A stretch of 64,000 bases of DNA, from assembly GCA_030649895.1 (NCBI GenBank), contig JAUSEX010000052.1:16988-80987 (forward strand). Reading direction: 5' to 3'. Positions 1 through 64,000 of the stretch are shown one piece after another (positions within the stretch are counted from its first letter, which is position 1; each line of letters opens with the position of its first letter). The DNA is from Candidatus Omnitrophota bacterium (GTDB lineage Bacteria > Omnitrophota > Gorgyraeia > Gorgyraeales > Gorgyraeaceae). Both the position numbers and the translations under genes were made by a program. A model generated the notes under the pieces. The model did not search any database. It was given only the letters and a program-made list of their open reading frames with translations, and had not been told where the DNA came from.

Positions 1-344
1 AGAATCTTTTTGTGATACCTGTGCACCATATCAAGAACAATTTCGCTTCCCTTTATGTTAGTAACTAAAGATTCCAGCGGCTTCTTTACTACAAGATCCA
101 CTCCTACTGCCGCGGCTAAATGATATACCACATCGCATCTTTCAACTAATTTATCTACAAGCATTTCATTAAGTATAGTGCCTTCTATAAATTGGAATGA
201 CTTATTTCCGTCCAGATGGGCAATATTCTCAAATCTTCCCGTAGAAAGGTCATCCAATATAACTACTTCATTCCCGCCTGCTATCAATTCATCGCTTAAG
301 TGCGACCCTATAAATCCCGCTCCGCCTGTAATAAGAACTTTCAT
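1..344 (-). CDS. NAD-dependent epimerase/dehydratase (GalE/UDP-sugar epimerase-like), N-terminal part. The gene continues beyond the window start.
   Basis: Reverse-complement translation begins MKVLITGGAGFIGSHLSDELIAGGNEVVILDDLSTGRFENI, a Rossmann GxxGxxG motif typical of SDR-type sugar epimerases. The ATG is the complement of 342-344. Confidence 0.8.
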   Translation of the reverse strand, partial: MKVLITGGAGFIGSHLSDELIAGGNEVVILDDLSTGRFENIAHLDGNKSFQFIEGTILNEMLVDKLVERCDVVYHLAAAVGVDLVVKKPLESLVTNIKGSEIVLDMVHRYHKKI

Positions 345-358
345 TTTGTCTCCCTTAA

Positions 359-484
359 CTTCTCGACTTTGCTCTCTTGGCTTGCTCTCGTGACCGCTCG
401 AAGAATATTAGCAGGGGAACATGCGCTCCTTACAATAATGTTCGAGCGAACATCCTGACTATACATGTAAGCACAGTCGAGAAC
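359..484. repeat. Nested palindromic element, copy A (intergenic). Module order: CTTCTCGAC ... CGCTCGAAGAATATT ... GTTCGAGCG ... GTCGAGAAC.
   Basis: Outer inverted repeat TTCTCGAC/GTCGAGAA and inner inverted repeat CGCTCGAA/TTCGAGCG. The same four modules recur at 853-952, 1395-1503, 1804-1870, 2128-2187 and 18488-18557. Confidence 0.8.
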
Positions 485-486
485 TA

Positions 487-789
487 TTATTTAGTTAATT
501 CTAGCTTCCTGATTCTTGTTTCGTGATCATCTACTCTGTGGCTAGTGTCAAACAAAGCTGTCTTCATAGCGCTAAACTCTAAATCGATTCTGTCAAATCT
601 CAGATCAACTCTATCAAATCTCCTATCGTGTTCCTCCAGCTTTTTAACAATACTTCCATACTGCTCAGCCACTACCCTGATTTCTGAGCGTAGAGCTTCA
701 ACCATTACGCCTGTGTGCCTTTCTAAACGGCTTTCCAGGCGCCTTTCCAGTTCCGCAAAAGATCCGGTTAATTTCTTTTCCATGGCCAT
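487..789 (-). CDS. Hypothetical small coiled-coil protein (~100 aa).
   Basis: ORF MAMEKKLTGSFAELERRLESRLERHTG... with a GGAGG Shine-Dalgarno 8 nt upstream of the ATG at 787-789. Heptad-like charged repeats (RFDRVDLRFDRIDLEF). Confidence 0.5.
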   Translation of the reverse strand: MAMEKKLTGSFAELERRLESRLERHTGVMVEALRSEIRVVAEQYGSIVKKLEEHDRRFDRVDLRFDRIDLEFSAMKTALFDTSHRVDDHETRIRKLELTK

Positions 790-812
790 AATTAGCCTCC
801 TTTCTACTACAC

Positions 813-850
813 TAGACACATCTGGAGGCTATTTTCTTTCAAATATTTTT
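813..850 (-). promoter_or_regulatory. Conserved ~40-nt upstream motif, copy a (plus strand TAGACACATCTGGAGGCTATTTTCTTTCAAATATTTTT). It lies immediately upstream of the RBS of the 487-789 gene.
   Basis: The same motif (TAAGACACATCT-N8-TTTTCTTTCAAAnATTTT) recurs at 3183-3220, 7518-7557, 9753-9791, 11597-11637, 15709-15748 and 21708-21750, always upstream of minus-strand genes. Confidence 0.6.
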
Positions 851-852
851 AT

Positions 853-952
853 CTTCTCGACTGGGCTTGCGTGAATAGCTTGCTTTTTCCGCTCGAAGAA
901 TAATACTGTTCGAGCGGACATTGCGATCCAATCTGAAAGCCTAGTCGAGAAC
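853..952. repeat. Nested palindromic element, copy B (intergenic). It abuts the stop codon of the GT4 gene.
   Basis: CTTCTCGAC(853-861) ... CCGCTCGAAGAATAAT ... GTTCGAGCG(908-916) ... GTCGAGAAC(944-952). Same module order as copy A. Confidence 0.8.
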
Positions 953-2262
953 TATTTAGACAGGATAGTATTATACAACTTCTCAGTATCTTTTATCAAT
1001 CTTTCTTTTGAGAATCGGTTTTTCACGATATTCCTGCCATTTTCGCCAAATTGTCTTCTTTTTTCAGGTTCTCTTATTAAATCCATGAGTTTTCGACCAA
1101 ACTCTTCCACATCCTCTGACTCTACCAGATATCCACTCTTTCCATCCTGCACCATATCCACTACACCGCCTACTTTAGTAGCAACCACAGGCCTTGCGCC
1201 AGCCATAGCTTCAATAAGCGATACCGGCGTCCCCTCATTCAGTGATGTCAAAACCACTATGTCTAACCCCTCATAAATCGCCTTTAAGTCCTTCTCCCAT
1301 CCTCTAAACTCTACTATATCTTTTATGCCCAATTCCCCTGCATATTTTTCTAATTCTTCCCTTAATTCCCCATCGCCTATAATTATAAATTTAACTTCTC
1401 GACTCTGCGCACATGATATGCTTTCATGCCCGCTCGAAGAATATTTGCTACCAATATCGTTCGAGCGGACATGTTGTTTCAGATTGCAAGCACAGTCGAG
1501 AACCATCTTATGATTTTTTATGGGCACAAGCCTGCCAACTATGCCTATATTTACAATGTCAGCATTTTCCTTCGGCGCTAATTTAAATAACTCCTCTAAT
1601 TCAAATCCTAACTCTATCACAGAAATTTTATTCTCTGGCGCTATTCTATATTTTTCTACAAGTTCTTTTTTTAAATTTTCGCTTACTGTAATAATCTTAT
1701 CCGTAAACAGCGCCAGAAATCTCTCCACCCATATAAAAAATAACGTTTTAATTTTCCCGAAATATCCGCTAAACGCATGGCCATGAAATGTATGGACAAT
1801 AACAATACTGTTCGAGCGAGGCCGAATATCTTCTCGACAAGCTCGAAGAATATTCGGCCAAGTAGAGAACCTTATAACTTCACACAACACTCCCGCCATC
1901 CTACCCAACGCTCCAGCCTTCGCCGTATGTGTGTGAATAATATCCGGTTTTTCCTCGCGAATAATCTTATATATTTTACAAAATGCCGTCCAATCATCTT
2001 TCCATGACAATTCTCTGCCAAGTTCTTTTACAATAACCGGCTTAATGCCCTTCTCGGCCGCCAGGTAAATCATGTCGCCTTCGCTCTCAGCCACCTCGCC
2101 ACACACAAGCACAGTTTCATATTTTATCTTCTCGACTTCGCTCGAAGAATATTGTTCGAGCGAGGCCGAAGGCCGAATCGAGAACCCTTCTGTCAACAAT
2201 ACTGCATTCCTCGCCGGCCCGCCAATATTAAGTCTCGCAATAATCCTGACTATTTTAATCAT
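952..2262 (-). CDS. Glycosyltransferase family 4 (GT-B fold) carrying three in-frame insertions of the palindromic element.
   Basis: GT4 hallmarks are present (N-terminal MIKIVRIIARLNIGGPARN; C-terminal GLDIVVLTSLNEGTPVSLIEAMAGARPVVATKVGG EX7E-like region). Three segments encoded by the repeat copies (FSIRPSASLEQYSSSEVEKIKYETVLVCGEVAESEGD; LCEVIRFSTWPNILRACREDIRPRSNSIVIV; DCACNLKQHVRSNDIGSKYSSSGHESISCAQSREVKF) interrupt otherwise conserved GT4 sequence without breaking the frame. Confidence 0.8.
   Translation of the reverse strand: MIKIVRIIARLNIGGPARNAVLLTEGFSIRPSASLEQYSSSEVEKIKYETVLVCGEVAESEGDMIYLAAEKGIKPVIVKELGRELSWKDDWTAFCKIYKIIREEKPDIIHTHTAKAGALGRMAGVLCEVIRFSTWPNILRACREDIRPRSNSIVIVHTFHGHAFSGYFGKIKTLFFIWVERFLALFTDKIITVSENLKKELVEKYRIAPENKISVIELGFELEELFKLAPKENADIVNIGIVGRLVPIKNHKMVLDCACNLKQHVRSNDIGSKYSSSGHESISCAQSREVKFIIIGDGELREELEKYAGELGIKDIVEFRGWEKDLKAIYEGLDIVVLTSLNEGTPVSLIEAMAGARPVVATKVGGVVDMVQDGKSGYLVESEDVEEFGRKLMDLIREPEKRRQFGENGRNIVKNRFSKERLIKDTEKLYNTILSK
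1395..1503. repeat. Nested palindromic element, copy C, inside the GT4 coding sequence and in frame.
   Basis: CTTCTCGAC(1395-1403) ... CCCGCTCGAAGAATATT ... GTTCGAGCG(1459-1467) ... GTCGAGAAC(1495-1503). Confidence 0.8.
1804..1870. repeat. Nested palindromic element, copy D (permuted compact form), inside the GT4 coding sequence and in frame.
   Basis: GTTCGAGCG(1810-1818) aggccgaatat CTTCTCGAC(1830-1838) aa GCTCGAAGAATATTCGGCC(1841-1859) aa GTAGAGAAC. The stem ggccgaatat/atattcggcc is complementary. Confidence 0.75.
2128..2187. repeat. Nested palindromic element, copy E (60-bp compact form), inside the GT4 coding sequence and in frame.
   Basis: CTTCTCGAC ttc GCTCGAAGAATATT GTTCGAGCG aggccgaaggccgaa TCGAGAACC. 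It encodes KYSSSEVEK, the same peptide as the copy in asnB at 18488-18557. Confidence 0.8.
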
Positions 2263-2594
2263 CCGATTATCTTTCTTATATTCTCTTCTACTTTATTTAA
2301 GTCGACTTTCGAAATTTCTCCTATTTTCCTGAAAATCATATTTGACTTTATTGTTCTTATAATTCCAGTAACCAATGAAGGGTAGAGCAACCCTGCTTCT
2401 TTCCATTGAGAAATCTTTGTATCGCCTAAGAGTATCCTATCTACATTACTGGTAATAGCTAAGATAACCACTTCTTGCCTTTCTGTATGATATGCTTCAC
2501 TGCTTATAACCAATGCCGGCCTTTTCTTGAATCCTATCCCTTCAGAAAAACCAAAATTCACCAGCGCGATGTCCCCATGTTTACATTTTATCAT
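2259..2594 (-). CDS. mazF: Type II toxin, MazF/PemK family endoribonuclease.
   Basis: MIKCKHGDIALVNFGFSEGIGFKKRPALVISSEAYHTERQEVVILAITSNV is a canonical PemK/MazF pattern (GDI..V.F...G.E...RPALV.S......VV..ITS). The start overlaps the upstream antitoxin stop (ATGA-type coupling). Confidence 0.8.
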   Translation of the reverse strand: MIKCKHGDIALVNFGFSEGIGFKKRPALVISSEAYHTERQEVVILAITSNVDRILLGDTKISQWKEAGLLYPSLVTGIIRTIKSNMIFRKIGEISKVDLNKVEENIRKIIG

Positions 2595-2832
2595 ACTCAG
2601 CGTCCTTTTTGTTTTCCCACACACTATGCAATATAGGATCCTTATCCGGATATGCGCTTATATTGGATAATTCTTTTCTTTCAGTTTCTTCGTGCAGTTT
2701 TTTTTGCACACATTCTAATACATATTCTCTCATTGTTTTGCCATATAGCGCTGCATAAGCCTTGATTTGCCTATGTTCTTCTGGTAGCACATCAATACTC
2801 AATCTTTCTCTCCCTAAATTTTTCTTTGCCAT
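2581..2832 (-). CDS. Ribbon-helix-helix (CopG/Arc-like) antitoxin, cognate partner of the MazF toxin.
   Basis: MAKKNLGRERLSIDVLPEEHRQIKAYAALYGKTMREYVLECV (RHH beta-strand plus two helices). AGGAGG Shine-Dalgarno 7 nt upstream of the ATG. The 3' end overlaps the mazF start. Confidence 0.7.
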   Translation of the reverse strand: MAKKNLGRERLSIDVLPEEHRQIKAYAALYGKTMREYVLECVQKKLHEETERKELSNISAYPDKDPILHSVWENKKDAEYDKM

Positions 2833-2905
2833 ATAAAACACCTCCTACCAAAACTATACCACATTTACACAAATGTGTCAATACACATGTATATTATTAT
2901 GGGAA

Positions 2906-3160
2906 CTAGGCTTCTATAGCGCACCCAGATAAAGCAATGTGCATTTTTTGCACATTGCTTTTTTCTCCTAACTCTTTTGAGTTAAATATGTTACTAATAT
3001 GTCGCGTTATTACACTTCTATCTATTTGAAATAGTTTCGCTATTTTAGCTTGAGTAAGCCAAACCGTATCCTGCTCAAGCTTAATTTCTAATAAAACTTT
3101 ATTGTGCTTATCACTATAGATAACTATTTCTCCCTTAAAAAACTTATCTTGATCTACCAT
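2906..3160 (-). pseudogene. RhuM-family (Fic/DOC-associated virulence protein) N-terminal fragment, 84 aa, truncated.
   Basis: EIKLEQDTVWLTQAKIAKLFQIDRSVITRHISNIFNSKELGEKSNVQKMHIA matches the conserved N-terminus of RhuM proteins (TVWLTQ..MAELFQ....NISLHIKNIF..EL.E.SV.K). Full-length family members are about 330 aa. Confidence 0.55.
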
Positions 3161-3182
3161 ATTTGACTCCTCCTTTGTATAA

Positions 3183-3220
3183 TAGACACATCTGGAGGCT
3201 GTTTTCTTTCAAATATTTTC
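3183..3220 (-). promoter_or_regulatory. Conserved ~40-nt upstream motif, copy b, followed (minus strand) by TATTATAC, an AGGAGG RBS and the ATG of the RhuM fragment.
   Basis: Plus strand TAGACACATCTGGAGGCTGTTTTCTTTCAAATATTTTC. Confidence 0.6.
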
Positions 3221-3239
3221 ATGGCTTTATTATAACTAT

Positions 3240-4040
3240 TTATTTTCTTATTGTCCAGAAGTCTGCTGAAAGGGTTTCGAGGTATTCATACGGCATGATA
3301 AAGTAGCCATCTTTGCCCCATTTAGTTCCCCAGGAATTTCGCACAAGAAATCTCTTTTCTCGCTGGTCATATCCCACTGCCAGAACAGCGTGTCCGCCAA
3401 GGACTTTTTCCTTCTTCCTGGGCATATTAGCCACGCCTGTACGTGCCACTCTCTGCGACTGGAAACTCTCATAAACAGTAAAGCCAAATACAAATGGATA
3501 TCCTTCAGCAAGGCAGGTAAGCATTTCAGGCAGGCTATTTATGCGGTGATAAGATTCTATACAGCGTTTCTTTGCTTCAGCATAGCATTTTTTAGGAGGT
3601 TTTCTGGTAAATCTTTCTATTACATACGGCCACGTCTTTTCCCAGCACGCGCCTTGTTTTCTCAATGTCTTAATGCCGTCTCTTAAAGATGCTCCTGAGT
3701 CATAATCAACTGTATTTTCCAAAACTCTCTCATTATAATAAATAAAAAGCCTGCTTACATCCGTATATCCCAACAACCTTCCCGTTCGGCGATCGGGATT
3801 ATCTTTATCCCGATCGCCGAACGGGAAGGTTATGCCTTTTCTATCCAAATATTCCAAATTTCCAGCCAATGCATTCGCAGTGCAACTCCCAAGCGCCTCC
3901 TGATTTTCCACGATAGAACAAAATTCCCTCAAATCCACCTTTTTCGGCAATCTCACTACAGGCCTTATCGCCTTATATAAATAATCCCTCTGATCCGGCC
4001 TATCTGGCACCCAGCCATAACTTCTTTTCCCCTTAACCAT
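3240..4040 (-). CDS. Papain-like cysteine peptidase, C1 family.
   Basis: Catalytic Cys context QEALGSCTANALAGNLEY; His context GGHAVLAVGYD; Asn/Trp context NSWGTKWGKDGYF. The gene contains a perfect 18-bp-stem hairpin at 3781-3825 that encodes, in frame, PFGDRDKDNPDRRTG. Confidence 0.8.
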   Translation of the reverse strand: MVKGKRSYGWVPDRPDQRDYLYKAIRPVVRLPKKVDLREFCSIVENQEALGSCTANALAGNLEYLDRKGITFPFGDRDKDNPDRRTGRLLGYTDVSRLFIYYNERVLENTVDYDSGASLRDGIKTLRKQGACWEKTWPYVIERFTRKPPKKCYAEAKKRCIESYHRINSLPEMLTCLAEGYPFVFGFTVYESFQSQRVARTGVANMPRKKEKVLGGHAVLAVGYDQREKRFLVRNSWGTKWGKDGYFIMPYEYLETLSADFWTIRK

Positions 4041-4052
4041 CCCTCCCCTCCT

Positions 4053-4568
4053 CTAAACCTGGTCTACTGTGATTTTCTTAATGCCTAAAACATTGCAGAA
4101 ACGCATGACGGTATATAGCGTGACATTTTTCCTGCCTTCTTCTATCCTGGAAACATCCGGCTGTTTCATACCTATGCGATGCGCCAATTGCTTCTGGCTC
4201 AACCCTTTCCGAATCCTCGCTTCTTTAATAAGCGCCCCAAACTTCCGGAAAAAAACCGGCGTGGCGCTTGCAGGTTTTCTGCGGCCTCGTCCATTCACAT
4301 CTACAAGCTGTTCATAGATTGTTTCCCACCAATCCCTAAAATCTGATTGTCGCGCGCGTTTTATCCATTGAGCCCTGATCCTTGGCCATGCGTCTATAAA
4401 CGTATCCTTGGCAATCAAGGAAAATAGCTCCTTTGACTTATCACAGCGCGACAGAAAAATTACCATTTTAACCGGAAATTGCGGATGTTCTGGATTTTTA
4501 AGTATCTTGGCTGTTTCTTTCAGGGCATTTTCACTTATGTCCCAAAAATATTTTGAAATAATCATCAT
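4053..4568 (-). CDS. Hypothetical protein with a C-terminal XRE-family helix-turn-helix. Overlaps the upstream AbiEii-like gene by 4 nt.
   Basis: C-terminal LSQKQLAHRIGMKQPDVSRIEEGRKNVTLYTVMRFCNVLGI is a classic XRE HTH. The N-terminal ~100 aa are of unknown fold. Confidence 0.6.
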   Translation of the reverse strand: MMIISKYFWDISENALKETAKILKNPEHPQFPVKMVIFLSRCDKSKELFSLIAKDTFIDAWPRIRAQWIKRARQSDFRDWWETIYEQLVDVNGRGRRKPASATPVFFRKFGALIKEARIRKGLSQKQLAHRIGMKQPDVSRIEEGRKNVTLYTVMRFCNVLGIKKITVDQV

Positions 4569-5275
4569 CCTATTGCCTCCATGGCTAATTGCTTGACCTC
4601 GTTTTCCAGGTAAATAACCAATTCCTTAGCATTGAATTCAGTATCGTAAATATCCAGCTCCATTAGCGCAAGCTTGAGTTCCTGCCTGGAAAATGTTCGA
4701 TACCAGTGGACTATCCCCTTTTGGAACCGGGGCGAAAGGCTGCGCAGGAATATGTGCAATGGCTGTATTTTTTTTGAAAGTATGTACACGTCAAATACAT
4801 CTCGCGCCTCTTTGCGGCCTTCGCTGACTTGCCTGCCGACCTCATCTGTTATAACTTGAGTGCCGGAAATAGCGGCTATTTTATGCAGGTATAAATCCTC
4901 TGCACTATACACGCGGACACCGTCAATTTTCCGTATTGCCGGGTGAATGCATACAACATCTTCAACAAAATCAATCTTTAATGGCCTATCCGAACCCTTG
5001 ACCGATATAGTATAAAACCGAACGGCCGCCTTATTGCCGGAAACAAATTCTGATTCCAGATGAATTTTCTGATCCAGATGTTTTTCAAAGGCCTCTGTTA
5101 AGGCAGCTATTTCCGGAATAAGGTATTTCCTTGAAAAAAAATCCAGATCCGAGGAAAACCTATGATGCAGATAATACAATTCAAGAGCTGTGCCACCGGC
5201 AAGCGCAAAATCCCCTGTCTCACGCGAAAAGGCCTTCAGAACAAGTTTTTGCGCCTCTCTTAATTTTAAGTTCAT
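4565..5275 (-). CDS. Nucleotidyltransferase, AbiEii/AbiGii (DUF1814) toxin family, number 1. No upstream AbiEi partner.
   Basis: GDFALAGGTALELYYLHHRFSSDLDFF matches the AbiEii motif (GGTAL...Y...R.S.DLDF). Confidence 0.7.
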   Translation of the reverse strand: MNLKLREAQKLVLKAFSRETGDFALAGGTALELYYLHHRFSSDLDFFSRKYLIPEIAALTEAFEKHLDQKIHLESEFVSGNKAAVRFYTISVKGSDRPLKIDFVEDVVCIHPAIRKIDGVRVYSAEDLYLHKIAAISGTQVITDEVGRQVSEGRKEARDVFDVYILSKKIQPLHIFLRSLSPRFQKGIVHWYRTFSRQELKLALMELDIYDTEFNAKELVIYLENEVKQLAMEAIG

Positions 5276-5340
5276 ATAAATAACCTCTATGCTTATATAT
5301 AGATTATAATCTATCTCTATATAGAGTATAACCTATATTT

Positions 5341-5500
5341 TTATTTTGTCAATAGGCGCTAACGAAATATGCCTGCCCCGTACCCTTGTGGTACGGGGTC
5401 TATTGGGCATGCCTTAAAATCCCAACCGCATATCCAATATTTCTTAAAGGATTATCCGGACGCATGGAGGAGACTTTTTTTGACTGCTTTGGCTACGTTT
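5341..5500. repeat. Repeat and gene-remnant block. It contains a CAATAGGCGCT...GCCT/ATTG hairpin interrupted by a 23-bp mini-hairpin (5376-5398), plus a 3' remnant (last ~30 codons) of the winged-helix 'family A' gene (complement 5400-5490).
   Basis: Reverse-complement translation gives PKQSKKVSSMRPDNPLRNIGYAVGILRHAQ*, matching the C-termini of the genes at 7556-7987, 11687-12061 and 15722-16153. The flanking hairpin sequence recurs at 10748-10790 and 25990-26035. Confidence 0.6.
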
Positions 5501-5626
5501 ACCAGCCATATTCCCAATACGCGAGGGGTATATTGAGATATCCATGGCCTTCTACGCTATTGATACGGGCCTCAAAAGAGCCGCCATAGTTAAATTTTAC
5601 ATCTACCAGGCCATAACCTTTTAATT

Positions 5627-6544
5627 TTACCGATAAAGAATTTTTTCAAGCTTCTCAACCGCTGCCTTCCGGAGAAACGCGCTCATTTGATTTAAGTTAT
5701 ACAACTTCCACTGAACCGCCGGAAGCTTACTTGCGTCATCTAAACCTAAAAGCCCCCAATCAGGATTGCCTTGTTTAAATGATATAAGAAATTTTTTATC
5801 ATCGTTAGTGAGATTTTCAAGCACCGTCCGAAATAATTTCTCGCGGGTTTCTATTAAGTCACTCAATTGCACCGGAATAGTGGGCATTTTCTCAAATTGC
5901 GTTTTAAAGACTTCTGTTAAATCCTTCCTATTCGGCATTAAAAGCTCTGAAATAGGCCGATTGCCACATATTAAATATACCAAAAAAGATTTTTTCAATG
6001 TCTTGGTAATGCCTTCATTCGCAAACAAAACCATAACATCAAAAAAATCTCGGGGATGCTGACGATCTAATGCCGCACATAATTTCCCGGCATACAGTTC
6101 ATCAAAAGACACAACTGGAACTTTTACATATCCAAAAAAATTTTCAACAATACGAGATATCTGCATTTTCGTTGGCGAATACAGCAAGCCCCGCGATACG
6201 GGAGATGCTTCTATTTTAATACTCTCCGAATCATGCCAGACAACTAATTTAGCTATATTCTCGTCATTATTTTTTTGTGCGCTCACAGAAGAACCAACAA
6301 TCGAATGTTTTATTTGAGCTGCCATCGATTGAAAGGCTTGCGTTATCTCGAATAGAGAAACAACCCGTTCCTTGATCGGGGTATACACAAGATCAATATC
6401 AACCGATAATCGCGGCATGTCCCGCACAAAAAGATTGATGGCTGTCCCACCTTTAAGCGCGAAACAATCACAAGCCGCGACATGAGGCAATACTCGCACC
6501 AATAATTGCACCCGTTTAAAATACGGGTTTATTGTATCAAACAT
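5627..6544 (-). CDS. Nucleotidyltransferase, AbiEii toxin family (type IV TA), number 2.
   Basis: CFALKGGTAINLFVRDMPRLSVDIDLVY motif. The start overlaps the upstream AbiEi gene by 8 nt. Confidence 0.8.
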   Translation of the reverse strand: MFDTINPYFKRVQLLVRVLPHVAACDCFALKGGTAINLFVRDMPRLSVDIDLVYTPIKERVVSLFEITQAFQSMAAQIKHSIVGSSVSAQKNNDENIAKLVVWHDSESIKIEASPVSRGLLYSPTKMQISRIVENFFGYVKVPVVSFDELYAGKLCAALDRQHPRDFFDVMVLFANEGITKTLKKSFLVYLICGNRPISELLMPNRKDLTEVFKTQFEKMPTIPVQLSDLIETREKLFRTVLENLTNDDKKFLISFKQGNPDWGLLGLDDASKLPAVQWKLYNLNQMSAFLRKAAVEKLEKILYR

Positions 6545-7313
6545 TAAATTTTTCCGGCACTGTTATTAAATAGGTCTTATTTAATTTGCCTTTATTCACA
6601 ATAAGCCTTTTCCCATTACCTAAATTAACGGCATCCTTGTCTATTGTCTCCAGCCAGGGATGCTTATAGTATTCTGCCAAAAATAAAAACAATCTCTTGA
6701 CTGCGACATGCCTACAAGCGCGCAGTAATTCATTAACTACATTCGGACGTAATGTGGTTAACCCTTCCATAAGCTCTGCGGCAAAGGTAAATGAAAATTC
6801 ATCTTTAACAAATACCAACGCTTCCATTATTGCCATTTCAGGCGATGAAATCTTTAATGGCCAGTCCTTTATAGGACTTTTTATTTCCATAAATCCCACG
6901 TTTTTGGGCACGCCTCTAAATAACTGTTTATGCACAACTCGTAAAGATACATTAAGAGTGACATTCCTAACCCACGAAGGGATTTTTGACAATCCCACAA
7001 GATATATCTGATTTTCTCCCGCTAATCTTAAATAATGAGAAAACCCCTGTAAATTAAGCGCTGTTTCTCCGCTAACATGATAAGCTACCCCCTCTATGTG
7101 TTGCCACGAAGCAACCAAGCCCTGCCAACTCACTTCTGTTGTCGGCCTGCTATACGCTCCTTTACCTACAGATTTAAGCCATCCACCTTTAACATAATTA
7201 TGAGTACGCTGTCTGGAGTATCCTTTATCCTGTAGCCATTTGCTTGGAGCTATGGCACCTTCAGGTAAACATAGATATAATTGGTTTATTTTTTCGTTGT
7301 TTTGTATATTCAT
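6537..7313 (-). CDS. AbiEi-family antitoxin / transcriptional regulator, number 2.
   Basis: N-terminal winged helix ...KWLQDKGYSRQRTHNYVKGGWLKSVGKGAYS (AbiEi_4 pattern L...G.L....RG.Y). Paired immediately upstream of AbiEii. Leaderless-like TATACT 7 nt before the ATG. Confidence 0.75.
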   Translation of the reverse strand: MNIQNNEKINQLYLCLPEGAIAPSKWLQDKGYSRQRTHNYVKGGWLKSVGKGAYSRPTTEVSWQGLVASWQHIEGVAYHVSGETALNLQGFSHYLRLAGENQIYLVGLSKIPSWVRNVTLNVSLRVVHKQLFRGVPKNVGFMEIKSPIKDWPLKISSPEMAIMEALVFVKDEFSFTFAAELMEGLTTLRPNVVNELLRACRHVAVKRLFLFLAEYYKHPWLETIDKDAVNLGNGKRLIVNKGKLNKTYLITVPEKFNV

Positions 7314-7432
7314 ACTTTACAGTATATCATATTTCTAAACTAAAAACAAGCTTATGGTTTAAATTTTATTATTCTTGTATATTGTGGGTTTACTTTTTAA
7401 TATTATTCTAAACATCGTCTCTGTATCTGCCA

Positions 7433-7557
7433 TATCTGTAATATACATCTTACCATCCGTAGCCAGCATTTTTAAACCGTTACATTTTGTAACGGTTTCA
7501 CTACCCTTTCGCTACTATATAAGACACATCTCAAAGGTGTTTTCTTTCAAAAATTTT
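7433..7557. repeat. Composite repeat unit, copy 1: 25-bp perfect palindrome AAACCGTTACATTTTGTAACGGTTT (7474-7498) followed by the conserved 40-nt motif (7518-7557).
   Basis: Near-identical to the unit at 15623-15748. The palindrome also occurs at 11284-11308 with compensatory changes (GTGAC...GTCAC). Confidence 0.8.
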
Positions 7558-7987
7558 AAAATATTTCATTCCTTAAAATCCCGACTACATACCCCACATT
7601 CCTTAATGGATTATCAGTGCGCATTTTGGAGACTTTTTCAACGGCTTTGCGCACATCATTTTCATTGTATTCTTTCATAATCCTTATGAAATTCTCAACC
7701 ACTTTTGGGCTATAGCCTTTATCTATCATGAAGCTAAGCTCTCTGGCCTTCGCGACTTCGTCCTTTCCATAACGCGCCTCTAATCCAAGCCATTTTTTCT
7801 CCATATCTTTTTCTGAATAAAGTATACCCAGAAGATACTCGCTTGGCTCTCTATCCTCATAACCAGCGCCTTTAGCTACTCTGGCTCTTTTTATCTCCAG
7901 AACACCGTATTTTTCAAGCTCTCTCATGCTAGGGGAAATAGTAGTATGATCCACATGAAAATCCTGCGCCAGTAAATTAAGGCTCAC
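7556..7987 (-). CDS. 'Family A' winged-helix / DnaD-like domain protein, copy 1. GTG start; the N-terminus is fused to a remnant of the PLD gene's 5' region.
   Basis: MRELEKYGVLEIKRARVAKGAGYEDREPSEYLLG (wHTH-like) ... IRIMKEYNENDVRKAVEKVSKMRTDNPLRNVGYVVGILRNE (DnaD-domain-like C-terminus). The open frame extends upstream into 7988-8100 without an ATG. Confidence 0.6.
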   Translation of the reverse strand: MSLNLLAQDFHVDHTTISPSMRELEKYGVLEIKRARVAKGAGYEDREPSEYLLGILYSEKDMEKKWLGLEARYGKDEVAKARELSFMIDKGYSPKVVENFIRIMKEYNENDVRKAVEKVSKMRTDNPLRNVGYVVGILRNEIF

Positions 7988-8160
7988 AGACCACCACGGG
8001 CTATCTTTACTAAGAGATTCTTTATAGACATTGATAAAATACGCGAACTTAGCGCTTTGGCTTAGTTTCCTTGACCAGTCATATTCCCAGTAGGCAAAAT
8101 GGAAGGATAAAAAGAAATTTTAGTGAAGAGTGTTTTCAACCTATAAACATCCTATGCTTA
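7988..8160. repeat. Recombination scar. The 5' leader/signal-peptide region of the PLD gene (AATGGAAGGATAAAAAGAAATTTTAGTGAAGAG...) is fused directly to the family A gene. The PLD body has been deleted in this copy.
   Basis: Sequence 8095-8160 matches 12640-12700/12770-12830 and 16670-16740, which flank PLD genes at the other two module copies. Confidence 0.6.
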
Positions 8161-8163
8161 TGA

Positions 8164-8925
8164 TTATCCATTGCCTATTCTTTTCAAGAGCTCATCCGAG
8201 AATTTCTGGATTTCTTCTCTGGTTACCGGCTCACGATAATACAATTCATCCATCTCGTCCCGGAATCTCTCCTGAGATATACGTAAATTTTCGACTATGC
8301 TTTTTTTGTCTAAAGGCCTGAACATTTCTTTCTTTGCCAGCAATGCCAAAGCGTCATCTATATTCAATCCCAATTTTTTCTGTAATATAACCAAATCATA
8401 CGGATCCCTGGGCCTTGCCCTATCGTTAAGCGTGCGTATTTTCTCGGCAAAAATCTCGCTTGTGTCCATAACCGGACAGGAAAGCTTAACCCCGTAATAA
8501 TTCTTGTATTCCATTACTTTTGGCTCAAGCAATACTTTTTGATTAGTGTTTATATCTACCTCGATTGTATCCGGCTGGGCTAATACACCGCGGTATTGCA
8601 CGGAAAACGCTAACCCGAATTTTTTCTCTTCTATATCCTTTAATTTAAATATTTCAAAATCTGAAAATAGACTCTCCACGTCGGATAGCTTTAATTTAGT
8701 CTTCGAAGTAAAATCCAGGTCTTTCGAGAAACGAATCTGGTCCAAATAGCAGTGATAGATGGCTGTCCCGCCTTTAAAGACAAGCGCGTCTTTTAATTCA
8801 GAACCGTAAATAATACTTAAGATTACCGCTAAGAAATAATCCTTTTCAGCATCCTGCAAATTATATTTAAGGCCGCGTTTATTTAAGACCTCTAATCGCG
8901 CCCTATCCAACAAATCTATCTTCAT
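8164..8925 (-). CDS. Nucleotidyltransferase, AbiEii toxin family, number 3.
   Basis: DALVFKGGTAIYHCYLDQIRFSKDLDFTSK motif. Overlaps the upstream AbiEi gene. Confidence 0.8.
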   Translation of the reverse strand: MKIDLLDRARLEVLNKRGLKYNLQDAEKDYFLAVILSIIYGSELKDALVFKGGTAIYHCYLDQIRFSKDLDFTSKTKLKLSDVESLFSDFEIFKLKDIEEKKFGLAFSVQYRGVLAQPDTIEVDINTNQKVLLEPKVMEYKNYYGVKLSCPVMDTSEIFAEKIRTLNDRARPRDPYDLVILQKKLGLNIDDALALLAKKEMFRPLDKKSIVENLRISQERFRDEMDELYYREPVTREEIQKFSDELLKRIGNG

Positions 8926-9676
8926 AATATAACCGCCATTTCGCGTTAAATTTCTTTGAATTAGGCGTAAGTTTACTATAACCTTTGGCTCCTACGGTCT
9001 TGCGCAATTCTTCAGTATCTATTTTTAATATATCTAAAATAAATCCTAATTTTCGTCTGGCCGCCTCAGGAAATTTCCGGGCATAGGTAAACAGCCTCCT
9101 AAAATTTATTCTGTCTTTTGCTTTTTGCAGTTTCTCCAGCAGTAAATCTATGGAATAAGTGTCATTTTTAAAATAGAGATAATCTAGAATCACTTTTTCA
9201 AGCTCCGCGACTTTTACGTAGTAGCCTTCTATGTTTTCAGTCTTAAAGCCAAAATACAGCTTTTTGTTTATCTTCAGATACCGATAGGTGTTTTTTTGAA
9301 ACACGTACTTCTTGGACTTAAGATTGGTTACCGATGATACAGTACGCAACATCTGTTCGAAAAGGCCATAATGATTTAAAGCTGAATCCAGCGAAACATA
9401 AGAATCTTTATTAAAGGCATTCGCTATAATAACAGGCGAAATATTCACAAAGCCGCGCGAGGAGATATCTGAGATAAAATAAAGCCCTCTCCTCAAAGGA
9501 ATGAGCCAGCCGTTTTTTTTGAGCTCATAGACCCGCTTCTTGAGGACAAATTTCGAGTATTTCCTGCCTAATGCCTTATGGATATCGTTGGCAGTTACGA
9601 TCTTACCCGAAGCAACAATAATATCTTCTATATCCACAAGTCGTTTTTCCGTTAAAATAGTATTCTTTGAAACCAC
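8903..9676 (-). CDS. AbiEi-family antitoxin / regulator, number 3 (GTG start).
   Basis: VYELKKNGWLIPLRRGLYFISD is an AbiEi_4 winged-helix signature. AAGGGGG RBS. sigma70-like TTGACA(9730-9735)-N17-TTTAAT(9707-9712) upstream. Confidence 0.7.
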   Translation of the reverse strand: MVSKNTILTEKRLVDIEDIIVASGKIVTANDIHKALGRKYSKFVLKKRVYELKKNGWLIPLRRGLYFISDISSRGFVNISPVIIANAFNKDSYVSLDSALNHYGLFEQMLRTVSSVTNLKSKKYVFQKNTYRYLKINKKLYFGFKTENIEGYYVKVAELEKVILDYLYFKNDTYSIDLLLEKLQKAKDRINFRRLFTYARKFPEAARRKLGFILDILKIDTEELRKTVGAKGYSKLTPNSKKFNAKWRLYYEDRFVG

Positions 9677-9706
9677 TTATACACCCCCTTTACGTATCTA
9701 TCTAGA

Positions 9707-9791
9707 ATTAAACCATACAAATATACTTTTGTCAAGTAGCTTTCTTGCATATATAAGACACATCTCAAAGGTGTTTTCTTTCAAAAATTTT
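9707..9791 (-). promoter_or_regulatory. Promoter of AbiEi#3 (TTGACA-N17-TTTAAT), with the conserved 40-nt motif (9753-9791) just upstream of the -35 element.
   Basis: Minus strand: ...TTGAAAGAAAACACCTTTGAGATGTGTCTTATATATGCAAGAAAGCTACTTGACAAAAGTATATTTGTATGGTTTAATTC... Confidence 0.6.
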
Positions 9792-9866
9792 AGTTAAATA
9801 TAACTAATTTATGTAACACCTTTATTTGTAATTAATTGCAACTACTACTTAAAAGTCAATAAGCAG

Positions 9867-10703
9867 CTAATTCAAGAGTTTTTTGCTTTGAGTCTCCTTT
9901 AGATAATTTTCATGCGTTAATACTTTTTTACCGCTCTTTCTTTCCAATTCTTTTCTCGCATTGCCTGCGACAGCGCCGCCCTCTTGGGCCGCTTGCTTAT
10001 TCTCGATAAATCCCTGAGCATTTTTATTTATGGTGATTTCTTTAGTGGATGCCTCTCCAAGCATTGAGAAGATTAATTCCAAGTCATTCATATGATCCCG
10101 CAGATTTTGCCGCTTTAACCCTTTAAACTTTTTATACGCGGATGGAGTCAGGCCAAAAATTGCTTTTGATATCTCAGCGGTTAGGATTTCATATTCTTTG
10201 GGTTTCTTTACGTCTCTTTTTTGCCACTGATCAGTTAGCTCTTCACGTATAGCTATGCCGCGTATTCTCTTTTCTATCCAATCATCACTATAGCCTTTTG
10301 CCTTATATAGTGCCCGCGTTCTCTTTGTCGCCAATTCAGGGTCTTCGATTTCCTTAATCCGCTCATAGCCGACTCTTGCCAGCCACCTCTTAAATGGTTC
10401 AGCTTTAGGCGAAGGGACAGATTGAATAATACGGAATATACCTTCGGTGTTGGCGCAATCTGTTTCATACTTTTTACCATCCAATGCTTCCAATTTCAGT
10501 CCGTGACAAAATGTCACGACCTCGCATCCTTCCGCTGTCAATCTTTGTTTGAGCTTTCTCCAATATGAACCTGCATCTAAGCTCTCGGTAAGAACACCGC
10601 ATACATCCACAACCGAAAACCACCATTCATTCTTGTGAATGGTTTTCCTGATCTCTTTTTTCCGAAAAATAGCAATTTTAGTAACAGCTGTCTCTTTTGT
10701 CAT
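9867..10703 (-). CDS. DinD-like DNA-damage-inducible protein with an N-terminal Bro-N/KilA-N-like domain, copy 1.
   Basis: The N-terminus IAIFRKKEIRKTIHKNEWWFSVVDVCGVLT resembles Bro-N. The C-terminal half (LTDQWQKRDV...YKKFKGLKRQNLRDHMNDLELIFSMLGEASTKEITINKNAQGF...GGAVAGNARKELE) aligns with E. coli DinD (KGLKKNQKILDHMGSTELAANLFRATQTEE...GRKVRQTIQELGG). Confidence 0.7.
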   Translation of the reverse strand: MTKETAVTKIAIFRKKEIRKTIHKNEWWFSVVDVCGVLTESLDAGSYWRKLKQRLTAEGCEVVTFCHGLKLEALDGKKYETDCANTEGIFRIIQSVPSPKAEPFKRWLARVGYERIKEIEDPELATKRTRALYKAKGYSDDWIEKRIRGIAIREELTDQWQKRDVKKPKEYEILTAEISKAIFGLTPSAYKKFKGLKRQNLRDHMNDLELIFSMLGEASTKEITINKNAQGFIENKQAAQEGGAVAGNARKELERKSGKKVLTHENYLKETQSKKLLN

Positions 10704-10747
10704 TTATCCCTCCAGATTTTTAATTACTATATATAAATCTACCCACT

Positions 10748-10847
10748 TCTAACTTAAAAGTCAATAGGCGCTATCCGAATGTGCCTATTGGGCATGCCTT
10801 AAAATCCCCACTAAATATTCAATATTTCTTAACAAAAGTCTCGTTCA
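10748..10847. repeat. Hairpin repeat CAATAGGCgctatccgaatgtGCCTATTG plus a 3' remnant of a family A gene (...TTAAAATCCCCACTAAATAT...).
   Basis: Same element as 5350-5410 (there carrying the nested mini-hairpin) and 25990-26035. The downstream ~40 nt match the last codons of the family A genes. Confidence 0.55.
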
Positions 10848-11485
10848 TTATCTTAGTAGTTTTTTATCATGGGGTAGCTTTATATAACTGTCTTTAGTTA
10901 TAACCTTTTTGCCTGTCTTCGACTCAATTTCTTTTCTCGCTTTCCCCGCAACATGCCCGCCCTGTCGTGCCACCTTTCGATTTTCCCTGAACGTCTTTGG
11001 TTCTTTTGCATTTGAAATTTCAGCAGTGCTGGCCTCCGCAAGCATATTCAAAACAAGCTCCAAATTCGTCATGTTATCGCGCAAATTTTCCTTTTTAAGT
11101 TCTTTAAACTTTTTATATTGCTTGGTCGTTAGGCCTGCCCAGGCAAATGTAATTTCATCAGTCAAAATAGCAAAGTCACCGGCCTCTTTAACGCCGCGCT
11201 TCTGCCATTCATCAGTTAAAGCCTTACGAAGCTCAATGCTTTTTCTGTAACACGCATCTTGCCATCCGCAGCCAGCATTTTCAAACCGTGACATTTTGTC
11301 ACGGTTTCACTGCCTTCTTTTTTAAGGCGTTCTTTTAGCTTTCTCCAATACGCAAGAGGAGATACGCTATCAGTAAGCACTGATATTATATCCGCTACTA
11401 CAAAAAACCATTTTTCTGTCTTTTCGTCCCAACTACGCCTGATTTTCTTACCTTCGAATAGAGCTATCTGAGATTTTTTCTCCAT
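10848..11485 (-). pseudogene. DinD-like gene, copy 2. It is disrupted: split into two ORFs (11216-11485 N-terminal part, 10848-11294 C-terminal part) by a repeat insertion together with a ~70-aa deletion.
   Basis: N-part MEKKSQIALFEGKKIRRSWDEKTEKWFFVVADIISVLT...TKCHGLKMLAADGK and C-part ...LTDEWQKRGVKEAGDFAILTDEI...YKKFKELKKENLRDNMTNLELVLNMLAEAST both align with DinD copies 1 and 3. The segment between them (CANTEGIFRIIQS...IEKRIRG) is missing and replaced by the palindromic element at 11250-11320. Confidence 0.7.
11250..11320. repeat. Inserted copy of the 25-bp palindrome element (AAACCGTGACATTTTGTCACGGTTT at 11284-11308) with flanking CATCTTGCCATCCGCAGCCAGCATTTTC. It disrupts DinD copy 2.
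   Basis: Matches 7440-7500 and 15640-15700, except for two compensatory substitutions that keep the palindrome perfect. Confidence 0.75.
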
Positions 11486-11596
11486 TTATCCCTCCAAATT
11501 TTCATTACAAAGATTTCTATATTAAACACTTTTATTATACCACGCTTTTCAATTCTTCTCTAAGAAACTGCATCATGCGCCACCTCCTCTCTACCC

Positions 11597-11637
11597 TATA
11601 AGACACATCTGGAGGTAGTTTTCTTTCAACTATTTTT
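11597..11637 (-). promoter_or_regulatory. Conserved 40-nt motif, copy e, upstream of the DinD#2 start.
   Basis: TATAAGACACATCTGGAGGTAGTTTTCTTTCAACTATTTTT. Confidence 0.55.
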
Positions 11638-11686
11638 ACTTTTTTGATTTTTTGTGAAAAAGGCAGGTAAAACCAGATTACAAATA

Positions 11687-12061
11687 TTAATCCCTTGCTT
11701 CTTTCCTTAAAATCCCCACTAAATATCCGATATTCCTTAAAGGATTATCCGGACGCATGGAGGAGACTTTTTTGACTGCATTAGCTACATTTTTCTCACC
11801 ATACTCTCGTATAATCCTTATAAGGTTTTCTACTGCTTTGGGATTATAGCCCCTATCTATCATGAAGCTAAACTCTCTTGCCTTGGCCGCTAAGTCTTTT
11901 CCATAACGCTCTTCCATGCCGCGCCATTTTTCCTCCATGTCTTTTTCTGAATAAAGTATACCCAAAAGATACTCGCTTGGCTCTCTATTCTCATAATCAG
12001 CGCCTTTAGCTATCCTAGTTCTTTTTATCTCCAGGACGCCGTATTTCTCAAGCTCTCTCAT
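11687..12061 (-). CDS. 'Family A' winged-helix / DnaD-like domain protein, copy 2 (124 aa).
   Basis: MRELEKYGVLEIKRTRIAKGADYENREPSEYLL...NPLRNIGYLVGILRKEARD. Paralog of 7556-7987 and 15722-16153. Confidence 0.6.
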   Translation of the reverse strand: MRELEKYGVLEIKRTRIAKGADYENREPSEYLLGILYSEKDMEEKWRGMEERYGKDLAAKAREFSFMIDRGYNPKAVENLIRIIREYGEKNVANAVKKVSSMRPDNPLRNIGYLVGILRKEARD

Positions 12062-12252
12062 GCCAGGGGAATTAAAGCCAATGATTTATCCTTTAAGAAC
12101 CTGGCAGGGCATTTGATCATTACAATCTGCGCTTCATCTATAGATCTCTTATCCACAAAAGGCCGTAACTTAAGAATATTCTTTAATTTTTCCTTAGCAT
12201 ACTCTCTGGATATTATTAAATCCGCATTCTCGCTATTTAACCTGAATGCTGA

Positions 12253-12687
12253 CTATGACCAGTTAGAGCTTCCTGATATTACAATATTTTTATCAATGAC
12301 TATTAATTTATCATGAAGCCTTTTACCAGGCATAATAAATTTAACCGGCACGCCCTCTCTATAAAGCGCTAAAAAGGCAGAATCGTTCTTATCTTCATTA
12401 TAGGGTTTACTCCTATCTAAATAGACCTCTACTTTTACACCTCTAGTATGCGCGTTTACTATATCCTGAACCAGCTTATACGCTTCGCTTTCTGTCTTAT
12501 CCAACTCCATGGATATCTCATACATCGCTATATAAAGAGAGTCCTTTGATTTGGAAAGCGCTTCGTGGGCGGCCTGGAAATATTTATCATCGCTTATGTC
12601 TTTAATATCTACCTGAATCGCGAAACTTTTGATTGGAAATAATAAAAATGGAAGGATGAAAATGAAGCCCACCCAGGTTAAAGCCAT
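12253..12687 (-). pseudogene. Secreted PLD-superfamily (Nuc-like, HKD) nuclease, truncated by a nonsense codon immediately after the HKD motif.
   Basis: Signal peptide MALTWVGFIFILPFLLFPIKSFA|IQ; HKD motif HDKLIVIDKNIVISGSSNWS. The TAG directly after NWS corresponds to TAT (Tyr) in the paralog at 16150-16566, whose frame continues ...YSAFRLNSENADLII... for 60 more codons. Confidence 0.6.
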
Positions 12688-12824
12688 GGGTTCTTGTGGG
12701 CGGAATACTGAGCGGCCTGAACATATTCGCACCCTAAAGGGCGTGGTTTTAGGCCGCGAATGTAGAAATTTTAGGGAAGAGTATTTCAATCTATAAACAT
12801 CCTATCAGGCCTATCCGGCACCCC

Positions 12825-13985
12825 TTATAACACATTGCCTGCCCATAGTTCAGACAAAAAATCTCTCCAAGGTATAATCTGTATTTTACCGCTAACCCTT
12901 TTTTCCTTTTCATTACACACAAGCACAGCTTTTTTTGGAGAATATTCCTCAATAAATGCCTTCAATGATTTCAAATCCCTGCCATCAATCCTGCTCGAAC
13001 CTTTTACTTCTATAGCCACTTCTCCCTTTCCAAGCACAAAATCCACCTCCAGCCCTGATTTGGTCCTCCAAAAATTAATATCAAAATCCGACTCGCTGTA
13101 AGAACGGTAGGCGTTTATCTCCATAAGGATTAAATGTTCGAATGCCTTGCCAAACTCTTCTCCCTTAATATCCTCTAAATGCCGCTTAGTCAATATCCCG
13201 CTGACTCCGACATCGAACAAATAATATTTCGGAGCGCTTATAATAACATTACGGCTTTGCCTTCTTTTAAAAGGCTCCAGCCTTATCGCCAATAACGTAT
13301 CCACCAGTATCTGATAATACTCCCTTACGGTCTTCGCGTTTACCCCGCAGTCCCTGGCAATATTTGAATAATTCGTCAACTCTCCGTGCGAATATCCAAT
13401 AGCGTCAAAAAACCTGGAAAACGCCGGAATATTGCGGACGAGCCCTTCGTTGAAGACCTCTTCCTTTAAATAATCCTGAACATATGCTATTAAAGATTTT
13501 CTGTAATTTTTATCATCCAGATAATGCGAAGGCACCATTCCATGGTTTAATGCTCTCAAGAGGTCTACATTCTTAAGCTCAGCGCTTACGAACGGAAAAA
13601 GCTGGTAACGCCATGCCCTGCCCCCCAGTAAATTAGCATGGCCTCTCTTTAACTTCCTGGCGCTCGAACCGCATAATATAAAACTTAAGCCCTTATTTTC
13701 TATCAGCCAGTGAATCTCATCTAGGATTTGAGGAATTTTTTGAACCTCATCTAATATTATAGGCTTAGTTAGACTTTTTTCTTCTTTCGCGAGCAGTCTT
13801 TCGCGGAATAAGGAAGGATTTTTGGATAGCTCAAAAAATAGATCAGTCTTCAGAAAATCATAATATAGACTGTCAGGAAAATGCTCCTTGAGATAGCTGG
13901 TTTTTCCGGTCTTTCTGGGCCCCCATAAAAACGCGGATTGGCCTTTGGGCAGTTTTATTTTTAAAAGCCTTTTTATGTTTTCCAT
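12825..13985 (-). CDS. AAA+ ATPase (AAA_14-like) with a C-terminal DUF4143 / PD-(D/E)xK-like domain, copy 1.
   Basis: Walker A GPRKTGKTS; Walker B ILDEVQ; CGSSARKL; C-terminal ...EVDFVL...IEVK (D..E.K nuclease-like). Confidence 0.8.
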   Translation of the reverse strand: MENIKRLLKIKLPKGQSAFLWGPRKTGKTSYLKEHFPDSLYYDFLKTDLFFELSKNPSLFRERLLAKEEKSLTKPIILDEVQKIPQILDEIHWLIENKGLSFILCGSSARKLKRGHANLLGGRAWRYQLFPFVSAELKNVDLLRALNHGMVPSHYLDDKNYRKSLIAYVQDYLKEEVFNEGLVRNIPAFSRFFDAIGYSHGELTNYSNIARDCGVNAKTVREYYQILVDTLLAIRLEPFKRRQSRNVIISAPKYYLFDVGVSGILTKRHLEDIKGEEFGKAFEHLILMEINAYRSYSESDFDINFWRTKSGLEVDFVLGKGEVAIEVKGSSRIDGRDLKSLKAFIEEYSPKKAVLVCNEKEKRVSGKIQIIPWRDFLSELWAGNVL

Positions 13986-13996
13986 ATAGAACCTTA

Positions 13997-14050
13997 CTCC
14001 TAATTAGTTCGACTAGTTAGGAGTATATCACACAAACTATAAGCTGTCAA
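13997..14050 (-). promoter_or_regulatory. Promoter of AAA#1: TTGACA(14045-14050)-N17-TATACT(14022-14027), followed by an imperfect palindrome CTCCTAATTAGT-tcg-ACTAGTTAGGAG (13997-14023) that overlaps the RBS.
   Basis: Minus strand: cTTGACAgcttatagtttgtgtgaTATACTcctaactagtcgaactaattaggagtaaggttctatATG. Confidence 0.65.
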
Positions 14051-14082
14051 GCGCCTCCTGATTTTTCACATGATCAAAACTC

Positions 14083-15351
14083 TCATCCCAACAACCACTT
14101 ATAAATAGGCTTAACCATTATAACCTTCCCTTCTAACGCAATCTCTTCCTCGGTATCTTCAGTCAAAATAAGCGCAGTTTTCAACTTAAGTTCATCCATG
14201 GCTTTTATCAGCGCATTGAGCTCTCTCGATCTCGTTTTTTCGTTATCTAAATTATCCGCAACCTGAATAAGCAATAGATCATTTTTGCCAGACTTGACCA
14301 AGAAATCAACTTCCAGATTATTTGTGGTCTTATAATAATAAATCTCTTGGAACTTGCGCCTAAGCTCAAGGAATACCAAGTTTTCTAAAAACTTTCCCTT
14401 ATTCTTGGAAAATTGGAATGCGACCGCTTCTGCCAAACCATTGTCGATACAGTAAATCTTCTTAAAGGAGACAAACTGCTGTTTGAGAGAATAAGAAAAC
14501 CTGCTGATGAGGAATATCAAGTAGCTGTTTTCCAAGAAATCCGCGTAGCTCTTGATGGTATTCATGCTGCCTACTCCAAGAACTTTTTTCAGATTATTAT
14601 AAGAGAATGTCCCTCCGAGATTACTCAAAAGATACAGCCCAAGCTCCCTCAATGGTTTAACCTGCTTGATACCATATCTTGCCACGATGTCCCGGTAAAG
14701 AATGTCTTCATATACCCGCTTCAAAAGGGTTGTATCTTGATACTTCAAATACTCGGGCATGCCTCCATGCTTGAGATATTCAGCAAAATGCTTCTTGATA
14801 GCAGCTCTAACTGAGGTCAAAGACAGGCTGTCCTTGGATAACTGGAAACCCTTGAAAGAGAGAAATTCCATAAAAGAGAACGGGAACAATTCAATGTTAA
14901 CGTTTCTGCCTGTCAGTTTCGCGCCAAGCTCCTTGCTAAGCAATGAGGCATTCGAACCTGTGATAAAAAATTTGCATCCCTTACCTTGCATCCGACGCAC
15001 AAACACTTCCCATTGGGGAACGTTCTGAACCTCATCGAAAAAGAAAACCTTTTTATCTCCATACAACTCCAGAAACACCTCGTAAAGATGATTGAAATCC
15101 TCAACATTGAAGTCCACAAGGCGTTCATCTTCAAAATTAAGATAATAAACACCTTTCTTGTAAAGATTACTGATAATCTGATTGAGCAATGTAGACTTGC
15201 CAGAACGGCGCACTCCTGAAACAACTACCGCATGGGGTAAAGTTGCATGCCGTGAAGCAACACTCAATGCTGCCCTTGGAATACCAATATCTATATCCTG
15301 ACGATCTTTTTCTTGTTCAAGAACGATTTCTTTTAATAATGACTTATGCAT
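14083..15351 (-). CDS. AAA+ ATPase (AAA_14-like) with a C-terminal DUF4143 / PD-(D/E)xK-like domain, copy 2.
   Basis: Walker A GVRRSGKST; Walker B FFDEVQ; ITGSNASLL; C-terminal ...EVDFLV...IQV. Confidence 0.8.
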   Translation of the reverse strand: MHKSLLKEIVLEQEKDRQDIDIGIPRAALSVASRHATLPHAVVVSGVRRSGKSTLLNQIISNLYKKGVYYLNFEDERLVDFNVEDFNHLYEVFLELYGDKKVFFFDEVQNVPQWEVFVRRMQGKGCKFFITGSNASLLSKELGAKLTGRNVNIELFPFSFMEFLSFKGFQLSKDSLSLTSVRAAIKKHFAEYLKHGGMPEYLKYQDTTLLKRVYEDILYRDIVARYGIKQVKPLRELGLYLLSNLGGTFSYNNLKKVLGVGSMNTIKSYADFLENSYLIFLISRFSYSLKQQFVSFKKIYCIDNGLAEAVAFQFSKNKGKFLENLVFLELRRKFQEIYYYKTTNNLEVDFLVKSGKNDLLLIQVADNLDNEKTRSRELNALIKAMDELKLKTALILTEDTEEEIALEGKVIMVKPIYKWLLG

Positions 15352-15366
15352 CCTGTCTCCTTATGT

Positions 15367-15416
15367 TCTCACTGTTAATGAGAGTATATCATATATAGTT
15401 CTCATTGTCAATGAGA
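15367..15416 (-). promoter_or_regulatory. Promoter of AAA#2: TTGACA(15406-15411)-N17-TATACT(15383-15388), flanked by two 17-bp palindromic operators TCTCATTGTCAATGAGA (15400-15416, containing the -35) and TCTCACTGTTAATGAGA (15367-15383, at the transcription start).
   Basis: Minus strand: tctcaTTGACAatgagaactatatatgaTATACTctcattaacagtgagaacatAAGGAGAcaggATG. Confidence 0.7.
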
Positions 15417-15622
15417 ATAAGGATCTAAGTTCTTCAAAAATTCTGCAGCCTCTCTCATGAAATCCTCTATTAAGACCTACTGTATTGCTTTCAGCAATTC
15501 CAGATCGTTTAACATCCGATTCAGGCATCTGCACAGAAAGGGTGGTGGCAATTTGCCTCCACCCTTTAGCCAACTACGAATCCCTTTCTATATTATCACT
15601 CAATTCTCTATTAACAATAGCC

Positions 15623-15748
15623 ATATCTGTAATATGCATCTTGCCATCCGCAGCCAGCATTTTCAAACCGTTACATTTTGTAACGGTTTCACTACCCTCT
15701 CGCTACTATATAAGACACATCTCAAAGGTGTTTTCTTTCAAAAATTTT
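15623..15748. repeat. Composite repeat unit, copy 2: 25-bp palindrome (15665-15689) plus the conserved 40-nt motif (15709-15748).
   Basis: About 95% identical to 7433-7557. Confidence 0.8.
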
Positions 15749-16153
15749 AAAAATAAATAAACCGCGCAGGTGATTCATTAGTCTTTTGCTTCTTTCTTCA
15801 AAATCCCCACTAAATATCCGGATATTCCTTAAAGGATTATCCGGACGCATGGAGGAGACTTTTTCAACGGCTTTGCGCACGTCATTTTCATTGTATTCTT
15901 TCATAATCCTTATGAAATTCTCAACCACCTTTGGGCTATAGCCTTTGTCTATCATAAAGCTGAATTCCCGGGCTTTGGCTACCGTGTCCTTACCGTAAAG
16001 CTTTTCCATGCCAAGCCATTTTTTCTCCATATCTTTTTCTGAATAAAGTATACCCAGAAGATACTCGCTTGGCTCTCTATTCTCATGACCAACGCCTTTG
16101 GCTATCCTAGCTCTTTTTATCTCCAGGACGCCATATTTTTCAAGCTCTCTCAT
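15722..16153 (-). CDS. 'Family A' winged-helix / DnaD-like protein, copy 3. The C-terminus is altered by a +1 frameshift (extra G in ATCCGGATATT), so it reads through into the repeat unit.
   Basis: Identical to the other copies up to RPDNPLRNI, then diverges (RIFSGDFEERSKRL...) instead of GYLVGILRKE. The DNA still encodes the ancestral ending in the -1 frame. Confidence 0.55.
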   Translation of the reverse strand: MRELEKYGVLEIKRARIAKGVGHENREPSEYLLGILYSEKDMEKKWLGMEKLYGKDTVAKAREFSFMIDKGYSPKVVENFIRIMKEYNENDVRKAVEKVSSMRPDNPLRNIRIFSGDFEERSKRLMNHLRGLFIFKIFERKHL

Positions 16154-16566
16154 GCCAGGGAAATTGGAGCCAATGATTTATCCTTTAAGAACCTGGCAGG
16201 GCATTTTATCGTTACAATCTGCGCTTCATCTATAGATCTCTTATCCACAAAAGGCCTAAGCCTTAGGATATTCTTTAATTTTTCCTTGGCATACTCTCTG
16301 GATATTATTAAATCAGCATTCTCGCTATTTAACCTGAATGCTGAATATGACCAGTTAGAGCTTCCTGATATTACAATAAATTTAACCGGCACGCCCTCTC
16401 TATAAAGCGCTAAAAAAGCTGAATCGTTCTTATCTTCATTATAGGGTTTACTCCTATCCAAATAGACCTCTATATTTACGCCTCTAGTATGCGCATCTAT
16501 TATATCCTGAACCAGCTTATACGCTTCGCTTTCAGTTTTATCCAGCTCCATAGATATCTCATACAT
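16150..16566 (-). pseudogene. PLD/Nuc-like nuclease paralog lacking the ATG and signal-peptide start region and carrying a 48-nt in-frame deletion that removes the catalytic HKD His-Lys segment.
   Basis: ...VKFIVISGSSNWSYSAFRLNSENADLIISREYAKEKL... The segment MPGKRLHDKLIVIDKN present at 12290-12337 is absent; the deletion is flanked by an ACAATA direct repeat. The upstream frame has no ATG and hits TAG. Confidence 0.6.
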
Positions 16567-16723
16567 CGCTATATAAATAGAGTCCTTTGATTTGGAAAGC
16601 GCTTCGTGGGCGGCTTGGAAATATTTGTCATCGCTTATATCTTGGATATCTACTTGGACTGCGAAACTTTTGATTGGAAATAATAAAAATGGAAGGATAA
16701 AAAAAATTTTAGGGAAAAGTATT

Positions 16724-18667
16724 TCAATCTATAAATTCCCTATGCCAGAGTTCCAGAAATAGAAGGCTCCAAATTCTGGCACCGTTGTTGGCTTTGCAGG
16801 CCATATGATCATCCAGAAGTTTCTTTACGGTCTCTTTTTTAAAATAACTTCTCTTTATGGCTTTATCGCTCATGAGGATATCATGCGAATAACCTTTTAG
16901 TTCATTGCGGAACCAAGAGTCTAAAGGCACGCCAAAACCCATTTTGCTTCTGGAAAGTATTTCTTTGGGCAATGCCTTGGATAATGCTTTCTTTAATATA
17001 TATTTTAATTTTGTGCCTTTTATTTTCATGCTACTCGGCATGCTGGCGCAGAATTCCATCATTTTATGGTCTAGAAACGGCGAACGGCCTTCCAAGGAAT
17101 TGGCCATTGTAGCAATATCCATTTTTACAAGCAGATCATCCAATAGATTAGTTTTTATATCAGCGCACATTACCTTATCCACCACATCTTCAGAGCCGCA
17201 TTCATTAAACGCTTTATCTAAATAATTAAATGAATTCCTGCCGGATATTTCTTTATTAAATTCATCAGTAAACAGGTTATTCTTTTCGTGATCATTAAAT
17301 ATAGCCGTCCAATTATAATGTCTTTCCCTGTATGGTTTAGGCAATTCCACCAGAAATCTTCTAATCCTAGCTTTAGAATCCTTAACCCCGAGAGATTCAG
17401 GTATCTTCCCTGTAATCAATTTTATAATCTTTTCCTTAAATGGAGCTGGTATTTTATTGATTAATTCCGCGTATCTCGTGGCCATAAACCTCTCGTATCC
17501 TCCAAAACACTCATCTCCCCCATCTCCATTTAGAGCCACTGTGACTTCCTGTCTGGTCATTTTAGCTACATAATAACTCGGAAGCGCTGAAGAATCAGCG
17601 TATGGTTCATTGTAATGCCATACAAGTTTTGGCAAAAGATCTATAGCGTCTGGTTTAACAATATATTCATGATGTTCTGTTTTAAACCGTTCAGCGATAA
17701 TTTTAGCGTATTTTAATTCGCTATACTCTTTATTATCAAAACCTATGGAAAATGTTTTTACAGGCTTTGAACTTAGTTTACTCATCATATATACTACAGC
17801 ACTCGAATCTATACCCCCGCTTAAAAACGCTCCGAGCGGAACATCGCTTATAAGCCGTATCTTTGTGCACTCCTCCAGCATATCCATTGTCCTGTCGCAA
17901 TATTCTTTCTCGGATAATTTTAGTTTCTTAGAAAAATCAAGCTTCCAGTATTTTTCTAATCTTATATTGCCTTTTTCATAGATCATAAAATGAGCAGGCG
18001 GAAGTTTCATAATGCCTTTAAACATAGTTTCAGGCGTAGGCGTATATCCGTAACTTAGGTAATCTGTAATGGCAGGCCTGTTGACCTCTTTAGAAATATC
18101 GGGATCTTGAAGAATGGCCTTGATCTCAGAAGCAAAGGTCAATGTTTGGTTCTTATATGTATAATAAAGCGGCTTTTTACCTATCCTATCCCGCGCCATA
18201 AAAAGCCTTTCTTTTTTATTGTCCCATATAGCAAAAGCAAAAGGCCCTCTTAAATCCTTAAGGCACTCCACGCCTTTTTCTTCATACAGATGTAAAATTA
18301 CCTCTGTATCAGTATGCGACTTAAAAATATGGCCTTTTTTTACAAGCTCGTCTTTTAATTCTATAAAATTATAAATTTCACCGTTCAGAACTATCCAAAT
18401 AGACCCATCTTCGTTACTCATTGGCTGATGGCCTGCGGGCGATAAATCAATAATAGCGAGCCTCCTATGCCCCAAACCAACGTTAGCAATATTGTTCGAG
18501 CGAGGCAAAATATACTTCTCGACTTCGCTCGAAGAATATTTTGCCGAGTCGAGAACCTTTATCCCCTCATTATCCGGCCCTCTATGCGTAAGAACCCCGC
18601 ACATCTTTCTGATGAGCTCTTCCGTCACATTCCCATTCGCACTAATTTTCCCGCATATCCCGCACAT
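16724..18667 (-). CDS. asnB: Asparagine synthetase B-like glutamine amidotransferase, copy 1, carrying an in-frame palindromic-element insertion near the N-terminus.
   Basis: N-terminal MCGICG... (Cys2 Ntn-hydrolase nucleophile), LGHRRLAIIDL, and a synthetase domain SGGIDSS. An extra ~24-aa segment DSAKYSSSEVEKYILPRSNNIAN lies between HRGPDNEG and LGHRR relative to the paralog at 46419-48314, and is encoded by 18488-18557. Confidence 0.9.
   Translation of the reverse strand: MCGICGKISANGNVTEELIRKMCGVLTHRGPDNEGIKVLDSAKYSSSEVEKYILPRSNNIANVGLGHRRLAIIDLSPAGHQPMSNEDGSIWIVLNGEIYNFIELKDELVKKGHIFKSHTDTEVILHLYEEKGVECLKDLRGPFAFAIWDNKKERLFMARDRIGKKPLYYTYKNQTLTFASEIKAILQDPDISKEVNRPAITDYLSYGYTPTPETMFKGIMKLPPAHFMIYEKGNIRLEKYWKLDFSKKLKLSEKEYCDRTMDMLEECTKIRLISDVPLGAFLSGGIDSSAVVYMMSKLSSKPVKTFSIGFDNKEYSELKYAKIIAERFKTEHHEYIVKPDAIDLLPKLVWHYNEPYADSSALPSYYVAKMTRQEVTVALNGDGGDECFGGYERFMATRYAELINKIPAPFKEKIIKLITGKIPESLGVKDSKARIRRFLVELPKPYRERHYNWTAIFNDHEKNNLFTDEFNKEISGRNSFNYLDKAFNECGSEDVVDKVMCADIKTNLLDDLLVKMDIATMANSLEGRSPFLDHKMMEFCASMPSSMKIKGTKLKYILKKALSKALPKEILSRSKMGFGVPLDSWFRNELKGYSHDILMSDKAIKRSYFKKETVKKLLDDHMACKANNGARIWSLLFLELWHREFID
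18488..18557. repeat. Nested palindromic element, copy F (permuted compact form), in frame inside asnB.
   Basis: AATATT GTTCGAGCG(18494-18502) aggcaaaatat A CTTCTCGAC(18515-18523) ttc GCTCGAAGAATATTTTGCC gag TCGAGAACC. Confidence 0.8.
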
Positions 18668-18750
18668 ACTATAATTACTCCTTATTCCGCATAAACGTTT
18701 TTATGGAATTTTAATTGCCGTCGTAGAGATATAATATTTAATGTCGATCA

Positions 18751-19890
18751 TTAATGTTTACAAATATTCTCAAGGTCCGCTAGATTTATAAACTTAATTG
18801 TAAAATCACCATATCTATGACTATAGGAATGGCTCATATTATGAGACACTACATATACTTGCGCTTTATCATAATGCCTTAAAAACACTTTAGCATTTGC
18901 CGGATCAAAATCTTTATCCCGCCATTTACATTCTATCGCGATAAGAGGCTGTCCCTTTTTATTGATCACGAAATCTATCTCGTGCCCCTGCTTATCTCTC
19001 CAATAACCGATGTCTCTAGCTTGCCGATGGGCAAATATCTCATTTAAAACAAAATGCTCCCACAGATAACCCATGTCTTCATTTCTAAGTTCATGCCAGC
19101 CGCGGTAATAACAAACAAACCCTGTATCAAAGCCATAGACTTTCGGAGCGGATATAATCTCATTTTGCCTTTTGGAACTAAAAGGACGAATAACATGCGC
19201 AGTAAAAGTAGCTTCAAGCACTTTCAGATAATTGGAGATAGTAGTCCGACTAGCTTCACATGGCGATGCAAAGCTATTGGCCTCAAATATACCGCCGCTT
19301 TGAGCCATAATAAGCTCAAAGAACTTTTGAAACGAATATCTCCTTTCAAGCCTGAATAACTCCTGGATGTCTTTCGCCCAAAAGGTATCTATCCAATCTT
19401 GAAAATTCCGCTCCGGGTATCGAGCGGTCATAAAGAAAGGCGGTAATCCGCCATAGAGAAACCTGTGTTTCAAATCAGTATTACCAAAAGACTCCGCATC
19501 TAATAGCGTCATGGGGGTAAGCCACAACTCCCGCTTTCTGTCTGTCAATGTATCCTTAAATTTCGCCGAAGCGCTAAGAGTAGACGAGCCAGTAGCAATG
19601 ATTTGTATGTCAGGATAATGATCAGCGGCTATTTTCAGTATTTCCGATGGGTTTGATAACCTGTGAATTTCATCCAACGCAATCCTGCGCCCGCGTAAAT
19701 TTTCTAAAAATAACTCCGGATCTTCCATCGCGCGCCTTATCCGAGGAAGCTCACAGTCAAAATAATCAATACCATCAAAGCTTTTGCACAGAAATGTCTT
19801 ACCTGAGCGACTTACACCCGTCAGCCAGATGATAGACTTTTCTTTAAACAGCCTTTCTATAACATTTTTCCAAAATGGCCTATTTTTCAT
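18751..19890 (-). CDS. AAA+ ATPase (AAA_14-like) with a C-terminal DUF4143 / PD-(D/E)xK-like domain, copy 3.
   Basis: Walker A GVSRSGKTF; Walker B ALDEIH; ATGSSTLSA; C-terminal ...EIDFVI...IAIECK. Confidence 0.8.
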   Translation of the reverse strand: MKNRPFWKNVIERLFKEKSIIWLTGVSRSGKTFLCKSFDGIDYFDCELPRIRRAMEDPELFLENLRGRRIALDEIHRLSNPSEILKIAADHYPDIQIIATGSSTLSASAKFKDTLTDRKRELWLTPMTLLDAESFGNTDLKHRFLYGGLPPFFMTARYPERNFQDWIDTFWAKDIQELFRLERRYSFQKFFELIMAQSGGIFEANSFASPCEASRTTISNYLKVLEATFTAHVIRPFSSKRQNEIISAPKVYGFDTGFVCYYRGWHELRNEDMGYLWEHFVLNEIFAHRQARDIGYWRDKQGHEIDFVINKKGQPLIAIECKWRDKDFDPANAKVFLRHYDKAQVYVVSHNMSHSYSHRYGDFTIKFINLADLENICKH

Positions 19891-20078
19891 AATTAAAGCA
19901 TATCATAAAGTTTAACTATAAGCAATACTAAACTTCTATAGTTATGCCAATATTACTCAGCCTCCTATGCCCCAGGCCCATATCTCCTTTTACATACACT
20001 CCCTTTATTTACAACATTATATCAGTACTATTTTATATTCCTAGTATCTTTTTGAACTTAGAAGTTGCATTTCTTTCC

Positions 20079-20221
20079 GATAGTGTGTCCAGCTTAATTC
20101 GTGACGCAGCGCGTCACGATTCGAATACATCACATAGAAATGCCTTATATTTTAGAACCATAAGGCTCGTAACTTATTATAAGGTAAAATGTTACAGCTC
20201 AGTAAGACGTCCCCGATGCTA
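20079..20221. repeat. 143-bp repeat, copy 1 (orphan). It is a duplicated 5' region, N-terminal coding segment plus promoter-like leader, of the YhcG-like nuclease gene.
   Basis: About 93% identical to 25119-25261. Its reverse complement encodes MMYSNRDALRHELSWTHY..., the N-terminus of the gene at 24445-25173. Contains the imperfect palindrome TCGTGACGCagcGCGTCACGA. Confidence 0.75.
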
Positions 20222-20276
20222 TCTCTTAAAGGCTTCGTGGATGGTGGATTTATTTACAACTCAACATAAGATTGCG

Positions 20277-21608
20277 TTACAGATTCCCTGCTTCACGAAC
20301 CAATCTTTTCATCTGCTCTGCCATATACAACGGCAGCGTTAACACTTTATCATGCAAAGATAGCTTCTCCTGCGAAAAGCGCACACCAAACAATGATTTC
20401 TTTTCTTCAATAAACAGTTTTAGTGATTTAAGCGTGCCGGTTTTTCCTGCCTTGACCTCCACCGGCAATATCAGAGAATCTACCGCCACAACATAATCAA
20501 CTTCAGCTGAGCTGCTTTTTTTATCACGAGCCCAGAAAAATAAGCCGCACTTTAAATAACTGTCAAAATAGGCCCTCAGCTCCTGGCCAATGAGCTGTTC
20601 TGTTACAGCGCCAGCATTAATCAGAAAAAAATTATTCGTTAATGTAAGTTCGGCCTGCAGGCCGCAGGCATTCTGCATTAGGCCTACATCAAGGAAGTTT
20701 AATTTGAATTTCATTTCATTAGCTTGCGCTCCCAAAGGAAGCCCTGAAGCGGCAGTAGCGTATATGGGATAGACGATACCTGCTAATTTCAAAAGGTTAA
20801 GCGCCTGTTTGATATCCCTAGATTTACTATGAGGATCGACATTTGAATACTTGATACGATTACCAACAAGCCGCGGAGCTTCATCCAATACCTTTTGCAA
20901 ATATTTGAGTTCGGAAGATTTTGCGTATTTCCCAAAATCATTCCGATACGCTTGCAGCAAAGAATTTTGAATTCGCTGACAATTTAAAAAGTTTCTATTA
21001 TCAAGGTGCTCTTTAACCACAGCCGGCATCCCTCCCACAATAAGATATATCCGCAACAAATCCATCAGCTTCTGATGTACCGCATCATCAAATACGCTGT
21101 TCAATCGTATTTCCCGCAGATGATCCCGCAACAATTCATTCCCGGATGCCGTCAAAAACTCCCCAAAAGACAAAGGCTCAAGATATATAAACTGGATTCT
21201 CCCCACCGGCATTTTAAAATCTGAACTGTTAAGCGCGAATTCCATTAATGAACCTGCCCCAATAACGGCAAGCCGATCATACTTTTCCTTGAAATACCGC
21301 AAGGCCATTATCGCGTTAGGGCATTCTTGTATCTCATCAAGAAAGAGCAATGTTTTCTCTGCTTCTATGTTTTCGCCCATAAGAAGCTGCAACTTATTAA
21401 TAATCTCGATAGGATCAAGCGTAGTAAAACATTGTTTGAGTTCAGGCCTAAATTCAAAATTAACAATAACTATATTTTTAAATGCTCTTTTTCCAAACTC
21501 TTCCACAATGTAACTTTTACCTACTTGCCGCGCTCCTCGCAACAATAATGGCAGCCTGTCTTTGCATTCTTTCCAGTTAAATAAATCTCTTTCCAAGTCT
21601 CTTTTCAT
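20277..21608 (-). CDS. AAA+ ATPase (AAA_14-like) with a C-terminal DUF4143 / PD-(D/E)xK-like domain, copy 4.
   Basis: Walker A GARQVGKSY; Walker B FLDEIQ; IGAGSLMEF; C-terminal ...EVDYVV...VEVKAGK. Confidence 0.8.
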   Translation of the reverse strand: MKRDLERDLFNWKECKDRLPLLLRGARQVGKSYIVEEFGKRAFKNIVIVNFEFRPELKQCFTTLDPIEIINKLQLLMGENIEAEKTLLFLDEIQECPNAIMALRYFKEKYDRLAVIGAGSLMEFALNSSDFKMPVGRIQFIYLEPLSFGEFLTASGNELLRDHLREIRLNSVFDDAVHQKLMDLLRIYLIVGGMPAVVKEHLDNRNFLNCQRIQNSLLQAYRNDFGKYAKSSELKYLQKVLDEAPRLVGNRIKYSNVDPHSKSRDIKQALNLLKLAGIVYPIYATAASGLPLGAQANEMKFKLNFLDVGLMQNACGLQAELTLTNNFFLINAGAVTEQLIGQELRAYFDSYLKCGLFFWARDKKSSSAEVDYVVAVDSLILPVEVKAGKTGTLKSLKLFIEEKKSLFGVRFSQEKLSLHDKVLTLPLYMAEQMKRLVREAGNL

Positions 21609-21707
21609 GGCAAACTCTTTCTATGTATGGCTAATATACAAGCATATAGTATAACAATATTGGCTATAATACAAGGTATATTATGTGGAACCGATAGCTT
21701 CCTTTTA

Positions 21708-21750
21708 TATATAGACACATCTTAAGGGTGGTTTCTTTCAATTTTTTTTA
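21708..21750 (-). promoter_or_regulatory. Conserved 40-nt motif, copy g, about 100 nt upstream of AAA#4.
   Basis: TATATAGACACATCTTAAGGGTGGTTTCTTTCAATTTTTTTTA. Confidence 0.55.
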
Positions 21751-22794
21751 AGTCATTAAAAGCTTCGTGGAGCTGCTTACTCCATTAATTTGTTCTTCGA
21801 TAACCCGTAGCTTTTCTATGACGCGATCAAATGATGGCGGCTCTTCAAAAAACATTTGTTGCATCTGGCGGTAATCGTTTTTCAGTTGGCTCACTTGATT
21901 ATCACAAGGCACCAAATGCAAGGTACCCGGCTTTGCTTCATCGTAATGCGCCCAATTCGCTTTAAAAAATAGAGATTTATGATCAGACACATCTTTTAGT
22001 AACGAAATACTCTCTAGGGCTCTTTTATATATCGGCGAATCCGCCATCGCGTATATATCGTAATAATGACGCGACATTCGCAATGGCACATTCTTTTCAG
22101 ACGGATAATGATATATCATATGCAAAATAGTCGCTTTCTCCCAAAAAGTCCGTTCCGCGGCTAAAACCCGTACAGAAGCTCCTTCAATGACCTGTTCACC
22201 GGGAACGTTCGCGATGTATGGGAAAATTATTGCGGTTTCAACCGGCCAATGATCAGAGCGAGCGCCAAATTCAACTTTGACCGAAGACCTTAAGTAGCTT
22301 TCCGCATGACTCATCATCGCATGGGGAAAAGTAAATAGAACAGTTTGTCCGTCCGCATCTTCTGTATCCAATTCGATTTTCCATTCACCGCTATCGGAAA
22401 GAACCGTCGCGACCCCTCTCTTTAAATCAGGAAGAATCATTTCATCAATTTTTGTTTTACAAACTAATTGCAATTCTTTAAGCCTTTTCTGATTTTCCTT
22501 ATTGCTTTTTTCTTTATCCGGTTCGATAGCATGAGTCTTAGATAAAAAAGGCCTTTCTATTGAAATGTCAACGTCTTCCGAAAAACGTTTAATAACGTTA
22601 TAACATTTTGAGAGGGATGTCCCCCCTTTAAAGGTTACATGCGTGCCGATCTGGGGTAACGAAAAAAGGATTTTTAGTATCCAGCATACCCAAAAGTCCT
22701 TTTCAACCAGCTGCGGCATTATGTTCAAGTTAGCAGCGGCCACTTCAAAATACGCGCGTTTATCTTTATGCGTCAACAATACGAATTTATTCAT
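21748..22794 (-). CDS. Nucleotidyltransferase, AbiEii toxin family, number 4.
   Basis: HVTFKGGTSLSKCYNVIKRFSEDVDISIERPF motif. Confidence 0.8.
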   Translation of the reverse strand: MNKFVLLTHKDKRAYFEVAAANLNIMPQLVEKDFWVCWILKILFSLPQIGTHVTFKGGTSLSKCYNVIKRFSEDVDISIERPFLSKTHAIEPDKEKSNKENQKRLKELQLVCKTKIDEMILPDLKRGVATVLSDSGEWKIELDTEDADGQTVLFTFPHAMMSHAESYLRSSVKVEFGARSDHWPVETAIIFPYIANVPGEQVIEGASVRVLAAERTFWEKATILHMIYHYPSEKNVPLRMSRHYYDIYAMADSPIYKRALESISLLKDVSDHKSLFFKANWAHYDEAKPGTLHLVPCDNQVSQLKNDYRQMQQMFFEEPPSFDRVIEKLRVIEEQINGVSSSTKLLMT

Positions 22795-22801
22795 AGTCCT
22801 T

Positions 22802-23400
22802 TTATTCCTGCAGTTGTCTAAAGATTGATCCTATCCACGCGGGGGCATAGCGAAGATCGCGCATAAGCCGGCACTTGTCAATCCCGGTTAATCTCTTTTT
22901 GAGTATCCCTATTGTTTTATCATCTACGTGATCTTTTCCTAAATACCTCAAAGCCTGAATAACCAAACCACTAACATCCCCGGTAGCTGCCATATTCTTA
23001 GGTGTTGTTCTTTTTAAAACAATCCGTTGATTTTTTACCTGCACTGTTTTATTGCCGCCATCTGTCAGAAAAATAATTCTCGCCGGTACCTGATCGGTTA
23101 AGCCCAGGAGATTGGCGGCATATGCCCCCGAAGGTTGAATTTTCAAGCTATCCCTTCCTGCTAATGCTTGAGCGATGCGCTCATAATTCGCAGGTAACTC
23201 TCCCAACACAGGGTGTTTCTCCGGGTAATCATACAGGCCACGCGCGAGTCGGCGAATAGTTCCGGAATCTGCTAAACGCTCTAGGGTTTTAGCTACGGCC
23301 GTGCGGCTTCCAAGATCAAGAAAATGAGTCGTGGTGAATACCCAACCCCTCTTCATCCCATATATCCTGCTAACTACTTTACTATCAATGCTTTGTGTCA
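22802..23400 (-). CDS. AbiEi-family antitoxin / regulator, number 4. The start is assigned to the ATG at 23398-23400; the longer ORF reaching 23449 would translate the promoter palindrome itself.
   Basis: MTQSIDSKVVSRIYGMKRGWVFTTTHFL...GTIRRLARGLYDYP (AbiEi_4 signature). GGAGAGG RBS 9 nt upstream of the ATG at 23400. Confidence 0.7.
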
Positions 23401-23416
23401 TAATAATAACCTCTCC

Positions 23417-23457
23417 TATGTCGCAAAAAGTATATACTTTTTGCGACATATTGTCAA
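23417..23457 (-). promoter_or_regulatory. Promoter of AbiEi#4: TTGACA(23452-23457)-N17-TATACT(23429-23434). Spacer and -10 lie within a perfect 34-bp palindrome TATGTCGCAAAAAGTATATACTTTTTGCGACATA (23417-23450), a candidate autoregulatory operator.
   Basis: Minus strand: cTTGACAatatgtcgcaaaaagtaTATACTttttgcgacataGGAGAGGttattattATG. AbiEi antitoxins are known autorepressors that bind inverted repeats. Confidence 0.7.
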
Positions 23458-23486
23458 GATGTTTTTACGTAAATCCACCCTTAAAA

Positions 23487-23518
23487 GCAGTAGCCCAGGT
23501 TTAAACCTGGGCTACTGC
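23487..23518 (-). terminator. Rho-independent terminator hairpin immediately 3' of DinD#3 (GCAGTAGCCCAGG-tttaaa-CCTGGGCTACTGC followed by TTTTAAG on the minus strand).
   Basis: 13-bp perfect stem, 6-nt loop, U-tract. A variant with covarying stem is at 24410-24441. Confidence 0.65.
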
Positions 23519-24351
23519 TAATTCAAGAGTTTCTTGCTTTGAGCTTCTTTTAGATAATTTTCACGCGTTAATACTTTTTTACCACTCTTTCTTTCCAATT
23601 CTTTTCTCGCGTTGCCCGCGACAGCGCCGCCCTTTTGGGCTGCTTGCTTAGTCTCGATAAATCCCTGAGCATTTTTATTTATGGTGATTTCTTTAGTGGA
23701 TGCCTCTCCAAGCATTGAGAAGATCAGCTCCAAGTCATTCATATGATCCCGCAGATTTTGCCGCTTTAACCCTTTAAACTTTTTATACGCGGATGGGGTC
23801 AGGCCAAAAGTTGCTTTTGATATCTCAGCGGTGAGTATTTCGTATTCTTTGGGTTTCTTTACGTCTCTTTTTTGCCACTCGTCAGTTAGTTCTTCACGGA
23901 TAGCTATGCCGCGTAGTCTCTTTTCTATCCAGGCATCGCTATATCCTTTAGCCTTATATAAAGCTCTCGTTCTCTTTGTAGCTAGTTCAGGGTCTTCGAT
24001 TTCCTTAATCCGCTCATAGCCGATTCTTGCCAGCCACCTCTTAAATGGTTCAGCTTTAGGTGATGAGACTGACTGGATAATGCGAAAAATACCTTCTGTA
24101 TTTGCACAGTTCATCTTCTGTCTCCCACCTTCTGTGCGAATTTCAAGGGTATGTACAATTTGTACCCACCCTTTAGCCAACTCTGGATCCCTTTGTTTCA
24201 TTCTCTGGATATACTGCTTAGGATCACTGGAATCAATCAAAGCCGAGACAACGTCTTCAATAACAAACCACCACTCCTTCTTATGAATGGCTTTCCTGAT
24301 CTCTTTCTTCCGAAAAATAGCAATTTTAGTAACAACTGTCTCTTTTGTCAT
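23518..24351 (-). CDS. DinD-like / Bro-N domain protein, copy 3.
   Basis: About 85% identical to copy 1 over the N- and C-terminal parts, with a divergent middle segment (SSDPKQYIQRMKQRDPELAKGWVQIVHTLEIRTEGGRQKMN). Confidence 0.7.
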   Translation of the reverse strand: MTKETVVTKIAIFRKKEIRKAIHKKEWWFVIEDVVSALIDSSDPKQYIQRMKQRDPELAKGWVQIVHTLEIRTEGGRQKMNCANTEGIFRIIQSVSSPKAEPFKRWLARIGYERIKEIEDPELATKRTRALYKAKGYSDAWIEKRLRGIAIREELTDEWQKRDVKKPKEYEILTAEISKATFGLTPSAYKKFKGLKRQNLRDHMNDLELIFSMLGEASTKEITINKNAQGFIETKQAAQKGGAVAGNARKELERKSGKKVLTRENYLKEAQSKKLLN

Positions 24352-24409
24352 TTATCCCTCCAGATTTTTAATTACCATATATAAATCTACCCGCTTTTAA
24401 CTTATAAAA

Positions 24410-24441
24410 GCAGTAGGGTAGGTTTAAACCTGCCCTACTGC
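24410..24441 (-). terminator. Rho-independent terminator hairpin 3' of the YhcG-like gene (GCAGTAGGGTAGG-tttaaa-CCTGCCCTACTGC followed by TTTTATAAG on the minus strand).
   Basis: Same structure as 23487-23518, with compensatory CCC/GGG to GGT/GCC changes (one G·U wobble). Confidence 0.6.
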
Positions 24442-24444
24442 TAC

Positions 24445-25173
24445 TTAAAATTTATACCGTTGCATTTCTTTCCGAAGCTCCTCTGGGGTAGGAAGATACA
24501 GTTTGTACCGCGAGGCGAATATCTGCTTATTGCGCTCAGGCAATGTATATCGTACTACAGCGTCTTTTTTATCCTCGCATAATAAAAGCCCTACGGTAGG
24601 ATTATCATCATGGCGCCTCAATATCCGATCATAGTAATTAACGTACATCTGCATCTGCCCTATATCCTGATGAGTAATTTTTCCTATTTTTAAATCAATA
24701 AGAACGTAACACTTCAGAATCGCATTATAGAAAACCAGATCTATGTAAAAATGATCTCCCTCTAGCGTTATGCGGTTTTGGCGCGCGACAAACGTAAATC
24801 CTCTGCCAAGTTCCAGGAGAAATTGAGACAGATGGTCAATAAGCGCCTGCTCAAGTTTATTTTCATAAAGTTTAGCCTGAGGAGATAGTCCGGTAAATTC
24901 TAGCACATATGGATCCTTTATCATATCTTCATATGTCTGAACATCCTGGCCTTTGGCGGCAAGCCGTTTCACAGCTTTCTTATCTTTGCTTAACGCAAGT
25001 CTCTCGAACAACATGCTGCCTTTCTGGCGTTCAAGCTCGCGGGATGACCAATTATTCTTCGCGCATTCTACTTCATAAAATGAACGGGCTTCCGGATTTT
25101 CTACCCGTATTAATATCCTATAGTGCGTCCAGCTTAATTCGTGACGCAGCGCGTCACGATTCGAATACATCAC
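24445..25173 (-). CDS. PDDEXK-family nuclease, YhcG/DUF1016-like, N-terminally short relative to canonical family members.
   Basis: LSWTHYRILIRVENPEARSFYEVECAKNNWSSRELERQ matches the YhcG signature (LSWSHY..L....D...R.FY......W..REL.RQ). The C-terminal region GDHFYIDLVFYNAILKCYVLIDLKIGK is consistent with a PD-(D/E)xK core. The first ~18 codons lie inside repeat 25119-25261. Confidence 0.65.
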   Translation of the reverse strand: MMYSNRDALRHELSWTHYRILIRVENPEARSFYEVECAKNNWSSRELERQKGSMLFERLALSKDKKAVKRLAAKGQDVQTYEDMIKDPYVLEFTGLSPQAKLYENKLEQALIDHLSQFLLELGRGFTFVARQNRITLEGDHFYIDLVFYNAILKCYVLIDLKIGKITHQDIGQMQMYVNYYDRILRRHDDNPTVGLLLCEDKKDAVVRYTLPERNKQIFASRYKLYLPTPEELRKEMQRYKF

Positions 25174-25261
25174 ATAGAAATATCTTATATTTTGGAACCA
25201 TAAAGCTCGTAACTTATTATATGGTAAAATGTTACAGTGCAGTAAGACGTCCCCGATGCTA
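25119..25261. repeat. 143-bp repeat, copy 2, forming the 5' end and leader of the YhcG-like gene.
   Basis: Paralogous to 20079-20221. Minus strand contains TTACTG-N18-TATAAT, a promoter-like sequence, upstream of ATGATGTAT. Confidence 0.75.
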
Positions 25262-25280
25262 ATTGGCTGAAAAATTGCAG

Positions 25281-25682
25281 TTATTGCTTTTCTAAAGAGA
25301 ATTTCTTTTGCGGATAATTAACTGTAAGAACAAAATTACTTAAAAAACTTCTTACCCCTAATAGCGGGACATTAAGATTTGGCATGAAATCTATAAGGGT
25401 TTCTTTAATAGTAATATCGAATATCTCGATTCTAACTGTATGAGAATACGCTATAGTTTTCCCATTGCCAGTATTTATTTCCTTAGCTATACCTGCTTGG
25501 AGATTATGTCCTAATATTGCGGCATAAGATGCCGGTAAAGCGCATTCATCCGCTCCTGTGTCAATTAATCCTAATATTTTCATCTTCTTATTGGAATGCG
25601 GGTTAACTATAGTAATAGGCAGCCACGGTCTTGAAATATCTTCAGAGCTTAGCTTTATGAAAGGAATATTAGAAAATTCCAT
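25281..25682 (-). CDS. Retropepsin-like (clan AA) aspartic protease.
   Basis: ILGLIDTGADECALP (DTG active-site motif, single-lobe size of 133 aa). The start abuts the stop of the upstream small gene. Confidence 0.7.
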   Translation of the reverse strand: MEFSNIPFIKLSSEDISRPWLPITIVNPHSNKKMKILGLIDTGADECALPASYAAILGHNLQAGIAKEINTGNGKTIAYSHTVRIEIFDITIKETLIDFMPNLNVPLLGVRSFLSNFVLTVNYPQKKFSLEKQ

Positions 25683-25871
25683 TTAGTATATCTGAACCAT
25701 ATCTTTGGCAGGGATAAAAAATATCACAGGATTAGGGTACCCTTGCTTTACTGCTTTATCATATGCTTCCTTAGGATCCTTACCATCAGCAATAACAGTG
25801 CTATCGTCAAAATCCTTTACTACTACGTAACGACCATTATATTTATTTTCTTTTACAAGGACTTGTTCCAT
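25683..25871 (-). CDS. Small protein (62 aa), DUF5678-like, forming a two-gene unit with the retropepsin-like protease.
   Basis: MEQVLVKENKYNGRYVVVKDFDDSTVIADGKDPKEAYDKAVKQGYPNPVIFFIP resembles the pattern of small proteins (.G.WVA.....V.A.G....E....A...G...P.IF.VP) often encoded next to retropepsin-like proteases. The stop is directly adjacent to the protease ATG. Confidence 0.55.
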   Translation of the reverse strand: MEQVLVKENKYNGRYVVVKDFDDSTVIADGKDPKEAYDKAVKQGYPNPVIFFIPAKDMVQIY

Positions 25872-26059
25872 ACCACACCTCTCTTTTCCTGCAGTCTATT
25901 AGCAATAATGCTAACTATATCTCTTTTAAATTCAGGCAGTTACATAAATATTTCCAATTATCTCCATGTCTTAGGTAATTATACATCAGATCTCAAGTAA
26001 AGTCAATAGCGCTCTGTCAGAATGTGTCTATCAGGCATGTTGCTTCTTTCCTCTAATAC

Positions 26060-27190
26060 CTAATAACTCTTTTTTAAATCATTAAAAGCTTCCTGGATGG
26101 TGGATTCATTTACATTAAACCTCTTAGCTAAATCAGCCTTTGTTATAGAAGAAATATCCTCCCCTTTGCTTTTGAAGAGGGCCTCTATCATAAGAATAAA
26201 TTTCAGGCGCAAGGTTAAATCAGGTGATTGCCTATTCATAATAGAATCGGAGGATATAACAAAAGAATCACCCGGGATATCCGTAAGCTTTATGAAGACG
26301 TCTTTACCATGCAAAAAGTCTACGCTTATAAGATCATAACGATCCTGGAGCCTCTTCAGGCTTCTTATTACCTGTCTCCTTAAGGCGCTATAACTCAATG
26401 CGCTCGGCAGACCCAAACTCAACGCCATGTCTTCCATATTTATGAAAAACTCAACCTCGCCCGTTAATTGGCTATAACCTAAAATTAAGAGATACAGATT
26501 AAAGACGCGTTCATCCTGGCCTGTAACCATGCGGGAAAAGTATTTCTTATTTACCAGGAGCTCTTCAGGGATAGCTATTCCCTCAGGCAGGTTTTCCAAA
26601 TAATCAGGAATGCCGGATATTTCCGTATTTGACTTTACAAACTTCAACACATCTTCAAGACGACTGAGTTTTTCACCGGCATGGCGAGGCGAATCAATCA
26701 GGGTATTGGATTCGAAATTCCTCTTGAGAGCGGAATTAGACCAGTTTGTACTGCCTATTATCACATATCTACTATCAACTATTATGAGTTTATCATGAAG
26801 CTTACGGCTTGACGGTATAAGGTAAATATCACACCCTGAATCTTTCAGCTCCTTAAACACAGGGCTCCCAATAAAAGATCCTTCGGATTTATCAATGTCC
26901 CTAAAACGGGTATTAAGATACATCGTAACGCTGACTCCCCTTTTCCTGGCCTCCAACAAGTCCTTTAATAGTAGCATTACCGGACTTTTTTCTCCAAAAC
27001 CAGGACTAATACCATACATGGAAACAACTATCGATTCTTTCGCGTTATCCAAGAGATCTATAAGAACTTGTTCATATTTACGGTCTGACAGGTCAGTGAC
27101 TTTCTCTGAGGAGTCATTATCCGCAGGATACACGGAAAAAACATTCAAAAAAACTATAGCAAAAACTATAAAAATTATCGAAAGTCTGAT
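26060..27190 (-). CDS. PLD-superfamily (HKD) nuclease fused to a C-terminal tandem winged-helix / HTH DNA-binding region. The start codon is uncertain: TTG at 27148, or non-canonical further upstream giving a hydrophobic N-terminus.
   Basis: HKD motif KLHDKLIIVDSRYVIIGSTNWSNSALKRNFESNTLI. The C-terminus ...ITKADLAKRFNVNESTIQEAFNDL is an HTH. The frame is open from the TAG at 27204-27206, encoding GRINIRLSIIFIVFAIVFLNVFSVYPADND... (possible signal/TM peptide), but there is no ATG in that stretch. Confidence 0.65.
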   Translation of the reverse strand: MRLSIIFIVFAIVFLNVFSVYPADNDSSEKVTDLSDRKYEQVLIDLLDNAKESIVVSMYGISPGFGEKSPVMLLLKDLLEARKRGVSVTMYLNTRFRDIDKSEGSFIGSPVFKELKDSGCDIYLIPSSRKLHDKLIIVDSRYVIIGSTNWSNSALKRNFESNTLIDSPRHAGEKLSRLEDVLKFVKSNTEISGIPDYLENLPEGIAIPEELLVNKKYFSRMVTGQDERVFNLYLLILGYSQLTGEVEFFINMEDMALSLGLPSALSYSALRRQVIRSLKRLQDRYDLISVDFLHGKDVFIKLTDIPGDSFVISSDSIMNRQSPDLTLRLKFILMIEALFKSKGEDISSITKADLAKRFNVNESTIQEAFNDLKKSY

Positions 27191-27191
27191 A

Positions 27192-27359
27192 TTAATCCTC
27201 CCCTATCTCAATCTTTATGGTAGAAATCCCGCTCGCAGGAAATTTCTTCGTCACCTGATTATTCACAGTATACTCCCATGTATCATAATCAAATGAAACC
27301 TTATAACACCTTTCCACCTCGACATCATTAAACTTTACTATCCATCCGCCCTTTGACAT
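27192..27359 (-). CDS. Small ORF (55 aa) with a strong RBS, immediately upstream of the PLD-HTH gene with no intergenic gap.
   Basis: AAGGAGG 7 nt before the ATG (complement 27357-27359). MSKGGWIVKFNDVEVERCYKVSFDYDTWEYTVNNQVTKKFPASGISTIKIEIGED. The stop TAA (27192-27194) lies inside GGGGAGGATTAAT, the putative RBS/start region of the downstream gene. Confidence 0.5.
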   Translation of the reverse strand: MSKGGWIVKFNDVEVERCYKVSFDYDTWEYTVNNQVTKKFPASGISTIKIEIGED

Positions 27360-27423
27360 GAAAGGCCTCCTTTTTTACGCTATGCGATATGCTTGTGTAT
27401 GCGTCCCGCACATCCAGTACATA

Positions 27424-28392
27424 TTAATCTTTCCTTGTGGCAATCATAATAATATTCGGCGCGAAATAACCTATATTTCCAAATCTTAAAACTCTTTCAA
27501 CCTTTGAAATCCAATAAAATAAAACTCTCAAAATATAATTTTTCCAATCTAAGAACCACGGACTTGGATATACGTAATAATGGCCCACATATTTATGCCA
27601 TACTGGTATTTGAATAGGTTTTGCTATCATAGTCTTCATTACCTTAAACCCAGATTCTCTAAGCATGCTGGTCAACGTAGCTTGAGTAAAATGAGTAACA
27701 TGCTCATAAGAATCAAATATATCATAATTTTTTACTTTTCCTACTATCTTTGCCAGCCATAATTTAAGCATATTATATTTTCCATTTGGAACTTTTATAA
27801 ATAGAATACCATCTTTTTTAAGAACTTTCTTTATATCTTCCAGCATCTTTTTCGGATTCGGAATATGCTCAAACACGTCGGTCATAGTAACCACATCGAA
27901 ATATTCTTTCTCAAATCCCGCGTTGTCGAGGTATGCTGTTTTTATATTTAATCCAAAATATTTTCTTGCCATATCAGACAAAACAGGAGACGGTTCCACG
28001 CCAATTACATTCCATTTTCTGCCTCTAGTATGCCTCAAAAAAGAACCCATGTTTGTACCAATATCTAAAAAATTTCCAGCAGATTTCATCTTTTCTATCA
28101 TTTTTAAATCTTTTAAATAATTTGGATCTCTATGATGTCTTGCCGCGCCATTGAATATCAGTCTGGCCTCTTCAAAATATTTCTTTTCATCTCCCCAGTA
28201 ATTCTTTTCCGGCTCCTTTACCATAGGATTTATATAAATAAGCCTACAATTATTACATCTCACAATGCCAATAGAACCCCTTTCCTTGTAAATCTCTAAA
28301 TAATCGCTAGTATCGCATAAAGGGCAGTTTCTCTTTACGACTTCATCCTCATTGTAATGGGCTTTTTGAGTTCCGCCTCTTTCATAATCCAT
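27424..28392 (-). CDS. Class I SAM-dependent methyltransferase with an N-terminal zinc-ribbon.
   Basis: CPLCDTSDY...CNNCRLIY (C4 ribbon). FLDIGTNMGSF (motif I) ... DVVTMTDVFEHIPNP (Methyltransf_11-like). Confidence 0.8.
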   Translation of the reverse strand: MDYERGGTQKAHYNEDEVVKRNCPLCDTSDYLEIYKERGSIGIVRCNNCRLIYINPMVKEPEKNYWGDEKKYFEEARLIFNGAARHHRDPNYLKDLKMIEKMKSAGNFLDIGTNMGSFLRHTRGRKWNVIGVEPSPVLSDMARKYFGLNIKTAYLDNAGFEKEYFDVVTMTDVFEHIPNPKKMLEDIKKVLKKDGILFIKVPNGKYNMLKLWLAKIVGKVKNYDIFDSYEHVTHFTQATLTSMLRESGFKVMKTMIAKPIQIPVWHKYVGHYYVYPSPWFLDWKNYILRVLFYWISKVERVLRFGNIGYFAPNIIMIATRKD

Positions 28393-28395
28393 AAG

Positions 28396-29247
28396 TTACC
28401 TCTCAATATTTGAAAACAGCACTTCTTTTACAGGCGCAAACTTAAAATCTTCTAAAAGCTGTTTTAATTTCTTAAGATTATTATTTATCCCTACATATAT
28501 CCTGAATTTATTTATCGGATCTATCTTTATCTTAGGCTGATTTGTGTCAAATTCAGGAGGGTGCAAATATACCATCGCAGGATAGCCATCCTGATTCAGT
28601 TTGTTAATACACAAGCGAGTAAAGCTATATGGGTAAAGCCTGAAATATCCTCCGCCGGCTACCGGGATATTTATTTTCAGAAATTTATAAGTAGCTAATG
28701 GAAATTCTAAAAGCCTTTGGCCTTTTTCCTGGCGCAGGACATATGGAAATCTCGGGCTTCCTATCATTCCATATTTATCGTGCATTACAGGATATATCGA
28801 AGAATCATACATAATCCCGTTTCTCAATAAAACATCTATTACCCACTGGGAATCAGGTGTTATTGAAAAACAGGCAGCCCTGTGGCCTAATACAGATTGG
28901 CCAGTGATGTTCTTAAGCGTATTTATAGACTTCTTGAGCTCGGCTTCAAACTCATCCGGAGATTGTTGATAAGCGCGCATATGCGACCATCCATGCGTCG
29001 CTATCTCATGGCCCTTTTCCGCTATCCTCTTTACCATGTCAGGATGCCTTTGTGCAACCCATCCCAGGATAAAAAATGTAGCAAGAGTCTTTTTGGTTTC
29101 AAGAAGACTAAGTATGGGTTCTATATTCCTTTCAATCCTAGATTCGTACCCGTCCCATTCGGAACGTTTAACATACTTTTCCATATTGGTGTTATGAAAC
29201 CACTCCTCTACATCAAAACTTAGCGCATTTATAATTTTATTTTTCAT
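28396..29247 (-). CDS. Polysaccharide deacetylase family protein (CE4 with a DUF3473-type C-terminus).
   Basis: ALSFDVEEWFH ... GHEIATHGWSH are NodB-homology motifs. Confidence 0.75.
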   Translation of the reverse strand: MKNKIINALSFDVEEWFHNTNMEKYVKRSEWDGYESRIERNIEPILSLLETKKTLATFFILGWVAQRHPDMVKRIAEKGHEIATHGWSHMRAYQQSPDEFEAELKKSINTLKNITGQSVLGHRAACFSITPDSQWVIDVLLRNGIMYDSSIYPVMHDKYGMIGSPRFPYVLRQEKGQRLLEFPLATYKFLKINIPVAGGGYFRLYPYSFTRLCINKLNQDGYPAMVYLHPPEFDTNQPKIKIDPINKFRIYVGINNNLKKLKQLLEDFKFAPVKEVLFSNIER

Positions 29248-29253
29248 TTTAAT

Positions 29254-30354
29254 TTAAAAGGTATCCCAGTCGCCAAAGCTAAGAAACCAGTTTTTGCCAT
29301 TAAGAAATACCGTTTTATCAGCAACGTCCTGATTGGCCCTGCCGACTAAAATAAGTTTTCTGGGATTCAGTCTTTCAGGCGCCTTTACAAAACCTGTATT
29401 TTTTAATGAGCTATAATATTTATTATTTTTAAGGCATCCGGTAATGCACAAATCTACGCCATCTTTTTTGAAATTATCAATGGCCTTTGTAACTAGTGCT
29501 TCGATAATATTATCTTTTCCAGGTAATACAAAATAATCCATGATAATTCCTATTTTCAGAGAAAACACATCAGCTGTCCTTGTTACTATATAACCTGCCA
29601 ACTCTCCGTTCTTTAAAGCGCCAAAAACATGATATCTCTGATTCGGCCTTAACATAAACCTCCAGTTTAAAAACGCGCTATCCCTTGGTACCATTACCTT
29701 CGCCTGAGCCATAGCCTTTTTCCATAAAAAATCAAATTCCGGGCCAAAAGAATTCTTTGTTTCTATCTTTACGCTATTGGATTTTCTCTGCATACCAAAA
29801 TGGTAGAACCACATATAATACAAAGGACTTAAAATAAAATAAAACAACAATGCCAGCAAAGGATTTTTAACAATCTTTTTTATCGTATTTTTTATATTCA
29901 CTGGCCTTACTAACAAAGAAATTGTCGCAATAGACGAAAATCCCAATTTATTAATAAAACCTGGCCTGGATTTGTCATTAGGAAATGCGAAAGAAAATGT
30001 AATGCCCTGTTTTTTAAGTTCCTCTATAGAAACCCTGCCTAAGTTCTTAAATATGCCTCTATTTCTATAGTCAGCATGGGTTGTAAGGTGAAGCACAATG
30101 CCTGTCTTATAGATATTCTCGTTTACCTTAAGCCGCTCTAAAACATTTGGAAAATGCCCTATTACTTTTTCCTTATCTTCAGCTATAAAATTAACAGAAC
30201 CTCCTCCTGTATTATCGCGATATAACCAGTTCCAGAAATCCGAAGTATAGATATCTTGCGACGCTGTCCAGTAGCCGCTAAAACTCTCCTTCAAGAGCTG
30301 AAGTATCTTATCCCTGTCTTCTTCTATGCCGGCTTTCTTTATATCCCAGCCCAT
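29254..30354 (-). CDS. GNAT / FemAB-like acyltransferase.
   Basis: ...VIGHFPNVLERLKVNENIYKTGIVLHLTTHADYRNRGIFKNLG... is an acetyl-CoA-binding-like core. About 366 aa, typical of FemAB-related glycan-modifying acyltransferases. Confidence 0.5.
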   Translation of the reverse strand: MGWDIKKAGIEEDRDKILQLLKESFSGYWTASQDIYTSDFWNWLYRDNTGGGSVNFIAEDKEKVIGHFPNVLERLKVNENIYKTGIVLHLTTHADYRNRGIFKNLGRVSIEELKKQGITFSFAFPNDKSRPGFINKLGFSSIATISLLVRPVNIKNTIKKIVKNPLLALLFYFILSPLYYMWFYHFGMQRKSNSVKIETKNSFGPEFDFLWKKAMAQAKVMVPRDSAFLNWRFMLRPNQRYHVFGALKNGELAGYIVTRTADVFSLKIGIIMDYFVLPGKDNIIEALVTKAIDNFKKDGVDLCITGCLKNNKYYSSLKNTGFVKAPERLNPRKLILVGRANQDVADKTVFLNGKNWFLSFGDWDTF

Positions 30355-30549
30355 AACATCCTCTCTATGCTATAACCCAACTCCAATCCCTCGCCCCTTA
30401 TCTCTATATGCCTCATCATTATCCAGTCTCCCTTGTGCGTTAATGCGCCTCACATCTTGCGCATATCGAGCTTTCTCATCCATATTACCGTTCAAACTAA
30501 TCTTCCCCCAGATATGCCACACATCTCTAATCCTATAAAATATTATACT

Positions 30550-31323
30550 TTACCTGATTCCGTAATAAATTCTATACCAAATATATTCAAATAATGTAGG
30601 ATGACTCCATAATTTGGACAAGCCTTCAGGATATGGTTTAACATCGATCTGATTTTTTAATATATCATTTATTGCCTTTTTTAGTAACTCTATTCCCTCT
30701 GCCAGTTGAAGATATGGGTATGTGACAAAATTATCCTCATTAGAAAGAGAGATTGTTCCCTGTTCAAGTATATCGCCGGTATCAATGCCCGCATCGACAA
30801 AATGCACTGTAACCCCGCAATCTTTTTTATTACTTTCAATCAACGCCCAGTAAGCTCCATGCACGCCCCTGTACAAAGGAGTAATCCCGGCATGCAAATT
30901 GATAAACTTGGCAGGGATGCTTATCAATATCCTGTCCAAGATGATCCTGGTCCCGTTAATCACAACCACGGCAGGATTTATCTTTTGCAGGATAGCCTTT
31001 GTCTCATCAGAATTCGCGGACGCTACCCTGATTACCCTGGCGCTATCGATAGGAGAGTTTTCCATACCTGATTCCTGTTTCAATCGCATAATGCGTTTTC
31101 GTGAAACTAACCTGAGGTACGGAACCGCTATCAGCTGAAAAAGCGCCTGGCCGAATACCTTAAAGAAACCAATCTTTTTAATCCTATTTTTTAAAAATAA
31201 TACTTTTGATATGCGGCGCTCTATTATGACTTTTTCTATCTTAAAACTGCTTTTCAGGGCATTATAGATAATATTTGTGGATTCTCCGTCCCCTGCCAGT
31301 ATAACAACAGTTTTATCTTCCAT
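30550..31323 (-). CDS. Formyltransferase family protein (Fmt / ArnA N-terminal domain-like).
   Basis: FINLHAGITPLYRGVHGAYWALIE matches the formyl-transferase catalytic motif (H.S.LP.YRG). Confidence 0.7.
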   Translation of the reverse strand: MEDKTVVILAGDGESTNIIYNALKSSFKIEKVIIERRISKVLFLKNRIKKIGFFKVFGQALFQLIAVPYLRLVSRKRIMRLKQESGMENSPIDSARVIRVASANSDETKAILQKINPAVVVINGTRIILDRILISIPAKFINLHAGITPLYRGVHGAYWALIESNKKDCGVTVHFVDAGIDTGDILEQGTISLSNEDNFVTYPYLQLAEGIELLKKAINDILKNQIDVKPYPEGLSKLWSHPTLFEYIWYRIYYGIR

Positions 31324-32314
31324 GATTTATTTCCCTGATTACCTTATCCGAGAGCTCTCTCATATTAAGGCTCTCTATCCCATAAAGCTTTTTCATCTTC
31401 AGATAGTGGTCCAGTATCTTCTTCAGGAACATGATATTTTTATCCATATTGATTCCAAAATTATGAGGATGCCACCAGAGATGATAAACTTCCCCTCTTT
31501 TGGCCGCATGTGCAATGCCAGATAAGATGCGCTTTAAACGCAATGGTTCCAGTATTTTCAATGAATCGGAATAAGGCCGGAGAAACCTACTCGAGGGTAT
31601 ATTGCATGGAAATTCAGAAACGACCCTATCTACAGGATAACAATTATGCCCGGAGATGTTAATATAGGCATCCATCAACCTCAGCGCCTTTCTGAATAAC
31701 GGCTTATTTTCCTCGTTTTTTGCCTCATAAATCCAAAAGGCCTCATTGCCCCTGTAAGCCCTTATGCCCATCTCTCTGCATATCGATATATAATCCCTGT
31801 TAAACTGATTTCTAGGGAAAACCAGGCTCGTAATATTCAGGTTATATTTCTTCGCGGCCCTTACCGCGGCATCCAAATCATCCCTGAACGTATCGATATC
31901 CTGGCCTTTCTCCAAGCAATAATAATGCGAAAACGTATGACTCCCTATTTCCTGAGACGGGGCATGAGAAGCTATCATCTTTATCAAAGAAGGCGCGTAA
32001 TGAAACGGGTCTTCTTTTTCATCAGCGCCGATACTATCGATATGGCTGTAAGGAGAAAGTCCCGCGTTAAGATAACCCGGCTTCCGGCTTGGCAAACCCT
32101 TGATTAATTCATCGCGTGTCTCGAAAAATAAAAAACCTACAACCGCCCATGTCGCGTGAATGCCATATTCCTCAAATAATCTTAAAAGCGCGGGCACAAC
32201 AGAACGCACCCCTAAGATATTTTCTTTATAACTTCCCAGCGTCCTTTTATCGCGCACGCCCCAGTAAAGCTCAAAATCCAGGGAAACGACAAAAACACCT
32301 TTTTGTTTTATCAT
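31313..32314 (-). CDS. Polysaccharide deacetylase family protein (NodB / ArnD-like).
   Basis: VVSLDFELYWG ... GSHTFSHYY are NodB motifs. Confidence 0.7.
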   Translation of the reverse strand: MIKQKGVFVVSLDFELYWGVRDKRTLGSYKENILGVRSVVPALLRLFEEYGIHATWAVVGFLFFETRDELIKGLPSRKPGYLNAGLSPYSHIDSIGADEKEDPFHYAPSLIKMIASHAPSQEIGSHTFSHYYCLEKGQDIDTFRDDLDAAVRAAKKYNLNITSLVFPRNQFNRDYISICREMGIRAYRGNEAFWIYEAKNEENKPLFRKALRLMDAYINISGHNCYPVDRVVSEFPCNIPSSRFLRPYSDSLKILEPLRLKRILSGIAHAAKRGEVYHLWWHPHNFGINMDKNIMFLKKILDHYLKMKKLYGIESLNMRELSDKVIREINHGR

Positions 32315-32348
32315 ATATGATTTTGTTAGATTATGCTTTTGGGATTTA

Positions 32349-33044
32349 TTAAAAAAATTTGACCTTAAAAATAGCTATGAGCGCGGGAATAATATCCATG
32401 GCTTTTACCTTCTTCCCTTCCCTGGCGCTTCTGGCCTTATAGCATACAGGCACCTCTTTGATGCTAAACCTCTTCTTACACAGCTTGCTCACTACCTCAA
32501 AATCGAACGCTATTCCGGTGGATTCTATGTCTATTTTCCTGAAACTTGATGCCCTATACAGCCTGGTGCCTATAATATCCGTAAACCTTCTTCCATAAAA
32601 AAGATTTATTAAAAAAGTGGTGGCAAGCGTGCCCAGATAATAAGGCCTTTCTTTTACAAGCCTGCATACCGATATCAGATTTTTTTTAATACCATAAAGC
32701 CTTGAACCAAACACGGCATCCAGATTATCTTTTTCTGCCAAATTCAGCATCTCATGCACCGATCCTATATCATATTCAAGATCAGAATACTGCACATAGG
32801 CAAATTCCCCTTTAGCAAGCGATATGCCTGTCTTAACAGACCTGCCATATCCATAATTCTGCGGTTGAAACACAATCTTGATAGAATTGTCATTTAAAGC
32901 CTTTAGTATCTCCCTGCTGCCATCCGTAGAACAGTTATCAATAACAATTATCTCTTTTTCTATATTTAAATTCTTCGCCTCTTCTATAGCCTTCAGAATA
33001 GTGACTTTCTCATTAAAACAGGTAACAATAATAGTTAATTTCAT
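32349..33044 (-). CDS. Glycosyltransferase family 2 (polyprenyl-phosphate sugar transferase-like, DPM1/ArnC-type catalytic domain).
   Basis: LTIIVTCFNEKVTILKAIEEAK...IIVIDNCSTDGSREIL...DADLEYD-like (YSDLEYD). Confidence 0.8.
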   Translation of the reverse strand: MKLTIIVTCFNEKVTILKAIEEAKNLNIEKEIIVIDNCSTDGSREILKALNDNSIKIVFQPQNYGYGRSVKTGISLAKGEFAYVQYSDLEYDIGSVHEMLNLAEKDNLDAVFGSRLYGIKKNLISVCRLVKERPYYLGTLATTFLINLFYGRRFTDIIGTRLYRASSFRKIDIESTGIAFDFEVVSKLCKKRFSIKEVPVCYKARSAREGKKVKAMDIIPALIAIFKVKFF

Positions 33045-34354
33045 ATTTTATTTTTGAAAAAAGTATTAACAGTTTTTTCTATGTAATCTAACATTGGCTT
33101 CGTAAGTCCGGGATAAACCCCTATCCAGAAAAGATTGTTCATAACTAAATCTGTATTTTTTAAACCTCCGGATATCCTGTATTTTGCATTTTTATATGCC
33201 GGCTGTTTTGTTAAATTTCCGCCAAATAACATTCTTGTGGCAATCTTATTCTCTTCCAGATAATTTACAATATCCGCTCTATTAAACGGCGCTGTATTTT
33301 TTACAAGAACAGGGAATCCAAACCAGCTTGGCTCAGAATACTTCTCTGCCTTTGGAAGCATAAAATATTTCTCATATTTTTTAAAAACCGAATGAAGAAA
33401 TTTAAAGTTTTTCTTCCTCGCTTCAATAAACCCGGATAATTTTTCTAACTGAGCAACCCCTACAGCCGCCTGCATATCAGTGACTTTAAGATTATATCCT
33501 ATATGAGAATAGACGTATTTATGATCATAACCTAAAGGCAAATCTCCAAATTTCTGAGAAAATCTCTTTCCACAAGTATTATCTCTTCCCGTCTCGCAGT
33601 AGCATTCTCTTCCCCAGTCACGAAAAGATATTATTATCTTTCGCAGCAAAGGATCATTTGTTAAAACAGCTCCGCCCTCTCCCATAGTTATCATGTGAGG
33701 AGGATAAAAACTTGAAGTAGAGATATCTCCGAATGTTCCGGTATATTGTCCTTTATATTTCGAACCCAATGAATCGCAATTATCTTCTAACCACAGTAAA
33801 TTATATTTCTTAACGATCTTCCTTACACTATCTATGTCTACAGGATTCCCAAGCGTATGAGCTGTAAAAATTGCTTTTGTTTTTCTTGTAATGGCTTTTT
33901 CTATTTTCTCTGCCTGAATGTTATACGTTCCAAGCTCCACATCAATAAACACAGGCACAAGACTATTTTGCAATATAGGATTTAAAGTAGTAGGAAAACC
34001 ACAAGCAGTAGTAATAACTTCGTCTCCGGGCTTTAATTGTCTTTTTTTTAATAAAGGTGATGTCAAAGCCGTCACTGCCAGAAGATTTGCGGACGAACCT
34101 GAATTAGTAAGCAAGCAATGTTTTATTCCTAAAAACCCTGCCAAATTTCTTTCGAATTTCTCGGCATACTTTCCTGCTGTCAGCCAGAAATCAAGAGATG
34201 CGTCTATCAGATTTACGATTTCTTTTTCGTCATATACACGTCCAGCATAGCTAATCCTTGATTTGCCCGGTATAAACTTCTCATGTTTCTTTGATCTATA
34301 GAATCTTACAACTTTATTTAATATATCTTTTCTTATAAGTTTCTCTGTATTCAT
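33041..34354 (-). CDS. rfbH: CDP-6-deoxy-D-xylo-4-hexulose 3-dehydrase (E1, RfbH/DdhC-like, DegT family, PMP-dependent).
   Basis: LIDASLDFWLTAGKYAEKFERNLAGFLGIKHCLLTNSGSSANLLA ... FYPPHMITMGEGGA (His in place of the PLP-Lys, as in RfbH) ... DWGRECYCETGRDNTCGKRF (FeS Cys cluster) ... FWIGVYPGL. Confidence 0.85.
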   Translation of the reverse strand: MNTEKLIRKDILNKVVRFYRSKKHEKFIPGKSRISYAGRVYDEKEIVNLIDASLDFWLTAGKYAEKFERNLAGFLGIKHCLLTNSGSSANLLAVTALTSPLLKKRQLKPGDEVITTACGFPTTLNPILQNSLVPVFIDVELGTYNIQAEKIEKAITRKTKAIFTAHTLGNPVDIDSVRKIVKKYNLLWLEDNCDSLGSKYKGQYTGTFGDISTSSFYPPHMITMGEGGAVLTNDPLLRKIIISFRDWGRECYCETGRDNTCGKRFSQKFGDLPLGYDHKYVYSHIGYNLKVTDMQAAVGVAQLEKLSGFIEARKKNFKFLHSVFKKYEKYFMLPKAEKYSEPSWFGFPVLVKNTAPFNRADIVNYLEENKIATRMLFGGNLTKQPAYKNAKYRISGGLKNTDLVMNNLFWIGVYPGLTKPMLDYIEKTVNTFFKNKI

Positions 34355-36120
34355 TTTTTATCCTCTGGCAAGATGTCTATAAACATATTTGACTTAAGTT
34401 CTTCACGCGATAAATAAGGCTCCTGGTCTTCTACAGGCCTATTGACAGATAATTTAGGAACAACTTTCATATTTGAACTTATATTTATTTCTAAAAATCC
34501 TGAACGCTTATTATTAAAAAGCTTCTTAAGCGTTCCATCGATTTTATTTGCCTGATTAATTTTCCAAACAGGTATCCTGTAAGCGGAAACTACGCTCTGA
34601 AAATCAGGGCAGCTATACCCGAGAACAGTTGATTGAAACCTGGAATTAAAATATTGTTCCTGAAACTGTTTAACCATCCCGTAACAACGATTATTCAATA
34701 ATATTATTTTAACCGGCAGTTTATAGTGATAAATCGTCTGAAGCTCTTGTATATTCAACTGGAATCCGCCGTCTCCGCTTATGGCTATAATAACCTTGCC
34801 AGGGTTAGCAAAGGAAGCGCCTATTGCCATAGCTAAGCTGGACCCCATTGCGCCTGCGCCTCCCTGGGTAAGAAATCTCTGGGTTTTCTTTATCTCCAAT
34901 GTTTGAGCGGCCCACATCTGATTCTGGCCCACATCCACACAAACTACACTAGACTTCGGCAAAAATTCTGACAGCCTGCTCATAAAAAAATTAGGTTCTA
35001 TCTTGCTGCCAGAGGAGACACTGTACGAAGGATATTTCTTTTTATACCCTTTGACTAATTTTCTCCAGGACTCTATTTTATTTCTATCATAACCACTTAT
35101 TTTCTTATTTATTAAAGTTAAAAAATAATTTATATCGCAATTTATAGGAATATCTGCTTTTCTCTTATTGTTTAATTCATGTTCGTCTATATCTACATGA
35201 ATAATTTTCGCTCCTCTTGCAAAAGTTTCTGGTTTCGTCCCTGTCTGCCTGGTATCTAACCTTGTGCCTAAAGCCAGCACTAGATCAGCGTTCGCTACTG
35301 TCAGATTAGCGTAACGATTCCCATAAGTGCCTATCATGCCTAAAAACGCATCGCTATCATGCGTAAAGCCGTCAATGCCCATTAAAGAAGAAACAACAGG
35401 TATTTCTGTATGCTTTATAAATTTTAAAAGCTCGCTTTGCGCATTTGACAACCTGAGACCTCCACCTATAAGGACAACAGGCCTTGATGAAAATTTTATT
35501 GAATTAATAACCTTTTTGATTATATTGCTATCTGTTTTCTTGTATAATTCATCAAAAGTATCTGCGCGAAAAGACTTTAACGATTTTGGTTTTATCTCGG
35601 CTCGCTGTATGTTCATAGGCATATCTAGCAATACAGGGCCTGGCCTGCCGGATTTAGCAATATAAAATGCCTTTTCAAGATAATATCTGATTTTATCCGG
35701 TTCAGTAATAAGCACAGCGTACTTTGTAATCGGTTTTACCAAATTCACAATATCTGTTTCCTGAAATCCTACCTGTCTTACAGGTTTCTTAAATTTGAAT
35801 TCATAAGTATTGACTTGTCCCGTTATAAATACGCAGGGAATAGAATCAAAAAAACAACTGGCAATACCTGTTATCAAATTGGTAGCCCCTGGCCCGCTAG
35901 TTGCCATTGCCACGCCTATATTGCCGCCAGAGCGCGAATAACCTTCTGCGGCAAACGCAGCTGCCTGCTCATGATGCATAGATATGGCCTGAATATCTCT
36001 TCTTTTATACAAAGAATCCAAAAGATGCGTAATAGAGCCCCCGCAAACCTCAAAGACATGAGTTACGTCTTTTGAAACAAGAAAATTAATTACATAGTCT
36101 GATAATTTCATAGCCGTCAT
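34351..36120 (-). CDS. Thiamine pyrophosphate-dependent enzyme (acetolactate synthase large-subunit fold), candidate YerE-like branched-chain sugar synthase.
   Basis: N-terminal TPP-PYR domain ...HEQAAAFAAEGYSRSGGNIGVAMATSGPGATNLITGIA... and C-terminal TPP-binding domain GDGGFQLNIQEL... Located in an operon with the CDP-dideoxyhexose genes. Confidence 0.75.
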   Translation of the reverse strand: MTAMKLSDYVINFLVSKDVTHVFEVCGGSITHLLDSLYKRRDIQAISMHHEQAAAFAAEGYSRSGGNIGVAMATSGPGATNLITGIASCFFDSIPCVFITGQVNTYEFKFKKPVRQVGFQETDIVNLVKPITKYAVLITEPDKIRYYLEKAFYIAKSGRPGPVLLDMPMNIQRAEIKPKSLKSFRADTFDELYKKTDSNIIKKVINSIKFSSRPVVLIGGGLRLSNAQSELLKFIKHTEIPVVSSLMGIDGFTHDSDAFLGMIGTYGNRYANLTVANADLVLALGTRLDTRQTGTKPETFARGAKIIHVDIDEHELNNKRKADIPINCDINYFLTLINKKISGYDRNKIESWRKLVKGYKKKYPSYSVSSGSKIEPNFFMSRLSEFLPKSSVVCVDVGQNQMWAAQTLEIKKTQRFLTQGGAGAMGSSLAMAIGASFANPGKVIIAISGDGGFQLNIQELQTIYHYKLPVKIILLNNRCYGMVKQFQEQYFNSRFQSTVLGYSCPDFQSVVSAYRIPVWKINQANKIDGTLKKLFNNKRSGFLEINISSNMKVVPKLSVNRPVEDQEPYLSREELKSNMFIDILPEDKK

Positions 36121-37067
36121 TATTTATACAACGCAATATTTTTCTTAAACCAGTTAATATCTTTTTCCAGCCCCTGCCTTAAGCTATGTTTCGGCTCCCA
36201 GTTCAATAATCTCTTGGCCTTGGATATATCTGCCTGCCAGCATAATGGTTCTATCCTGGGATTATCTGTCTTTCCCCATTCCGGCTTAACCTTGCCGCCT
36301 GTCAATTTGATTGCAATATCTACAACATCTTTTACCGTATGCTGTTTCCCCGAGCCTATATTAAATACTTCGCCTTTAACCTTATTTTTATTATCAATAA
36401 CCTTTTCATAAGCGCTGGTAACATCTTCTATAAAAATAAAATCCCTGACAGAATCGGACGACGACAGTTTTGGATTTGTAAATTTTAAGCATGACAATAT
36501 CAAAAAGGAAACCAACCGGCTTTTCTCTTCATAATATCCATAAGGAGAAAATAGCCTGAGAGTTACCATGGGTATGTGTTCTTTTTTAGCAGCCGCATGG
36601 CAATAAGAAAAAGCAGCAGCTTTAGTAACCCCATATTCATTAACCGGCTCCAATACATCTGTCTCTTTCATCGGCTTTGACTTTATGCCATATTCTGAAG
36701 ATGAACCGGTATTTATAAACAATTCTAATCCTACGCCTTTCGAGGCATTAACTAGATTTACTGTCCCTGCAAAATTTGCCTCTGTTATTTTCAGCGCATC
36801 ATTTTGAAAAGAATAACCGCCATATACAGCAGTATGTATTACAATCTGCGGCTTAATTTTTTTTATTATCTTTTTTAATCTGGCTGAATCCTTTAGATCA
36901 GCCGAGTATTCAGAAACATCTTTTAATATATCCCGAATTCTCCATTTATTAGACCCTGCCCGCGTAAATATGGATATCCTGGAGCCTTTTTTTAAAAAAT
37001 GTCTTGTCAGATTCGCGCCTATAAAACCAGTCGCGCCTGTAATTAATATCTTTTTATTTTTTAACAT
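36120..37067 (-). CDS. NAD(P)-dependent sugar epimerase/reductase (SDR-extended; CDP-abequose/paratose synthase-like).
   Basis: KKILITGATGFIGANLTRHFLKKG ... YGVTKAAAFSYCH (YxxxK). Confidence 0.8.
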   Translation of the reverse strand: MLKNKKILITGATGFIGANLTRHFLKKGSRISIFTRAGSNKWRIRDILKDVSEYSADLKDSARLKKIIKKIKPQIVIHTAVYGGYSFQNDALKITEANFAGTVNLVNASKGVGLELFINTGSSSEYGIKSKPMKETDVLEPVNEYGVTKAAAFSYCHAAAKKEHIPMVTLRLFSPYGYYEEKSRLVSFLILSCLKFTNPKLSSSDSVRDFIFIEDVTSAYEKVIDNKNKVKGEVFNIGSGKQHTVKDVVDIAIKLTGGKVKPEWGKTDNPRIEPLCWQADISKAKRLLNWEPKHSLRQGLEKDINWFKKNIALYK

Positions 37068-38047
37068 CCTAATCTTTTACTGTACCAATCTATGGCTTTT
37101 TTTAAGCCTTCCTCCAGAGTATATCCTGGCGCCCATCCTAAAACTCTTCTGGCTTTAGCGGAACATAGATACTGATGTTTTATCTCATACCGTGCTTGAT
37201 TTAAAATCTTATAATCCGGCTTTCCGCCTATTAAATCATATATCTTTTTCACCATCTCAATTACCGTGATCGGGTTTTCATCGCTAAAATTAAACGCTTC
37301 GCCGCATAGTTTTAACTTCTTCATTTTTTCAGCCAGCGTTATATAGCCATTGACAATATCTTCCACATATACATAATCTCTGGTAAATTTTCCATCGCTT
37401 CTTATAATAAACTGTTTATCGCTAAGAGCACAGCGCATAGCGTCAGGGATAAGTCTTGAAAAATTAGTATCTCCCGGGCCAAAGATATTGCCGCAGCGCG
37501 TTACGCATACAGGAACCTTGTAAGTATTCCAGTAAGTATAACATATAAGATCCGCGCAGCTTTTAGAAACATCATAAGGATGATTGCCTTTTAAAGACGC
37601 GTCTTCTTTATAAGGTAGAACTTTATGACTGCCATACGCTTTATCGCTGGATGCCGCTACTATCGCTTCTATAAATTTTTTATCTCTTGAAGCTTCTAAT
37701 ATATTCCAAGTACCTTCTATATTAGACTTAAATGTTATGACAGGTTTTTTATTTGCCTCGCCTACTATCGCCTCAGCAGCTAAGTGAAAAATAACCTGAG
37801 GCTTATATTTATCAATGAGACTTTTTACCAAGCCAAGGTTAGATATATCGCCTTTTACGCATACTATCCGACTCCTCAATCCAGTTAATAAAGAATCCGG
37901 TCTATTTTTTACCTTATCTATGCCAATAATATCCGCGCCGCAATCCAATAAGGTTTTTGTAAGATTAGAGCCCAGAAAACCTTCGAAACCTGTAACAAGA
38001 ACTTTTTTATTTTTCCAATATTTATTCGTCATTTCCAGACCTTCCAT
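37061..38047 (-). CDS. rfbG: CDP-glucose 4,6-dehydratase-like (RfbG).
   Basis: YWKNKKVLVTGFEGFLGSNLTKTLLDCGADIIGI ... YDVSKSCADLI (YxxxK). Confidence 0.75.
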   Translation of the reverse strand: MEGLEMTNKYWKNKKVLVTGFEGFLGSNLTKTLLDCGADIIGIDKVKNRPDSLLTGLRSRIVCVKGDISNLGLVKSLIDKYKPQVIFHLAAEAIVGEANKKPVITFKSNIEGTWNILEASRDKKFIEAIVAASSDKAYGSHKVLPYKEDASLKGNHPYDVSKSCADLICYTYWNTYKVPVCVTRCGNIFGPGDTNFSRLIPDAMRCALSDKQFIIRSDGKFTRDYVYVEDIVNGYITLAEKMKKLKLCGEAFNFSDENPITVIEMVKKIYDLIGGKPDYKILNQARYEIKHQYLCSAKARRVLGWAPGYTLEEGLKKAIDWYSKRLGC

Positions 38048-38823
38048 ATAGCTTTATCACTATCCCACATATGATTTAATATCCCATATTCCCTGGGGGT
38101 ATCCAAGCATTGCCAGAAACCGTTATGCTCATACACGCCAAGCTGTTTATCCTTGACCATCTTAGGCAATACTTCGGTTTCTAATATAAGATCACCGCCC
38201 GGCTTGAAATATTTCTCGATTACACCCTTGTCAAAAAGCATAAATCCGCCATTTATCAGCCCCATTCCCACGTTAGGCTTTTCACTAAATTCCGTAACTA
38301 TATTACCTGATATTTCCATTTCGCCAAATCTACCAGACGGATGAACTCCGGATACTGTCCCTAAAACCTCCGCATCCTTATGTTTTTTTATCAAAGCTTT
38401 TATATCTATATCCGCTACGCCGTCTCCATAGGTAACACTGAACATGTCGCAGTCTTCAAGGTATTTTCTTGCGTTCCATATCCTTGCGCCTGTATAAGCG
38501 TTTTCGCCTGTCTCAACAAGTGTAATATTCCAATCTGATTCGTCATGCATATCATGATACTTTACAGAAGCCGGATCATCCAGTTTTATAGTTATATTCG
38601 AAACCTTGGCTTTATAGTTCAGAAAAAATTCTTTTATGACCCACCCTTTATACCCCAGACATAATACAAAGTCTTTTATGCCATAATGCGCATAAATTTT
38701 CATAATATGCCATACAACAGGCATATTGCCTATGGTCAGCATGGGTTTTGGCAGTACCTCAGAAACATCCCGTATCCTGGTACCTTGTCCGCCGCACAGT
38801 ATAAGCGCTTTTATTTTTGACAT
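38029..38823 (-). CDS. rfbF: Glucose-1-phosphate cytidylyltransferase (RfbF).
   Basis: MSKIKALILCGGQGTRIRDVSEVLPKPMLTIGNMPVVWHIMKIYAHYGIKDFVLCLGYKGWVIKEFF is a near-canonical RfbF N-terminus. Confidence 0.85.
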   Translation of the reverse strand: MSKIKALILCGGQGTRIRDVSEVLPKPMLTIGNMPVVWHIMKIYAHYGIKDFVLCLGYKGWVIKEFFLNYKAKVSNITIKLDDPASVKYHDMHDESDWNITLVETGENAYTGARIWNARKYLEDCDMFSVTYGDGVADIDIKALIKKHKDAEVLGTVSGVHPSGRFGEMEISGNIVTEFSEKPNVGMGLINGGFMLFDKGVIEKYFKPGGDLILETEVLPKMVKDKQLGVYEHNGFWQCLDTPREYGILNHMWDSDKAIWKVWK

Positions 38824-40145
38824 TTTATCATTCCTTTCATCTTTTCTTCTACCGCCACAATCATAGGCGCTGATAATATTATATAGTAGGGTATGAGCGG
38901 AACGCCATACCGCCCATAACCATATATAAGGCTATATATCAGATTAGTATAGCATATTAATAAAAATAAAAAAATCCATTTCCTCCACATATCTTTCTTG
39001 ATTAACATCCCGCATATAGAGAGTAAAATCAATATATACGCCAAAGACCTGAAAACACCCCTTATCAGGGAAAGCAGGGAGTTGCCATAAGAAAGATTGG
39101 TTATCTTGTCTATAAGATACCTCTGGTCTATCAATATCGACAGGTAGGTAAACTGCGTCATCTTCAGCAGATCAAGAAACGAGACAGCTATGAATTTGAC
39201 GGGCCTTTTCATTATTTTAGATATCATGATATTTTTTATTTCTTCCGGGCTATATCCTTTGCCCTCCAGTTCCGGCAATATCTTTTCTCTGGCAATATCG
39301 TCTTCTTTATGCAAAAAATCCCTCGGGTTATCAACTATATCAGGGAATACCCGCTTTCCCAGATTTTCGGACATAATAAAAACCAGGTTCTGTTTAAAAT
39401 CATTAAAACCATAATCGAGCTTCTGGACCTTGACGCATAAAGGTGTTTCGCTGCCTCCTCTTAACGAAAAACTCCCGCATTTTAAATAATTCCTGGCCAT
39501 CCACGGTATTGTTAAAATCACAAAAGCCATGGTCATAACAGCTATTTTTATAATAAAACCTGCGCGGAATCCTGATTTAAATCTTAAAAATATAAGCCAT
39601 AAAATCAAAATAAAGATGAATGGCAGCATCACTGCCTTACAAAGCGCTGTTATGCCTAACATGCCTCCTGCCAGAAGATAATAAGCTGTCCTATTTGTAA
39701 AATAAATCTTAATACAGCTAAACACTAATACGGAAAGCAGGAACGTAAACAGCGTTTCTGACAATATATAAGCCGGGTAATTGGCGAGCGTGGGGAATAA
39801 AGCCGTTATAGCCATGGAATACACGGCTATCTTTTCACAAAAAATAAGCCTGGCTGTTTTATATACAAAAATAGCGGTTAATAAGAATAATATTATCTGG
39901 GCAAGCTGGACAAAAAAATAGTCGTGATCGAATAACAAGTATATAAGCGCTAAAAAAGCCGGATACGCGGGCTCCCTTCCCATCGCTGGCACGCGGCTAT
40001 CATCCACATATCCATGGCCTTTCGCGAGATTAAAACCTATTGAATCATATCCATAAGAATCAGGCTGCATCGGCTCCCTGGTTAATAATAATAACGCGAA
40101 GCTGAAAACAAAAGACACGCCTAAAATATAAAGAAATTTTTTCAT
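38811..40145 (-). CDS. Integral-membrane glycosyltransferase, GT39/GT83 (ArnT / PMT-like).
   Basis: More than 10 predicted TM segments. N-terminal loop ...DSIGFNLAKGHGYV...REPAYPAFLALIYLLF is typical of ArnT/PMT-family lipid-linked sugar transferases. Confidence 0.6.
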   Translation of the reverse strand: MKKFLYILGVSFVFSFALLLLTREPMQPDSYGYDSIGFNLAKGHGYVDDSRVPAMGREPAYPAFLALIYLLFDHDYFFVQLAQIILFLLTAIFVYKTARLIFCEKIAVYSMAITALFPTLANYPAYILSETLFTFLLSVLVFSCIKIYFTNRTAYYLLAGGMLGITALCKAVMLPFIFILILWLIFLRFKSGFRAGFIIKIAVMTMAFVILTIPWMARNYLKCGSFSLRGGSETPLCVKVQKLDYGFNDFKQNLVFIMSENLGKRVFPDIVDNPRDFLHKEDDIAREKILPELEGKGYSPEEIKNIMISKIMKRPVKFIAVSFLDLLKMTQFTYLSILIDQRYLIDKITNLSYGNSLLSLIRGVFRSLAYILILLSICGMLIKKDMWRKWIFLFLLICYTNLIYSLIYGYGRYGVPLIPYYIILSAPMIVAVEEKMKGMIKCQK

Positions 40146-40167
40146 ATGCGCCTCTTATCAGAACCAG

Positions 40168-41301
40168 TCAATTCAAGGCCTTGTTGTATATCCCTTCCAG
40201 CCGGTTTATATAAAATCCTGGCGTAAAAATTTCCTTGACCTTTACCTCGGCATACGCGGCTTTTGCGGATTTTGCTTTGTTCTCTATTTTATTTATAATC
40301 GCGCCTGCCAGGGCGTAGGCATTATTGGGTTTTACAAGAGTTATGCCGTCCAATTCTTCCGCTATCTCATTTATGCCGCCTACCTCGCTTGCTACGCAAG
40401 GCACCCTCAAAGACGCAGCTTCTAATAACGCTATGCCAAGGCCTTCGCTCAGCGAAGGCATCACAAACAGGTCCAGCGCGCTCAGGAATCCCAATATGCC
40501 TAAGCGCCTCCCGAGAAAAATAACATTTTTTTCGATTGATAGCATCCTTGATTTTTCTGTCAGGCGCCTGTATAGATACCCGTCTCCGACAATAAATAGC
40601 ATCGCGCTCTTACATTCCGCAAGGACTATTTTAAAAGCATCCAGCAGAATATCATGGCCTTTTTCCTTCCTGAGGGTGCCTACAGCTCCTACTACAAAAA
40701 CATCTTCCCTTGCGCCCAGTCTTCTCCTCTCATCCTCCCTGACAGGTTTTGATTTCATTAAATCCAAATCCACGCAATTATAAAGCACCTCTATCTTATC
40801 GCTACTAAGGGCTTCCTGAGCCATTAAAAAATCCTTGACGCTTTTTGATGGAACGATGATCTTATATGTAAAACCGGATAATATCCTGTCGATCAATATG
40901 TGATACCACCTCTTCCACGCGTACATACCATGCTCTTCTATTATAACCGGCGTACTGACCAGCATACCTACTATGCGGGCATGAAAATTCGCGTTAAACA
41001 GCGCGCTCTGGATCAAATCCGGCTTTATCTTCCTGACCAGCTTGTATAATTTGTAAGTGGCCGCCAAGTTATAAAATTTGTCATTAATATTCAGGCAGAT
41101 GACATTCCCGCCATTTTTTATTACTTCTTCTCCGATAATCCCTATTCTATTTATGCAGCAATATGTTATACGGTATTTCTCCTTATTTATATATTTTTGT
41201 ATGCAAAGCTTGAGCTGTTCAGCCCCGCCCATTTCTAAATCCTGCATAATAAATAATATATTCTTTCTAGAATCTGTCATTGCCTGCATAGCCTTATGCA
41301 T
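40168..41301 (-). CDS. Glycosyltransferase family 4.
   Basis: ...FVMPSLSEGLGIALLEAASLRVPCVASEVGG... (EX7E motif region). Confidence 0.85.
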   Translation of the reverse strand: MHKAMQAMTDSRKNILFIMQDLEMGGAEQLKLCIQKYINKEKYRITYCCINRIGIIGEEVIKNGGNVICLNINDKFYNLAATYKLYKLVRKIKPDLIQSALFNANFHARIVGMLVSTPVIIEEHGMYAWKRWYHILIDRILSGFTYKIIVPSKSVKDFLMAQEALSSDKIEVLYNCVDLDLMKSKPVREDERRRLGAREDVFVVGAVGTLRKEKGHDILLDAFKIVLAECKSAMLFIVGDGYLYRRLTEKSRMLSIEKNVIFLGRRLGILGFLSALDLFVMPSLSEGLGIALLEAASLRVPCVASEVGGINEIAEELDGITLVKPNNAYALAGAIINKIENKAKSAKAAYAEVKVKEIFTPGFYINRLEGIYNKALN

Positions 41302-42202
41302 ATAGGCCTCTTATATGAGAAAGCTTGCAGAATGTCACGCCGATCTCACGGCAATATCCTATTATGGATTCAAGATCGCCAATAAGCCTGTTGCAATCTT
41401 CCTGATTTCTGGAATAGGGACTCGCTCCTGGATAAAACTCCATACTGTGGAACATCATGTTCAGTACAATAACGTCAGATGAAGAATACTTACTGATAAA
41501 TTTATGGACAAGCCTTTTCATATCATGCGGACTATTAAAAGACGGCCTGAGCCAGACAGGCCTGTTGAAAAATTTGTATACGCTATTCAGAAAAATTATC
41601 GAAACCGGTACCTCCAGTAAAATCTTATCCCCGCTTTTATTCTTTATAAAATACGGCTGGTCAGAGAATTTTGTAAAATTCGGGCCTCCTATATTACGCC
41701 AGGAAACGCCAGGCGTAACGCTTGTATCCACTAGATATCCCAGGGACGCGAGAGACGACGCGGTATTATCGCCAAACCCGAATTTACCGCCCCTGTAAAC
41801 CTTGGAGCTACAGCCTATCTTTTCCTCAAACAATCTTGTAAGATTAGACAGCTTTTCCTTTTCTACGCTGATATCCAGATTATTGGAAAATTCCGTGGAA
41901 TATGTCCCGGCGTATTTTAAATATTTCTTTTCAGGCCCTATGTATTCCGGATGCAGATGAGTCCCTAATTCGCTCTCATCACGGATAGGTTTCAGGATCC
42001 TTACTGATTCATCATCTTCGAGAACTTCGGTTGTCAGAAGATATGTCCCGATGGCTCCGTATTTTTTAAATACAGGCTGTAATACATTTGGGATACTTTC
42101 GGTTACGGATTTAAAAGCCAGAGGAGATGACTTTGTCCAATCAGTAGAGTGGTCGGCTTCTGTATCTATAGTAATCACTAAATATACGGCTGGTTTGTTC
42201 AT
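41294..42202 (-). CDS. Hypothetical protein, possibly carbohydrate deacetylase-like.
   Basis: ORF of 302 aa in operon context. VITIDTEADHS...ELGTHLHPEY are weak NodB-like features. Confidence 0.4.
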   Translation of the reverse strand: MNKPAVYLVITIDTEADHSTDWTKSSPLAFKSVTESIPNVLQPVFKKYGAIGTYLLTTEVLEDDESVRILKPIRDESELGTHLHPEYIGPEKKYLKYAGTYSTEFSNNLDISVEKEKLSNLTRLFEEKIGCSSKVYRGGKFGFGDNTASSLASLGYLVDTSVTPGVSWRNIGGPNFTKFSDQPYFIKNKSGDKILLEVPVSIIFLNSVYKFFNRPVWLRPSFNSPHDMKRLVHKFISKYSSSDVIVLNMMFHSMEFYPGASPYSRNQEDCNRLIGDLESIIGYCREIGVTFCKLSHIRGLYA

Positions 42203-43101
42203 TTTTTCAGTATAGCGCAGTAATTATACCCTAAATACTTTATAAACCGCTTGTCGCCTAAAAATCTGGCAAGAGGTTCAAATATTTTTGAAATAACAAC
42301 TGTTAGCTTCAAAGACACGGTAAGTAATAGCGGATACGGCGCGAATACGGTAGTAAAAGACCGCTGAATAATAAAACCGGCATTTTGAAATTCCCTATTC
42401 CACCTGCATGGCGTATGGCTTATCATTTCTATAAAAGAATTCCTGTAAGCCCCATGAGGCCCGGGAAACGGGAAATACTTATAATTCTCTTTCAATTTGG
42501 AAAAACTCTGGACAGTTATTTTGCCGACATCATGACAAGCGTTGTTTCGTCTGAATATCCTCTCTTTTACCAGTCCAAAAAATTTCACGGCGAAATAAAG
42601 ATAAAATTGAAAGAACGCGTAAATGCGCTCCATAAAATTAGGGACCACCAATATGACCATGCCCTCCTTTTTGACAACCCTCTTCAGCTCGCTTAACGCC
42701 TGGGCCTTACTCTTAAGATAATGCATGACATATGAAGAAAAGATTATATCAAACGTTTCATTCTTAAACGGCAGGCACTCTATCGAACATGCGGAAATAG
42801 AGATATTAGCCGCGCTCATTTTTGAAACAAGCCTCCTGGCGCTGTCAAGGCCTACGGTATGTGTTTTAGCGTCTTTCGAATACAAATCCGAGGCCACGAC
42901 CCTTTTTGAGATATTGGATATCAAGTAAGATGCGAATCCATTGCCGCAGCCTATATCCAAAACCACGCCCGGTTCATTCAGCCCGGCGTATCTTAAAAGA
43001 TTTCCTACCTCAAGGCCTCTCATAAGATAATAACCGTTCCATGGCTGCTCTCCGGCCGCGGCCTTAATACTTTTACCTACGATTGAATTTATATCAAGCA
43101 T
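42199..43101 (-). CDS. Class I SAM-dependent methyltransferase.
   Basis: VLDIGCGNGFASYLIS (motif I) ... FDIIFSSYVMHYL. Confidence 0.75.
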   Translation of the reverse strand: MLDINSIVGKSIKAAAGEQPWNGYYLMRGLEVGNLLRYAGLNEPGVVLDIGCGNGFASYLISNISKRVVASDLYSKDAKTHTVGLDSARRLVSKMSAANISISACSIECLPFKNETFDIIFSSYVMHYLKSKAQALSELKRVVKKEGMVILVVPNFMERIYAFFQFYLYFAVKFFGLVKERIFRRNNACHDVGKITVQSFSKLKENYKYFPFPGPHGAYRNSFIEMISHTPCRWNREFQNAGFIIQRSFTTVFAPYPLLLTVSLKLTVVISKIFEPLARFLGDKRFIKYLGYNYCAILKK

Positions 43102-43112
43102 GCTTTAAATAC

Positions 43113-44585
43113 CTATTTAATTTTGCAATCCGGGTTATAATACCTGTTAAATCTAAGCAGAATAAATATCTCAAACGGGAAGGCAAAAAATCTATTTTTA
43201 AGCCTGAATTTTGCCAAATTATAAAAAAACTTTTTTCCAAAAGTCCGCAATAATGACGTGCTTTTTGAATGAGTCAGAAGCTTCCCGTATTTATCTATCC
43301 TGTAAAAAAGCTCGCTCGTGTTCTTATCCGCCCACGGCAGCCAGGTAATCGGAATAGACCTTCCAAACGCGTCATAGATCTCATAATCCTCTGTCTTTTG
43401 AGGCAGTTTAAATCCCTCTTTTATGGCAAGCTTATAACCGTCTGTGCCGGGAAAAGGCAGAAATGTCTGATGCGTTACAACTATATCCGGTATTATTCTT
43501 GCCAGTTCTAAGCCAAGATTTATAGTGTCCTTTATCTCCGCAAGTGTTTCCGTAGGATAGCCTAATATAAAAGAACTACCTACCGCTATATTTCTATATT
43601 TTGAAAGAATCTTGAACTTTTCCAATATCATTTTTTTATTTGTATTTTTATTCATAAGAGAAAGTACTCTGTCATTGCCGGATTCCACGCCCGCATAGAC
43701 CTTCCTAACGCCTAACTCATTTATTTTTTTCATGGAATCTTCTGTAATCTCGTCTACTCTGAGTTGAAATTCCGCGCAAGTAATGCCTATTTCTTTTAAC
43801 CTGGAGAGTATTTCAAATGACCTGTTTCTATCTACAAAAAAATGATCGTCTGTAAACGCTATAGCTTCTATGCGGCACGTTTCCTTAATTCGCTGTATAT
43901 CGGAAATAACCCTTTTTATGGAATGCGCCCGCCATCTTCTCTTATTAAAAACTTTATTATAGCAAAAAGAACAATCATGAGGGCATCCTCTTGATGTTAT
44001 GTATATAAAACCTTTTGTGTTTCTGCCAGGAAACTCAATCAAACATTTTTGCATATCCACAAGCGACCAGTCTACCCGAATCTCATCCAGATCTTTAATA
44101 AAATCACGTTCTTTATTGAATATGAGCTTCCCGTCTTTTTTATATCCTATGCCATCTATGAGCTCAAGGGGCTTACCCTGCGATAAGGCATCAGCGAGTT
44201 CCAGCGCAGTTTTCTCACCCTCACCTATGGCTATAATGTCTACATAACTCTCTCTCAGAGTTCCTTCCTGTATAAGCGATGGGTGACATCCACCCCAGAT
44301 TATTAACATTCCCTCATTTAACTCTTTAATCTTCCTTGATAAAATCGCTGAAAATTTTGTCTGCGGCCCTGTCAAAACCGAGAATCCTATAAAAAGATAA
44401 TCCTCCTTCAATATCTCTTTTGCTTTTTCGTCCGCGAATGACCTGTCTTCGAATAACTTCGATGAAATTATCTCTAATTTCACGTCATAACCGTTGTCTT
44501 TTAAATAAGAGCCTATGTAAAGCAGGCCAAGAGGATTATAGACAGATTCATTTTCAATTTTTAATAGAAGTATTTTCTTTTTCAT
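43113..44585 (-). CDS. B12-binding radical SAM protein (class B radical SAM, methyltransferase-like).
   Basis: N-terminal cobalamin-binding-like domain. SRGCPHDCSFCYN is the CxxxCxxC radical SAM cluster motif. Confidence 0.8.
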   Translation of the reverse strand: MKKKILLLKIENESVYNPLGLLYIGSYLKDNGYDVKLEIISSKLFEDRSFADEKAKEILKEDYLFIGFSVLTGPQTKFSAILSRKIKELNEGMLIIWGGCHPSLIQEGTLRESYVDIIAIGEGEKTALELADALSQGKPLELIDGIGYKKDGKLIFNKERDFIKDLDEIRVDWSLVDMQKCLIEFPGRNTKGFIYITSRGCPHDCSFCYNKVFNKRRWRAHSIKRVISDIQRIKETCRIEAIAFTDDHFFVDRNRSFEILSRLKEIGITCAEFQLRVDEITEDSMKKINELGVRKVYAGVESGNDRVLSLMNKNTNKKMILEKFKILSKYRNIAVGSSFILGYPTETLAEIKDTINLGLELARIIPDIVVTHQTFLPFPGTDGYKLAIKEGFKLPQKTEDYEIYDAFGRSIPITWLPWADKNTSELFYRIDKYGKLLTHSKSTSLLRTFGKKFFYNLAKFRLKNRFFAFPFEIFILLRFNRYYNPDCKIK

Positions 44586-46426
44586 ATATACCCCTTAAAC
44601 CAATAATACGCTATGCCGAGATATTCATGGGTAATAGCTTTTATCTGTTCCATCCTTGCCCCTTCTTTATTGTCATAAAACTGGCTATATTCAACAGGCG
44701 TATAAATAACATCCAAACCTCTGTCCCATTTATTAAACACCAAAGCTGCGCGGCGCATGTTATATGGCGAAGAAACCAGCAATACGGAACGCCAGTTATT
44801 CCTGTCCAATATTTCCTTTGAAAATATTACGTTCTCGTAAGCGCTGTTTGCCTTTTGTTCCAAAATAATATTCCTTTCCGGGATGCCCATGGAAACCGCG
44901 AAAAGTTTCATATTTTCAGCGTCATTATAGTTATAGATATACCCGGACGAGAATATTATCTTATCCGCATATCCTCCTTTGTACAGCTTGACGGCATACC
45001 TTGCCCTCTCGATAGTACTCTTGCCCGGGCTGCCTGTCTCGCCTACGCCTCCGCCAAAAACCAGGATAGCATCCGCTTTTCTTGGGGCATCGGCTATCCT
45101 CAGGGGATCAGCCAAGAACCATAAAAGAGGGGTTTTAAACAACACTACATAAATAAGGAAGCATACCGCTACAGCGCAAAACAGTTTTCTCCTGGCGATT
45201 CTATAGAAATTCACGAGGTTTTCCTTCCACATCGCTTCCGCATCTATTCTTTTTCTTTTAATTTCACGCTCGATTAAGTCACTCATTTTCTCAATGCGTT
45301 TTTCCCAGTTATTTTGCCTGGCTATATCAATCCTTTTATTCTTCAGCACAGGCTCTTCTTCTCTTAGGGCCTTGTCAACGCATGATATGAATTCCTTCTC
45401 ATCCCCGGCTGTATAAATAGCGCCTTTGTTTTCGGCACAAAATAGCCGGATTTCCGGCAAATCCGTTGAAATGACAGGCTTGCCCATCGCAAGATACTCG
45501 TTTAATTTTGTAGGGTAGACATTTATCGTATAATCATTGATAAGGTACGGGATAATACACGCGTCAAAATATTTTATAAAAAGAGGCACCTCTTCATGTT
45601 TCTTCTTGCCTAAAAAATAAACATTCTTAAGGCCTAATATCAAAGATATATCTGTCTGCACTGGCCCTATAAAAACAAAAGAATAATCCGAATAGATATT
45701 CGCTGTTTTCTTTATCAAGGGCAGATCGATACACTTGTGCACCCCTCCCACATACCCTATTACAGGGTGTTTAATATTTTTTAACTCTTCCGGCATAGTA
45801 GTATTTTTATCCCTCAGCCCTTCGAACTTTTTGAAATTCACGGCGAACGGAAAATTATACACCTGTTTATTGTACCTGGCGCTATGATTGTATAACTCTT
45901 TCGAGGTTACAAAGACCATGTCCGCTTTTTTTAATAATTTCTCTTCTGATTTCCTTATATTCCTTGCCGATGAGGAAGTAGCCGCGAAGTTATCAATGCA
46001 ATAATAGACCATGATCTTTTTGAGTAAATTATCCGTTATATCCAGACTTAAAGGCGTCGGCAAAAATGTCCATACAACAGGGTCCACAAAATCCATTACC
46101 TTCATCCATTTATCTAAAACAGATGATATCAAAAAATAGTTTACCCATCTCGCGATACGGGAATAAGGAAAAGGCAGTACTATGGGAGAGAATATATAAA
46201 GGTTTTCGGCTTCTTTTCTTATCCCTTTGACTCCCCTGATCCAGTTCCTGATCCTGCTCTTGATGCGCGAGATGTCTCTCATGCCCGGAGCCCTGACTCC
46301 TGTATTCTCTATAAAAAGCACCCTGTTGCCGTTTTCTGCCAAAACGCTCATTATCTCCTGATGGCCCTGCCATATAAAGTCCCAATCGATGCTGGATATG
46401 CAGATTATATTTTCGCCTTTAAGCAT
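44582..46426 (-). CDS. Fusion protein: GT-B glycosyltransferase domain plus a C-terminal DUF218 (YdcF/ElyC/SanA-like) domain, with a TM segment between them.
   Basis: GT4-like C-terminal segment ...IIPYLINDYTINVYPTKLNEYLAMGKPVISTDL. TM LFCAVAVCFLIYVVLF. DUF218 ADAILVFGGGVGETGSPGKSTIERARYAVKLYKGGYADKIIFSSG...LLVSSPYNMRRA. Confidence 0.7.
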   Translation of the reverse strand: MLKGENIICISSIDWDFIWQGHQEIMSVLAENGNRVLFIENTGVRAPGMRDISRIKSRIRNWIRGVKGIRKEAENLYIFSPIVLPFPYSRIARWVNYFLISSVLDKWMKVMDFVDPVVWTFLPTPLSLDITDNLLKKIMVYYCIDNFAATSSSARNIRKSEEKLLKKADMVFVTSKELYNHSARYNKQVYNFPFAVNFKKFEGLRDKNTTMPEELKNIKHPVIGYVGGVHKCIDLPLIKKTANIYSDYSFVFIGPVQTDISLILGLKNVYFLGKKKHEEVPLFIKYFDACIIPYLINDYTINVYPTKLNEYLAMGKPVISTDLPEIRLFCAENKGAIYTAGDEKEFISCVDKALREEEPVLKNKRIDIARQNNWEKRIEKMSDLIEREIKRKRIDAEAMWKENLVNFYRIARRKLFCAVAVCFLIYVVLFKTPLLWFLADPLRIADAPRKADAILVFGGGVGETGSPGKSTIERARYAVKLYKGGYADKIIFSSGYIYNYNDAENMKLFAVSMGIPERNIILEQKANSAYENVIFSKEILDRNNWRSVLLVSSPYNMRRAALVFNKWDRGLDVIYTPVEYSQFYDNKEGARMEQIKAITHEYLGIAYYWFKGYI

Positions 46427-48314
46427 CTATAAATCTCCTATGCCATAATTCCAGCATTAACAATCCCCACAAATGCTGTCCGTAGTTTTCTTTACCTTCC
46501 ATATGAAGATGTGCGATTCTATTTAATTTATCCGGATTAAAATACCCGCGATCAAACGCCCTGTCGGATAAAATAATATCGACAAGATAATCCTTGAGGC
46601 AGCCCCTGAACCACTCATCTACTGGCACAGCAAAACCTTTTTTCGGCCTTTTCAATATCCTGTCAGACACTAAGCCGTTTAGCGACTTCTTAAATATATA
46701 TTTCAAAGAATTATTGCGAACCTTAAATTTTGACGCAAGCGAGGCTGAAAACTCTACAAGACGGTGATCCAGCAGCGGAGACCGTGTTTCCAGCGAATTA
46801 GCCATGCTAGCTATATCCATCTTCACCACCAAATCATTTTGCAAGCCGAACATGGTATCTACATATAGCGCCGCATCTATAGCGTCTAATCCCTCTGCCT
46901 TTAAAAATAAATCTTTCAATAAAATATTGGAATCAAAGTCGTTGGTTTTATTATTAAAATCCTTAGTATATATTTCCCGTTTAAAATCCTCTGAAAAAAA
47001 ACCGATCCAGCGCATATAGCGGCAGGGCCTGTCAAGCTTTGCCGCATCTAAAAAACGGCGTATGTTACAAGTAGAATTTGGACCGGAAGGTTTATCCGGA
47101 AAAATATTCACCAACATTCTCATTGGGGACCTATTTATAAAATTAGCTAGGGGCATAAAATTTTCAGCCAGATAGTTTGCCCAATATCTTCTGTAGCCTC
47201 CAAAAACCTCATCGCCGCCATCTCCATTTAATGCCACCTTAACACTCTGGCCGGCTAACTTACATATATAATAAGTAGGCAAAGCTGAAGAATCGCCAAA
47301 TGGTTCGCCATAATGCTCAACCAATTTAGGCAAAACCTCGATATCATTTGCCTCTACGTAATCCTGAGTGTGGTTAGTAGCAAAATCACGGGCCGTTAAA
47401 CCCGCATACGGCAACTCATTAAATTCATCTTCTTTAAATCCGGCGGAAAACGTCCTGACGCCTTTTCCTTTTAATCGGCTCGCGAACGCTGTTACGCAGG
47501 CCGAATCAATGCCTCCGCTTAAAAGAACGCCTAAAGGGACATCGCTAGTCAGCCTTATTTTTACAGCATCTTCCAAAAGCGCGTTTAACTGCGTGACAGC
47601 TTCATCTTCGGTTATCTTAATCTTTTTAAAAAAATCCGGCTCCCAGTATTTTTTTAACTCCAGTTTTCCGTTTTGACAGACAATTATCGAAGCAGGCGGA
47701 AGCTTTTTTATATTACGAAAAGCTGTCAATGGAGCCGGTATACATAAATAAGTAAGATAATGATGCAGCGCCTGGAAATCTATATCTCTATTAATATCAG
47801 GATGCTTAAGCAATGCCTTGAATTCTGAGGCAAATACTATCTTATTATTTGCCCAGGAATATAACAGGGGCTTCTTCCCTATCCTGTCACGGCCTAAGAT
47901 TAATTTCTGCCTATTTTCATCCCATATGGCAAAGGCAAACATCCCCCAAAGATCTCTAATCGCATCCTCGCCTTTATCTTCGTAAAGATGTAATACAACC
48001 TCAACGTCGGTATACGATTTAAACCTATGGCCTTTTTTTTCTAATGCTGCCCGCAACGCCTGAAAATTATAAATTTCGCCACTCAGCGTAATCCAGATCT
48101 TCCCATCTTCATTGCTCATAGGCTGGTGTCCGGCTTCTGATAAATCAATAATACTCAATCTACGATGCCCTAGCCCAGCCTTGACCTTTGACCCTGATAG
48201 ATATATTCCTTCGTTATCAGGGCCGCGGTGAGACATAGTATCGCACATTGCCTTAAGCTGCAATTTTTTGACTTCGTTTCCTGAAAAATCTACAATACCT
48301 GCTATTCCACACAT
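46419..48314 (-). CDS. asnB: Asparagine synthetase B-like glutamine amidotransferase, copy 2 (no repeat insertion).
   Basis: MCGIAGIVDF...RGPDNEGIYLSGSKVKAGLGHRRLSIIDL ... SGGIDSA. Confidence 0.9.
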   Translation of the reverse strand: MCGIAGIVDFSGNEVKKLQLKAMCDTMSHRGPDNEGIYLSGSKVKAGLGHRRLSIIDLSEAGHQPMSNEDGKIWITLSGEIYNFQALRAALEKKGHRFKSYTDVEVVLHLYEDKGEDAIRDLWGMFAFAIWDENRQKLILGRDRIGKKPLLYSWANNKIVFASEFKALLKHPDINRDIDFQALHHYLTYLCIPAPLTAFRNIKKLPPASIIVCQNGKLELKKYWEPDFFKKIKITEDEAVTQLNALLEDAVKIRLTSDVPLGVLLSGGIDSACVTAFASRLKGKGVRTFSAGFKEDEFNELPYAGLTARDFATNHTQDYVEANDIEVLPKLVEHYGEPFGDSSALPTYYICKLAGQSVKVALNGDGGDEVFGGYRRYWANYLAENFMPLANFINRSPMRMLVNIFPDKPSGPNSTCNIRRFLDAAKLDRPCRYMRWIGFFSEDFKREIYTKDFNNKTNDFDSNILLKDLFLKAEGLDAIDAALYVDTMFGLQNDLVVKMDIASMANSLETRSPLLDHRLVEFSASLASKFKVRNNSLKYIFKKSLNGLVSDRILKRPKKGFAVPVDEWFRGCLKDYLVDIILSDRAFDRGYFNPDKLNRIAHLHMEGKENYGQHLWGLLMLELWHRRFIDA

Positions 48315-48320
48315 AATAGT

Positions 48321-49298
48321 TTATCCTAAGATAGCTTTGCCCCTAGCCACAATTGCCGGCGAAGTTGTTATTATATCCGATAAACCAGCCTCCGTCAACC
48401 AACCCCTTATTTGCCATGGGCTATACTCATAAAGATATTTTGGAGAAAGCAGGTCAAATGTATCCAAAATACTCCACTCCAGAAGCTGACTTTCGATTAA
48501 AGGCAGTTTGCCCTTATAGTCGCACACAGGAATAACCCACCCTTTTAAAGAACGGCCTATTACCGGAACCCTAACTAAAGGCAAAACTTTTGGCACAACG
48601 CTCTCTATAATATTTAATAACCTTTCTTTTCGCATTCGCGTAGTAAAAATTCTGGCAATACTCGTAGCCTTTGGTAAAAATGGAAAACGCGACTTAGGCG
48701 ACATCCAGATAGCTATGGCCCCTTTGTCGCGCAAAAGCTGCGCAATGCGTAAAAAAGCAGCCTTAGGATCAGGCGTATGGTGCAACACACCTATGCTATA
48801 AATCAGATCGAAACTTTTAAGCGGTAAAGGCAGGTTGTATATATCCGCCTGTATCAAATGAACATTTGGAAACTTGCGCAAATTCACCATAGCGGCATCA
48901 ACAGAAAAACTTAAATCAATACCTATTACCTGATCAGCAGTTTTAGAAGCTGCCTCTAAAAACCGGCCCATACCGCAACCCGCTTCTAAAACAAATTTGC
49001 CCTTTAACTGCTCCGGCCCAAAACCAGTTACTTCTCTGAATCTAACTTGCGAAATCTCTGTCCGATTAAAAGAATCCAGCTGCGTCTTATTAAATCGATT
49101 CCATTCAAAGCTAAAATTTTCTACATAGCCGTCATTGGCTACAAAACGCGGGATACCATTGGTAACAGGATATTCCCTGCCGCAACCACAAACCAATTTC
49201 GCATATTCAATTTCGCCATTTATATATTCTGCATTATAAAGCTTTAATTTCGCTTTGCAGGATGGACAAATTAACAGCTCACTTAAAAAATCTTTCAT
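48321..49298 (-). CDS. Class I SAM-dependent methyltransferase with an N-terminal Trm112-like zinc ribbon.
   Basis: LICPSCKAKLKL...CGCGREYPVTNGIPRF. VLEAGCGMGRF (motif I). Confidence 0.75.
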   Translation of the reverse strand: MKDFLSELLICPSCKAKLKLYNAEYINGEIEYAKLVCGCGREYPVTNGIPRFVANDGYVENFSFEWNRFNKTQLDSFNRTEISQVRFREVTGFGPEQLKGKFVLEAGCGMGRFLEAASKTADQVIGIDLSFSVDAAMVNLRKFPNVHLIQADIYNLPLPLKSFDLIYSIGVLHHTPDPKAAFLRIAQLLRDKGAIAIWMSPKSRFPFLPKATSIARIFTTRMRKERLLNIIESVVPKVLPLVRVPVIGRSLKGWVIPVCDYKGKLPLIESQLLEWSILDTFDLLSPKYLYEYSPWQIRGWLTEAGLSDIITTSPAIVARGKAILG

Positions 49299-49301
49299 AT
49301 C

Positions 49302-50501
49302 TTATAGCCTTTTTTTAACTGGTAAGAGCTCTTCGTAAGCATCTAGATATCTCCTAGATAACTTCTCCAAGGAAAATTTATCGCTTATTTCAGCGCTTGC
49401 CCTGATTCCGATTTGCCTGCAATAAGCATCTTGTTTAAGAAGCCGGGTTAGTTTATCAGTAAGGGCTTTGGCATTGCCTGACTCAAAAAGAAGCCCGTTT
49501 TCTCCATCATTAATAAGATAATCAGTCACGCCTTTTAGGTACGCAGCTATACAAGCCAAACCGCAAGACATGGCCTCAAGCAGCGCATTAGGCAGGCCCT
49601 CCCTGCGTGAAGGCAAAACAAATATATCTGCCGCCTGATAACATTTCTCAATATCTAAAATTTTCTCAATAAATTTAACCGATTCTTTATTTTCTAAACC
49701 GGATGATCGGAATTTCATACCTTTTACTAAATTTTCTGAGATTTCATAATAACCGGTAGATGTTGCGCCGACAAACAGCAGTTGTGTTTTTTCCCTTATC
49801 TCGGGATCCATGTCTAACCAACTATTTAACAATAAATCAGGCGCTTTATCATAGGAAAAAAATCCTACAAAAAGAATTAACTTTGTATCCGATTTTAACC
49901 CTAACTCTTTTCGAAGCTCTATCTTTCTGGCATTATCGTTTAAAGGATAAAAACGTCTTGTATTTACACCGTTTGGAATAAAATATAGCCTTTTATGCCG
50001 CAGGCAAGAGCCCAGAAATCTATCTGTTAACCCAGGACTAACACTGACAAAACCATCAGCGCGGGAAAAGAAAAATAATTTAATCTTGCCCCACCGCTGC
50101 ATACTAATAGCCAAAGGATCATCGCATCCGACAGATGTTAATTTCTGAAGGATTCTCTTGCGGAATAATTTTGCCAGCAATATAATCGGTATGTTCTTTT
50201 GCGTAAAACCATTCAATTGAATTATATCAATCCGTGACTGAATTTTTAAAAAATCTAATAACAAATTAAAAAACGCGCGAAATTTAGAAATAAAACTTCT
50301 CGGATCAAGATATATCCGGAAAACCTCTATGCCGTCTATGCGCCCCCTGCGCAAAGATTTTCTAATAGCGGAAGTGGTAATAACGTAAGGGCGTATATTT
50401 TCTCTCAATGCTTCAATTAAGGTTTTACACTGAAGCCCGCCACCGCTGACTTCCGGGAAAAAGGCTCCAGTTACCATACAAACACCTGGATTTTTTTTCA
50501 T
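49302..50501 (-). CDS. Glycosyltransferase family 4.
   Basis: ...ADIFVLPSRREGLPNALLEAMSCGLACIAAYLKGVTDYL... Confidence 0.85.
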   Translation of the reverse strand: MKKNPGVCMVTGAFFPEVSGGGLQCKTLIEALRENIRPYVITTSAIRKSLRRGRIDGIEVFRIYLDPRSFISKFRAFFNLLLDFLKIQSRIDIIQLNGFTQKNIPIILLAKLFRKRILQKLTSVGCDDPLAISMQRWGKIKLFFFSRADGFVSVSPGLTDRFLGSCLRHKRLYFIPNGVNTRRFYPLNDNARKIELRKELGLKSDTKLILFVGFFSYDKAPDLLLNSWLDMDPEIREKTQLLFVGATSTGYYEISENLVKGMKFRSSGLENKESVKFIEKILDIEKCYQAADIFVLPSRREGLPNALLEAMSCGLACIAAYLKGVTDYLINDGENGLLFESGNAKALTDKLTRLLKQDAYCRQIGIRASAEISDKFSLEKLSRRYLDAYEELLPVKKRL

Positions 50502-50504
50502 AAA

Positions 50505-51632
50505 TCAAACACTTGTAAATTTACGCTTAAGGCGCCCTAAAAATGCGACCTTGGCTAATTTTTGGCGCTGTTGCCTGTAAAGACGCCGTAGCTGCGAAGA
50601 TGCTGATTTTTTAAAAAACAATATTGTATGCAAATTTATTACTTTGTCTGCCCAGGAAAATTTATAACTTTCAGCTCCCAGCAATAGATCAAATTCATCA
50701 ATGCCGCGCCCATACGAATTCTTAATCAAATTTACCAAAAGAAGCTTACCGGGTGAAAACGCGCTTAATGCAGGATTGAAAGCCGGCGCATAATAATAGT
50801 AACGGTTGTCGTAAGTAAAGCCAAGATGCATGGCTGCAATTTTCTGGCCAACCTTTAAACATGAAAGCTCTATCCTGCCTGAGCCAGACAAATCTTTAGC
50901 AAGAGCAACATATCTTGCCTTTGCGTTATCCTCATTAAATTGGCTCTTAAACCCTTTTTCTATTGATCTATGCTGATGAAATTCAAAAAATTTAGGAATA
51001 GCTGACTTAATTTGATCATAACTGACAAGGGTTTCTAGCGACACCTTTCCAAAATTTCTGAGTCTCTTCTCTTGCCATCTTAAATTGTTTTTTAGTTTTT
51101 TACTCAATTTTTTTTGAAAATATTCTTCCCATGTTGAATATTGCTTAAGATCCAAAATAACTGAGACGCCCCGCTTTTCTTTGACGTTTATCCATTGATA
51201 ACCCTGGCAATTAAACCACTGCATGTGATTTGGAGAATTTTCAGGGATATTGATAAATTCCGCCCAATCCCATGTGTGCGAATACCTGTTGATTTCATCA
51301 AAAATCATGGTAAAGCATTCATCTGCCTTCTTTACAATCAAAAAATCCATATAATCGGAAACACCGGTTGCTATAAACTGCAATTTTCTATTCTTTGTAA
51401 AATTACCAAACCTGCTATTTTTAATCATTATAGGAGCTGCGGCAATCAATTTTCCGCTGTCCCTAATTAATATTACAAATAACTTATGGCCCTGACCGAA
51501 ATATTCCCACCAGGTTGCAAGCCATTCAAAAGTCAAATAAAATGTATTAAAAGAACTTTCTTCCAGGGCTTCGTTCCATTCTTTCTTTAAGGCTTTAAAT
51601 TTTTCAAAATTATCAACTATTTTAACTTCCAT
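50505..51632 (-). CDS. GNAT / FemAB-like (BioF2-like) acyltransferase.
   Basis: 375 aa with an Acetyltransf_6-like C-terminal half (...IAAMHLGFTYDNRYYYYAPAFNP...GKLLLVNLIKNSYGRGIDEFDLLLG). Confidence 0.5.
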   Translation of the reverse strand: MEVKIVDNFEKFKALKKEWNEALEESSFNTFYLTFEWLATWWEYFGQGHKLFVILIRDSGKLIAAAPIMIKNSRFGNFTKNRKLQFIATGVSDYMDFLIVKKADECFTMIFDEINRYSHTWDWAEFINIPENSPNHMQWFNCQGYQWINVKEKRGVSVILDLKQYSTWEEYFQKKLSKKLKNNLRWQEKRLRNFGKVSLETLVSYDQIKSAIPKFFEFHQHRSIEKGFKSQFNEDNAKARYVALAKDLSGSGRIELSCLKVGQKIAAMHLGFTYDNRYYYYAPAFNPALSAFSPGKLLLVNLIKNSYGRGIDEFDLLLGAESYKFSWADKVINLHTILFFKKSASSQLRRLYRQQRQKLAKVAFLGRLKRKFTSV

Positions 51633-52662
51633 AATTACTCCAAAGCGGAATAGTCACAATTTGTCCGTAGAATTCCGGATATCCTTTAAGGCATGCCGGC
51701 AAAACCGGCCATGGATAGCATTCGATCCTGTTTAGCAACATGCGCCTGCAAAAACCATCAGGATCAGCTGTCCTGACAGGAAAGACATATGGGACTATGC
51801 CCTCAGTTAGCTTTGTAAAAACAGGCTCTCCTTCAGGCAAATGTTTAAGCCAGTAGTTAAAACCATTTCTGCGCCTTGCGGCTACATTTTGAATCTTAAC
51901 ACGCCTCATTAATAGCTTAGTCAACCCCGACTGCTTCACAAGATACTCTTTAATACTATACTCTTCTTTGCTATTTTCTTTTGCAGGTATAAAACGCTTT
52001 ATTCCAAAAAGCCTCTTTAAGGCATTGCGCAGATCAATCCCTGTAAAAAACGCAAGATACTGATTTACCTGCCTTAAAGAATAAAGAAAATCGCATGATT
52101 TACTAAGATTTAAATCAGTATTATCAAGGTTTAATTTATCATTATTTATTACCAATGCAGCGCCGTTAGGAGTGCCCAGCATCTTACGCATGCTAAAAAT
52201 AGAAATATCCCCGGATGTCCCGAGAGGCTGATTGCCATCCGAGCTTAAGAAACCATGCGCATTGTCTTCTATAAAAAATAAATTATGTTTCTGACATATC
52301 TTCTTTATTTCTTCGCTGCAAGTCGAAAACCCGAAATAATTAACCGCCAAGACAGCCCTGGTATTCTTATCTATTCCAGCCTCGATTTGCTCTAAACGAG
52401 GATTAAGCTGCGTATCGACTTGGAAATATTTTATTTCAATGTCAAGATGATTAAACGGCGCTAAAACAACATTACAAATATAAGACGGCAAAAGGACATT
52501 TTCGCCTTTTTTAATATTTAAAACTTTCAAAGCCTGCAGTAATGCCGTTCTTCCATATGCAAAAAATAAAGTTTTTTCTTTAGCAAAAGGACAGGACATA
52601 CTATTGGCCGCTAAAGAAAAATCTTTAACATTTAAAATAGGTTCCCAATTAATTAATCGCAT
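51622..52662 (-). CDS. DegT/DnrJ/EryC1/StrS-family PLP-dependent aminotransferase (divergent).
   Basis: FFIEDNAHGF ... ISIFSMRKMLGTPNG (PLP-Lys context). Confidence 0.65.
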   Translation of the reverse strand: MRLINWEPILNVKDFSLAANSMSCPFAKEKTLFFAYGRTALLQALKVLNIKKGENVLLPSYICNVVLAPFNHLDIEIKYFQVDTQLNPRLEQIEAGIDKNTRAVLAVNYFGFSTCSEEIKKICQKHNLFFIEDNAHGFLSSDGNQPLGTSGDISIFSMRKMLGTPNGAALVINNDKLNLDNTDLNLSKSCDFLYSLRQVNQYLAFFTGIDLRNALKRLFGIKRFIPAKENSKEEYSIKEYLVKQSGLTKLLMRRVKIQNVAARRRNGFNYWLKHLPEGEPVFTKLTEGIVPYVFPVRTADPDGFCRRMLLNRIECYPWPVLPACLKGYPEFYGQIVTIPLWSNYGS

Positions 52663-53587
52663 TTGAAGTTAAAGCCGCTAATTTTGTTTTAAAACGACTC
52701 CCTGTAATCACCTTTGTTTTAAAGGTATTAAAATTATCCCTGCCGGAAATAGTTATGCGTCCAATCTGCATAGGATTTTTGCCTTTAAGCGACGACTCCC
52801 ATACAGCTGTAAAGGCAACTTTAAATCCTAATTCCTTTAATATCTGTTCGTGAATTTTATTAAAATTATCGCGCCTGCCATAAGGGTACGCAAATACCTT
52901 CGGCGCAATTCCAAGTTTATCCTCAATAATCGTCTTAGATAAAGCAATTTCATTACGTGCCTCCTCAGGATCCATGTTCGCCAAATTAACATGATTATGC
53001 GTATGGGCGCCAAAGGTAATACCGTCTTCTGACATCTTTTTAATTTCTTGCCAATCCAGAATTGAACGCCCGCCTTCATTTGTATTCACCTTAAGGCCGC
53101 TGCGCAACGCATCTAAAGCTAAACTTAATTCCGGCAAAGTAAGTCCCTCCAGGATAGATGCCAATCTTTGGAATGCCTGGACTTGATTTTTTAGATTGAC
53201 TGCCTGTCCGTTGAATTTAAAATTTTCAAGTTTGGTTTCCGAAAGATATCGGTACAATTCTTCCCACCAAAATGCCTTATCTTTTCCTATAAAAGCAGTT
53301 GACAGAAAAACCGTTGCGCTGATATGGTATTTTTTTAGAACCGGGAAAACTATATCATAAAAACTTGCCATTCCATCGTCAAATGTCAAAAGGATACATC
53401 GAGACTTAAAAGACTGCCTGTTTTCAACGTGGATTAAAAACTCATCGAGTGAAATAACCTTAAATCTTTCTGTTAGATATTTTATTTGCCGTTCGAAATC
53501 ATCGGCGGAAATAACTTTCTCGAATCGTCCGCTAACCAAAGACGCCGCCTCAACCCTGTGATACATCAAGACTTTACAGTTATACAT
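52649..53587 (-). CDS. Polysaccharide deacetylase family protein.
   Basis: ILLTFDDGMASFYD ... GAHTHNHVNL are NodB motifs. Confidence 0.8.
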   Translation of the reverse strand: MYNCKVLMYHRVEAASLVSGRFEKVISADDFERQIKYLTERFKVISLDEFLIHVENRQSFKSRCILLTFDDGMASFYDIVFPVLKKYHISATVFLSTAFIGKDKAFWWEELYRYLSETKLENFKFNGQAVNLKNQVQAFQRLASILEGLTLPELSLALDALRSGLKVNTNEGGRSILDWQEIKKMSEDGITFGAHTHNHVNLANMDPEEARNEIALSKTIIEDKLGIAPKVFAYPYGRRDNFNKIHEQILKELGFKVAFTAVWESSLKGKNPMQIGRITISGRDNFNTFKTKVITGSRFKTKLAALTSNAIN

Positions 53588-53591
53588 TTCA

Positions 53592-54395
53592 TCAAAGTAT
53601 ATTTTTAAATAAAAGCTTTGCCATGTTAATATAAATTTTTACTAACCGAATAATAATCTGTAAAAAATCAAAAAAACTCTTTTTTCTATATTCTTTGAAA
53701 TTCTGCTTTACTACCCTGATTTCGCTGTTTCGCTGATTCCAGATATCCGAACTTATATTCTTGGAATGCAATGTATACTCACCCAGCATTTCATTAAGAA
53801 AATAAAAATTATATTTCTGTGAAAGCCTAAGCCAAAGATCATAATCTTCTACCGCAAAAAAATCCCTGCGTTCATTAAATAAACCCACGTCAAACAAGGC
53901 GTTGCGCTTGACCACTGTTGCCGAAGGCGACAGGCAATTACCTTTATACAATAATCTTCTGAACATTTCAGAAGTATACGGGCCATAAGATGAATATCCC
54001 TTATCTCCTGACTTATCCCTTATTAATTCATTATGACATACTAAACAGACTTCAGGATGCTGCTCAAATATTTCATAACATTTTTTTAATTTTTCAGGGT
54101 ACCATATATCATCACCATCCAAAAAAGCAACATATCTTCCTTTAGAATATTTTATCCCATTATTCCTGGCAATCGCTGGCAACCCGCTATTATCCTGGAA
54201 ATAGTATCTAAGCCTTGAGTCTTTGAAGCTTTCCACAACTCGCTTTGTGCCATCAGTAGAGCCATCATCTATGACAATTACTTCATAATCTCCAAAATTC
54301 TGGCATAGCGCAGATTCAAGCGATGACTTAAACAGCTCGCCATTATTATATGTCGGCATAATTACAGAAAAAGTTGGGCTTCTATCGACTGCCAT
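53592..54395 (-). CDS. Glycosyltransferase family 2.
   Basis: FSVIMPTYNNGELFKSSLESALCQNFGDYEVIVIDDGSTDGT ... LDGDD. Confidence 0.9.
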   Translation of the reverse strand: MAVDRSPTFSVIMPTYNNGELFKSSLESALCQNFGDYEVIVIDDGSTDGTKRVVESFKDSRLRYYFQDNSGLPAIARNNGIKYSKGRYVAFLDGDDIWYPEKLKKCYEIFEQHPEVCLVCHNELIRDKSGDKGYSSYGPYTSEMFRRLLYKGNCLSPSATVVKRNALFDVGLFNERRDFFAVEDYDLWLRLSQKYNFYFLNEMLGEYTLHSKNISSDIWNQRNSEIRVVKQNFKEYRKKSFFDFLQIIIRLVKIYINMAKLLFKNIL

Positions 54396-54409
54396 TTAAG
54401 ATATAAATT

Positions 54410-55303
54410 CTACTCTTTTTTAGAATGCGAAAAATCATTATAAACCATGCCCAGTAAGTTGAGTATCCCTTGCCCAAGATCAAAATAAGAACCGCTGACA
54501 ATTTTCCTTGCGATTTTATGTTTAAATGTATAAGGTGTGATCTCGTAATGCTCTTCAAGTCGGGATGCGACATACTCTATATCTATCTTATTACTCATCA
54601 TCTCCCTAATCATTACCAGCAGGTCTTTTATCTTAATTGGCTGATTTCCAGATATAACAACGTAGTCGTTATTATATTGTTCGTCCAACACCTCTACGCT
54701 TATCCTGGCTGCATCGTGCACATGTATATATTCCCGGATTTCCTCCCCATCACCCTTCCTGGTAATCTTATTATCTCTTACTGCCTGTTTTAATATACTG
54801 AATATCCAGTTCCTGTCGTCCGACCTTGGGCCGTATAGCGACCCATAACGCATAATAGTAAAATTTACTCCATAGGCCTTTTGATAATCTTCTATGATTA
54901 ATTCAGAGGCCTGCTTACAGGTGCGGTAGAAAGAACCGGATTTGCTATATACATATATAGACGAGGCAAATAGAAAACGTTTCACGCCGTTTTTCCGACA
55001 GGCGTCAACTATTATAGAATTTCCCAGTATATTCTGTCTAATCGTCTCTATGGGATTAACCTTTGCCTCGTCAATATCTGATATGCCGGCAAAGTTATAA
55101 ACGGCATCAGCGCCTTCTACAACAGCTCCGACTCCTCGAGGATCTAAAATATTCCCTAGCACCATTTCCTGCGACTTCTGTAGGTACGGAGACGGATTTA
55201 AATCATATATAGTAACCTTATATCCTTTTTTAGTAAGCTCGTCGGAAACATGACTACCCAAAAAACCTGAACCACCAAAAACTATAACTTTCATCTTAAT
55301 CAC
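54410..55303 (-). CDS. NAD-dependent epimerase/dehydratase.
   Basis: MKVIVFGGSGFLGSHVSDELTKKGYKVTIYD ... YRTCKQASE (YxxxK). Confidence 0.85.
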   Translation of the reverse strand: MIKMKVIVFGGSGFLGSHVSDELTKKGYKVTIYDLNPSPYLQKSQEMVLGNILDPRGVGAVVEGADAVYNFAGISDIDEAKVNPIETIRQNILGNSIIVDACRKNGVKRFLFASSIYVYSKSGSFYRTCKQASELIIEDYQKAYGVNFTIMRYGSLYGPRSDDRNWIFSILKQAVRDNKITRKGDGEEIREYIHVHDAARISVEVLDEQYNNDYVVISGNQPIKIKDLLVMIREMMSNKIDIEYVASRLEEHYEITPYTFKHKIARKIVSGSYFDLGQGILNLLGMVYNDFSHSKKE

Positions 55304-55959
55304 CTCCTATGTTTTTTGTCTGACTCTATCTCTTGCAGAATATCATGAAGAGAAGTTAAATCCTTTATTATCCAAGGACGATTCTCTAATCTTGAATTTA
55401 AATTTGCCCTCCGTTCAATAAAAACTATACCTGCCTTTTTTGCAGCAATTCGGTCACTCTGCGCATCTCCTATATAAACAACCTCTTCTTTTGCAAAATT
55501 ATAATTTTTTATTATACTAATAACAATATCTACTTTTCCTTTGGGGCTGCCTTGCATCTCTTTAAAGTAACCTTGCAGTCCTTTTTCATTAATAATCTTG
55601 CACAGTTCTTCTTCTGGCGTACCTGAAGCAATGAAAAATTGATATCTGTTTTTATAAACATCCAGAAATTCCCTTGTTCCAGCTACAAAATGGGCATCAA
55701 CAACCTTTTGGAATACAATTTGGGAAAAATGCTTCCCTAATTCTACCTCTGCATCTTTTGAAAGATCTGTTTGCAGAATATGTTCATAGATATGCCTGAA
55801 TTTAATATAACGCGAAATGCCTGCATTTATTAGATGATAATTAATAATTTCTTTGGCCTTTTCTGGATAATCAGAAAAAAGTTCTCTAAAGGCCCCCGTC
55901 TTAATATCAGCTGATTCAATAATTACACCGTCAAAATCAAAAATAATTGCCTTAATCAA
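55300..55959 (-). CDS. HAD-family hydrolase (phosphatase).
   Basis: MIKAIIFDFDGVIIES (DxD motif I) ... IGDAQSDRIAAKKAG (motif IV). Confidence 0.85.
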   Translation of the reverse strand: MIKAIIFDFDGVIIESADIKTGAFRELFSDYPEKAKEIINYHLINAGISRYIKFRHIYEHILQTDLSKDAEVELGKHFSQIVFQKVVDAHFVAGTREFLDVYKNRYQFFIASGTPEEELCKIINEKGLQGYFKEMQGSPKGKVDIVISIIKNYNFAKEEVVYIGDAQSDRIAAKKAGIVFIERRANLNSRLENRPWIIKDLTSLHDILQEIESDKKHRR

Positions 55960-56888
55960 CGCAATACTCCAAATCCTTTCAAAAGATTACTTACTGCTTC
56001 GGTCTCCATCTCGATCCTTGTTTCTTTGGCATAGGAGCCTACATGAGGGGTAAGGATAATATTATCCAAAGCCCTTAACGGCCCTTCATAAGGCTCGTGT
56101 TCAAATACATCTAGCGCAGCTCCTGAAATATGGCCATTCTTAAGGGCATTATAAAGCGCCTGCTCGTCAACCATGCCTCCTCTTGAAAGATTGATAATCA
56201 AGATTCCTTTTTTCATCAATTCTATCTCTGCGTTTCCTATAATGCACTTGCAATTTTTCGAAAGAGACAGGTGTAAGGTAACAATATCAGCCCATTTAAG
56301 AATTTCTTCGAATGTTTTATGGGCACAAGTAAACGAGCAATCTTTCGGCTCTATATCGCAATAAGAAAGCTCTGCGCCGAAAGCAGAAAGCAGCTCGCAA
56401 ACCTTCTGCCCTACAGAACCGAATCCTATTATCCCAACTTTTTTCCCGTAAAGCAAAGCCCCCATCTTTTTTTCCCACTTTCCTTCCCGAACAAGGCGAT
56501 CCATCTGCGTAATTTTTCTAAGTAAATTTAACAGAACGCCTACTGTCAATTCCGCAACAGCCCTTGACGGGATACCCCTGGTATTGTAGACCTTGATTCC
56601 TTTCTTATCTGCGCTTTCCAAATCTATATTGTCTGTGCCGGAACCGCAACGAGAAATCACTCTTAACTTAGGCAAATGCAAGAGCACGTCATTAGTAAAG
56701 GGTTCTGTGCCCGCCACAATGCCTATGGCATTCTTACCCAATTCAATTACTTCTCCAGCATTTAACTTTCTCCCGTATGGATTTAATTTATAACTCAATC
56801 CCTTCTTTTCCATACAATCAAGCGGCGTTCTATCAAATTCCGCAAAAGTGGTTGTGCTGATCAAGACCTCTTTAATATCGCTTTCCAT
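55956..56888 (-). CDS. D-isomer-specific 2-hydroxyacid dehydrogenase (phosphoglycerate dehydrogenase-like).
   Basis: GKKVGIIGFGSVGQKV (NAD-binding) ... catalytic His context ILTPHVGS. Confidence 0.85.
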   Translation of the reverse strand: MESDIKEVLISTTTFAEFDRTPLDCMEKKGLSYKLNPYGRKLNAGEVIELGKNAIGIVAGTEPFTNDVLLHLPKLRVISRCGSGTDNIDLESADKKGIKVYNTRGIPSRAVAELTVGVLLNLLRKITQMDRLVREGKWEKKMGALLYGKKVGIIGFGSVGQKVCELLSAFGAELSYCDIEPKDCSFTCAHKTFEEILKWADIVTLHLSLSKNCKCIIGNAEIELMKKGILIINLSRGGMVDEQALYNALKNGHISGAALDVFEHEPYEGPLRALDNIILTPHVGSYAKETRIEMETEAVSNLLKGFGVLR

Positions 56889-56891
56889 CTT

Positions 56892-58550
56892 TTATCCGCC
56901 TTTCAATAAAAATTTCTTCATCATATCCAAAACCCTCTGATGCGCCTTCCCATCCAATTTATAGAAAGTGGCTTCTATTAAATCCGGCCATTTTTCTTTA
57001 AACCTCCTGAATGCCTCTGGGTGATAAAAAATCATATCTATCGCAGAGTTTAATTCATCGGCATTATAAACTACAGGTCCTGCTTCGATTTCAAAAAATG
57101 TGCTCATGTTAACCGCAACTCCAGTATCAATGCAAATAGACGGGCAGTTCAATGCGATCGCCTCGTCTGCAGTCGTAGAATATGAAGTTACTAGAACATC
57201 CGAACTCAAGATTAACTGGTGGACATCGCCGTTCACAATGCTATAATTCTGAAAACCATATTCAAGAAGTATCGGCTCCAGGGGGCAATTAGAATGGGCC
57301 TTAAAAATAAAAAAGCTGTCGTTTCTGGCTTTAGCCGCCGCAGAAACTATCCTGACTATTTCTATGGTATCTTCTTCTGAATAAGTCGTGGCGACAAGTA
57401 TAATTTTTTTATCCAAAGGGAGTTTTAACTTTATTTCTTCCTTCTTTGCCACGGACAAACTATCAAAGCGCGGGGAACCTGTCAAAAAACACCTCTCTTC
57501 GGGATAGCCGCTTTTAACCAGCAAATCCCTCCCCATCCTTCCCTGGAATACAAAATAATCTGGTATTGGCATGCTGTTTATATAATCATCGCCCTGAAGC
57601 AGTTCTGCCGGATGATAAATATACCAAAGCTTCATAGGAGTAACATTGGCATGCTGATAAGCAATGCTTTTAGCCATGGGATTTCCCCTTTTTAGGCCAT
57701 AATAAATAGCTCGGGACGCAGGATACATCTCCAGAAAAGTTACAATGGCTTTAATTTCATATCTCTTAGCTAATCTTTCAATTGCTTTTGAAAGCAGGAT
57801 ACATTCGCTTATACCAGGCCCTATAAAAGACTGCCTTAACTCGCGCCTAAACAAACCAAATACATTCGTATCTTCAAAACTAAAGCTTTCTTTAAATCCG
57901 CGCCTCGCCTCTATAAAAATATATCTTAAAACATGCCTTATATCAAAAGCCCCAAGGATGTCCTTTATGGTCAAATATCTTTCATAGAAAATAATCCTTT
58001 TATCTTTGAGCTTTCCAATCTCTTTTATCAACTGATAGGCAGAGTTACAATAAAAAGAAATATATTTTGTCTTAAACCCCAACTGGTTTTCTATCTTTTC
58101 GGGTAAGTCCAGATAGTATCTATCGCACAAACGGCCATCTTTATATTTAAGCGTATTGGAATATATGGAAACGAACAATACATATTCATTCCACTGCTTA
58201 TCGGCATCCTCTCTCCTGATAAACAGCCTAAAAACCAGCATTTTCAAAAATATAGATGCCAAAAACCTCACCTTTAATAAAAAGTAATATAAAACATACC
58301 CTTTATAAGAACCATCGCCTGTCCTTGCTGTTATTCCTGCTTTCGAACAATACAGATTTTTAAAAACATCGCTGCTCTCAGAATCCTTTTTCTGCATCTC
58401 GCTTAACCACCAATAAGAAAGGTCATTGTTCAAAACAAACAATTCCCTGAAATTTCTGCCGTTGTATTTAAATCTACCTGACCAGTCAGATATAAAATTT
58501 ATGTATCTTTCCCTGGTTTTTAAAATTATTCCTCTGTCGCGCATTAACAC
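56892..58550 (-). CDS. Putative GT-B-fold polymer-forming transferase (TagF/CDP-glycerol glycerophosphotransferase-like or capsule-synthesis-like).
   Basis: 552 aa. C-terminal ...ILVATTYSEEDTIEIVRIVSAAAKARNDSFFIFKAHSNCPL...VLVTSYSTTADEAIALNCPSICIDTG resembles the TagF/KpsS-type GT-B C-terminal domain. The match is weak. Confidence 0.4.
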   Translation of the reverse strand: MLMRDRGIILKTRERYINFISDWSGRFKYNGRNFRELFVLNNDLSYWWLSEMQKKDSESSDVFKNLYCSKAGITARTGDGSYKGYVLYYFLLKVRFLASIFLKMLVFRLFIRREDADKQWNEYVLFVSIYSNTLKYKDGRLCDRYYLDLPEKIENQLGFKTKYISFYCNSAYQLIKEIGKLKDKRIIFYERYLTIKDILGAFDIRHVLRYIFIEARRGFKESFSFEDTNVFGLFRRELRQSFIGPGISECILLSKAIERLAKRYEIKAIVTFLEMYPASRAIYYGLKRGNPMAKSIAYQHANVTPMKLWYIYHPAELLQGDDYINSMPIPDYFVFQGRMGRDLLVKSGYPEERCFLTGSPRFDSLSVAKKEEIKLKLPLDKKIILVATTYSEEDTIEIVRIVSAAAKARNDSFFIFKAHSNCPLEPILLEYGFQNYSIVNGDVHQLILSSDVLVTSYSTTADEAIALNCPSICIDTGVAVNMSTFFEIEAGPVVYNADELNSAIDMIFYHPEAFRRFKEKWPDLIEATFYKLDGKAHQRVLDMMKKFLLKGG

Positions 58551-58556
58551 ACCTAG

Positions 58557-59408
58557 CTAGGTTTTCCCCTTCAATAACCCCTTCCAATCCATATATCTAG
58601 ACGACCAACGGTTATTCCTTTTAAGGATAAAACCATAAAAACCTTCATAGTCAAATCTCTTCCAGATAGGTTTTGTTATTCTAAAAAAACTTCTTTTCGG
58701 ATATTGCAGATAAATCTTTTCTTCCACAATACTCCATCCGCTATGTTTCAGAATCAGTCTCCAATCCTCCGGGCTGAATTCAAAGATATGCGTATTTTCA
58801 GCGCATACATCTTCCTGGCGGTCTTCTCTAATATGATGCAAGCCAACGCGGCTGGTTTTTAGATATGGGACAGTAACTATTAAATATTCCGCGCCTGTTT
58901 TCAATGACAGCTGATACAGAAAGCTGCAGGGGTCCATTAAATGCTCGAGTGTTTCAAAGCACATGATTATATCAGCCTTTACGCTATACTCATCCAGATC
59001 CTCTATCCTCGCATTAATAGCATCCAGCCCTTTTGCCTTTATCCTTTCGACTGCTTTTGCGTCCAGATTAACACTAAGACATTTTATATCCTTATTCTGC
59101 GCGTTAAGCCCGATAATATACTGCAGATGCGTCCCGCTGGAATCGCCTAAATCAACAATGGTGCAGGCCTGAAATTTTTCTACAATCCTGTTGAAAAGCG
59201 CTATTTGAAACGCGTGCATATTCCGAACCTTGGCCCGCATATATGCGCTATTAAGTTTAAATGTTGAATACTGGCCGCTTATATCAGGCACAACATCCTC
59301 AAGCCTGACCACTAGTTTATCTAAGCCCTGTTCCCTAGCAGCCTTTTTGAGTGAATTCACTAATATAAAAAAGAAAAACTTTCTAAAATAAGCCTTGATC
59401 CGTTTCAT
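58557..59408 (-). CDS. Class I SAM-dependent methyltransferase (putative).
   Basis: TIVDLGDSSGTHLQYI (motif I-like) ... DIIMCFETLEHL. Confidence 0.6.
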   Translation of the reverse strand: MKRIKAYFRKFFFFILVNSLKKAAREQGLDKLVVRLEDVVPDISGQYSTFKLNSAYMRAKVRNMHAFQIALFNRIVEKFQACTIVDLGDSSGTHLQYIIGLNAQNKDIKCLSVNLDAKAVERIKAKGLDAINARIEDLDEYSVKADIIMCFETLEHLMDPCSFLYQLSLKTGAEYLIVTVPYLKTSRVGLHHIREDRQEDVCAENTHIFEFSPEDWRLILKHSGWSIVEEKIYLQYPKRSFFRITKPIWKRFDYEGFYGFILKRNNRWSSRYMDWKGLLKGKT

Positions 59409-60145
59409 TCTCCACCTGAAATTGTTATTATTTCATTTGTTATGAAATTATTCTTGTCTCCACCCAAATGATAGGCCATGTCAGCTATATCTTCAGGCAC
59501 ACCCATCTTTTTTAAAGGTATCATTGCAATGCGTTTTTTCATATCTTTTGGAAATTTTTTATGAAAACTGGTTTTGATTACGCCCGGCCTAATCGTATTA
59601 ACCAGTATATTGTATCTAGCACCTTCTCTGGCAAGATTCTTTGTTAAACCCTCAAGCGCAAGTTTAGAGCTCGCATAATGCATAGAATTGCATGAGCCGC
59701 CATACTTGGCAGAGATAGAGCTTATGCTGACAATCCTTCCAAAGTATTTTTCTTTCATGCGGTCAAATATATTTATAGCTATTAACATGGGGGCAAATAC
59801 ATTTACCATAAACGTATTCTCAATATCAGAGATTGTCAATTTACTAAAATGCCTGCTCGCTGTATAGGTTCCGGCGTTATTGACAAGAGTATCTATATCA
59901 ATTTTCTTAATCCTTTCTATAAAATTCATTAACTGAGCTCTCGATAAAAAATCTGCCTTGAGCAGATGACAGCTGATATTATATTTTTTCAGCGCTTGCT
60001 TTAACCGATTGGCTTTTTCTTCCGAAGAAAAATAATGGCATACTATATCCCATCCCTCTCTTGCGAATCGCAACGCTATCTCCCTGCCTATATCGCTTGT
60101 TGCTCCTGTTATTAAAACAGTTCTGTACGAATGTCTTCTGCTCAT
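59405..60145 (-). CDS. SDR-family oxidoreductase.
   Basis: TVLITGATSDIGREIALRFAREGWDIV ... NNAG ... YASSKLALEG (YxxxK). Confidence 0.9.
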   Translation of the reverse strand: MSRRHSYRTVLITGATSDIGREIALRFAREGWDIVCHYFSSEEKANRLKQALKKYNISCHLLKADFLSRAQLMNFIERIKKIDIDTLVNNAGTYTASRHFSKLTISDIENTFMVNVFAPMLIAINIFDRMKEKYFGRIVSISSISAKYGGSCNSMHYASSKLALEGLTKNLAREGARYNILVNTIRPGVIKTSFHKKFPKDMKKRIAMIPLKKMGVPEDIADMAYHLGGDKNNFITNEIITISGGE

Positions 60146-60157
60146 TATATTGCTCCT

Positions 60158-60898
60158 TTATTTTTTTTCAACAGCACCTTGTTCTCTTATCCAATATTCA
60201 ACCTGGCCAATCTGCCATTTAAAATCCACATCCAAACCTCCCCATTGTTTGAGCGGATATATCCTGCGGCCCATCCATCTCTGAGGCAGCAGTCCTTCTT
60301 TTATATTTTCCAAGCATTTGGGGCGAACTACGGAAACTCCCATATCTGCAAACCAAACATCTCCCTGGGAATCCCTGTCGCAATTTAATCTTTTCAGATC
60401 CCCAAATATCTCAAATGGAATAAAAGGCTCCAAAAGTCCATCCTTGTTAATTCTTCTCGCCCGTAATGGACTCCACATATTGTATCCTGATACGCTAACC
60501 GCAGAATCATAATCAGGATTCTCCCTTAATATCTTTATGCCTGCTGAAATTGTTTGCGATGTAATTGTAGCTGCATTACACATAAGTAAAATAACCAGCT
60601 CTATCTCCTGTTTTTTAACTCTATTTTTTATATAATTATACACATAGATATAAACATCCTCTCCGAGAGCTTCGTCAGTGCGTAACTCAGGTGGCCGCTG
60701 GATGACCTCTATGTTGTTTTCTTTTGCAATCCTCATAAGCTCTTCGTCATCCGTAGAAATATACCTCCTATCAATCTCAGGGCAATTATTAGCTGCTTTC
60801 ATTGGATAATAAGCAAGCGGCTTGCCTAATATCTTATAGATATTCTTCCCTGGAAATCCTTTACTCTCTTTTCTGCCAATTAATATAGCGATAATCAT
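60158..60898 (-). CDS. Acylneuraminate (CMP-nonulosonic acid / CMP-sugar) cytidylyltransferase family.
   Basis: MIIAILIGRKESKGFPGKNIYKILGKPLAYYPM is the CTP_transf_3 N-terminal signature. Confidence 0.75.
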   Translation of the reverse strand: MIIAILIGRKESKGFPGKNIYKILGKPLAYYPMKAANNCPEIDRRYISTDDEELMRIAKENNIEVIQRPPELRTDEALGEDVYIYVYNYIKNRVKKQEIELVILLMCNAATITSQTISAGIKILRENPDYDSAVSVSGYNMWSPLRARRINKDGLLEPFIPFEIFGDLKRLNCDRDSQGDVWFADMGVSVVRPKCLENIKEGLLPQRWMGRRIYPLKQWGGLDVDFKWQIGQVEYWIREQGAVEKK

Positions 60899-61896
60899 GT
60901 TTTTCTTTCCCTTCCCATCAGTTTAAGTATCTCGCTATCCCTGAGATAACAGCCGTCACACGCAAGCACATCATCTGCTCTGCCATCTCTATGGGAATTT
61001 CTTATCTCACTCAATTTTTTTGAACGCCATGCTTTTTTAATAGAACCCTTCATAACATTCCCAAGCATAAGCAATCCATCATCATCATGATTGCAGGGTA
61101 ATATTGTCCCATCCCACCAAACAGCCATTCGCTGCCATATCTGTGAACATGCCCATGGATACCTGACTCCCATCTTTTTATCTTTCATATCCTTATAATC
61201 AAGAAAACCCACTTCATCAGCGCGCTTTGACCAGAATTTCTTGTAGCTATCAAAGGACGCTTCTATGTCTGGAAGCATTACAGTCTGGACTCTTATCTTT
61301 GGATGCTTCACACCATACCTCCTCTTCAATGTCTGCATATTCTCAATATTTGACACCACCTTCTCAAACCCTGAACCGACTCTATATCTCTCATAAATTT
61401 CCTTTGTATGCCCTTCAAAGGAAATTGAAATCCTATCAAGCCCTGTATCAATCAGTTTTTTGGAAATCTCCTCGCTAAGAAGGGCTGCATTGGTATTGAA
61501 ATAGACATCTATAAGCCCCTTTTTTTTAGCATATTCCACAAATCTATGTATCTCGGGATGTAAAAGAGGTTCCCCTCTTAAGCTAAATTTTACCCCGTAC
61601 AAATTATTATCTGCGCCTTCATCAATTATCTTTTTTGCAGTATCTAACTGCATAAATCCCTTTTTTATCTGCGACCCTCTGAATGTAGTAGCGCAAAAAG
61701 AACAGCTTAAATTACAAACGCTGGTTGTCTCAATATCTATGAACAAAGGGAAATCTCCCGTGCAGAACTTTTCAGGCCATTCTTTCCATTTTTCCCTGTA
61801 TTCACTAAACAATACATTATTGCTGCTCAACAGATCTTTTCCGGAAATGCGATGGTAGTTTGAATTAGAATTTACTATTATTTTCTTCATCATCAA
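60895..61896 (-). CDS. Radical SAM protein with a C-terminal SPASM-like Cys-rich domain.
   Basis: ETTSVCNLSCSFCAT (CxxxCxxC). C-terminal ...PCNHDDDG...ACDGCYL (auxiliary-cluster cysteines). Confidence 0.8.
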   Translation of the reverse strand: MMMKKIIVNSNSNYHRISGKDLLSSNNVLFSEYREKWKEWPEKFCTGDFPLFIDIETTSVCNLSCSFCATTFRGSQIKKGFMQLDTAKKIIDEGADNNLYGVKFSLRGEPLLHPEIHRFVEYAKKKGLIDVYFNTNAALLSEEISKKLIDTGLDRISISFEGHTKEIYERYRVGSGFEKVVSNIENMQTLKRRYGVKHPKIRVQTVMLPDIEASFDSYKKFWSKRADEVGFLDYKDMKDKKMGVRYPWACSQIWQRMAVWWDGTILPCNHDDDGLLMLGNVMKGSIKKAWRSKKLSEIRNSHRDGRADDVLACDGCYLRDSEILKLMGRERKT

Positions 61897-61977
61897 AAAC
61901 CTTCTATCGTTTAACAGCTATAAAATTTGGCTTCTTATTTAACTGAATCATTCTGCTTTACCTGGTTTCCCATATCT

Positions 61978-63513
61978 TTATCTCTTCAACAGGCCTAAAA
62001 TATTTGTTACCTGTTTTCTTTCCAAGCCGCAAATGTTAGGATATATATATATAATAAACGCAACTGTCAATATATAGAATGTCAAGCAAAATGGTACGTA
62101 AAATAATGGATTAAAAGGGATATTCAAGATATTCGAAAGAATACCAGCCCCATTTTTGATTGCAAAAGATGCTGTCAACAAAAGGCCTATGCTTGCAAAC
62201 TGGTATAGAAAATTAAATTTCCATTTCCATACCTTGCATATAAAATAACCATATATATTAACACCTATGATTTGAAAAATTACCATTTTCAAGGCCAGGC
62301 CTATTGAACCTGACGATAAACCAGGTATTGCTGAAGAGCGGGGCGCCAGAACAAAATAACTTACAAATATACTGACCATCATCAAGATAATCCCAATCCT
62401 GGAATAAAGCTTATTTTGCGCCGTAGCCAGAAGATAGGATACATTAATCTGGCCTAATGACTGATGTATGGGGTATAAAAACATTATTGCCAGACAAAAC
62501 CATCCTGCCACATATTCTCCCCCAAGTAAAAGAACTAATATTTCCCTGCTAAAAGGGATTAAGAAACAAGCCCCCGCTGCGCCAACAAAACATAATCCCC
62601 GTGATATCTTCGAGTATAAATAATAAAGGCGCTCTTTATTCCCTAATTCATTTGCCTCTGCTACCTCTTTCCAGAATACCTTTAATATGGACGTAGTGCC
62701 GATTAAACAAATAGCGCTGAAGCGTAAACCGATCGAAAAATAACCCTGCTGAACTGCTCCTCCAAATTTCTGTAAAAACCAAACATCTGCAAATGAATAT
62801 AAAAAACTAACAACGCCATACATCACGAGAGGAGCGCAGTAAATTTTGAATTCATTAATGGCCTCTGTTAAATTAATGCTCTCCTCTGTCATCAAGTTAT
62901 CTCTCAACCTTCTCGATAACATAAAAGATGACAAAAGATAGGTAAAAATAATTATTATAAACAGATTAGGAATAGTAAGGCGATGCAAAAAAGCCATAGT
63001 AATAACTATACATAAATATAAAACCGCTATAACTATCTGATGGATTTGAACAATTACAGTGTGGCGAATAGATTCTCCCGCATGTACAACCGTCTCCCAC
63101 AGTTTATTCATACTAAAACTTGCCGCAAAAGCTAAGGCAATCATGTTTTTTGAATGGCCTAACCAGACATTATTCCGCCATGTATCCGGAAAGATAAAGA
63201 TAATAAGCGTCATAGCTATTATAAATTCTATCCCTATCCATAAAAGATAATAAAAATAAAACTTTAAACCGCGTCTTCTTTGTGAAAGGAACGTATAAAA
63301 TGCCTCAGACATCCCCATATCAAGAAGAGTTATGATAGAGGCAAAACTGCCTAAAAGAAAACTATAATTTCCATACTCCTTGACTCCCAGTGTCCTAGCT
63401 ATAATAACCCCTGCAATAAATCCCAATCCTATCTTTACAATATTTGCAAACAAGGTGGTAAAAAACCGGATCTTAGTACCTTGATTGTTAACAAATAATT
63501 TTAGATTAATCAT
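61978..63513 (-). CDS. Wzx-like oligosaccharide flippase (MOP/PST superfamily polysaccharide biosynthesis protein).
   Basis: 511 aa with about 12-14 hydrophobic helices. The N-terminal region (...LGVKEYGNYSFLLGSFASIITLLDMGMSEAFYTFLSQ) is typical of the Polysacc_synt family. Confidence 0.7.
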   Translation of the reverse strand: MINLKLFVNNQGTKIRFFTTLFANIVKIGLGFIAGVIIARTLGVKEYGNYSFLLGSFASIITLLDMGMSEAFYTFLSQRRRGLKFYFYYLLWIGIEFIIAMTLIIFIFPDTWRNNVWLGHSKNMIALAFAASFSMNKLWETVVHAGESIRHTVIVQIHQIVIAVLYLCIVITMAFLHRLTIPNLFIIIIFTYLLSSFMLSRRLRDNLMTEESINLTEAINEFKIYCAPLVMYGVVSFLYSFADVWFLQKFGGAVQQGYFSIGLRFSAICLIGTTSILKVFWKEVAEANELGNKERLYYLYSKISRGLCFVGAAGACFLIPFSREILVLLLGGEYVAGWFCLAIMFLYPIHQSLGQINVSYLLATAQNKLYSRIGIILMMVSIFVSYFVLAPRSSAIPGLSSGSIGLALKMVIFQIIGVNIYGYFICKVWKWKFNFLYQFASIGLLLTASFAIKNGAGILSNILNIPFNPLFYVPFCLTFYILTVAFIIYIYPNICGLERKQVTNILGLLKR

Positions 63514-63544
63514 TTCACCACCAAAACAAAAATTACCTAAACAC

Positions 63545-64000
63545 TTATTTTTCTAGATACGGTTCTATGTGTTCTCCAAAAAACTTGATCATGGAACGCA
63601 AACGAATAGTCATTCTTCTTTTTTGCATCTTGGTATTATCCAGATATTTATTAATTGGATTTGAATCTCTGATTATATGGACAAATTCATCAATGCTGTC
63701 TAATTTTATCTTTCTGTCCAATTTTAAAAACTTAAGCCCTTTATAAAAATGCGGCAAAACCATCCCTGCCATAAATCCATAAGTTTCTCTTTTTAATATC
63801 TCTATTGGAGAAAGATAAGCAAGATTTGGTTCAATAGGATACAATAGCCTCAAAAACCTATAGAAATTAGCAGGAGTTAATGTGGTCGCGGGATAGCCAT
63901 GCGTCGTATCAAAATCTCTTAATTTCTTATCCATTATCCTTGCGTATAAACGTCTCTGGATACTGTGAAACCCTTTAAGTGTGTATGGTGTCTCCAGCAT
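63545..64000 (-). CDS. Hypothetical protein, C-terminal part. The gene continues beyond the window end.
   Basis: Open frame on the minus strand to the window edge. Basic aromatic-rich sequence of unknown family. Confidence 0.4.
   Translation of the reverse strand: MLETPYTLKGFHSIQRRLYARIMDKKLRDFDTTHGYPATTLTPANFYRFLRLLYPIEPNLAYLSPIEILKRETYGFMAGMVLPHFYKGLKFLKLDRKIKLDSIDEFVHIIRDSNPINKYLDNTKMQKRRMTIRLRSMIKFFGEHIEPYLEK

Follow-up and report, generated by a model that had tools for sequence, protein, structure and literature searches.

In-frame palindromic repeats of Omnitrophota genes as probable relatives of the repeats flanking an Ssn-like GIY-YIG nuclease gene

Rickettsia palindromic elements (RPEs) were reportedly described by Ogata et al. 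in 2000 as palindromic repeats of ~100 bp that lie in frame within intact and often essential genes. They encode no transposase and add peptide loops at surface positions of the host proteins. To our knowledge, selfish palindromes in frame within proteins have so far counted as an oddity of Rickettsia for which no driver is known, and we are aware of no explanation of RPE mobilization offered since 2000. Hairpin repeats of another kind accompany the Ssn proteins, GIY-YIG enzymes that act as strand-specific nucleases on single-stranded DNA (ssDNA) and are flanked by repeats of their own (Chenal et al., Nat Commun 2025, PMC11893778). The Ssn locus has the layout NTS-ssnA-NTS; NTS repeats occur around surface genes, and 2% of them lie deep inside open reading frames (ORFs) (PMC11893778). 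When the literature was searched for the repeat sequence described here, for Omnitrophota palindromes and for GIY-YIG genes associated with REP, MITE or RPE repeats, only this Ssn paper proved relevant (PMC11893778).

Six copies of a nested palindrome, all in one orientation, were found in the window, that is, the whole 64-kb stretch of Omnitrophota DNA that was analyzed. The element had been described in a sequence-only reading as an assembly of four modules, and matches to these modules in the window far exceeded expectation: 12 against 0.25 for CGCTCGAAGAATATT (up to two mismatches), 7 against 0.15 for GTTCGAGCG, 6 against 0.21 for CTTCTCGAC and 15 against 5.1 for GTCGAGAAC (up to one mismatch). 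None of these four counts was attained in any of 100 shuffles, which upholds the six copies proposed in that reading. Copies 1 (359..484) and 2 (853..952), both on the plus strand, are long intergenic doublets with a small coiled-coil gene (487..819, minus strand) between them. Copy 1 lies between the stop codon of this gene, which adjoins it, and the start of an epimerase gene. The promoter-like motif of the coiled-coil gene has copy 2 on its upstream side; this copy also adjoins the stop codon of a GT4 glycosyltransferase gene, where TAG is directly followed by TTCTCGAC on the minus strand. The GT4 gene (952..2262, minus strand), which encodes an intact protein of 436 aa, hosts three plus-strand copies in frame: copy 3, a long doublet at site 3 (1395..1503; residues ~254-290); copy 4, a nested or "permuted" copy at site 2 (1804..1870; residues ~128-151); and copy 5, a compact doublet at site 1 (2128..2187; residues ~28-48). 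Copy 6 (18488..18556, plus strand) is nested and lies in frame near the N-terminus of an intact asparagine synthase of 647 aa (AsnB#1; 16724..18667, minus strand), between the motifs GPDNEGI and GLGHRRL.

Two units of ~25-55 nt each, non-identical and in inverted orientation, make up the element. A unit runs from S-TTCTCGAC to CGCTCGAA-S'-AATATT, the right box also being given as (C)GCTCGAA, with either a variable hairpin or a linker of 2-3 nt in between. The repeat has an orientation, with the variable hairpin lying between two conserved boxes (E and K), and the S/S' pair tells unit types and strands apart. The two unit types of a doublet, C...G and G...C, are inverted relative to each other, and the single-stranded unit can be closed by a 4-bp stem formed by S-TTC with GAA-S'. 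In loci chosen without regard to S, 66 S/S' pairs were G..C, 64 were C..G, seven were A..T and seven were of other kinds, so that 95% were Watson-Crick pairs. The four modules are real and over-represented, but they are not independent: modules 1/4 and modules 2/3 mark the opposite ends of a single unit, which occurs twice in inverted orientation. In copy 1, the A unit (359-409) is composed of E (359-367), a spacer and K (395-409), and the loop is followed by the inverted B unit (434-484) with K' (434-448) and E' (476-484). Copy 5 has the layout E, TT, K, K', a GGCC-GAA-GGCC hairpin and E', and all six of its frames are open.

In the "permuted" copies, the hairpin loop of one unit proved to hold a second, nested unit; copy 4 is one B unit on the minus strand with a compact A unit (1830-1854) in the loop. 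Compact and permuted variants had been read as a sign of ongoing rearrangement. The nested architecture is, however, recurrent: that of copy 6 is found downstream of a GIY-YIG nuclease gene in locus L170, and the architecture appears in other phyla at loci L064 and L092. The nested copy at GT4 site 2 also shares 88-94% nucleotide identity with its counterparts in three other alleles, and we therefore conclude that this architecture does not reflect ongoing rearrangement. A tyrosine-recombinase core site (9-6-9 around AATATT), a LexA/Cheo box, attC and a K-turn were considered as identities of the element and dropped for variable spacing and consensus mismatch.

The units also have folding potential. 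Spacers of 10-24 nt gave a mean folding energy of -4.4 kcal/mol, compared with -1.0 kcal/mol after shuffling. The four canonical copies gave nested-hairpin folds, the z-scores over both strands ranging from -2.8 to -5.9 (-3.0 for copy 1 and -5.9 for copy 2), and the two "permuted" copies adopted alternative hairpin folds with z-scores of -1.8 to -4.0. Such strong folding, with variants resembling the circular permutations of small ribozymes, could point to an element acting at the RNA level, such as a ribozyme, a mini-intron or a processing signal, whose additional peptides are never made. We find this hardly credible. No Rfam family matched the window at the gathering threshold, and matches to region 300-2300 at E values up to 10 were at chance level (E of at least 1.4). 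Many copies are intergenic, and those within genes occur in both orientations and in several frames. Moreover, exact multiples of three and stop-free frames would be needless in a sequence that is excised.

Both host ORFs of the window run uninterrupted across their repeat copies, and the GT4 protein has a 100% match to an NCBI protein from a Candidatus Omnitrophota metagenome-assembled genome (MAG). In the predicted GT4 structure, the GT-B fold was confident outside the inserts, and pLDDT fell below 50 only at residues 26-46, 135-141, 143-150 and 268-286, all of which belong to the three inserts. In this model, the inserted peptides are surface loops that leave the fold intact. At copy 6, ~19 aa of AsnB#1 are missing from a second asparagine synthase, AsnB#2, and from Escherichia coli AsnB, where they form a gap in the structure alignment (PDB 1CT9). 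Other enzymes that host copies in frame are TatD, HisRS, GatB, MurE, LeuRS, AroA and a GT9 enzyme. Among 185 element clusters, 22 lay deep within ORFs of at least 250 codons, those of HisRS, LeuRS, GatB, MurE and AroA among them, and orientations relative to the host ORF were divided 32 against 23, with no strong bias. Doublets had 3.6 of six frames open, compared with 1.8 after shuffling.

Insert boundaries were determined by DNA alignment with the syntenic contigs L113 and L114. At site 1 (copy 5), exactly 60 bp are inserted relative to L113, and L114 carries the copy at 98% identity. At site 2 (copy 4), the insertion relative to both contigs is exactly 69 bp. At site 3 (copy 3), the B-unit half is common to both contigs and the A-unit half represents 54 bp extra in the window. 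GT4 orthologues free of inserts also exist (367-376 aa). The intergenic copies 1 and 2 are missing from L113 and L114, which keep the coiled-coil gene and its promoter-like motif without the repeats. The claim that an RPE-like palindrome is tolerated in frame within proteins, made on the basis of the window, is substantiated by its absence from orthologues, by insert lengths that are multiples of 3 bp, by the low-confidence loops and by the further enzyme hosts. Insert presence was incongruent with allele similarity, and this polymorphism, together with insertions in essential enzymes, gives the repeats a selfish look. The core of the GT4 gene was 76-80% identical between alleles, with 56-63% identity at third codon positions; the inserts at sites 1 and 2 are better conserved than the host gene.

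Units were found in Omnitrophota, in bacteria of the candidate phyla radiation (CPR) and in further phyla, the taxonomic labels of the loci being derived from MAG bins. Single units, tail-to-tail unit pairs and nested units all occur, gene-less tail-to-tail pairs are common, and units are further arranged as mosaic clusters and tandem arrays. The unit pattern had no match in IMG/VR, which provides no evidence of a phage vector. Neighboring ORFs of 100 aa or longer, a cutoff below which a 90-aa nuclease falls, were taken from 112 repeat-bearing loci and clustered all against all. Only housekeeping families recurred, with no recurrent transposase or RAYT-like cluster.

These features bear on two established classes of small repeats. 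The element could be an ordinary MITE, derived by deletion from an insertion sequence that encodes a DDE transposase, with the outer arms as its terminal inverted repeats (TIRs); the perfect TIRs over 8-9 bp, the element size of 45-137 bp, the AT-rich flanks and a possible 4-bp duplication (AACT) at copy 1 (359-484) would agree with this. Such an origin is nevertheless improbable, as 67 doublets displayed no consistent target-site duplication or fixed target but only AT-rich flanks, often with TA or TAG beside the B end, no transposase recurred among the neighbors, and two large arm-bounded intervals (L070 and L098) contained ordinary genes and no parent element; single, tail-to-tail and nested units also misfit an element defined by its TIRs. 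Still less probable is a REP/BIME/REPIN family moved by a RAYT (HUH Y1) transposase. In its favor, short palindromic units are here combined into inverted doublets, mosaic clusters and tandem arrays, but the gene bracketed by the units encodes a GIY-YIG nuclease and not a Y1 transposase, the neighboring ORFs yielded no RAYT-like cluster, and direct inspection of the sequence revealed no GTAG-type 5' tetranucleotide.

A 90-aa single-domain GIY-YIG protein (PF01541) served as the anchor for scanning metagenomes for the bracketed gene, and 80 loci were obtained. TTCTCGAC (up to one mismatch) was present within 40 nt past the nuclease stop codon in 66 of the 80 loci, GTCGAGAA was present within 40 nt ahead of the nuclease ATG in 52, and 43 had units on both sides of the gene; as a control, the motif was present in 6.6% of random 48-nt segments from the same loci. 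The start region and stop codon of the nuclease gene overlap the units, often at a distance of 0-8 nt, which suggests co-evolution as a single cassette. Variant nuclease loci are accompanied by variant units. Two Omnitrophota loci (L202 and L205) have the order doublet, GIY-YIG gene, doublet, and one Omnitrophota genome contains both a locus with the E/K pattern (L110) and a nuclease locus (L205). The unit directly upstream of the GIY-YIG gene in L131 and L135 has a 27-nt spacer that, compared by eye, is ~86% identical to the A-unit spacer of copy 3. Annotated homologues of the nuclease come from Omnitrophota and a number of CPR phyla, which is the range of the repeat. The covarying pair of the two asymmetric units, the spread across phyla and the flanking of a GIY-YIG gene had all been overlooked in the sequence-only reading.

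The window itself contained no GIY-YIG gene detectable by tblastn. The nuclease of the scan was aligned by hhalign with a rhizobial 96-aa GIY-YIG protein (98.4% probability, 40% identity) and with a Sphingomonas GIY-YIG protein (99.1%), and its best PDB matches were UPF0213 proteins (1zg2, E = 3e-16). It was about equally similar to the rhizobial GIY-YIG protein and to UPF0213, and the Ssn clade (cd10448) is a candidate placement; NCBIfam gave no match for the nuclease. The published Ssn-related motif (SRM), HGTCWYN(0-2)YYVSBRHN(0-5)WNVSBRGN(0-2)RNCYNB, was searched with a regular expression validated on NTS sequences. It had no match in the window and 13 matches in the related loci, all of which were canonical NTS-like repeats and not E/K units.

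Since the same repeat brackets a GIY-YIG gene elsewhere, the window copies look like gene-less members of a nuclease-associated family, and the nuclease-flanking position ties them to the Ssn/SRM system and not to an orphan RPE analogue. From these sequence comparisons, the copies are probably orphan, SRM-like flanking repeats of an Ssn-like GIY-YIG nuclease that behave like RPEs. In genomes that have it, the nuclease gene would sit exactly between two units or doublets. We infer that the enzyme would recognize the folded single-stranded unit and nick beside it, as SsnA does with Neisseria NTS, and that subsequent repair, copy-insertion or gene conversion may disperse the repeats and preserve their uniformity. 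Inside genes, copies would survive only when a length that is a multiple of three, a stop-free frame and a surface-loop site coincide, and in GT4 and AsnB the outcome would be additional peptide loops of the RPE kind. The nuclease by itself does not account for integration.

The conservation of the inserts can also be read differently. The repeats may be maintained by the host for a function of their own. They could, for instance, control recombination or transformation, a role proposed for Neisseria NTS, or act as structural or regulatory hairpins; the GIY-YIG gene would then either have been domesticated as a partner or be selfish and home into the unit junction, and the nuclease would not mobilize the repeats. 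Orthologous copies that are better conserved than their host gene would not be predicted for a purely selfish, decaying insert. The window copies also sit among polysaccharide and cell-surface gene clusters, as do those of L202 and L205, which recalls the NTS repeats around surface genes, and the common gene-less tail-to-tail pairs could be the would-be "empty" sites of the nuclease. Indeed, despite its tight linkage, the nuclease gene could instead be homing into pre-existing repeats. We consider host maintenance unlikely, because the insertions in essential enzymes and the incongruent presence and absence of copies look selfish, the overlap of units with the nuclease start and stop suggests one cassette, and variant nuclease loci have variant units.

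Under the preferred reading of orphan nuclease-flanking repeats, a bolder and rather doubtful extension may be proposed. The E/K units and the GIY-YIG nuclease might form a pair of non-autonomous and autonomous mobile elements that spreads by the nuclease only: hairpins in single strands would be nicked and then repaired or gene-converted, with no classical transposition involved. The pair would cross phyla (Omnitrophota, CPR, Proteobacteria and Planctomycetes). Such a pair might be a general engine of in-frame palindromic insertions, possibly including RPEs.

Behavior like that of the Rickettsia elements now extends to Omnitrophota and CPR bacteria, where the hosts include aminoacyl-tRNA synthetases and Mur ligases. 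The genomic context ties the repeats to a 90-aa nuclease family and thereby offers a candidate driver of selfish DNA within proteins that can be put to the test. The nuclease and a ~25-nt unit with a covarying closing pair also provide a defined enzyme-substrate candidate, and the Ssn-type repeat concept is widened to a motif class outside the published search pattern. Annotators should also be aware that "loops" of variable length in the proteins of these phyla are in many cases repeat insertions.

Compared with known systems, the repeats resemble the Neisseria Correia elements and other bacterial MITEs in being small, non-autonomous and bounded by terminal inverted repeats with insertion polymorphism between strains, but they differ in lacking both a fixed target duplication, whether TA or another, and a parent insertion sequence, and in having a grammar of single, inverted and nested units. 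With REP, BIME and REPIN sequences they share short imperfect palindromes arranged as inverted doublets or mosaics, the flanking of a single-copy nuclease-type gene and a proposed recognition of single-stranded hairpins, which would make the E/K and GIY-YIG system functionally analogous to REP/REPIN-RAYT. The partner is, however, a GIY-YIG nuclease and not a HUH Y1 transposase, and E/K units are partly genic and cross-phylum, whereas REPs are extragenic and species-specific. The likeness to RPEs is one of behavior: palindromes lie in frame in intact genes, are missing from orthologues and belong to an element without a transposase. Unlike RPEs, they have hosts in Omnitrophota, CPR bacteria and others and a candidate partner nuclease, and their orthologous copies are conserved and not decaying.

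The comparison with Ssn/NTS reveals both differences and a close parallel. The sequence and grammar of E/K units differ from those of NTS: a conserved box stands on either side of the variable hairpin, the closing pair covaries, A/B doublets are fixed and units may be nested. The published SRM motif finds none of these units. Approximately 10-16% of E/K copies are deep in ORFs, compared with 2% for NTS, and the partner here is a putative ssDNA nuclease and a candidate member of the Ssn clade. Canonical NTS-like repeats also occur in the Omnitrophota and CPR loci. As in the Ssn system, a single-domain GIY-YIG gene of ~90 aa is bracketed by an oriented hairpin repeat in related loci, and many dispersed gene-less copies are found in several phyla, with the repeat sequence kept over large phylogenetic distances.

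Matches to four sequence modules far exceeded chance expectation in the window: CGCTCGAAGAATATT was found 12 times with ≤2 mismatches (0.25 expected), GTTCGAGCG 7 times (0.15), CTTCTCGAC 6 times (0.21), and GTCGAGAAC 15 times with ≤1 mismatch (5.1), and for each module the count was reached in 0 of 100 shuffles. As the sequence-only reading had proposed, module matches located six copies (copies 1-6: 359-484, 853-952, 1395-1503, 1804-1870, 2128-2187, and 18488-18556). All six are in the same orientation. The modules it named are all present, but they are not independent building blocks: module 4 is the exact reverse complement of module 1, and module 3 that of module 2 bar one base; therefore, the element is an inverted pair of one unit. 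The four canonical copies were predicted to fold into nested hairpins (z of -2.8 to -5.9 over both strands), and the two 'permuted' copies into alternative hairpins.

The repeat has a defined grammar and a covarying stem. Each unit consists of S-TTCTCGAC (box E), a spacer, and CGCTCGAA-S'-AATATT (box K), and the two units of a doublet (A and B) are always unlike, with C...G at S/S' in one and G...C in its partner. The arrangement Ec-Kg-Kc'-Eg' was counted 65 times. Among loci chosen without regard to S, the S/S' pairs were G..C (66), C..G (64), A..T (7), or other (7), and this 95% Watson-Crick pairing supports a predicted intra-unit stem S-TTC/GAA-S'. Spacers measure 2-3 nt or form hairpins of diverse sequence, with a mean fold energy of -4.4 kcal/mol versus -1.0 for shuffled spacers. 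Units also occur singly, in tail-to-tail pairs, in tandem arrays, or nested. Copies 4 and 6, the 'permuted' ones, had been taken as a sign of ongoing rearrangement; each is one B unit with a compact A unit in its hairpin loop, an architecture that recurs in related loci L064, L092, and L170 and is no evidence for such rearrangement. Tandem arrays of units or half-units with periods of ~27, 50, and 60 nt were observed in L017 (1-290), L091 (1-354), L001 (4580-4880), and L067 (2440-2603), which suggests that slippage or recombination occurs at the conserved boxes.

Comparison with orthologues demonstrated that the insertion polymorphisms are exact. The ORFs of the GT4 glycosyltransferase (952-2262, minus strand, 436 aa) and asparagine synthase #1 (AsnB#1; 16724-18667, minus strand, 647 aa) are uninterrupted by their copies, and the GT4 protein is a 100% match to an NCBI protein of a Candidatus Omnitrophota MAG. 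Close GT4 orthologues are 367 to 470 aa long, and all three segments are missing from five of them (P0011, P0024, P0030, P0037, and P0046). Aligned at the DNA level with two syntenic contigs (gene order GT4, coiled-coil gene, epimerase), the window differs by exactly 60 bp at GT4 site 1 (copy 5) and exactly 69 bp at site 2 (copy 4); at site 3 (copy 3), a single unit is present in the orthologues, and the window has an additional 54 bp, a second, inverted unit. Both intergenic copies are missing from both contigs. At copy 6, approximately 19 residues have no counterpart in the E. coli AsnB structure or in AsnB#2, the copy-free asparagine synthase serving as internal control. These comparisons, which the sequence-only reading had put forward together with its claim of unbroken frames, identified the copies as insertions. 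In the AlphaFold model of GT4 (mean pLDDT 77.9), values below 50 occur solely at residues 26-46, 135-141, 143-150, and 268-286, all within the three inserts. The same three GT4 loops hold unrelated palindromic inserts in other alleles (GT4 orthologues P0003, P0004, P0006, P0046, and P0054; loci L115, L117, and L118), such as CCCTCTCCCCAGAGGGGAGAGGG ('LTLSPEGRGD'), a GGTTGCGGCTGCC...GGTAGCCGCAGGC hairpin, and 'GGF.TRPY'-coding hairpins; therefore, these loops are general sinks for several repeat families.

Several other features were observed in the window. A promoter-like motif of ~45 nt (minus-strand reading TTGAAAGAAAAYAGCCTCCAGATGTGTCTAKTATA) recurs upstream of many minus-strand genes (808-852, 3178-3222, 7516-7569, 9750-9803, 11595-11648, 15707-15760, and 21707-21760), and its occurrence upstream of the coiled-coil gene is conserved in L113 and L114, the two syntenic contigs. 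Next to GT4 lie genes assigned, from their translations by eye, to a PemK/MazF-like toxin accompanied by a small antitoxin ORF (2259-2841), a papain-family (C1) peptidase (3240-4040), and an AbiEii-like nucleotidyltransferase (4565-5275). The peptidase-GT4 adjacency is kept in L114, L115, L117, and L118, where the neighbours have Pfam Peptidase_C1 matches. Paralogous cassettes occupy 7429-16743 (three copies, period ~4.1 kb, 79-96% identity), and repeats of 93-95% identity lie ~13.6 kb apart (9866-10165 and 23517-23816; 10617-10759 and 24265-24407).

The inserts are conserved beyond their host gene background. The site-2 insert shares 88-94% nucleotide identity with three other alleles, versus 76-80% for the shared gene core and only 56-63% for third codon positions; at site 1, the window and L114 share 98% identity in the insert, versus 78% in the core. 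The GT4 alleles are mosaics in which insert presence does not track allele similarity, and the closest pair, L113 and L114 (84%), differs at site 1. Passive decay of an old insertion is at odds with this conservation and allele incongruence. The pattern would fit recurrent gain of the insert at one site, its spread through recombination, or gene conversion that keeps copies homogeneous.

When one genome per species was scanned with an exact 23-base pattern, the unit was found in more than 112 loci. Among the matches listed, Omnitrophota MAGs were the majority, with many loci per genome; others came from candidate phyla radiation (CPR) phyla and from 'Gammaproteobacteria', Planctomycetia, and Actinomycetota bins, with a locus G + C content of 0.32 to 0.64. 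No match was found in 2.9 million viral contigs. Survival within genes is limited by frame and, according to the predicted structure, by loop. Approximately 16% of units lie deep within ORFs ≥150 codons long, in either orientation and in several frames. Of 185 element clusters, 22 lie deep within ORFs ≥250 codons long, with TatD, HisRS, GatB, MurE, LeuRS, AroA (two copies), and one GT9 enzyme among the hosts. Doublets have a mean of 3.6/6 stop-free frames versus 1.8/6 when shuffled, and the compact window copies are open in 6/6.

The repeat tightly brackets a nuclease gene. Two loci with the repeat have a 90-aa ORF that lies exactly between E' and E and encodes a single-domain GIY-YIG protein (PF01541; E value, 1e-17 to 1e-18). 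A metagenome scan anchored on this protein rather than on the repeat yielded 187 relatives, and 80 loci were retained. E (≤1 mismatch) occurs ≤40 nt past the stop codon in 66 of them, often at 0-5 nt, E' ≤40 nt ahead of the ATG in 52, and both in 43; among 48-nt segments drawn at random from these loci, only 6.6% contain the motif. Variant nucleases go with variant units (TTCTCCAC/GTGGAGAA or the CCTTCGACAAGCTCAGG type). Repeat and nuclease are co-distributed across phyla, with annotated homologues from Omnitrophota, Gottesman-, Curtiss-, and Komeilibacteria, and 'Patescibacteria'. Two doublets flank the gene in Omnitrophota contigs L202 and L205, within polysaccharide gene clusters, and the L205 genome is also the source of repeat locus L110. 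In L131/L135, the nuclease gene is preceded by a unit whose 27-nt spacer is nearly identical to that of copy 3.

The end of the B unit often reads TAG|TTCTCGAC and provides a stop codon for the upstream gene, as in GT4 (952-954), whose C-terminus is shorter than in repeat-free alleles, and the coiled-coil gene (487-489); in 15 of the 80 loci (L119-L198), the unit supplies the nuclease stop at distance 0. Other small GIY-YIG genes, in L199 (a Sphingomonas plasmid), L019, L168, and L196, are flanked by a widespread GGGCTTCGAC-NN-GCTCAG...GAACGG repeat, the source of common 'FDKLR/LSLSKG' peptides. Its TCGAC-NN-GCTC core is common to the E/K unit, which suggests a possible larger superfamily of nuclease-linked repeats.

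No GIY-YIG protein of the 90-aa type is encoded in the 64-kb window, and the six copies are best explained as a putative orphan set of a GIY-YIG (Ssn-like) nuclease-associated repeat family. The analogy with SsnA and REP/RAYT suggests that the nuclease may recognise the folded single-stranded unit and nick beside it, and such nicks could give rise to copying, insertion, or gene conversion. The main rival reads the same bracketing differently: the repeats would be host-maintained, and the nuclease gene would home into them or be a domesticated partner.

For the nuclease-associated family, the closest known system is Ssn (cd10448, ~94 aa), small single-domain GIY-YIG proteins that are strand-specific single-stranded-DNA nucleases and cut beside hairpin repeats (the Neisseria NTS and Ssn-related motifs, SRM), which flank their own genes and reach hundreds of copies (Chenal et al., 2025; PMC11893778). 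The NTS-ssnA-NTS layout was described as IS-like and akin to REP/RAYT, Rickettsia and Wolbachia are among the SRM-rich genomes, NTS lie within genes in only 2% of cases, and Omnitrophota and CPR are unmentioned (Chenal et al., 2025). The E/K family shares the architecture of repeats flanking a small single-domain GIY-YIG gene, but its units are off the published SRM motif, which had 0 matches in the window (regex validated on NTS). The few matches in related loci are canonical NTS-like repeats, not E/K units. Repeats nearly identical to the Neisseria NTS (TGTCATTCCCGCGAAAGCGGGAATCC) were observed in Omnitrophota/CPR and metagenome loci (L091, L092, L032, L070, L161, and L166); therefore, canonical Ssn-type repeats coexist with the E/K family. 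In hhalign, the nuclease matched a rhizobial 96-aa GIY-YIG protein with 98.4% probability and a Sphingomonas one with 99.1%; its best PDB matches were UPF0213 proteins, and no NCBIfam model matched the 90-aa protein. Identity with REP/RAYT, DDE-type MITEs, or Rfam RNAs was rejected, as the E/K family failed the defining tests for each. We file the E/K family as Ssn/SRM-like by architecture rather than as a proven member. It is a variant of a type described only recently, and it stands out for how often it resides in frame in essential genes and for its cross-phylum spread. Its behaviour matches that of Rickettsia palindromic elements, and the analogy drawn earlier was apt, the genic copies being in-frame insertions absent from insert-free orthologues.

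Follow-up and report, generated by a model that had tools for sequence, protein, structure and literature searches.

A repeated, gene-directed motif in a Candidatus Omnitrophota island is a probable promoter for a lineage-specific ECF-type sigma factor

In Bacillus subtilis, the sigma-W promoter has the form TGAAAC-N16-CGTA and the anti-sigma factor RsiW is a membrane ZAS protein. For ECF sigma factors, adjacency together with an autoregulatory layout is the standard inference of sigma-promoter pairing. The comM gene belongs to the LexA regulon in alpha-proteobacteria, and in mycobacteria PafBC is an activator that substitutes for a proper -10 or -35 contact. Firmicutes use dedicated competence sigma factors, namely ComX/sigma-X, with the com-box TACGAATA, and sigma-H in Staphylococcus and Lactobacillus sakei (PMC3364868). 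In gamma-proteobacteria, the Sxy/TfoX-CRP-S system relies on an activator site, TGCGA-N6-TCGCA, at sigma-70 promoters (PMC1635313). Here we describe a motif repeated in an island of Candidatus Omnitrophota, within a 64-kb stretch of DNA (the window), and propose from sequence comparison that each copy is probably a promoter for a lineage-specific ECF-type sigma factor of this phylum.

The first-pass annotation had placed seven minus-strand copies of the motif in the window, and all of them are present, with offsets of 1-5 nt and with variable central nucleotides as described. Seven copies on one strand in 21 kb compare with a chance expectation of about 0.1. The pattern originally proposed recovers six copies at up to three mismatches (0.01 expected; equalled by 0 of 100 shuffles), and a flanks-only pattern recovers 7/7 (0.10 expected; 0 of 100 shuffles). 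The strict core is TTGAAAGAAA-N9-AGATGTGTCT. No additional copies were found with the motif patterns between 22 and 64 kb; an eighth AGATGTGTCT (21985-21994) is without the -35 half and falls within an AbiEii gene. Since copies 3, 5 and 6 are included in a segmental triplication of about 4.1 kb (families D1, D3, D5, D7 and D10), the number of independent copies is about five, not seven. The downstream genes named earlier were broadly correct according to Pfam and clustering, and comprise a coiled-coil-like ORF, a RhuM-like fragment, two AbiEi/AbiEii pairs, Bro-N (DinD-like) genes or remnants and AAA_14/DUF4143 ATPases. The features of the island are as follows.

814-842, 3184-3212, 7522-7550, 9756-9784, 11601-11629, 15713-15741 and 21713-21741, minus strand: strict core, seven copies
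804-859, minus strand: putative promoter module, copy 1, from pattern matches; A-tract 843-859, -35 TTGAAAG 836-842, spacer containing TAGCCTCC, -10 TGTCT 814-818, AT-rich GTGTAG region 804-813, predicted start near 807
487-789, minus strand: 100-aa coiled-coil-like ORF; ATG 24 nt past copy 1, Shine-Dalgarno sequence GGAGGCTA
3174-3229, minus strand: putative promoter module, copy 2; -35 3206-3212, -10 TGTCT 3184-3188
2906-3160, minus strand: 84-aa ORF, RhuM-family N-terminal fragment; ATG 23 nt past copy 2
2853-2881, minus strand: putative sigma-70-type promoter, TTGACA-17-TATAGT with TG, preceding a parD/mazF pair at 2259-2841
7512-7567, minus strand: putative promoter module, copy 3; -35 7544-7550, -10 7522-7526, within the 4.1-kb triplication
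7435-7509, minus strand: 5'-truncated Bro-N/DinD-like pseudogene remnant, fused directly behind copy 3 (family D7)
6537-7313 and 5627-6544, minus strand: AbiEi and AbiEii, after the remnant (Pfam)
9746-9801, minus strand: putative promoter module, copy 4; -35 9778-9784, -10 9756-9760
9707-9735, minus strand: sigma-70-like site TTGACA-N17-TTTAAT, TGG in front, 20 nt past copy 4
8903-9676 and 8164-8925, minus strand: AbiEi and AbiEii, behind this sigma-70-like site (Pfam)
11591-11646, minus strand: putative promoter module, copy 5; -35 11623-11629, -10 11601-11605, spacer CTACCTCC, in the triplication
11534-11562, minus strand: putative sigma-70-type site, between copy 5 and the split Bro-N/DinD-like gene
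10848-11485, minus strand: Bro-N/DinD-like gene in two ORFs (11216-11485 and 10848-11294), homologous to the Bro-N protein of locus L085
15703-15758, minus strand: putative promoter module, copy 6; -35 15735-15741, -10 15713-15717
14083-15700, minus strand: Bro-N remnant 15626-15700, then putative sigma-70-type promoter 15383-15411, then AAA_14/DUF4143 ATPase 14083-15351
21703-21758, minus strand: putative promoter module, copy 7; -35 21735-21741, spacer ACCACCCTTA, -10 21713-21717
20277-21608, minus strand: AAA_14/DUF4143 ATPase; start 104 nt past copy 7 (Pfam)

The 100-aa ORF (487-789) had no match in a Pfam search and falls in a cluster (cluster 5) of eight motif-linked homologues, each 22-24 nt from its motif. 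The 84-aa ORF groups with full-length RhuM proteins (cluster 10; Pfam on the L014 member), and the remnant behind copy 3 corresponds to an internal stretch, ETVTKC..DGKM, of the intact protein from L085. Copy 6 is 96% identical to copy 3 across 133 nt (family D10), and copy 7 has a homologous counterpart in locus L043 (UBA10183).

Searched beyond the island, the strict core occurs in at least 195 instances in at least 172 loci, nearly all of Candidatus Omnitrophota, with unrelated flanks. The genome collection contributed 56 loci, about 50 of them labelled Omnitrophota, and metagenomes at least 120; viral contigs contained none. Among the matches listed, 164 of 195 instances have a same-strand ORF start preceded by a Shine-Dalgarno sequence within 300 nt, at a minimum distance of 17 nt and most commonly at 22-24 nt (43 instances). 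The motif is oriented towards the gene start, and multiple copies in one locus are all on one strand. Across 61 distinct instances, conservation is limited to positions -17 to +40 relative to TTGAAAG, with none outside; this block of about 57 bp consists of an A-tract, TTGAAAGAAAAY, a 12-nt spacer, TGTCT and WATATAGTAG. The earlier suggestion of a shared regulatory site is borne out. Two others, duplication debris limited to the island and the terminal part of a small mobile element, are refuted by the number of instances and loci with unrelated flanks. That the copies are functionless debris could be argued from the triplication, in which copies 3, 5 and 6 have homologous flanks on both sides and the same truncated pseudogene lies behind copies 3 and 6; given this spread, the strict orientation and spacing and the sharply bounded conservation, such a reading is almost certainly wrong.

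Among the matches listed, the genes directly downstream include the recombination and core genes for RecA (15), SpoVG (13), DprA (6), ComM (5) and RadC (1), together with frequent accessory genes for ORF6N (32), DUF1016, Y1_Tnp, RhuM, KilA-N, Bro-N, AbiE and antitoxins. In divergent genomes, the motif precedes recA, spoVG, comM and a sigma operon at syntenic positions. The Firmicutes competence regulons likewise combine a dedicated alternative sigma factor and a short, highly conserved box with the targets recA, dprA and radC, but sigma family and box sequence are unrelated and the Omnitrophota targets are mostly accessory cassettes; the first genes behind the motif included none seen to encode DNA-uptake machinery (comEA, comEC, comF, pilins). 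The Sxy/TfoX-CRP-S system also co-regulates comM, dprA and radC, although through an activator site at sigma-70 promoters rather than an alternative sigma factor. Several motif targets bear a second, ordinary putative sigma-70 promoter just downstream, which would supply basal expression, and recA in other genomes has the motif and a sigma-70 site in the same tandem layout as copy 4. At copy 4 itself the TTGACA-N17-TTTAAT site is present as annotated, but with a weak second hexamer.

At 14 loci among the matches listed, an ECF sigma gene followed by a zf-HC2 anti-sigma gene lies immediately upstream of a motif-spoVG unit. The sigma assignment is based on the Pfam domains r2 and r4_2 and on TIGR02937 (score 77 bits, cutoff 42.9). 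This arrangement is syntenic in four divergent genomes in which the sigma factor is only 54-59% identical. Of 13 informative loci, 12 have a variant of the motif, TTGAAAGAAAA-N9-(T/A)ATGTGTCTTATATAGT, which follows a terminator hairpin and is itself 20-60 nt ahead of the sigma start; in a divergent clade (L178, L179 and L180) the variant lies ahead of the anti-sigma gene, and the sigma gene itself has no preceding motif. Motif variants ahead of the sigma or anti-sigma gene are, on sequence grounds, the signature of a putatively autoregulated ECF promoter. Because of the adjacency and the autoregulatory layout we pair this sigma factor with the motif and infer that the motif depends on it. The sigma family comprises 140 clusters, and every named member is from Omnitrophota. 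None of the sigma equivalog models was reached, and among solved structures B. subtilis SigW matches best over the full length (5wuq, E = 2.6e-8). As with sigma-W and RsiW, the sigma factor has regions 2 and 4 only, a transmembrane anti-sigma factor with an HxxxCxxC zinc motif is co-encoded, an autoregulatory promoter lies within the operon, and the promoter is bipartite, with a TGAAA(C/G) -35 and a (C/T)GT(A/C) -10 core about 17 bp away. However, the relationship is distant, the Omnitrophota -35 lacks AAC, the -10 is TGTCT, the gap exceeds that of sigma-W by 1 bp, an A-tract and TATATAGTAG flank the block, and the proposed regulon comprises recombination genes and accessory cassettes rather than envelope or antimicrobial defence genes. 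No sigma gene was found in the 64-kb window, and we assume from related genomes that this one carries it.

The internal geometry is consistent with such a promoter. TTGAAA had been recognised as a -35-like element, and TGTCT lies 17-18 bp after TTGAAA(G), which is ECF-sigma promoter geometry; this -10 had been overlooked. The spacing of about 22 nt given earlier was taken to TATATA, an AT-rich stretch whose more likely place is between the -10 and the start site. The Shine-Dalgarno sequence can begin as little as 9 nt behind TGTCT, so the start must lie earlier; this agrees with TGTCT as the -10 and rules TATAnT out in that role. About 10 loci have a long perfect hairpin (GTAGGG...CCCTAC) whose first base is at positions 31-36, the place expected of a 5'-terminal stem-loop if transcription starts there. 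At the recA and comM loci L008, L011 and L015, a divergent upstream gene begins only 30-40 nt before the motif, leaving no space for another promoter.

A housekeeping sigma-70 promoter with a dedicated DNA-binding regulator, the ECF sigma gene being a mere target, has a small chance of being correct; the regulator would be an activator replacing a -10 or -35 contact, as PafBC does, or a LexA-like repressor at AGATGTGTCT. TTGAAA is near-consensus for a sigma-70 -35, conserved blocks of 10-12 bp fit a regulator site more than sigma contacts, and the set of recA, comM, Bro-N/DinD-like genes and toxin-antitoxin modules under one cis element resembles SOS-type regulons. Nevertheless, the housekeeping consensus of the motif-bearing genomes is an ordinary TTGACA-17-TATAAT, and there is no usable -10 at 16-18 bp, GTGTCT being without the essential A at position 2, in agreement with the earlier view that this is no standard sigma-70 promoter; the TATAnT hexamer is 25 bp off and too near the Shine-Dalgarno sequence. 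LexA is a repressor acting on palindromic or direct-repeat operators, whereas the blocks have neither symmetry, and no lexA was found near the copies or, as a homologue, in 1.08 Mb of flanking sequence. Of the regulator genes, none accompanies the motif consistently except the ECF sigma/anti-sigma pair. Against the ECF reading count the -35 TGAAAG, where AAC is typical of ECF promoters, and a -35/-10 gap 1-2 bp above that of sigma-W or sigma-E. The motif is nearly invariant over about 40 bp, more than most sigma-DNA contacts call for, and a further protein may bind. The ECF model also leaves unexplained a recurrent CCTCC in the spacer and an SD-like GAAAGGAGG behind the motif, found even without a following ORF (recA leaders).

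The CCTCC could instead belong to an RNA leader transcribed from further upstream, in which CGCCUCC pairs with the Shine-Dalgarno sequence around the conserved loop AGAUGUGUCUUAUAUAGUAG and controls translation. Copy 1 gives such a fold, TAGCCUCC being paired to GGAGGCUA (-14.4 kcal/mol, z = -2.8), complementarity reaches 8-10 bp in many cassette copies, and by one measure pairing beyond the CCUC/GAGG core exceeds that of shuffled partners (47/10000 permutations, with relatedness uncontrolled). Duplex energy (p about 0.1) and contiguous extension (0.08) were non-significant, again with relatedness uncontrolled; CCTCC is absent from 15 of 15 recA copies and from most comM, dprA and sigma-gene copies, the 30-40 nt upstream at divergent loci hold nothing promoter-like that is conserved, and the Rfam families searched gave no match. 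An RNA leader is thus unlikely, and its chance slim. IS10 reportedly shows fold-back inhibition of read-through transcripts (Davis, Simons and Kleckner, 1985), in which a sequence upstream of its own start is complementary to the ribosome-binding site and silences translation of outside transcripts only. A similar role for the spacer CCTCC is possible, although covariation is weak here and the copies at recA and most other core genes lack CCTCC.

The first-pass annotation had also considered a cassette-boundary or recombination site. Like integron arrays, the island holds co-oriented small cassettes, often toxin-antitoxin modules, common to several genomes and with a recurrent junction sequence: there are seven copies in 21 kb here, three spaced 593-595 bp apart in L109 and three in L017. 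The island is a mosaic of segments 80-96% identical to other MAGs, and between-genome homology does break at the upstream edge of the motif; as a description, the cassette boundary holds. The module and gene of copy 1 are common to seven other loci, where every homology block terminates at 848-855, and the peptidase gene upstream of copy 2 is common to four loci, with homology ending at 3212-3239. Such breakpoints are explicable by homologous recombination between 57-bp copies or by gene-plus-promoter movement, and blocks that end there have the look expected of a gene that carries its own promoter along. In integrons, the cassettes have no promoter of their own, and the attC site at their 3' end is a folded imperfect palindrome that requires IntI, whereas the Omnitrophota element is unstructured, lies at the 5' end and carries a putative promoter. 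Folding of the attC kind is rejected, the block having no inverted-repeat or single-strand structure (DNA folding z -0.04 to +0.58 in all seven copies). Target duplications and a second end are absent, no recombinase or integrase was seen in a Pfam scan of about 30 ORFs (0.5-25 kb) and 10 of about 40 ORFs beyond 25 kb, viral contigs are without the motif, and the motif stands at syntenic core genes (recA, spoVG, comM and the sigma operon) in divergent genomes. A site of this kind, or the terminus of a small mobile element, is therefore very unlikely.

In the ECF promoter model, the sigma factor would be encoded elsewhere in the genome, in an operon of sigma, zinc-finger (ZAS-type) transmembrane anti-sigma and spoVG genes, and would be kept inactive by the anti-sigma factor until a signal, perhaps redox or envelope stress, frees it. 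Its region 4 would read TTGAAAG, with the upstream A-tract assisting like an UP element, and its region 2 would read TGTCT, 17 bp further downstream. Transcription would start about 6-8 nt past TGTCT, in TATATA|GTAG, and the leader, about 15-20 nt long, would hold the Shine-Dalgarno sequence only. Chromosomal recombination genes and island cassettes (the coiled-coil ORF, RhuM/Bro-N genes or remnants, AbiE pairs and AAA_14 ATPases) would then be co-induced. If this is true, one sigma factor would induce recA, other recombination genes and many toxin-antitoxin and defence cassettes together, seven such cassettes lying in this island.

We recovered all seven copies of the motif claimed by the first-pass annotation with a pattern made from its flanks only (0.10 expected; 0 of 100 shuffles). 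The annotation's own pattern found six of them at up to three mismatches (0.01 expected; 0 of 100 shuffles) but missed the seventh. On the coding strand the element reads TTGAAAGAAAAY, seven variable bases and AGATGTGTCT(T/A)ATATA. All copies lie on the minus strand, as does every gene of the window, where GC skew is negative throughout, and pattern scans found no copy past 22 kb in the 64 kb. An exact eighth AGATGTGTCT at 21985-21994, inside an AbiEii gene (21748-22794), has no TTGAAAG half upstream and is taken as chance or a decayed half-site. Copies 3, 5 and 6 belong to a segmental triplication of about 4.1 kb (families D1, D3, D5, D7, D10, D13 and D18), and the flanks of the other four are unrelated. 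In each unit, a fragment of a PLD-like nuclease is accompanied by a 124-143-aa ORF without a Pfam match that runs up to the motif, by the motif itself, and by a Bro-N gene or its remnant.

Motif copies and triplication units in the window
804-859, minus strand, motif copy 1
7400-8160, triplication unit
11480-12800, triplication unit
15590-16740, triplication unit
21703-21758, minus strand, motif copy 7

What follows copy 3 and copy 6 today is a Bro-N pseudogene with a 5' truncation, which suggests that the motif, read as a promoter, arrived with antirepressor-like genes that decayed later. A palindrome past these two copies, CCGTTACAAAATGTAACGG, was rejected as an operator, being an internal Bro-N/DinD coding segment left by the 5' truncation. 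Two further Bro-N genes (9867-10703 and 23518-24351) are 93-95% identical at both ends (families D2 and D9), and after both comes a similar perfect hairpin, AGCAGTAGCCCAGGTTTAAACCTGGGCTACTGCT (family D20; 23482-23526 and 24405-24449), that looks like a terminator.

The motif-bearing region (0.5-25 kb) contains AbiEi/AbiEii pairs, parD/mazF, four AAA_14-DUF4143 ATPases, Bro-N (DinD-like) genes, PLD-like nucleases, a GT4 glycosyltransferase and an asparagine synthase. The stretch at 25-64 kb is a long co-directional glycan-biosynthesis cluster without a motif copy, encoding a DegT aminotransferase, a TPP enzyme, PMT_2, radical SAM/B12, GT1-DUF218, a second asparagine synthase and a glycerophosphotransferase; the motif island is inserted at its downstream end and holds a stray GT4 and AsnB gene. 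The window is a mosaic, with segments 80-96% identical to pieces of motif-bearing MAGs in a different order. The pattern TTGAAAGAAA-N9-AGATGTGTCT, run against one genome per species, matched 56 loci; about 50 of these belong to MAGs or SAGs that bear the label Candidatus Omnitrophota, were obtained from lakes, groundwater, sediments and marine biofilm (sites of the Lac Pavin, Hainich or Crystal Geyser type) and have 8-10 strict copies per MAG. A metagenome scan added at least 120 loci. This spread, together with the mosaic window, makes the motif a lineage-wide element and contradicts the alternative that its copies are debris confined to one island. An origin in phages or mobile elements was rejected on the lack of any match among 2.9 million viral contigs.

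The relation to start codons that the annotation had left to a genome-wide search was quantified: among 172 loci listed, 164 of 195 instances have a same-strand ORF with a Shine-Dalgarno (SD) sequence within 300 nt. Copies sharing a locus are always on one strand. The first downstream genes at the loci listed were grouped by clustering and Pfam.

First genes downstream of the motif (instances among the loci listed)
ORF6N, the commonest: 32 of 164
RecA: 15
SpoVG: 13
DUF1016/YhcG nuclease: 9
Y1_Tnp: 8
100-aa coiled-coil ORF, the gene after window copy 1: 8
AbrB-like antitoxin: 7
DprA: 6, four of them at 20 nt
ComM: 5
RhuM: 4
KilA-N: 4
MNT-type nucleotidyltransferase: 4
23S_rRNA_IVP: 4
DinD-like Bro-N: 3
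other Bro-N: 3
AbiEii: 3
RadC: 1

DNA methylase, ParD and Gp49/HigB genes also occur in this position. For dprA, L029 and a related locus were discarded, the motif in them being part of a decayed ORF6N cassette, which leaves the four copies at a distance of 20 nt as valid targets. The core-genome targets recA, dprA, comM and radC are common to competence regulons, and some of them occur in SOS regulons too; the other targets are accessory. Very short cassettes (the motif plus an ORF6N or DUF1016 N-terminal gene) also form tandem arrays with a spacing of 593-660 bp (L109, 3148-4364; L017; L036).

Across 61 non-identical instances, conservation covers an A-rich tract (-17 to -1), two blocks and (T/A)ATATAnTAG (+29 to +38), and vanishes on either side. 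At recA and comM a divergent upstream gene begins 30-40 nt ahead of the motif; since this gap is short and nothing in it is conserved, the promoter should lie within the block. The distance from motif to ORF among the listed loci is at least 17 nt and is 22-24 nt in 43 cases, and the earliest SD starts 9 nt past TGTCT. A transcript using such an SD must start earlier, which excludes the TATAnT hexamer as a -10: lying 25 bp from TTGAAA, it would place the start within or past the SD. The geometry that remains is a -35 TTGAAA(G), a 17-bp gap, a -10 (G)TGTCT and a start near TATATA|G. The annotation was therefore right that this is no standard sigma-70 promoter, the hexamer 17 bp past TTGAAA being GTGTCT. 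These genomes also have ordinary TTGACA-17-TATAAT promoters, in many cases a short way past the motif, and in the window after copies 2, 4, 5 and 6 as sigma-70-type promoters, and so the motif is not the housekeeping consensus. A start 5-9 nt past the -10 is predicted, with indirect agreement from SD placement and from a long perfect hairpin, GTAGGG...CCCTAC, that begins at positions 31-36 in about ten loci, where a 5'-terminal stabilising stem-loop would sit.

At recA a TTTACT-N17-TATAAT site lies about 40 nt past the ECF-type motif, giving tandem promoters (L008, L011, L015, L049, L056, L061, L076, L080, L087 and L100). A conserved 'Cys-rich leader peptide' ahead of recA was dismissed as this canonical sigma-70 promoter read as codons. 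The SD-like GAAAGGAGG past the motif in recA leaders, where no conserved ORF begins, is not accounted for by our model. Palindromes just past the motif or the sigma gene, among them GGCGACACTCTGACATTGTCAGAGTGTCGCC, CTGACAATGTCAG and GTCACAAATTGTGAC, recur at L070 (1977-2007), in comM leaders (L024, L033) and in ORF6N leaders (L004, L035, L036, L158), and may be operators or RNA hairpins.

We consider a site for a regulator acting at a sigma-70 promoter unlikely here, given that the block has no usable -10 and no symmetry and that no regulator gene is linked to it. LexA was rejected specifically: its operators are palindromic or direct-repeat and also stand ahead of lexA, whereas the motif blocks have neither symmetry, and the 1.08 Mb searched around motif copies yielded no LexA homologue.

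The element instead has the form of a promoter for an extracytoplasmic function (ECF) sigma factor. TTGAAAG-17 bp-TGTCT is bipartite and invariant in all copies, those of a divergent clade included (matrix form TTGAAAGAAAAY-N12-TGTCTWATATAG). ECF promoters carry AAC in the -35 and CGT or GTC in the -10; here TGTCT contains GTC, and the -35 TGAAAG reads AAG rather than AAC. The unusually strong conservation over some 40 bp is not explained by an ECF promoter.

A phmmer search of all ORFs of the fetched loci with E. coli RpoE found one ECF-type sigma factor in 14 loci, always 430-500 bp upstream of the motif-spoVG unit and on the same strand. The protein, of 187 aa in L070, has Sigma70_r2 and r4_2 domains and scores over the TIGR02937 cutoff; it reached none of the equivalog models. 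The gene that follows codes for a zf-HC2 protein containing Cys-x24-His-x3-Cys-x2-Cys as well as hydrophobic segments, so that regions 2 and 4 alone are paired with a co-encoded anti-sigma factor, the ECF architecture. The spoVG copy of the motif falls within the 3' end of the anti-sigma gene, and ahead of the sigma gene a terminator hairpin is followed by the variant TTGAAAGAAAA-N9-(T/A)ATGTGTCTTATATAGT in 12 of 13 informative loci, an autoregulatory arrangement. The order TPR / 140-aa gene / sigma / zf-HC2 / SpoVG / aroA is kept in four genomes with sigma factors 54-59% identical. In the divergent clade the motif precedes spoVG in all three loci that reach so far (L177-L179; -10 variants CTGTGTCT and CCATGTCT), the anti-sigma gene in three of four genomes (L178, L179, L180) and inserted Y1_Tnp genes; these copies reduce the invariant core to TTGAAAGAAAAY-N12-TGTCT. 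Named members of the sigma family are all Omnitrophota, and its best full-length solved relative is B. subtilis SigW. SigW recognises TGAAAC-N16-CGTA and is held by the membrane ZAS anti-sigma RsiW, a promoter and architecture that closely match those seen here. The standard ground for linking an ECF sigma to a promoter is an autoregulated sigma/anti-sigma operon with the motif in it, and such an operon here provides strong circumstantial evidence, not proof, for the assignment.

The annotation's suggestion of a recombination or cassette-boundary site would explain why homology blocks between genomes stop at the motif's upstream edge, but syntenic core genes carry the motif and the block is unstructured, and we give this reading hardly any credence. 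DNA folds of the seven modules reach only -0.3 to -2.0 kcal/mol (z about 0), contrary to attC-like folding, and no inverted repeat was found within the block; integron attC sites, in contrast, have imperfect inverted repeats (R''-L''/L'-R') that fold as single-strand hairpins. An attC site would also go with a linked integron integrase and attI; the ORFs examined, about 30 between 0.5 and 25 kb and 10 out of roughly 40 further on, included no recombinase.

Alternatively, the element could be an RNA leader in which CGCCUCC pairs with the SD sequence. Copy 1 folds accordingly, and many cassettes show anti-SD/SD pairing with weak, partly significant covariation; yet the copies at recA and at the sigma gene, and most of those at comM and dprA, have no CCTCC, the model conflicts with divergent gene contexts, and the start site is probably downstream of the block, which makes a leader very improbable. 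The anti-SD hairpin was dropped as the main function and kept as a secondary idea, own and swapped duplex energies not differing significantly; pairing beyond CCTC/GAGG is significant on one measure only, with relatedness uncontrolled. No Rfam family matched anywhere in the window at gathering thresholds. The recurrence of CCTC(C/G) in the spacer of cassette and spoVG copies is nevertheless not accounted for by an ECF promoter. By analogy with IS10, the spacer may serve as an anti-SD in read-through transcripts only; CCTCC was not significantly associated with co-directional upstream genes as counted (p = 0.11), a comparison confounded by gene family.

We also observed a nested inverted-repeat element of 60-140 nt, GTTCTCGAC...CGCTCGAAC..TTCTTCGAGCG...GTCGAGAAG, which resembles Rickettsia palindromic elements and occurs in the window as follows and elsewhere in L010, L040, L075, L085, L146, L156 and L174.

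Nested inverted-repeat elements in the window
350-492
848-962 (RNA fold at 850-960: -42.5 kcal/mol, z = -6.3)
1386-1512
1795-1850
2120-2180
18478-18556

It flanks the copy-1 cassette on both sides and is also found in frame within intact genes, with three occurrences in the GT4 gene (e.g. aa 253-291) and one in the N-domain of the asparagine synthase (aa 40-62, between GIKVL and VGLGHRRLAIIDL). The peptides that it encodes recur, KYSSSEVEK being one example. In further genomes its place is the sigma-to-spoVG interval, the location of the anti-sigma gene. A link to motif-driven Y1_Tnp (RAYT-like) genes is possible.

In the ECF promoter model, the sigma factor, once freed from its anti-sigma, would direct polymerase to each motif copy, and transcripts would begin about 6-8 nt past TGTCT. 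The seven window copies would co-induce the coiled-coil ORF, the RhuM fragment, two AbiE pairs, the split Bro-N gene and two AAA_14 ATPases, with parD/mazF induced through read-through past the RhuM fragment. We tentatively propose, as a possibility short of probable when taken whole, that a dedicated ECF sigma/ZAS anti-sigma switch runs a recombination/competence-like response (recA, dprA, comM, radC and spoVG); that a large pool of exchangeable cassettes, namely antirepressor-like (ORF6N, KilA-N, Bro-N, RhuM), toxin-antitoxin, Abi and nuclease ones, has taken up the 57-bp promoter of this switch as its standard 5' end; and that the spacer CCTCC silences read-through as an anti-SD. Defence islands would thus fire alongside recombination genes, and cassette genes would be translated only from their own sigma-dependent start.

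ECF sigma factors with an anti-sigma and a cognate promoter are a well-known kind of system; no description appears to exist of the sigma group, the motif, the motif's regulon or the part that the motif plays as a shared 5' end of exchangeable cassettes. To our knowledge, Omnitrophota are uncultivated and almost nothing is known of their gene regulation, and we know of no description of a recombination/competence-like response under ECF sigma control. Our literature search found nothing relevant on Omnitrophota sigma factors, recA control or promoter, LexA/SOS or competence. If correct, the model would define a regulon by its sequence, so that any MAG could be scanned for it, and would offer a candidate sigma/anti-sigma switch amenable to testing in a heterologous host. 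It would explain the island layout as stacked modules, each with the same stress-inducible promoter, several of which have come to drive neighbouring genes and pseudogene remnants. Annotation of these genomes would gain a marker of true gene starts and cassette boundaries. The model would also tie recombination or DNA-processing genes, directly and testably, to expression of the toxin-antitoxin and abortive-infection cassettes.

Follow-up and report, generated by a model that had tools for sequence, protein, structure and literature searches.

Two adjacent accessory zones rich in toxin–antitoxin and candidate defence genes within a surface-glycan locus from an uncultured Omnitrophota bacterium

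Core genes and zone boundaries

The window, which is the whole 64-kb stretch of DNA that was analysed, carries every long open reading frame (ORF) on the minus strand, as the sequence-only reading had stated, and all features described below lie on that strand. The glycan genes named in that reading as flanks were verified, namely the N-terminal part of an NAD-dependent epimerase (1–344), a GT4 glycosyltransferase (952–2262; Pfam Glycos_transf_1, 3e-34) and a class I methyltransferase (27424–28392; Methyltransf_23, 1e-25). Beyond the methyltransferase lie about 34 more ORFs, of which the 29 scanned against Pfam have glycan-type domains, except for two with no match; no TA or defence-type gene was found among these 29 in the next 36.6 kb. 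The epimerase was recognized by alignment, being 73–93% identical in nucleotides to the epimerase that follows GT4, or the small ORF downstream of GT4, in the relatives L001, L002, L003, L005 and L061 (sequences compared here carry labels beginning with L); the epimerase following GT4 in relatives shares 27–28% amino acid identity with the window epimerase at 37061–38047. A 110-aa coiled-coil ORF downstream of GT4 (487–819) has a counterpart of 54–92% amino acid identity at the same position in L001, L002, L003 and L063. GT4 orthologues in Omnitrophota metagenome-assembled genomes are 42–67% identical; in the protein alignment, GT4 contains three in-frame palindromic insertions, and such insertions occur in coding genes. 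The methyltransferase has counterparts of 59–71% amino acid identity next to AsnB in L005, L008 and L009.

The interval 2259–27423 had been described as a single inserted island of about 25 kb, accessory throughout. However, it contains an AsnB-type glutamine amidotransferase gene (16724–18667; Pfam Asn_synthase, 1.5e-101) that had been overlooked. The AsnB-type amidotransferase is a typical glycan-cluster gene. The protein scores 507 bits against NCBIfam asn_synth_AEB, over the cut-off, and 616 bits against the XrtA/PEP-CTERM EPS amidotransferase model, under its cut-off of 817 bits; it is 83% identical in amino acids in L001, and its gene adjoins GT4 or the methyltransferase in L004, L005, L009 and L011. 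Because AsnB is conserved next to GT4 and the methyltransferase in relatives, the interval is not uniformly accessory, and the accessory DNA forms two adjacent zones on either side of AsnB: zone 1 (18668–27403; 8.7 kb) between the methyltransferase and AsnB, and zone 2 (2263–16723; 14.5 kb) between AsnB and GT4. Each zone holds nested remnants, which point to many events, and a single insertion is not supported.

Spacers of 1–8 nt separate the methyltransferase, AsnB and GT4 genes in Omnitrophota relatives. For instance, L009 and L055 have the order methyltransferase–AsnB–GT4 with no cargo between the genes, L005 has AsnB–methyltransferase–GT4 with the genes abutting, and AsnB immediately precedes GT4 in L004 and L011. 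Relatives thus have the contiguous glycan locus that the earlier reading had proposed looking for, but the empty sites correspond to two gaps rather than one. Zone 1 has a copy of a 10-bp direct repeat, ATGTGCGGGA, at either edge; this sequence forms the first ten bases of AsnB and occurs just twice in the window when both strands are searched: at the true AsnB start (18658–18667; inner boundary) and as an orphan copy at the outer boundary (27404–27413), 10 nt past the methyltransferase stop, the position of the real AsnB start in L008, L009 and L055. Zone 2 extends from the C-terminal 'FID' codons of AsnB to the GT4 start codon, where homology with relatives stops; all sequences with cargo after AsnB (the window, L001, L061 and L062) break at or shortly past the 'FID' codons, while AsnB of L009 ends in ..FIDKENIL* and that of L004 likewise runs beyond FID.

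Cargo, repeats and remnants

The earlier view that a co-oriented glycan cluster harbours a hypervariable accessory region with many TA and candidate defence genes is supported: the flanking glycan genes are contiguous in relatives, and close relatives fill these gaps with other TA cargo. Starting from AsnB, zone 1 contains two AAA_14-DUF4143 genes (18751–19890 and 20277–21608; Pfam; PADLOC PDC-S01, 2.5e-54 and 1.3e-146) that flank a PLD/YhcG junction remnant (20069–20258), followed by AbiEii (21748–22794; Pfam; PADLOC AbiEii, 3.3e-102) and a DUF6088-type AbiEi (22802–23449; Pfam; PADLOC AbiEi, 3.7e-69). An intact DinD-like gene (copy 2, 23518–24351; Pfam Bro-N, 3e-13), 81% identical in amino acids to copy 1 in zone 2, is bracketed by two 34-nt hairpins (23486–23519 and 24409–24442). 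The adjacent YhcG-type PD-(D/E)XK nuclease gene (24445–25173; Pfam YhcG_C, 6e-61) is N-terminally truncated, its DUF1016_N match being restricted to profile positions 84–137 of 137 and its PADLOC PDC-S02 match (1.4e-111) to positions 98–337 of 351. The remainder comprises a retropepsin-like aspartic protease gene (25281–25682; Pfam gag-asp_proteas, 3e-7; NCBIfam clan AA matches under cut-off), an adjoining 62-aa ORF (25683–25871), the most complete PLD-family (HKD) gene, with a C-terminal HTH-like region (26060–27148; PLDc_2, 3e-20), weak DrmC-like matches and 81–90% identical protein fragments in L061 and L063, and, at the upper edge, a 55-aa ORF with no family match (27192–27359).

Zone 2 contains two further AAA_14-DUF4143 ATPase genes (12825–13985 and 14083–15351; Pfam; PADLOC PDC-S01, 2e-47 and 2.5e-116), DinD-like copy 1, also intact (9867–10703; Bro-N, 1.6e-12; PADLOC PDC-S13, 2e-121), and the C-terminal half of a third DinD-like gene (10848–11294; 52–54% amino acid identity to both intact copies), which has a 96% identical homologous fragment in L002. 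Two canonical AbiE pairs are present: AbiEi 8903–9676 (Pfam; PADLOC AbiEi, 1.7e-34) with AbiEii 8164–8925 (Pfam; PADLOC AbiEii, 8e-38), which in L071 and L073 have homologous pairs next to homologues of the C1 peptidase, and AbiEi_3 6537–7313 (Pfam 6e-40; PADLOC AbiEi, 1.5e-83) with AbiEii 5627–6544 (Pfam 8e-39; PADLOC AbiEii, 8e-115). An AbiEii-like nucleotidyltransferase gene (4565–5275; Pfam; PADLOC AbiEii, 9.5e-17) is followed by an HTH_3 gene (4053–4568; Pfam) in a non-canonical pair that recurs in L002 at 96% and 92% amino acid identity. Towards GT4 lie a papain-family (C1) cysteine peptidase gene (3240–4040; Pfam Peptidase_C1, 1e-16; PDB 3ois, 1.2e-55), an N-terminal remnant (84 aa, 2906–3160) of a RhuM-Fic gene, which shares 75% identity with residues 1–83 of a 330-aa L063 ORF (1935–2927) that has RhuM and Fic domains, a ParD/RHH-like antitoxin gene (2581–2841; Pfam ParD, 8e-14) and a MazF/PemK toxin gene (2259–2624; PemK_toxin, 6e-13) whose stop overlaps the GT4 start (ATGA). 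The C1 peptidase is variably present: it is lacking in L005 and L009, occupies a position in L004 unlike that in L001 and occurs twice in L061, and among more than 578 metagenome relatives no neighbour is conserved.

Most of the earlier gene inventory has Pfam support (MazF with RHH, four AAA-DUF4143 genes, PLD, YhcG, the C1 peptidase and the retropepsin), although PLD and YhcG are partly fragments. In place of four AbiEi/AbiEii pairs and an orphan AbiEii, there are three canonical pairs and one AbiEii-HTH_3 pair, that is, four AbiEii genes and not five; similarly, two of three proposed DinD-like genes are intact, and the third is a half gene accompanied by small remnants. Among the three AbiE pairs, and likewise among the four AAA-DUF4143 genes, members fall under different subfamily models and mostly share less than 37% identity or no detectable similarity, which suggests independent acquisitions. 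PDC-S01, PDC-S02 and PDC-S13 are candidate families, and the defence role of the matched genes is putative.

The internal repeats, gene remnants and pseudogenes noted earlier are real, and the eroded genes in the zones belong to the PLD, DinD, YhcG and Fic families. Three repeat modules share 80–85% identity, an AsnB 3'-end remnant opens each, and the copies differ in indels and neighbours. Module A (7429–8157) holds the AsnB remnant at 8116–8155, a 143-aa ORF (7556–7987) and a DinD remnant (7435–7509); module B (11244–12805) holds the AsnB remnant at 12766–12805, a 124-aa ORF (11687–12061), a DinD remnant and a PLD gene with an in-frame stop (12253–12789); module C (15620–16745), which abuts AsnB, holds a 143-aa ORF (15722–16153), a DinD remnant and a PLD fragment without the HKD motif (16150–16566), so that one intact PLD gene and two PLD fragments are present. 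In addition, direct repeats of 48 nt with 90% identity (5400–5447 and 10785–10832) flank a 5.4-kb segment missing from L002, in which the alignment joins window positions 10760–10997 straight to 5447–3843. Each module also contains a copy of a conserved 45-nt intergenic element, termed the P element (7522–7550, 11601–11629 and 15713–15741), of which seven same-orientation copies lie at cassette boundaries, with zero expected by chance.

In these gaps, close relatives carry other TA cargo, with Doc, MNT, ParE, PIN and RhuM-Fic in place of MazF: HTH_17 with Doc and an MNT-type nucleotidyltransferase in L002; RHH with ParE, HTH_17 with Doc and a MazE-like gene in L061; and RHH with PIN and RhuM-Fic in L063. 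Relatives are 58–93% identical and belong to other species, which precludes dating how many events took place and in what order.

Probable stepwise gain of cassettes and competing explanations

The locus is probably a recombination hotspot with two adjacent accretion zones in a co-directional surface-glycan cluster, where TA, abortive-infection and candidate-defence cassettes were gained stepwise; no mobility gene was found in the window. The ancestor would have had methyltransferase–AsnB–GT4 with spacers nearly absent. Incoming DNA would have been received at two points, namely the opening ten bases of AsnB (zone 1) and the junction of the AsnB 3' end with the GT4 start (zone 2). The zones would then have gained cassettes singly, at least about 15 of them, each self-contained and unrelated to the others: three different AbiE type IV TA pairs, the AbiEii-HTH pair, ParD-MazF, four divergent AAA-DUF4143 genes, and DinD-like, PLD, YhcG, C1 peptidase, RhuM-Fic and retropepsin genes. 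The most likely route would be recombination, either homologous or microhomology-mediated, at the ends of genes and at short stretches of intergenic sequence common to the cassettes; because no recombinase or other insertion agent was identified, we infer this mechanism from the scars only. Cassettes would subsequently have been duplicated in place, interrupted and eroded; the repeat modules could reflect in-situ tandem duplication or repeated allele import from other strains, and the data fit either. Each cassette probably functions independently in TA, abortive infection or candidate defence, its retention may be due to TA addiction, and an anti-phage role is conceivable. ParD (TTGACA-17-TATAGT, 2881–2853), AbiEii 4565–5275 and the AAA genes 12825–13985 and 14083–15351 are each preceded by a sigma-70-like site with 11 of 12 positions matched, which suggests that each cassette is autonomous, although such sites overall are not above chance (60 found versus 55.6 expected). 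ParD-MazF, the last cassette, is translationally coupled to GT4. This kind of genomic hotspot is already known, and the Omnitrophota window is a clear example.

It is unlikely, although not implausible, that the cassettes are kept for a joint function with the glycan cluster; addiction might stabilize the variable glycan genes, abortive infection might be a back-up against phages that use glycan receptors, or ParD-MazF might control GT4 expression. MazF and GT4 share a stop–start overlap, and the promoter-like site of ParD is the closest strong site upstream of GT4. The hotspot also lies where a conserved block (GT4, the epimerase and an ORF of about 590 aa, present in every relative) meets a variable glycan block, and Omnitrophota hypervariable regions with surface-glycan and RM/TA cargo have been reported (10.64898/2026.06.07.730766). 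However, relatives function with empty gaps, and cargo turns over and erodes fast, as would be anticipated for selfish TA modules at permissive sites (PMC13617665).

An assembly artefact, in which repeated modules (80–95% similar) and mosaic order arise from chimeric joining of strain variants in the metagenome, is very unlikely. Logan contigs, which are separate short-read contigs from the same sample (SRR13727527), break at repeats (2936, 5472, 18511, 20116 and 27232); one, L144, is just 3,038 bp long, and none spans a repeat module, so the module order derives from the window assembly. However, four of these independent contigs reproduce unique window stretches at 99.99–100% identity: L141 over 2936–5472 (100%), L142 over 18511–20116 (100%), L143 (71.9 kb) over 27232–38392, ending within the 55-aa ORF, and L144 with both AAA genes of 12825–15351; the junctions of AAA with the AsnB start and of the methyltransferase with zone 1 are among those covered. 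The module copies differ by 15–20%, with different indels and neighbours, unlike collapsed or duplicated strain variants, and the same kinds of junction are seen independently in L002, L061 and L063.

Slightly less credible still is an integron-like site-specific cassette array, which would capture cassettes in one direction at a defined site, with its recombinase outside the window and the P element or another intergenic repeat as the recombination site. Sedentary chromosomal integrons are TA-rich, as is this locus, all of the roughly 27 accessory genes are co-oriented, and the P element copies share one orientation and recur at cargo boundaries in L061 and L063. However, no IntI-like gene was found among the ORFs scanned in the 64 kb; the P element has no attC-like imperfect palindrome, occurs at about 6 of roughly 15 cassette boundaries and also precedes the core ORF 487–819 here and its counterparts in L001, L002 and L003; and several cassettes are preceded by their own strong sigma-70-like sites. 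The whole window, glycan genes included, is coded on one strand with strong GC skew, and co-orientation is therefore a property of the whole genome region.

A single integrative mobile element of about 25 kb (a genomic island, ICE/IME or prophage remnant) inserted once into the cluster is largely refuted, despite relatives without the region, the 10-bp repeat around zone 1 and the frequency of Bro-N/DinD, PLD, YhcG, AAA-DUF4143 and TA families in mobile elements, since no integrase or transposase was found among the scanned ORFs of the window and no tRNA in the window, DinD-like and PLD proteins have no relatives in viral contigs, phage and plasmid collections give no DNA match, composition shows no step at 2.26 kb or 27.4 kb (GC 0.400 in accessory coding sequence versus 0.384 in core genes), the 10-bp repeat encloses the 8.7-kb zone 1 only, the conserved cluster gene AsnB lies mid-region, and the gaps of relatives are filled partially and differently.

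A glycan operon with two accessory zones

The interval at 2259–27423 had been taken, in the sequence-only reading, for a single toxin–antitoxin (TA)/nuclease island of about 25 kb within a surface-glycan locus. That observation is largely right, in that a hypervariable hotspot of TA and candidate defence genes does lie in a glycan cluster, but the single-island reading does not hold, and the interval is best read as two accretion zones built by many events. It consists mostly of cargo, but it also contains an overlooked gene for an AsnB-type glutamine amidotransferase (AsnB, 16724–18667, minus strand; Pfam Asn_synthase, 1.5e-101), which resembles the amidotransferases of EPS clusters (TIGR03108, 616 bits, under the model's cut-off); further along, the glycan cluster contains a paralogue 47% identical to it. 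The minus strand carries every long ORF of the 64-kb window, GC content stays level at about 0.39, and the skew is strongly negative over the whole length. Above 27.4 kb, the remaining 36.6 kb hold about 35 ORFs, of which 30 were scanned with Pfam; all of these are of glycan-biosynthesis type (GT2, GT4, DegT, epimerases, deacetylases, nucleotidyl- and cytidylyltransferases, methyltransferases, radical SAM enzymes, PMT_2) or have no match. The window has the contiguous glycosyltransferases and sugar-nucleotide-modifying enzymes that mark a surface-glycan cluster; the flippase-type membrane protein that such a cluster also carries may be a 511-aa membrane ORF (61978–63513), which has no Pfam match and is flippase-like by inspection only. 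The best relatives of the glycosyltransferase GT4 (952–2262) are 58–67% identical in amino acids and come from Candidatus Omnitrophota MAGs.

In related genomes, the methyltransferase gene (MT, 27424–28392 in the window), AsnB and GT4 follow one another in the order MT-AsnB-GT4 (L009 and L055) or AsnB-MT-GT4 (L005), with spacers of a few bases, and AsnB stands immediately before GT4 in L004 and L011; the gaps between frame genes in these empty sites are −4 to 8 nt. In the window, the three genes are set apart by 8.7 kb and 14.5 kb, so that two accessory zones flank AsnB, namely zone 1 (18668–27403) and zone 2 (2263–16723). The comparison set is a handful of MAGs, as against the hundreds of isolates in published hotspot studies.

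The zone boundaries lie at gene ends. The sequence ATGTGCGGGA at 27413–27404 (minus strand), 10 bases past the MT stop, is identical to the first ten bases of AsnB and occupies the site of the real AsnB start in L008, L009 and L055. The second copy is the true AsnB start (18667–18658), and no third copy occurs on either strand of the window; zone 1 thus lies between two directly repeated 10-bp copies of its target, and no terminal inverted repeats were seen by inspection inside this repeat. At the other end of AsnB, the protein of L009 terminates in ..FIDKENIL* and that of L004 reads past FID and overlaps the GT4 start, neither gene being followed by cargo; in all genomes with cargo after AsnB (the window, L001, L061 and L062), similarity stops at or just after the FID codons. 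At the lower edge of zone 2, likeness to relatives ends at the GT4 start codon, which overlaps the stop codon of the upstream gene (ATGA or GTGA) whichever gene that is: MazF in the window, the C1 peptidase in L001, a 144-aa ORF in L002 and AsnB in L004.

Four Logan contigs from run SRR13727527 match the window. Three of them (L141, L142 and L143) align at 99.99–100% identity to 2936–5472, 18511–20116 and 27232–38392, and the fourth encodes exact protein matches to both AAA genes of 12825–15351; the organism was therefore present in that sample, and the unique segments, including the AAA-to-AsnB junction and the MT-side edge, are independently supported. L143 (SRR13727527_12132), a 71.9-kb short-read contig over the glycan side, stops 192 bp into zone 1 (at 27232), and other contigs of the run break at 2936, 5472, 18511 and 20116. 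Such breaks fit repeats limited to the accessory zones, or heterogeneity there at the population level.

Cargo families and their turnover

Gene families were assigned with Pfam, PADLOC and NCBIfam, and most of the earlier calls were upheld. The MazF gene (PemK_toxin, 6e-13) and its RHH antitoxin are present, the PemK/MazF-fold toxin being preceded in one operon by a small DNA-binding antitoxin; the antitoxin gene, which lies upstream of MazF and overlaps it, is of the RHH/ParD rather than the MazE type, making this a hybrid pair. AbiE is a type IV toxin–antitoxin or abortive infection system (Dy et al. 2014). Where four AbiE pairs and an orphan AbiEii had been proposed, three canonical AbiEi/AbiEii pairs and a fourth AbiEii with an HTH_3 protein were found. 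The three pairs, identified from sequence alone, each belong to a different subfamily, match both families over their full length (Pfam, PADLOC), keep the canonical AbiEi-then-AbiEii order, the two genes overlapping by 8 nt and 23 nt in two pairs and standing 7 nt apart in the third, and carry the nucleotidyltransferase motif GG[ST][AS]...D[LIV]D in AbiEii. Unlike canonical AbiE, the fourth AbiEii has no AbiEi before it and is followed by the HTH_3 protein; the two are 96% and 92% identical in amino acids in L002. Two of the three proposed DinD-like genes are intact (Bro-N; PADLOC PDC-S13), and the third is only a C-terminal half; similarly, one PLD-family nuclease gene is intact while two others are fragments, and the YhcG nuclease (PDC-S02) is present but truncated. 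All four AAA_14-DUF4143 genes (PDC-S01) were confirmed, and they are at most 25% identical to one another where similarity is detectable at all. The assignments that bear on a putative protection against phage are AbiE and the PADLOC candidate defence families PDC-S01, PDC-S02 and PDC-S13. Exact-protein look-ups gave no match for GT4, AsnB, MazF (with two alternative starts), PLD or the AbiEii at 21748–22794.

The C1 peptidase (3240–4040) is, as had been called, of the papain family, with PDB 3ois as its closest solved structure (1.2e-55) and no signal peptide evident by eye. It was first read as a stable core gene because it lies between AsnB and GT4 in L001 and L062, a reading ruled out by its metagenome contexts and its variable presence and position. 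It is absent in L005 and L009, upstream of AsnB in L004 and duplicated in L061; more than 578 metagenome homologues (52–87% identical) are stand-alone genes in unrelated neighbourhoods with no conserved neighbour, sometimes adjoining AbiE pairs (L071, L073) or glycan genes. The family is thus very widespread and well conserved; in the window its member is likewise cargo, and it seems to behave as mobile cargo does.

A retropepsin-like gene is also present. At 25281–25871, a 62-aa ORF with no family assignment directly abuts this gene (133 aa, clan AA) with zero spacer, and the two look like a two-gene module. The module lies between the PLD and YhcG genes, which are directly joined in a surviving junction remnant at 20069–20258. 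This was considered as a clean pair of empty and filled sites for a retropepsin cassette and rejected, the short copy being a deletion and not an empty site.

The same gaps hold differing cargo in different genomes. Between the C1 peptidase and GT4, the window has ParD-MazF and a Fic remnant, L002 has an HTH_17+Doc pair and an MNT-type nucleotidyltransferase with a partner ORF, and L063 has RhuM-Fic; the gap is empty in L001 and L061, and by nucleotide alignment also in L062. Upstream of the C1 peptidase copies, L061 carries RHH+ParE, HTH_17+Doc and a MazE-like gene, and L063 carries RHH+PIN; downstream of AsnB, the PLD modules of the window stand against DinD fragments and ParE and Doc pairs in L061. 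Relatives thus have other gene orders and do not keep the TA and nuclease genes as a conserved core, so that neither outcome named in the sequence-only reading as refuting it was seen.

Repeats and remnants record stepwise growth. Modules A (7429–8157), B (11244–12805) and C (15620–16745) are mutually 80–85% identical, and each opens with what is left of the AsnB 3′ end together with the sequence after it, followed, unless deleted, by a PLD gene, an ORF of 124–143 aa, an intergenic element of about 45 nt (P) and a DinD remnant. The PLD copy of module B has an in-frame stop shortly after the HKD motif, and that of module C lacks the motif. The AsnB-end remnants are closer to the L061 allele (HRMFID) than to the AsnB of the window (HREFID), which fits a later replacement of AsnB or, alternatively, an import from other strains. 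A 5.4-kb segment (5448–10784), which contains two AbiE pairs along with module A and a DinD gene, is missing from L002 and is flanked in the window by 48-nt direct repeats. The 84-aa ORF at 2906–3160 is what remains of the N-terminus of a RhuM-Fic gene, which L063 has intact (330 aa) at the same place. The three module ORFs (7556–7987, 11687–12061 and 15722–16153) are 77–86% identical to each other, have no Pfam, PADLOC or significant PDB match, and look like what was once the C-terminal part of a longer, ancestral PLD-wHTH protein and has since become detached; in the longest copy (7556–7987), the N-terminus is similar to the HTH-like region at the C-terminus of the 362-aa PLD gene at 26060–27148. 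The ORFs' own C-termini end in the motif NPLRN.GY.VGILR, which may be similar to DnaD-like domains.

Mode of growth and likeness to known systems

The most economical reading is a permissive recombination hotspot, situated at the border between a conserved block (GT4, an epimerase and an ORF of about 590 aa, found in all relatives) and the variable glycan block. Cassettes would arrive one by one with promoter-like sites of their own; sigma-70-like sites (11 of 12 positions) lie upstream of ParD, the AbiEii at 4565–5275 and two AAA genes. Later arrivals would duplicate or split cassettes via recombination at short shared sequences, and decay would then follow. TA addiction may favour retention, the cargo may have an anti-phage function, and the ParD-MazF promoter may control GT4.

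The one-way orientation of at least about 15 independent cassettes is unlikely to have arisen by chance. A dedicated, unrecognised, directional mechanism that inserts cassettes at gene boundaries and serves both gaps would, if true, account for the strict co-orientation, the 10-bp AsnB-start repeat and the recurrent breakpoints at FID and at the GT4 start; speculatively, P might be its recombination or re-initiation site, or the four AAA-DUF4143 proteins might be self-inserting elements. Because the window is one-stranded and strongly skewed, however, selection against head-on or operon-disrupting orientations is sufficient and no directional insertion is required; we regard such a mechanism as very unlikely.

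Sedentary chromosomal integrons, such as the Vibrio superintegron, are long co-oriented arrays of small cassettes that are rich in TA genes and unknown functions and carry repeated intergenic elements. The window shares the co-oriented small cassettes, the TA richness and the repeated intergenic elements, but it differs in having no IntI or attC-type sites, promoter-like sites in some cassettes and operon genes interspersed. No integrase domain and no attC-like layout were found, the repeats being gene remnants, P elements or perfect hairpins, and an integron-like mechanism with its recombinase outside the window is very unlikely, the defining features lacking within the window.

A single inserted island is rejected on synteny, on the position of AsnB inside the interval and on the missing hallmarks, and is extremely unlikely. 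No integrase, transposase or other recombinase was detected by Pfam among the island ORFs of ≥60 aa and 29 glycan-side ORFs, no tRNA or tmRNA occurs in the 64 kb, and no att-type repeats surround the whole element, the only clean flanking repeat being the 10 bp that bound zone 1. At the island edges, where the sequence-only reading proposed looking for shifts in GC and codon usage, there is no compositional step (accessory GC 0.400 vs. 0.384, GC3 0.40 vs. 0.38), and tetranucleotide profiles are only slightly less correlated. A phage or plasmid origin is rejected, as the DinD-like and PLD proteins have no close relatives among viral contigs and megablast of 2259–27200 against plasmid and phage collections gave no match.

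The permissive hotspot resembles published cases. P. aeruginosa cDHS1 and cDHS2 (Johnson et al. 2023, PMC10250203) and E. coli hotspot #37 (Hochhauser et al. 2023, PMC10121019) have fixed core flanks and varying cargo of many unrelated systems and unknown genes, some occupied sites being without identifiable means of mobilisation. The window shares the fixed flanks, the variable unrelated cargo and the absence of identifiable mobility genes; in contrast to these hotspots, its flanks are neighbouring genes of one glycan operon with the gap defined at gene-boundary resolution, its cargo is all co-oriented with the operon, and most of that cargo consists of TA pairs and of single genes from PADLOC "candidate" families, not of multi-gene systems that have been validated. 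In Photorhabdus (Belot et al. 2026, PMC13617665), TA systems occupy discrete spots of high turnover, with independent acquisition, pseudogenisation and loss. The window similarly has intact pairs beside eroded genes; however, the Photorhabdus spots are often associated with transposases or integrases and rarely with defence systems, whereas here no recombinase was found and TA genes are mixed with candidate defence genes. The pattern matches both the hotspots without mobility genes (PMC10250203, PMC10121019) and the TA acquisition-and-erosion model (PMC13617665). It is already known from recent preprints (10.64898/2026.06.07.730766, 10.64898/2026.05.20.726742) that Omnitrophota have hypervariable regions with RM, TA and capsule/LPS glycosyltransferase cargo, including a hypervariable polysaccharide cassette; these works, on the same phylum, stress recombinases and IS elements, rate TA cargo as minor and give no account of TA genes accreting at defined junctions within the operon of a glycan cluster.

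The locus does not reveal a new kind of system. It gives base-pair resolution of the growth of a TA/defence hotspot with no visible mobility gene, inside an operon that relatives keep tightly packed, and displays a ten-base target duplication at a gene start, reused gene-end breakpoints, nested junction copies and rapid erosion. It also contributes a case from Omnitrophota, a phylum for which nearly all knowledge comes from metagenomes, and places strong candidates for functional tests side by side: three different AbiE pairs, the AbiEii-HTH pair and four divergent AAA-DUF4143 genes.

Intergenic elements, palindromes and hairpins

The P element consists of AAAATWTTTGAAAGAAAAC, 6–7 variable nt and AGATGTGTCTWATATA, and is intergenic and in a single orientation. 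Its core occurs on the minus strand at 814–842, 3184–3212, 7522–7550, 9756–9784, 11601–11629, 15713–15741 and 21713–21741, that is, seven times within 0.8–21.8 kb and never in 22–64 kb, the chance expectation being none; in relatives it occurs in L001 (11176–11204), L002 (5314–5342), L003 (2061–2089), L061 (4806–4834) and L063 (166–194 and 1885–1913). In four genomes, P lies upstream of the conserved 110-aa ORF that comes after GT4; it also lies upstream of several accessory genes, and the copies at 814, 3184 and 11601 are followed after about 10–25 nt by a Shine-Dalgarno sequence and a start codon. A canonical sigma-70 promoter is a misfit, the TTGAAA-TATATA spacing being 22–23 nt; a sigma-70 scan gave a TTGAAA-first site at no copy, and lower-scoring sites in another register overlap two copies. 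The variable block pairs with the downstream Shine-Dalgarno in three copies; a conserved RNA hairpin masking the ribosome-binding site was rejected, as only three of seven copies fold so, with z-scores of −2 to +1. An attC-like structure was not found, and no Rfam family matches P or any other part of the window. P may act as an operator or an unusual promoter, or it may be an operon element of the JUMPstart kind.

Palindromic repeats of 60–140 nt, predicted to fold with energies of −22 to −53 kcal/mol, form a second class. One family, with GCTCGAAGAATATT/AATATTGTTCGAGC, is found at about 350–490, 856–958, 1378–1506, 1795–1892, 2120–2180 and 18478–18562, and a different perfect palindrome with a 27-bp stem at 3753–3842. 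Some are intergenic, and others lie in frame within coding sequence (GT4 has three, the C1 peptidase one, and AsnB one close to its N-terminus); orthologues have no insert, or different ones, at the loop positions. Rickettsia palindromic elements insert in frame into genes, and the in-frame palindromes of the window resemble them; we know of no description of such insertions for Omnitrophota. Finally, two 34-nt hairpins with a 15-bp stem centred on TTTAAA (23486–23519 and 24409–24442) bracket the DinD-like gene at 23518–24351. Their stem differences are compensatory (GCCCAGG/CCTGGGC vs. GGGTAGG/CCTGCCC), and they may be terminator-like or REP-like elements travelling with the cassette.
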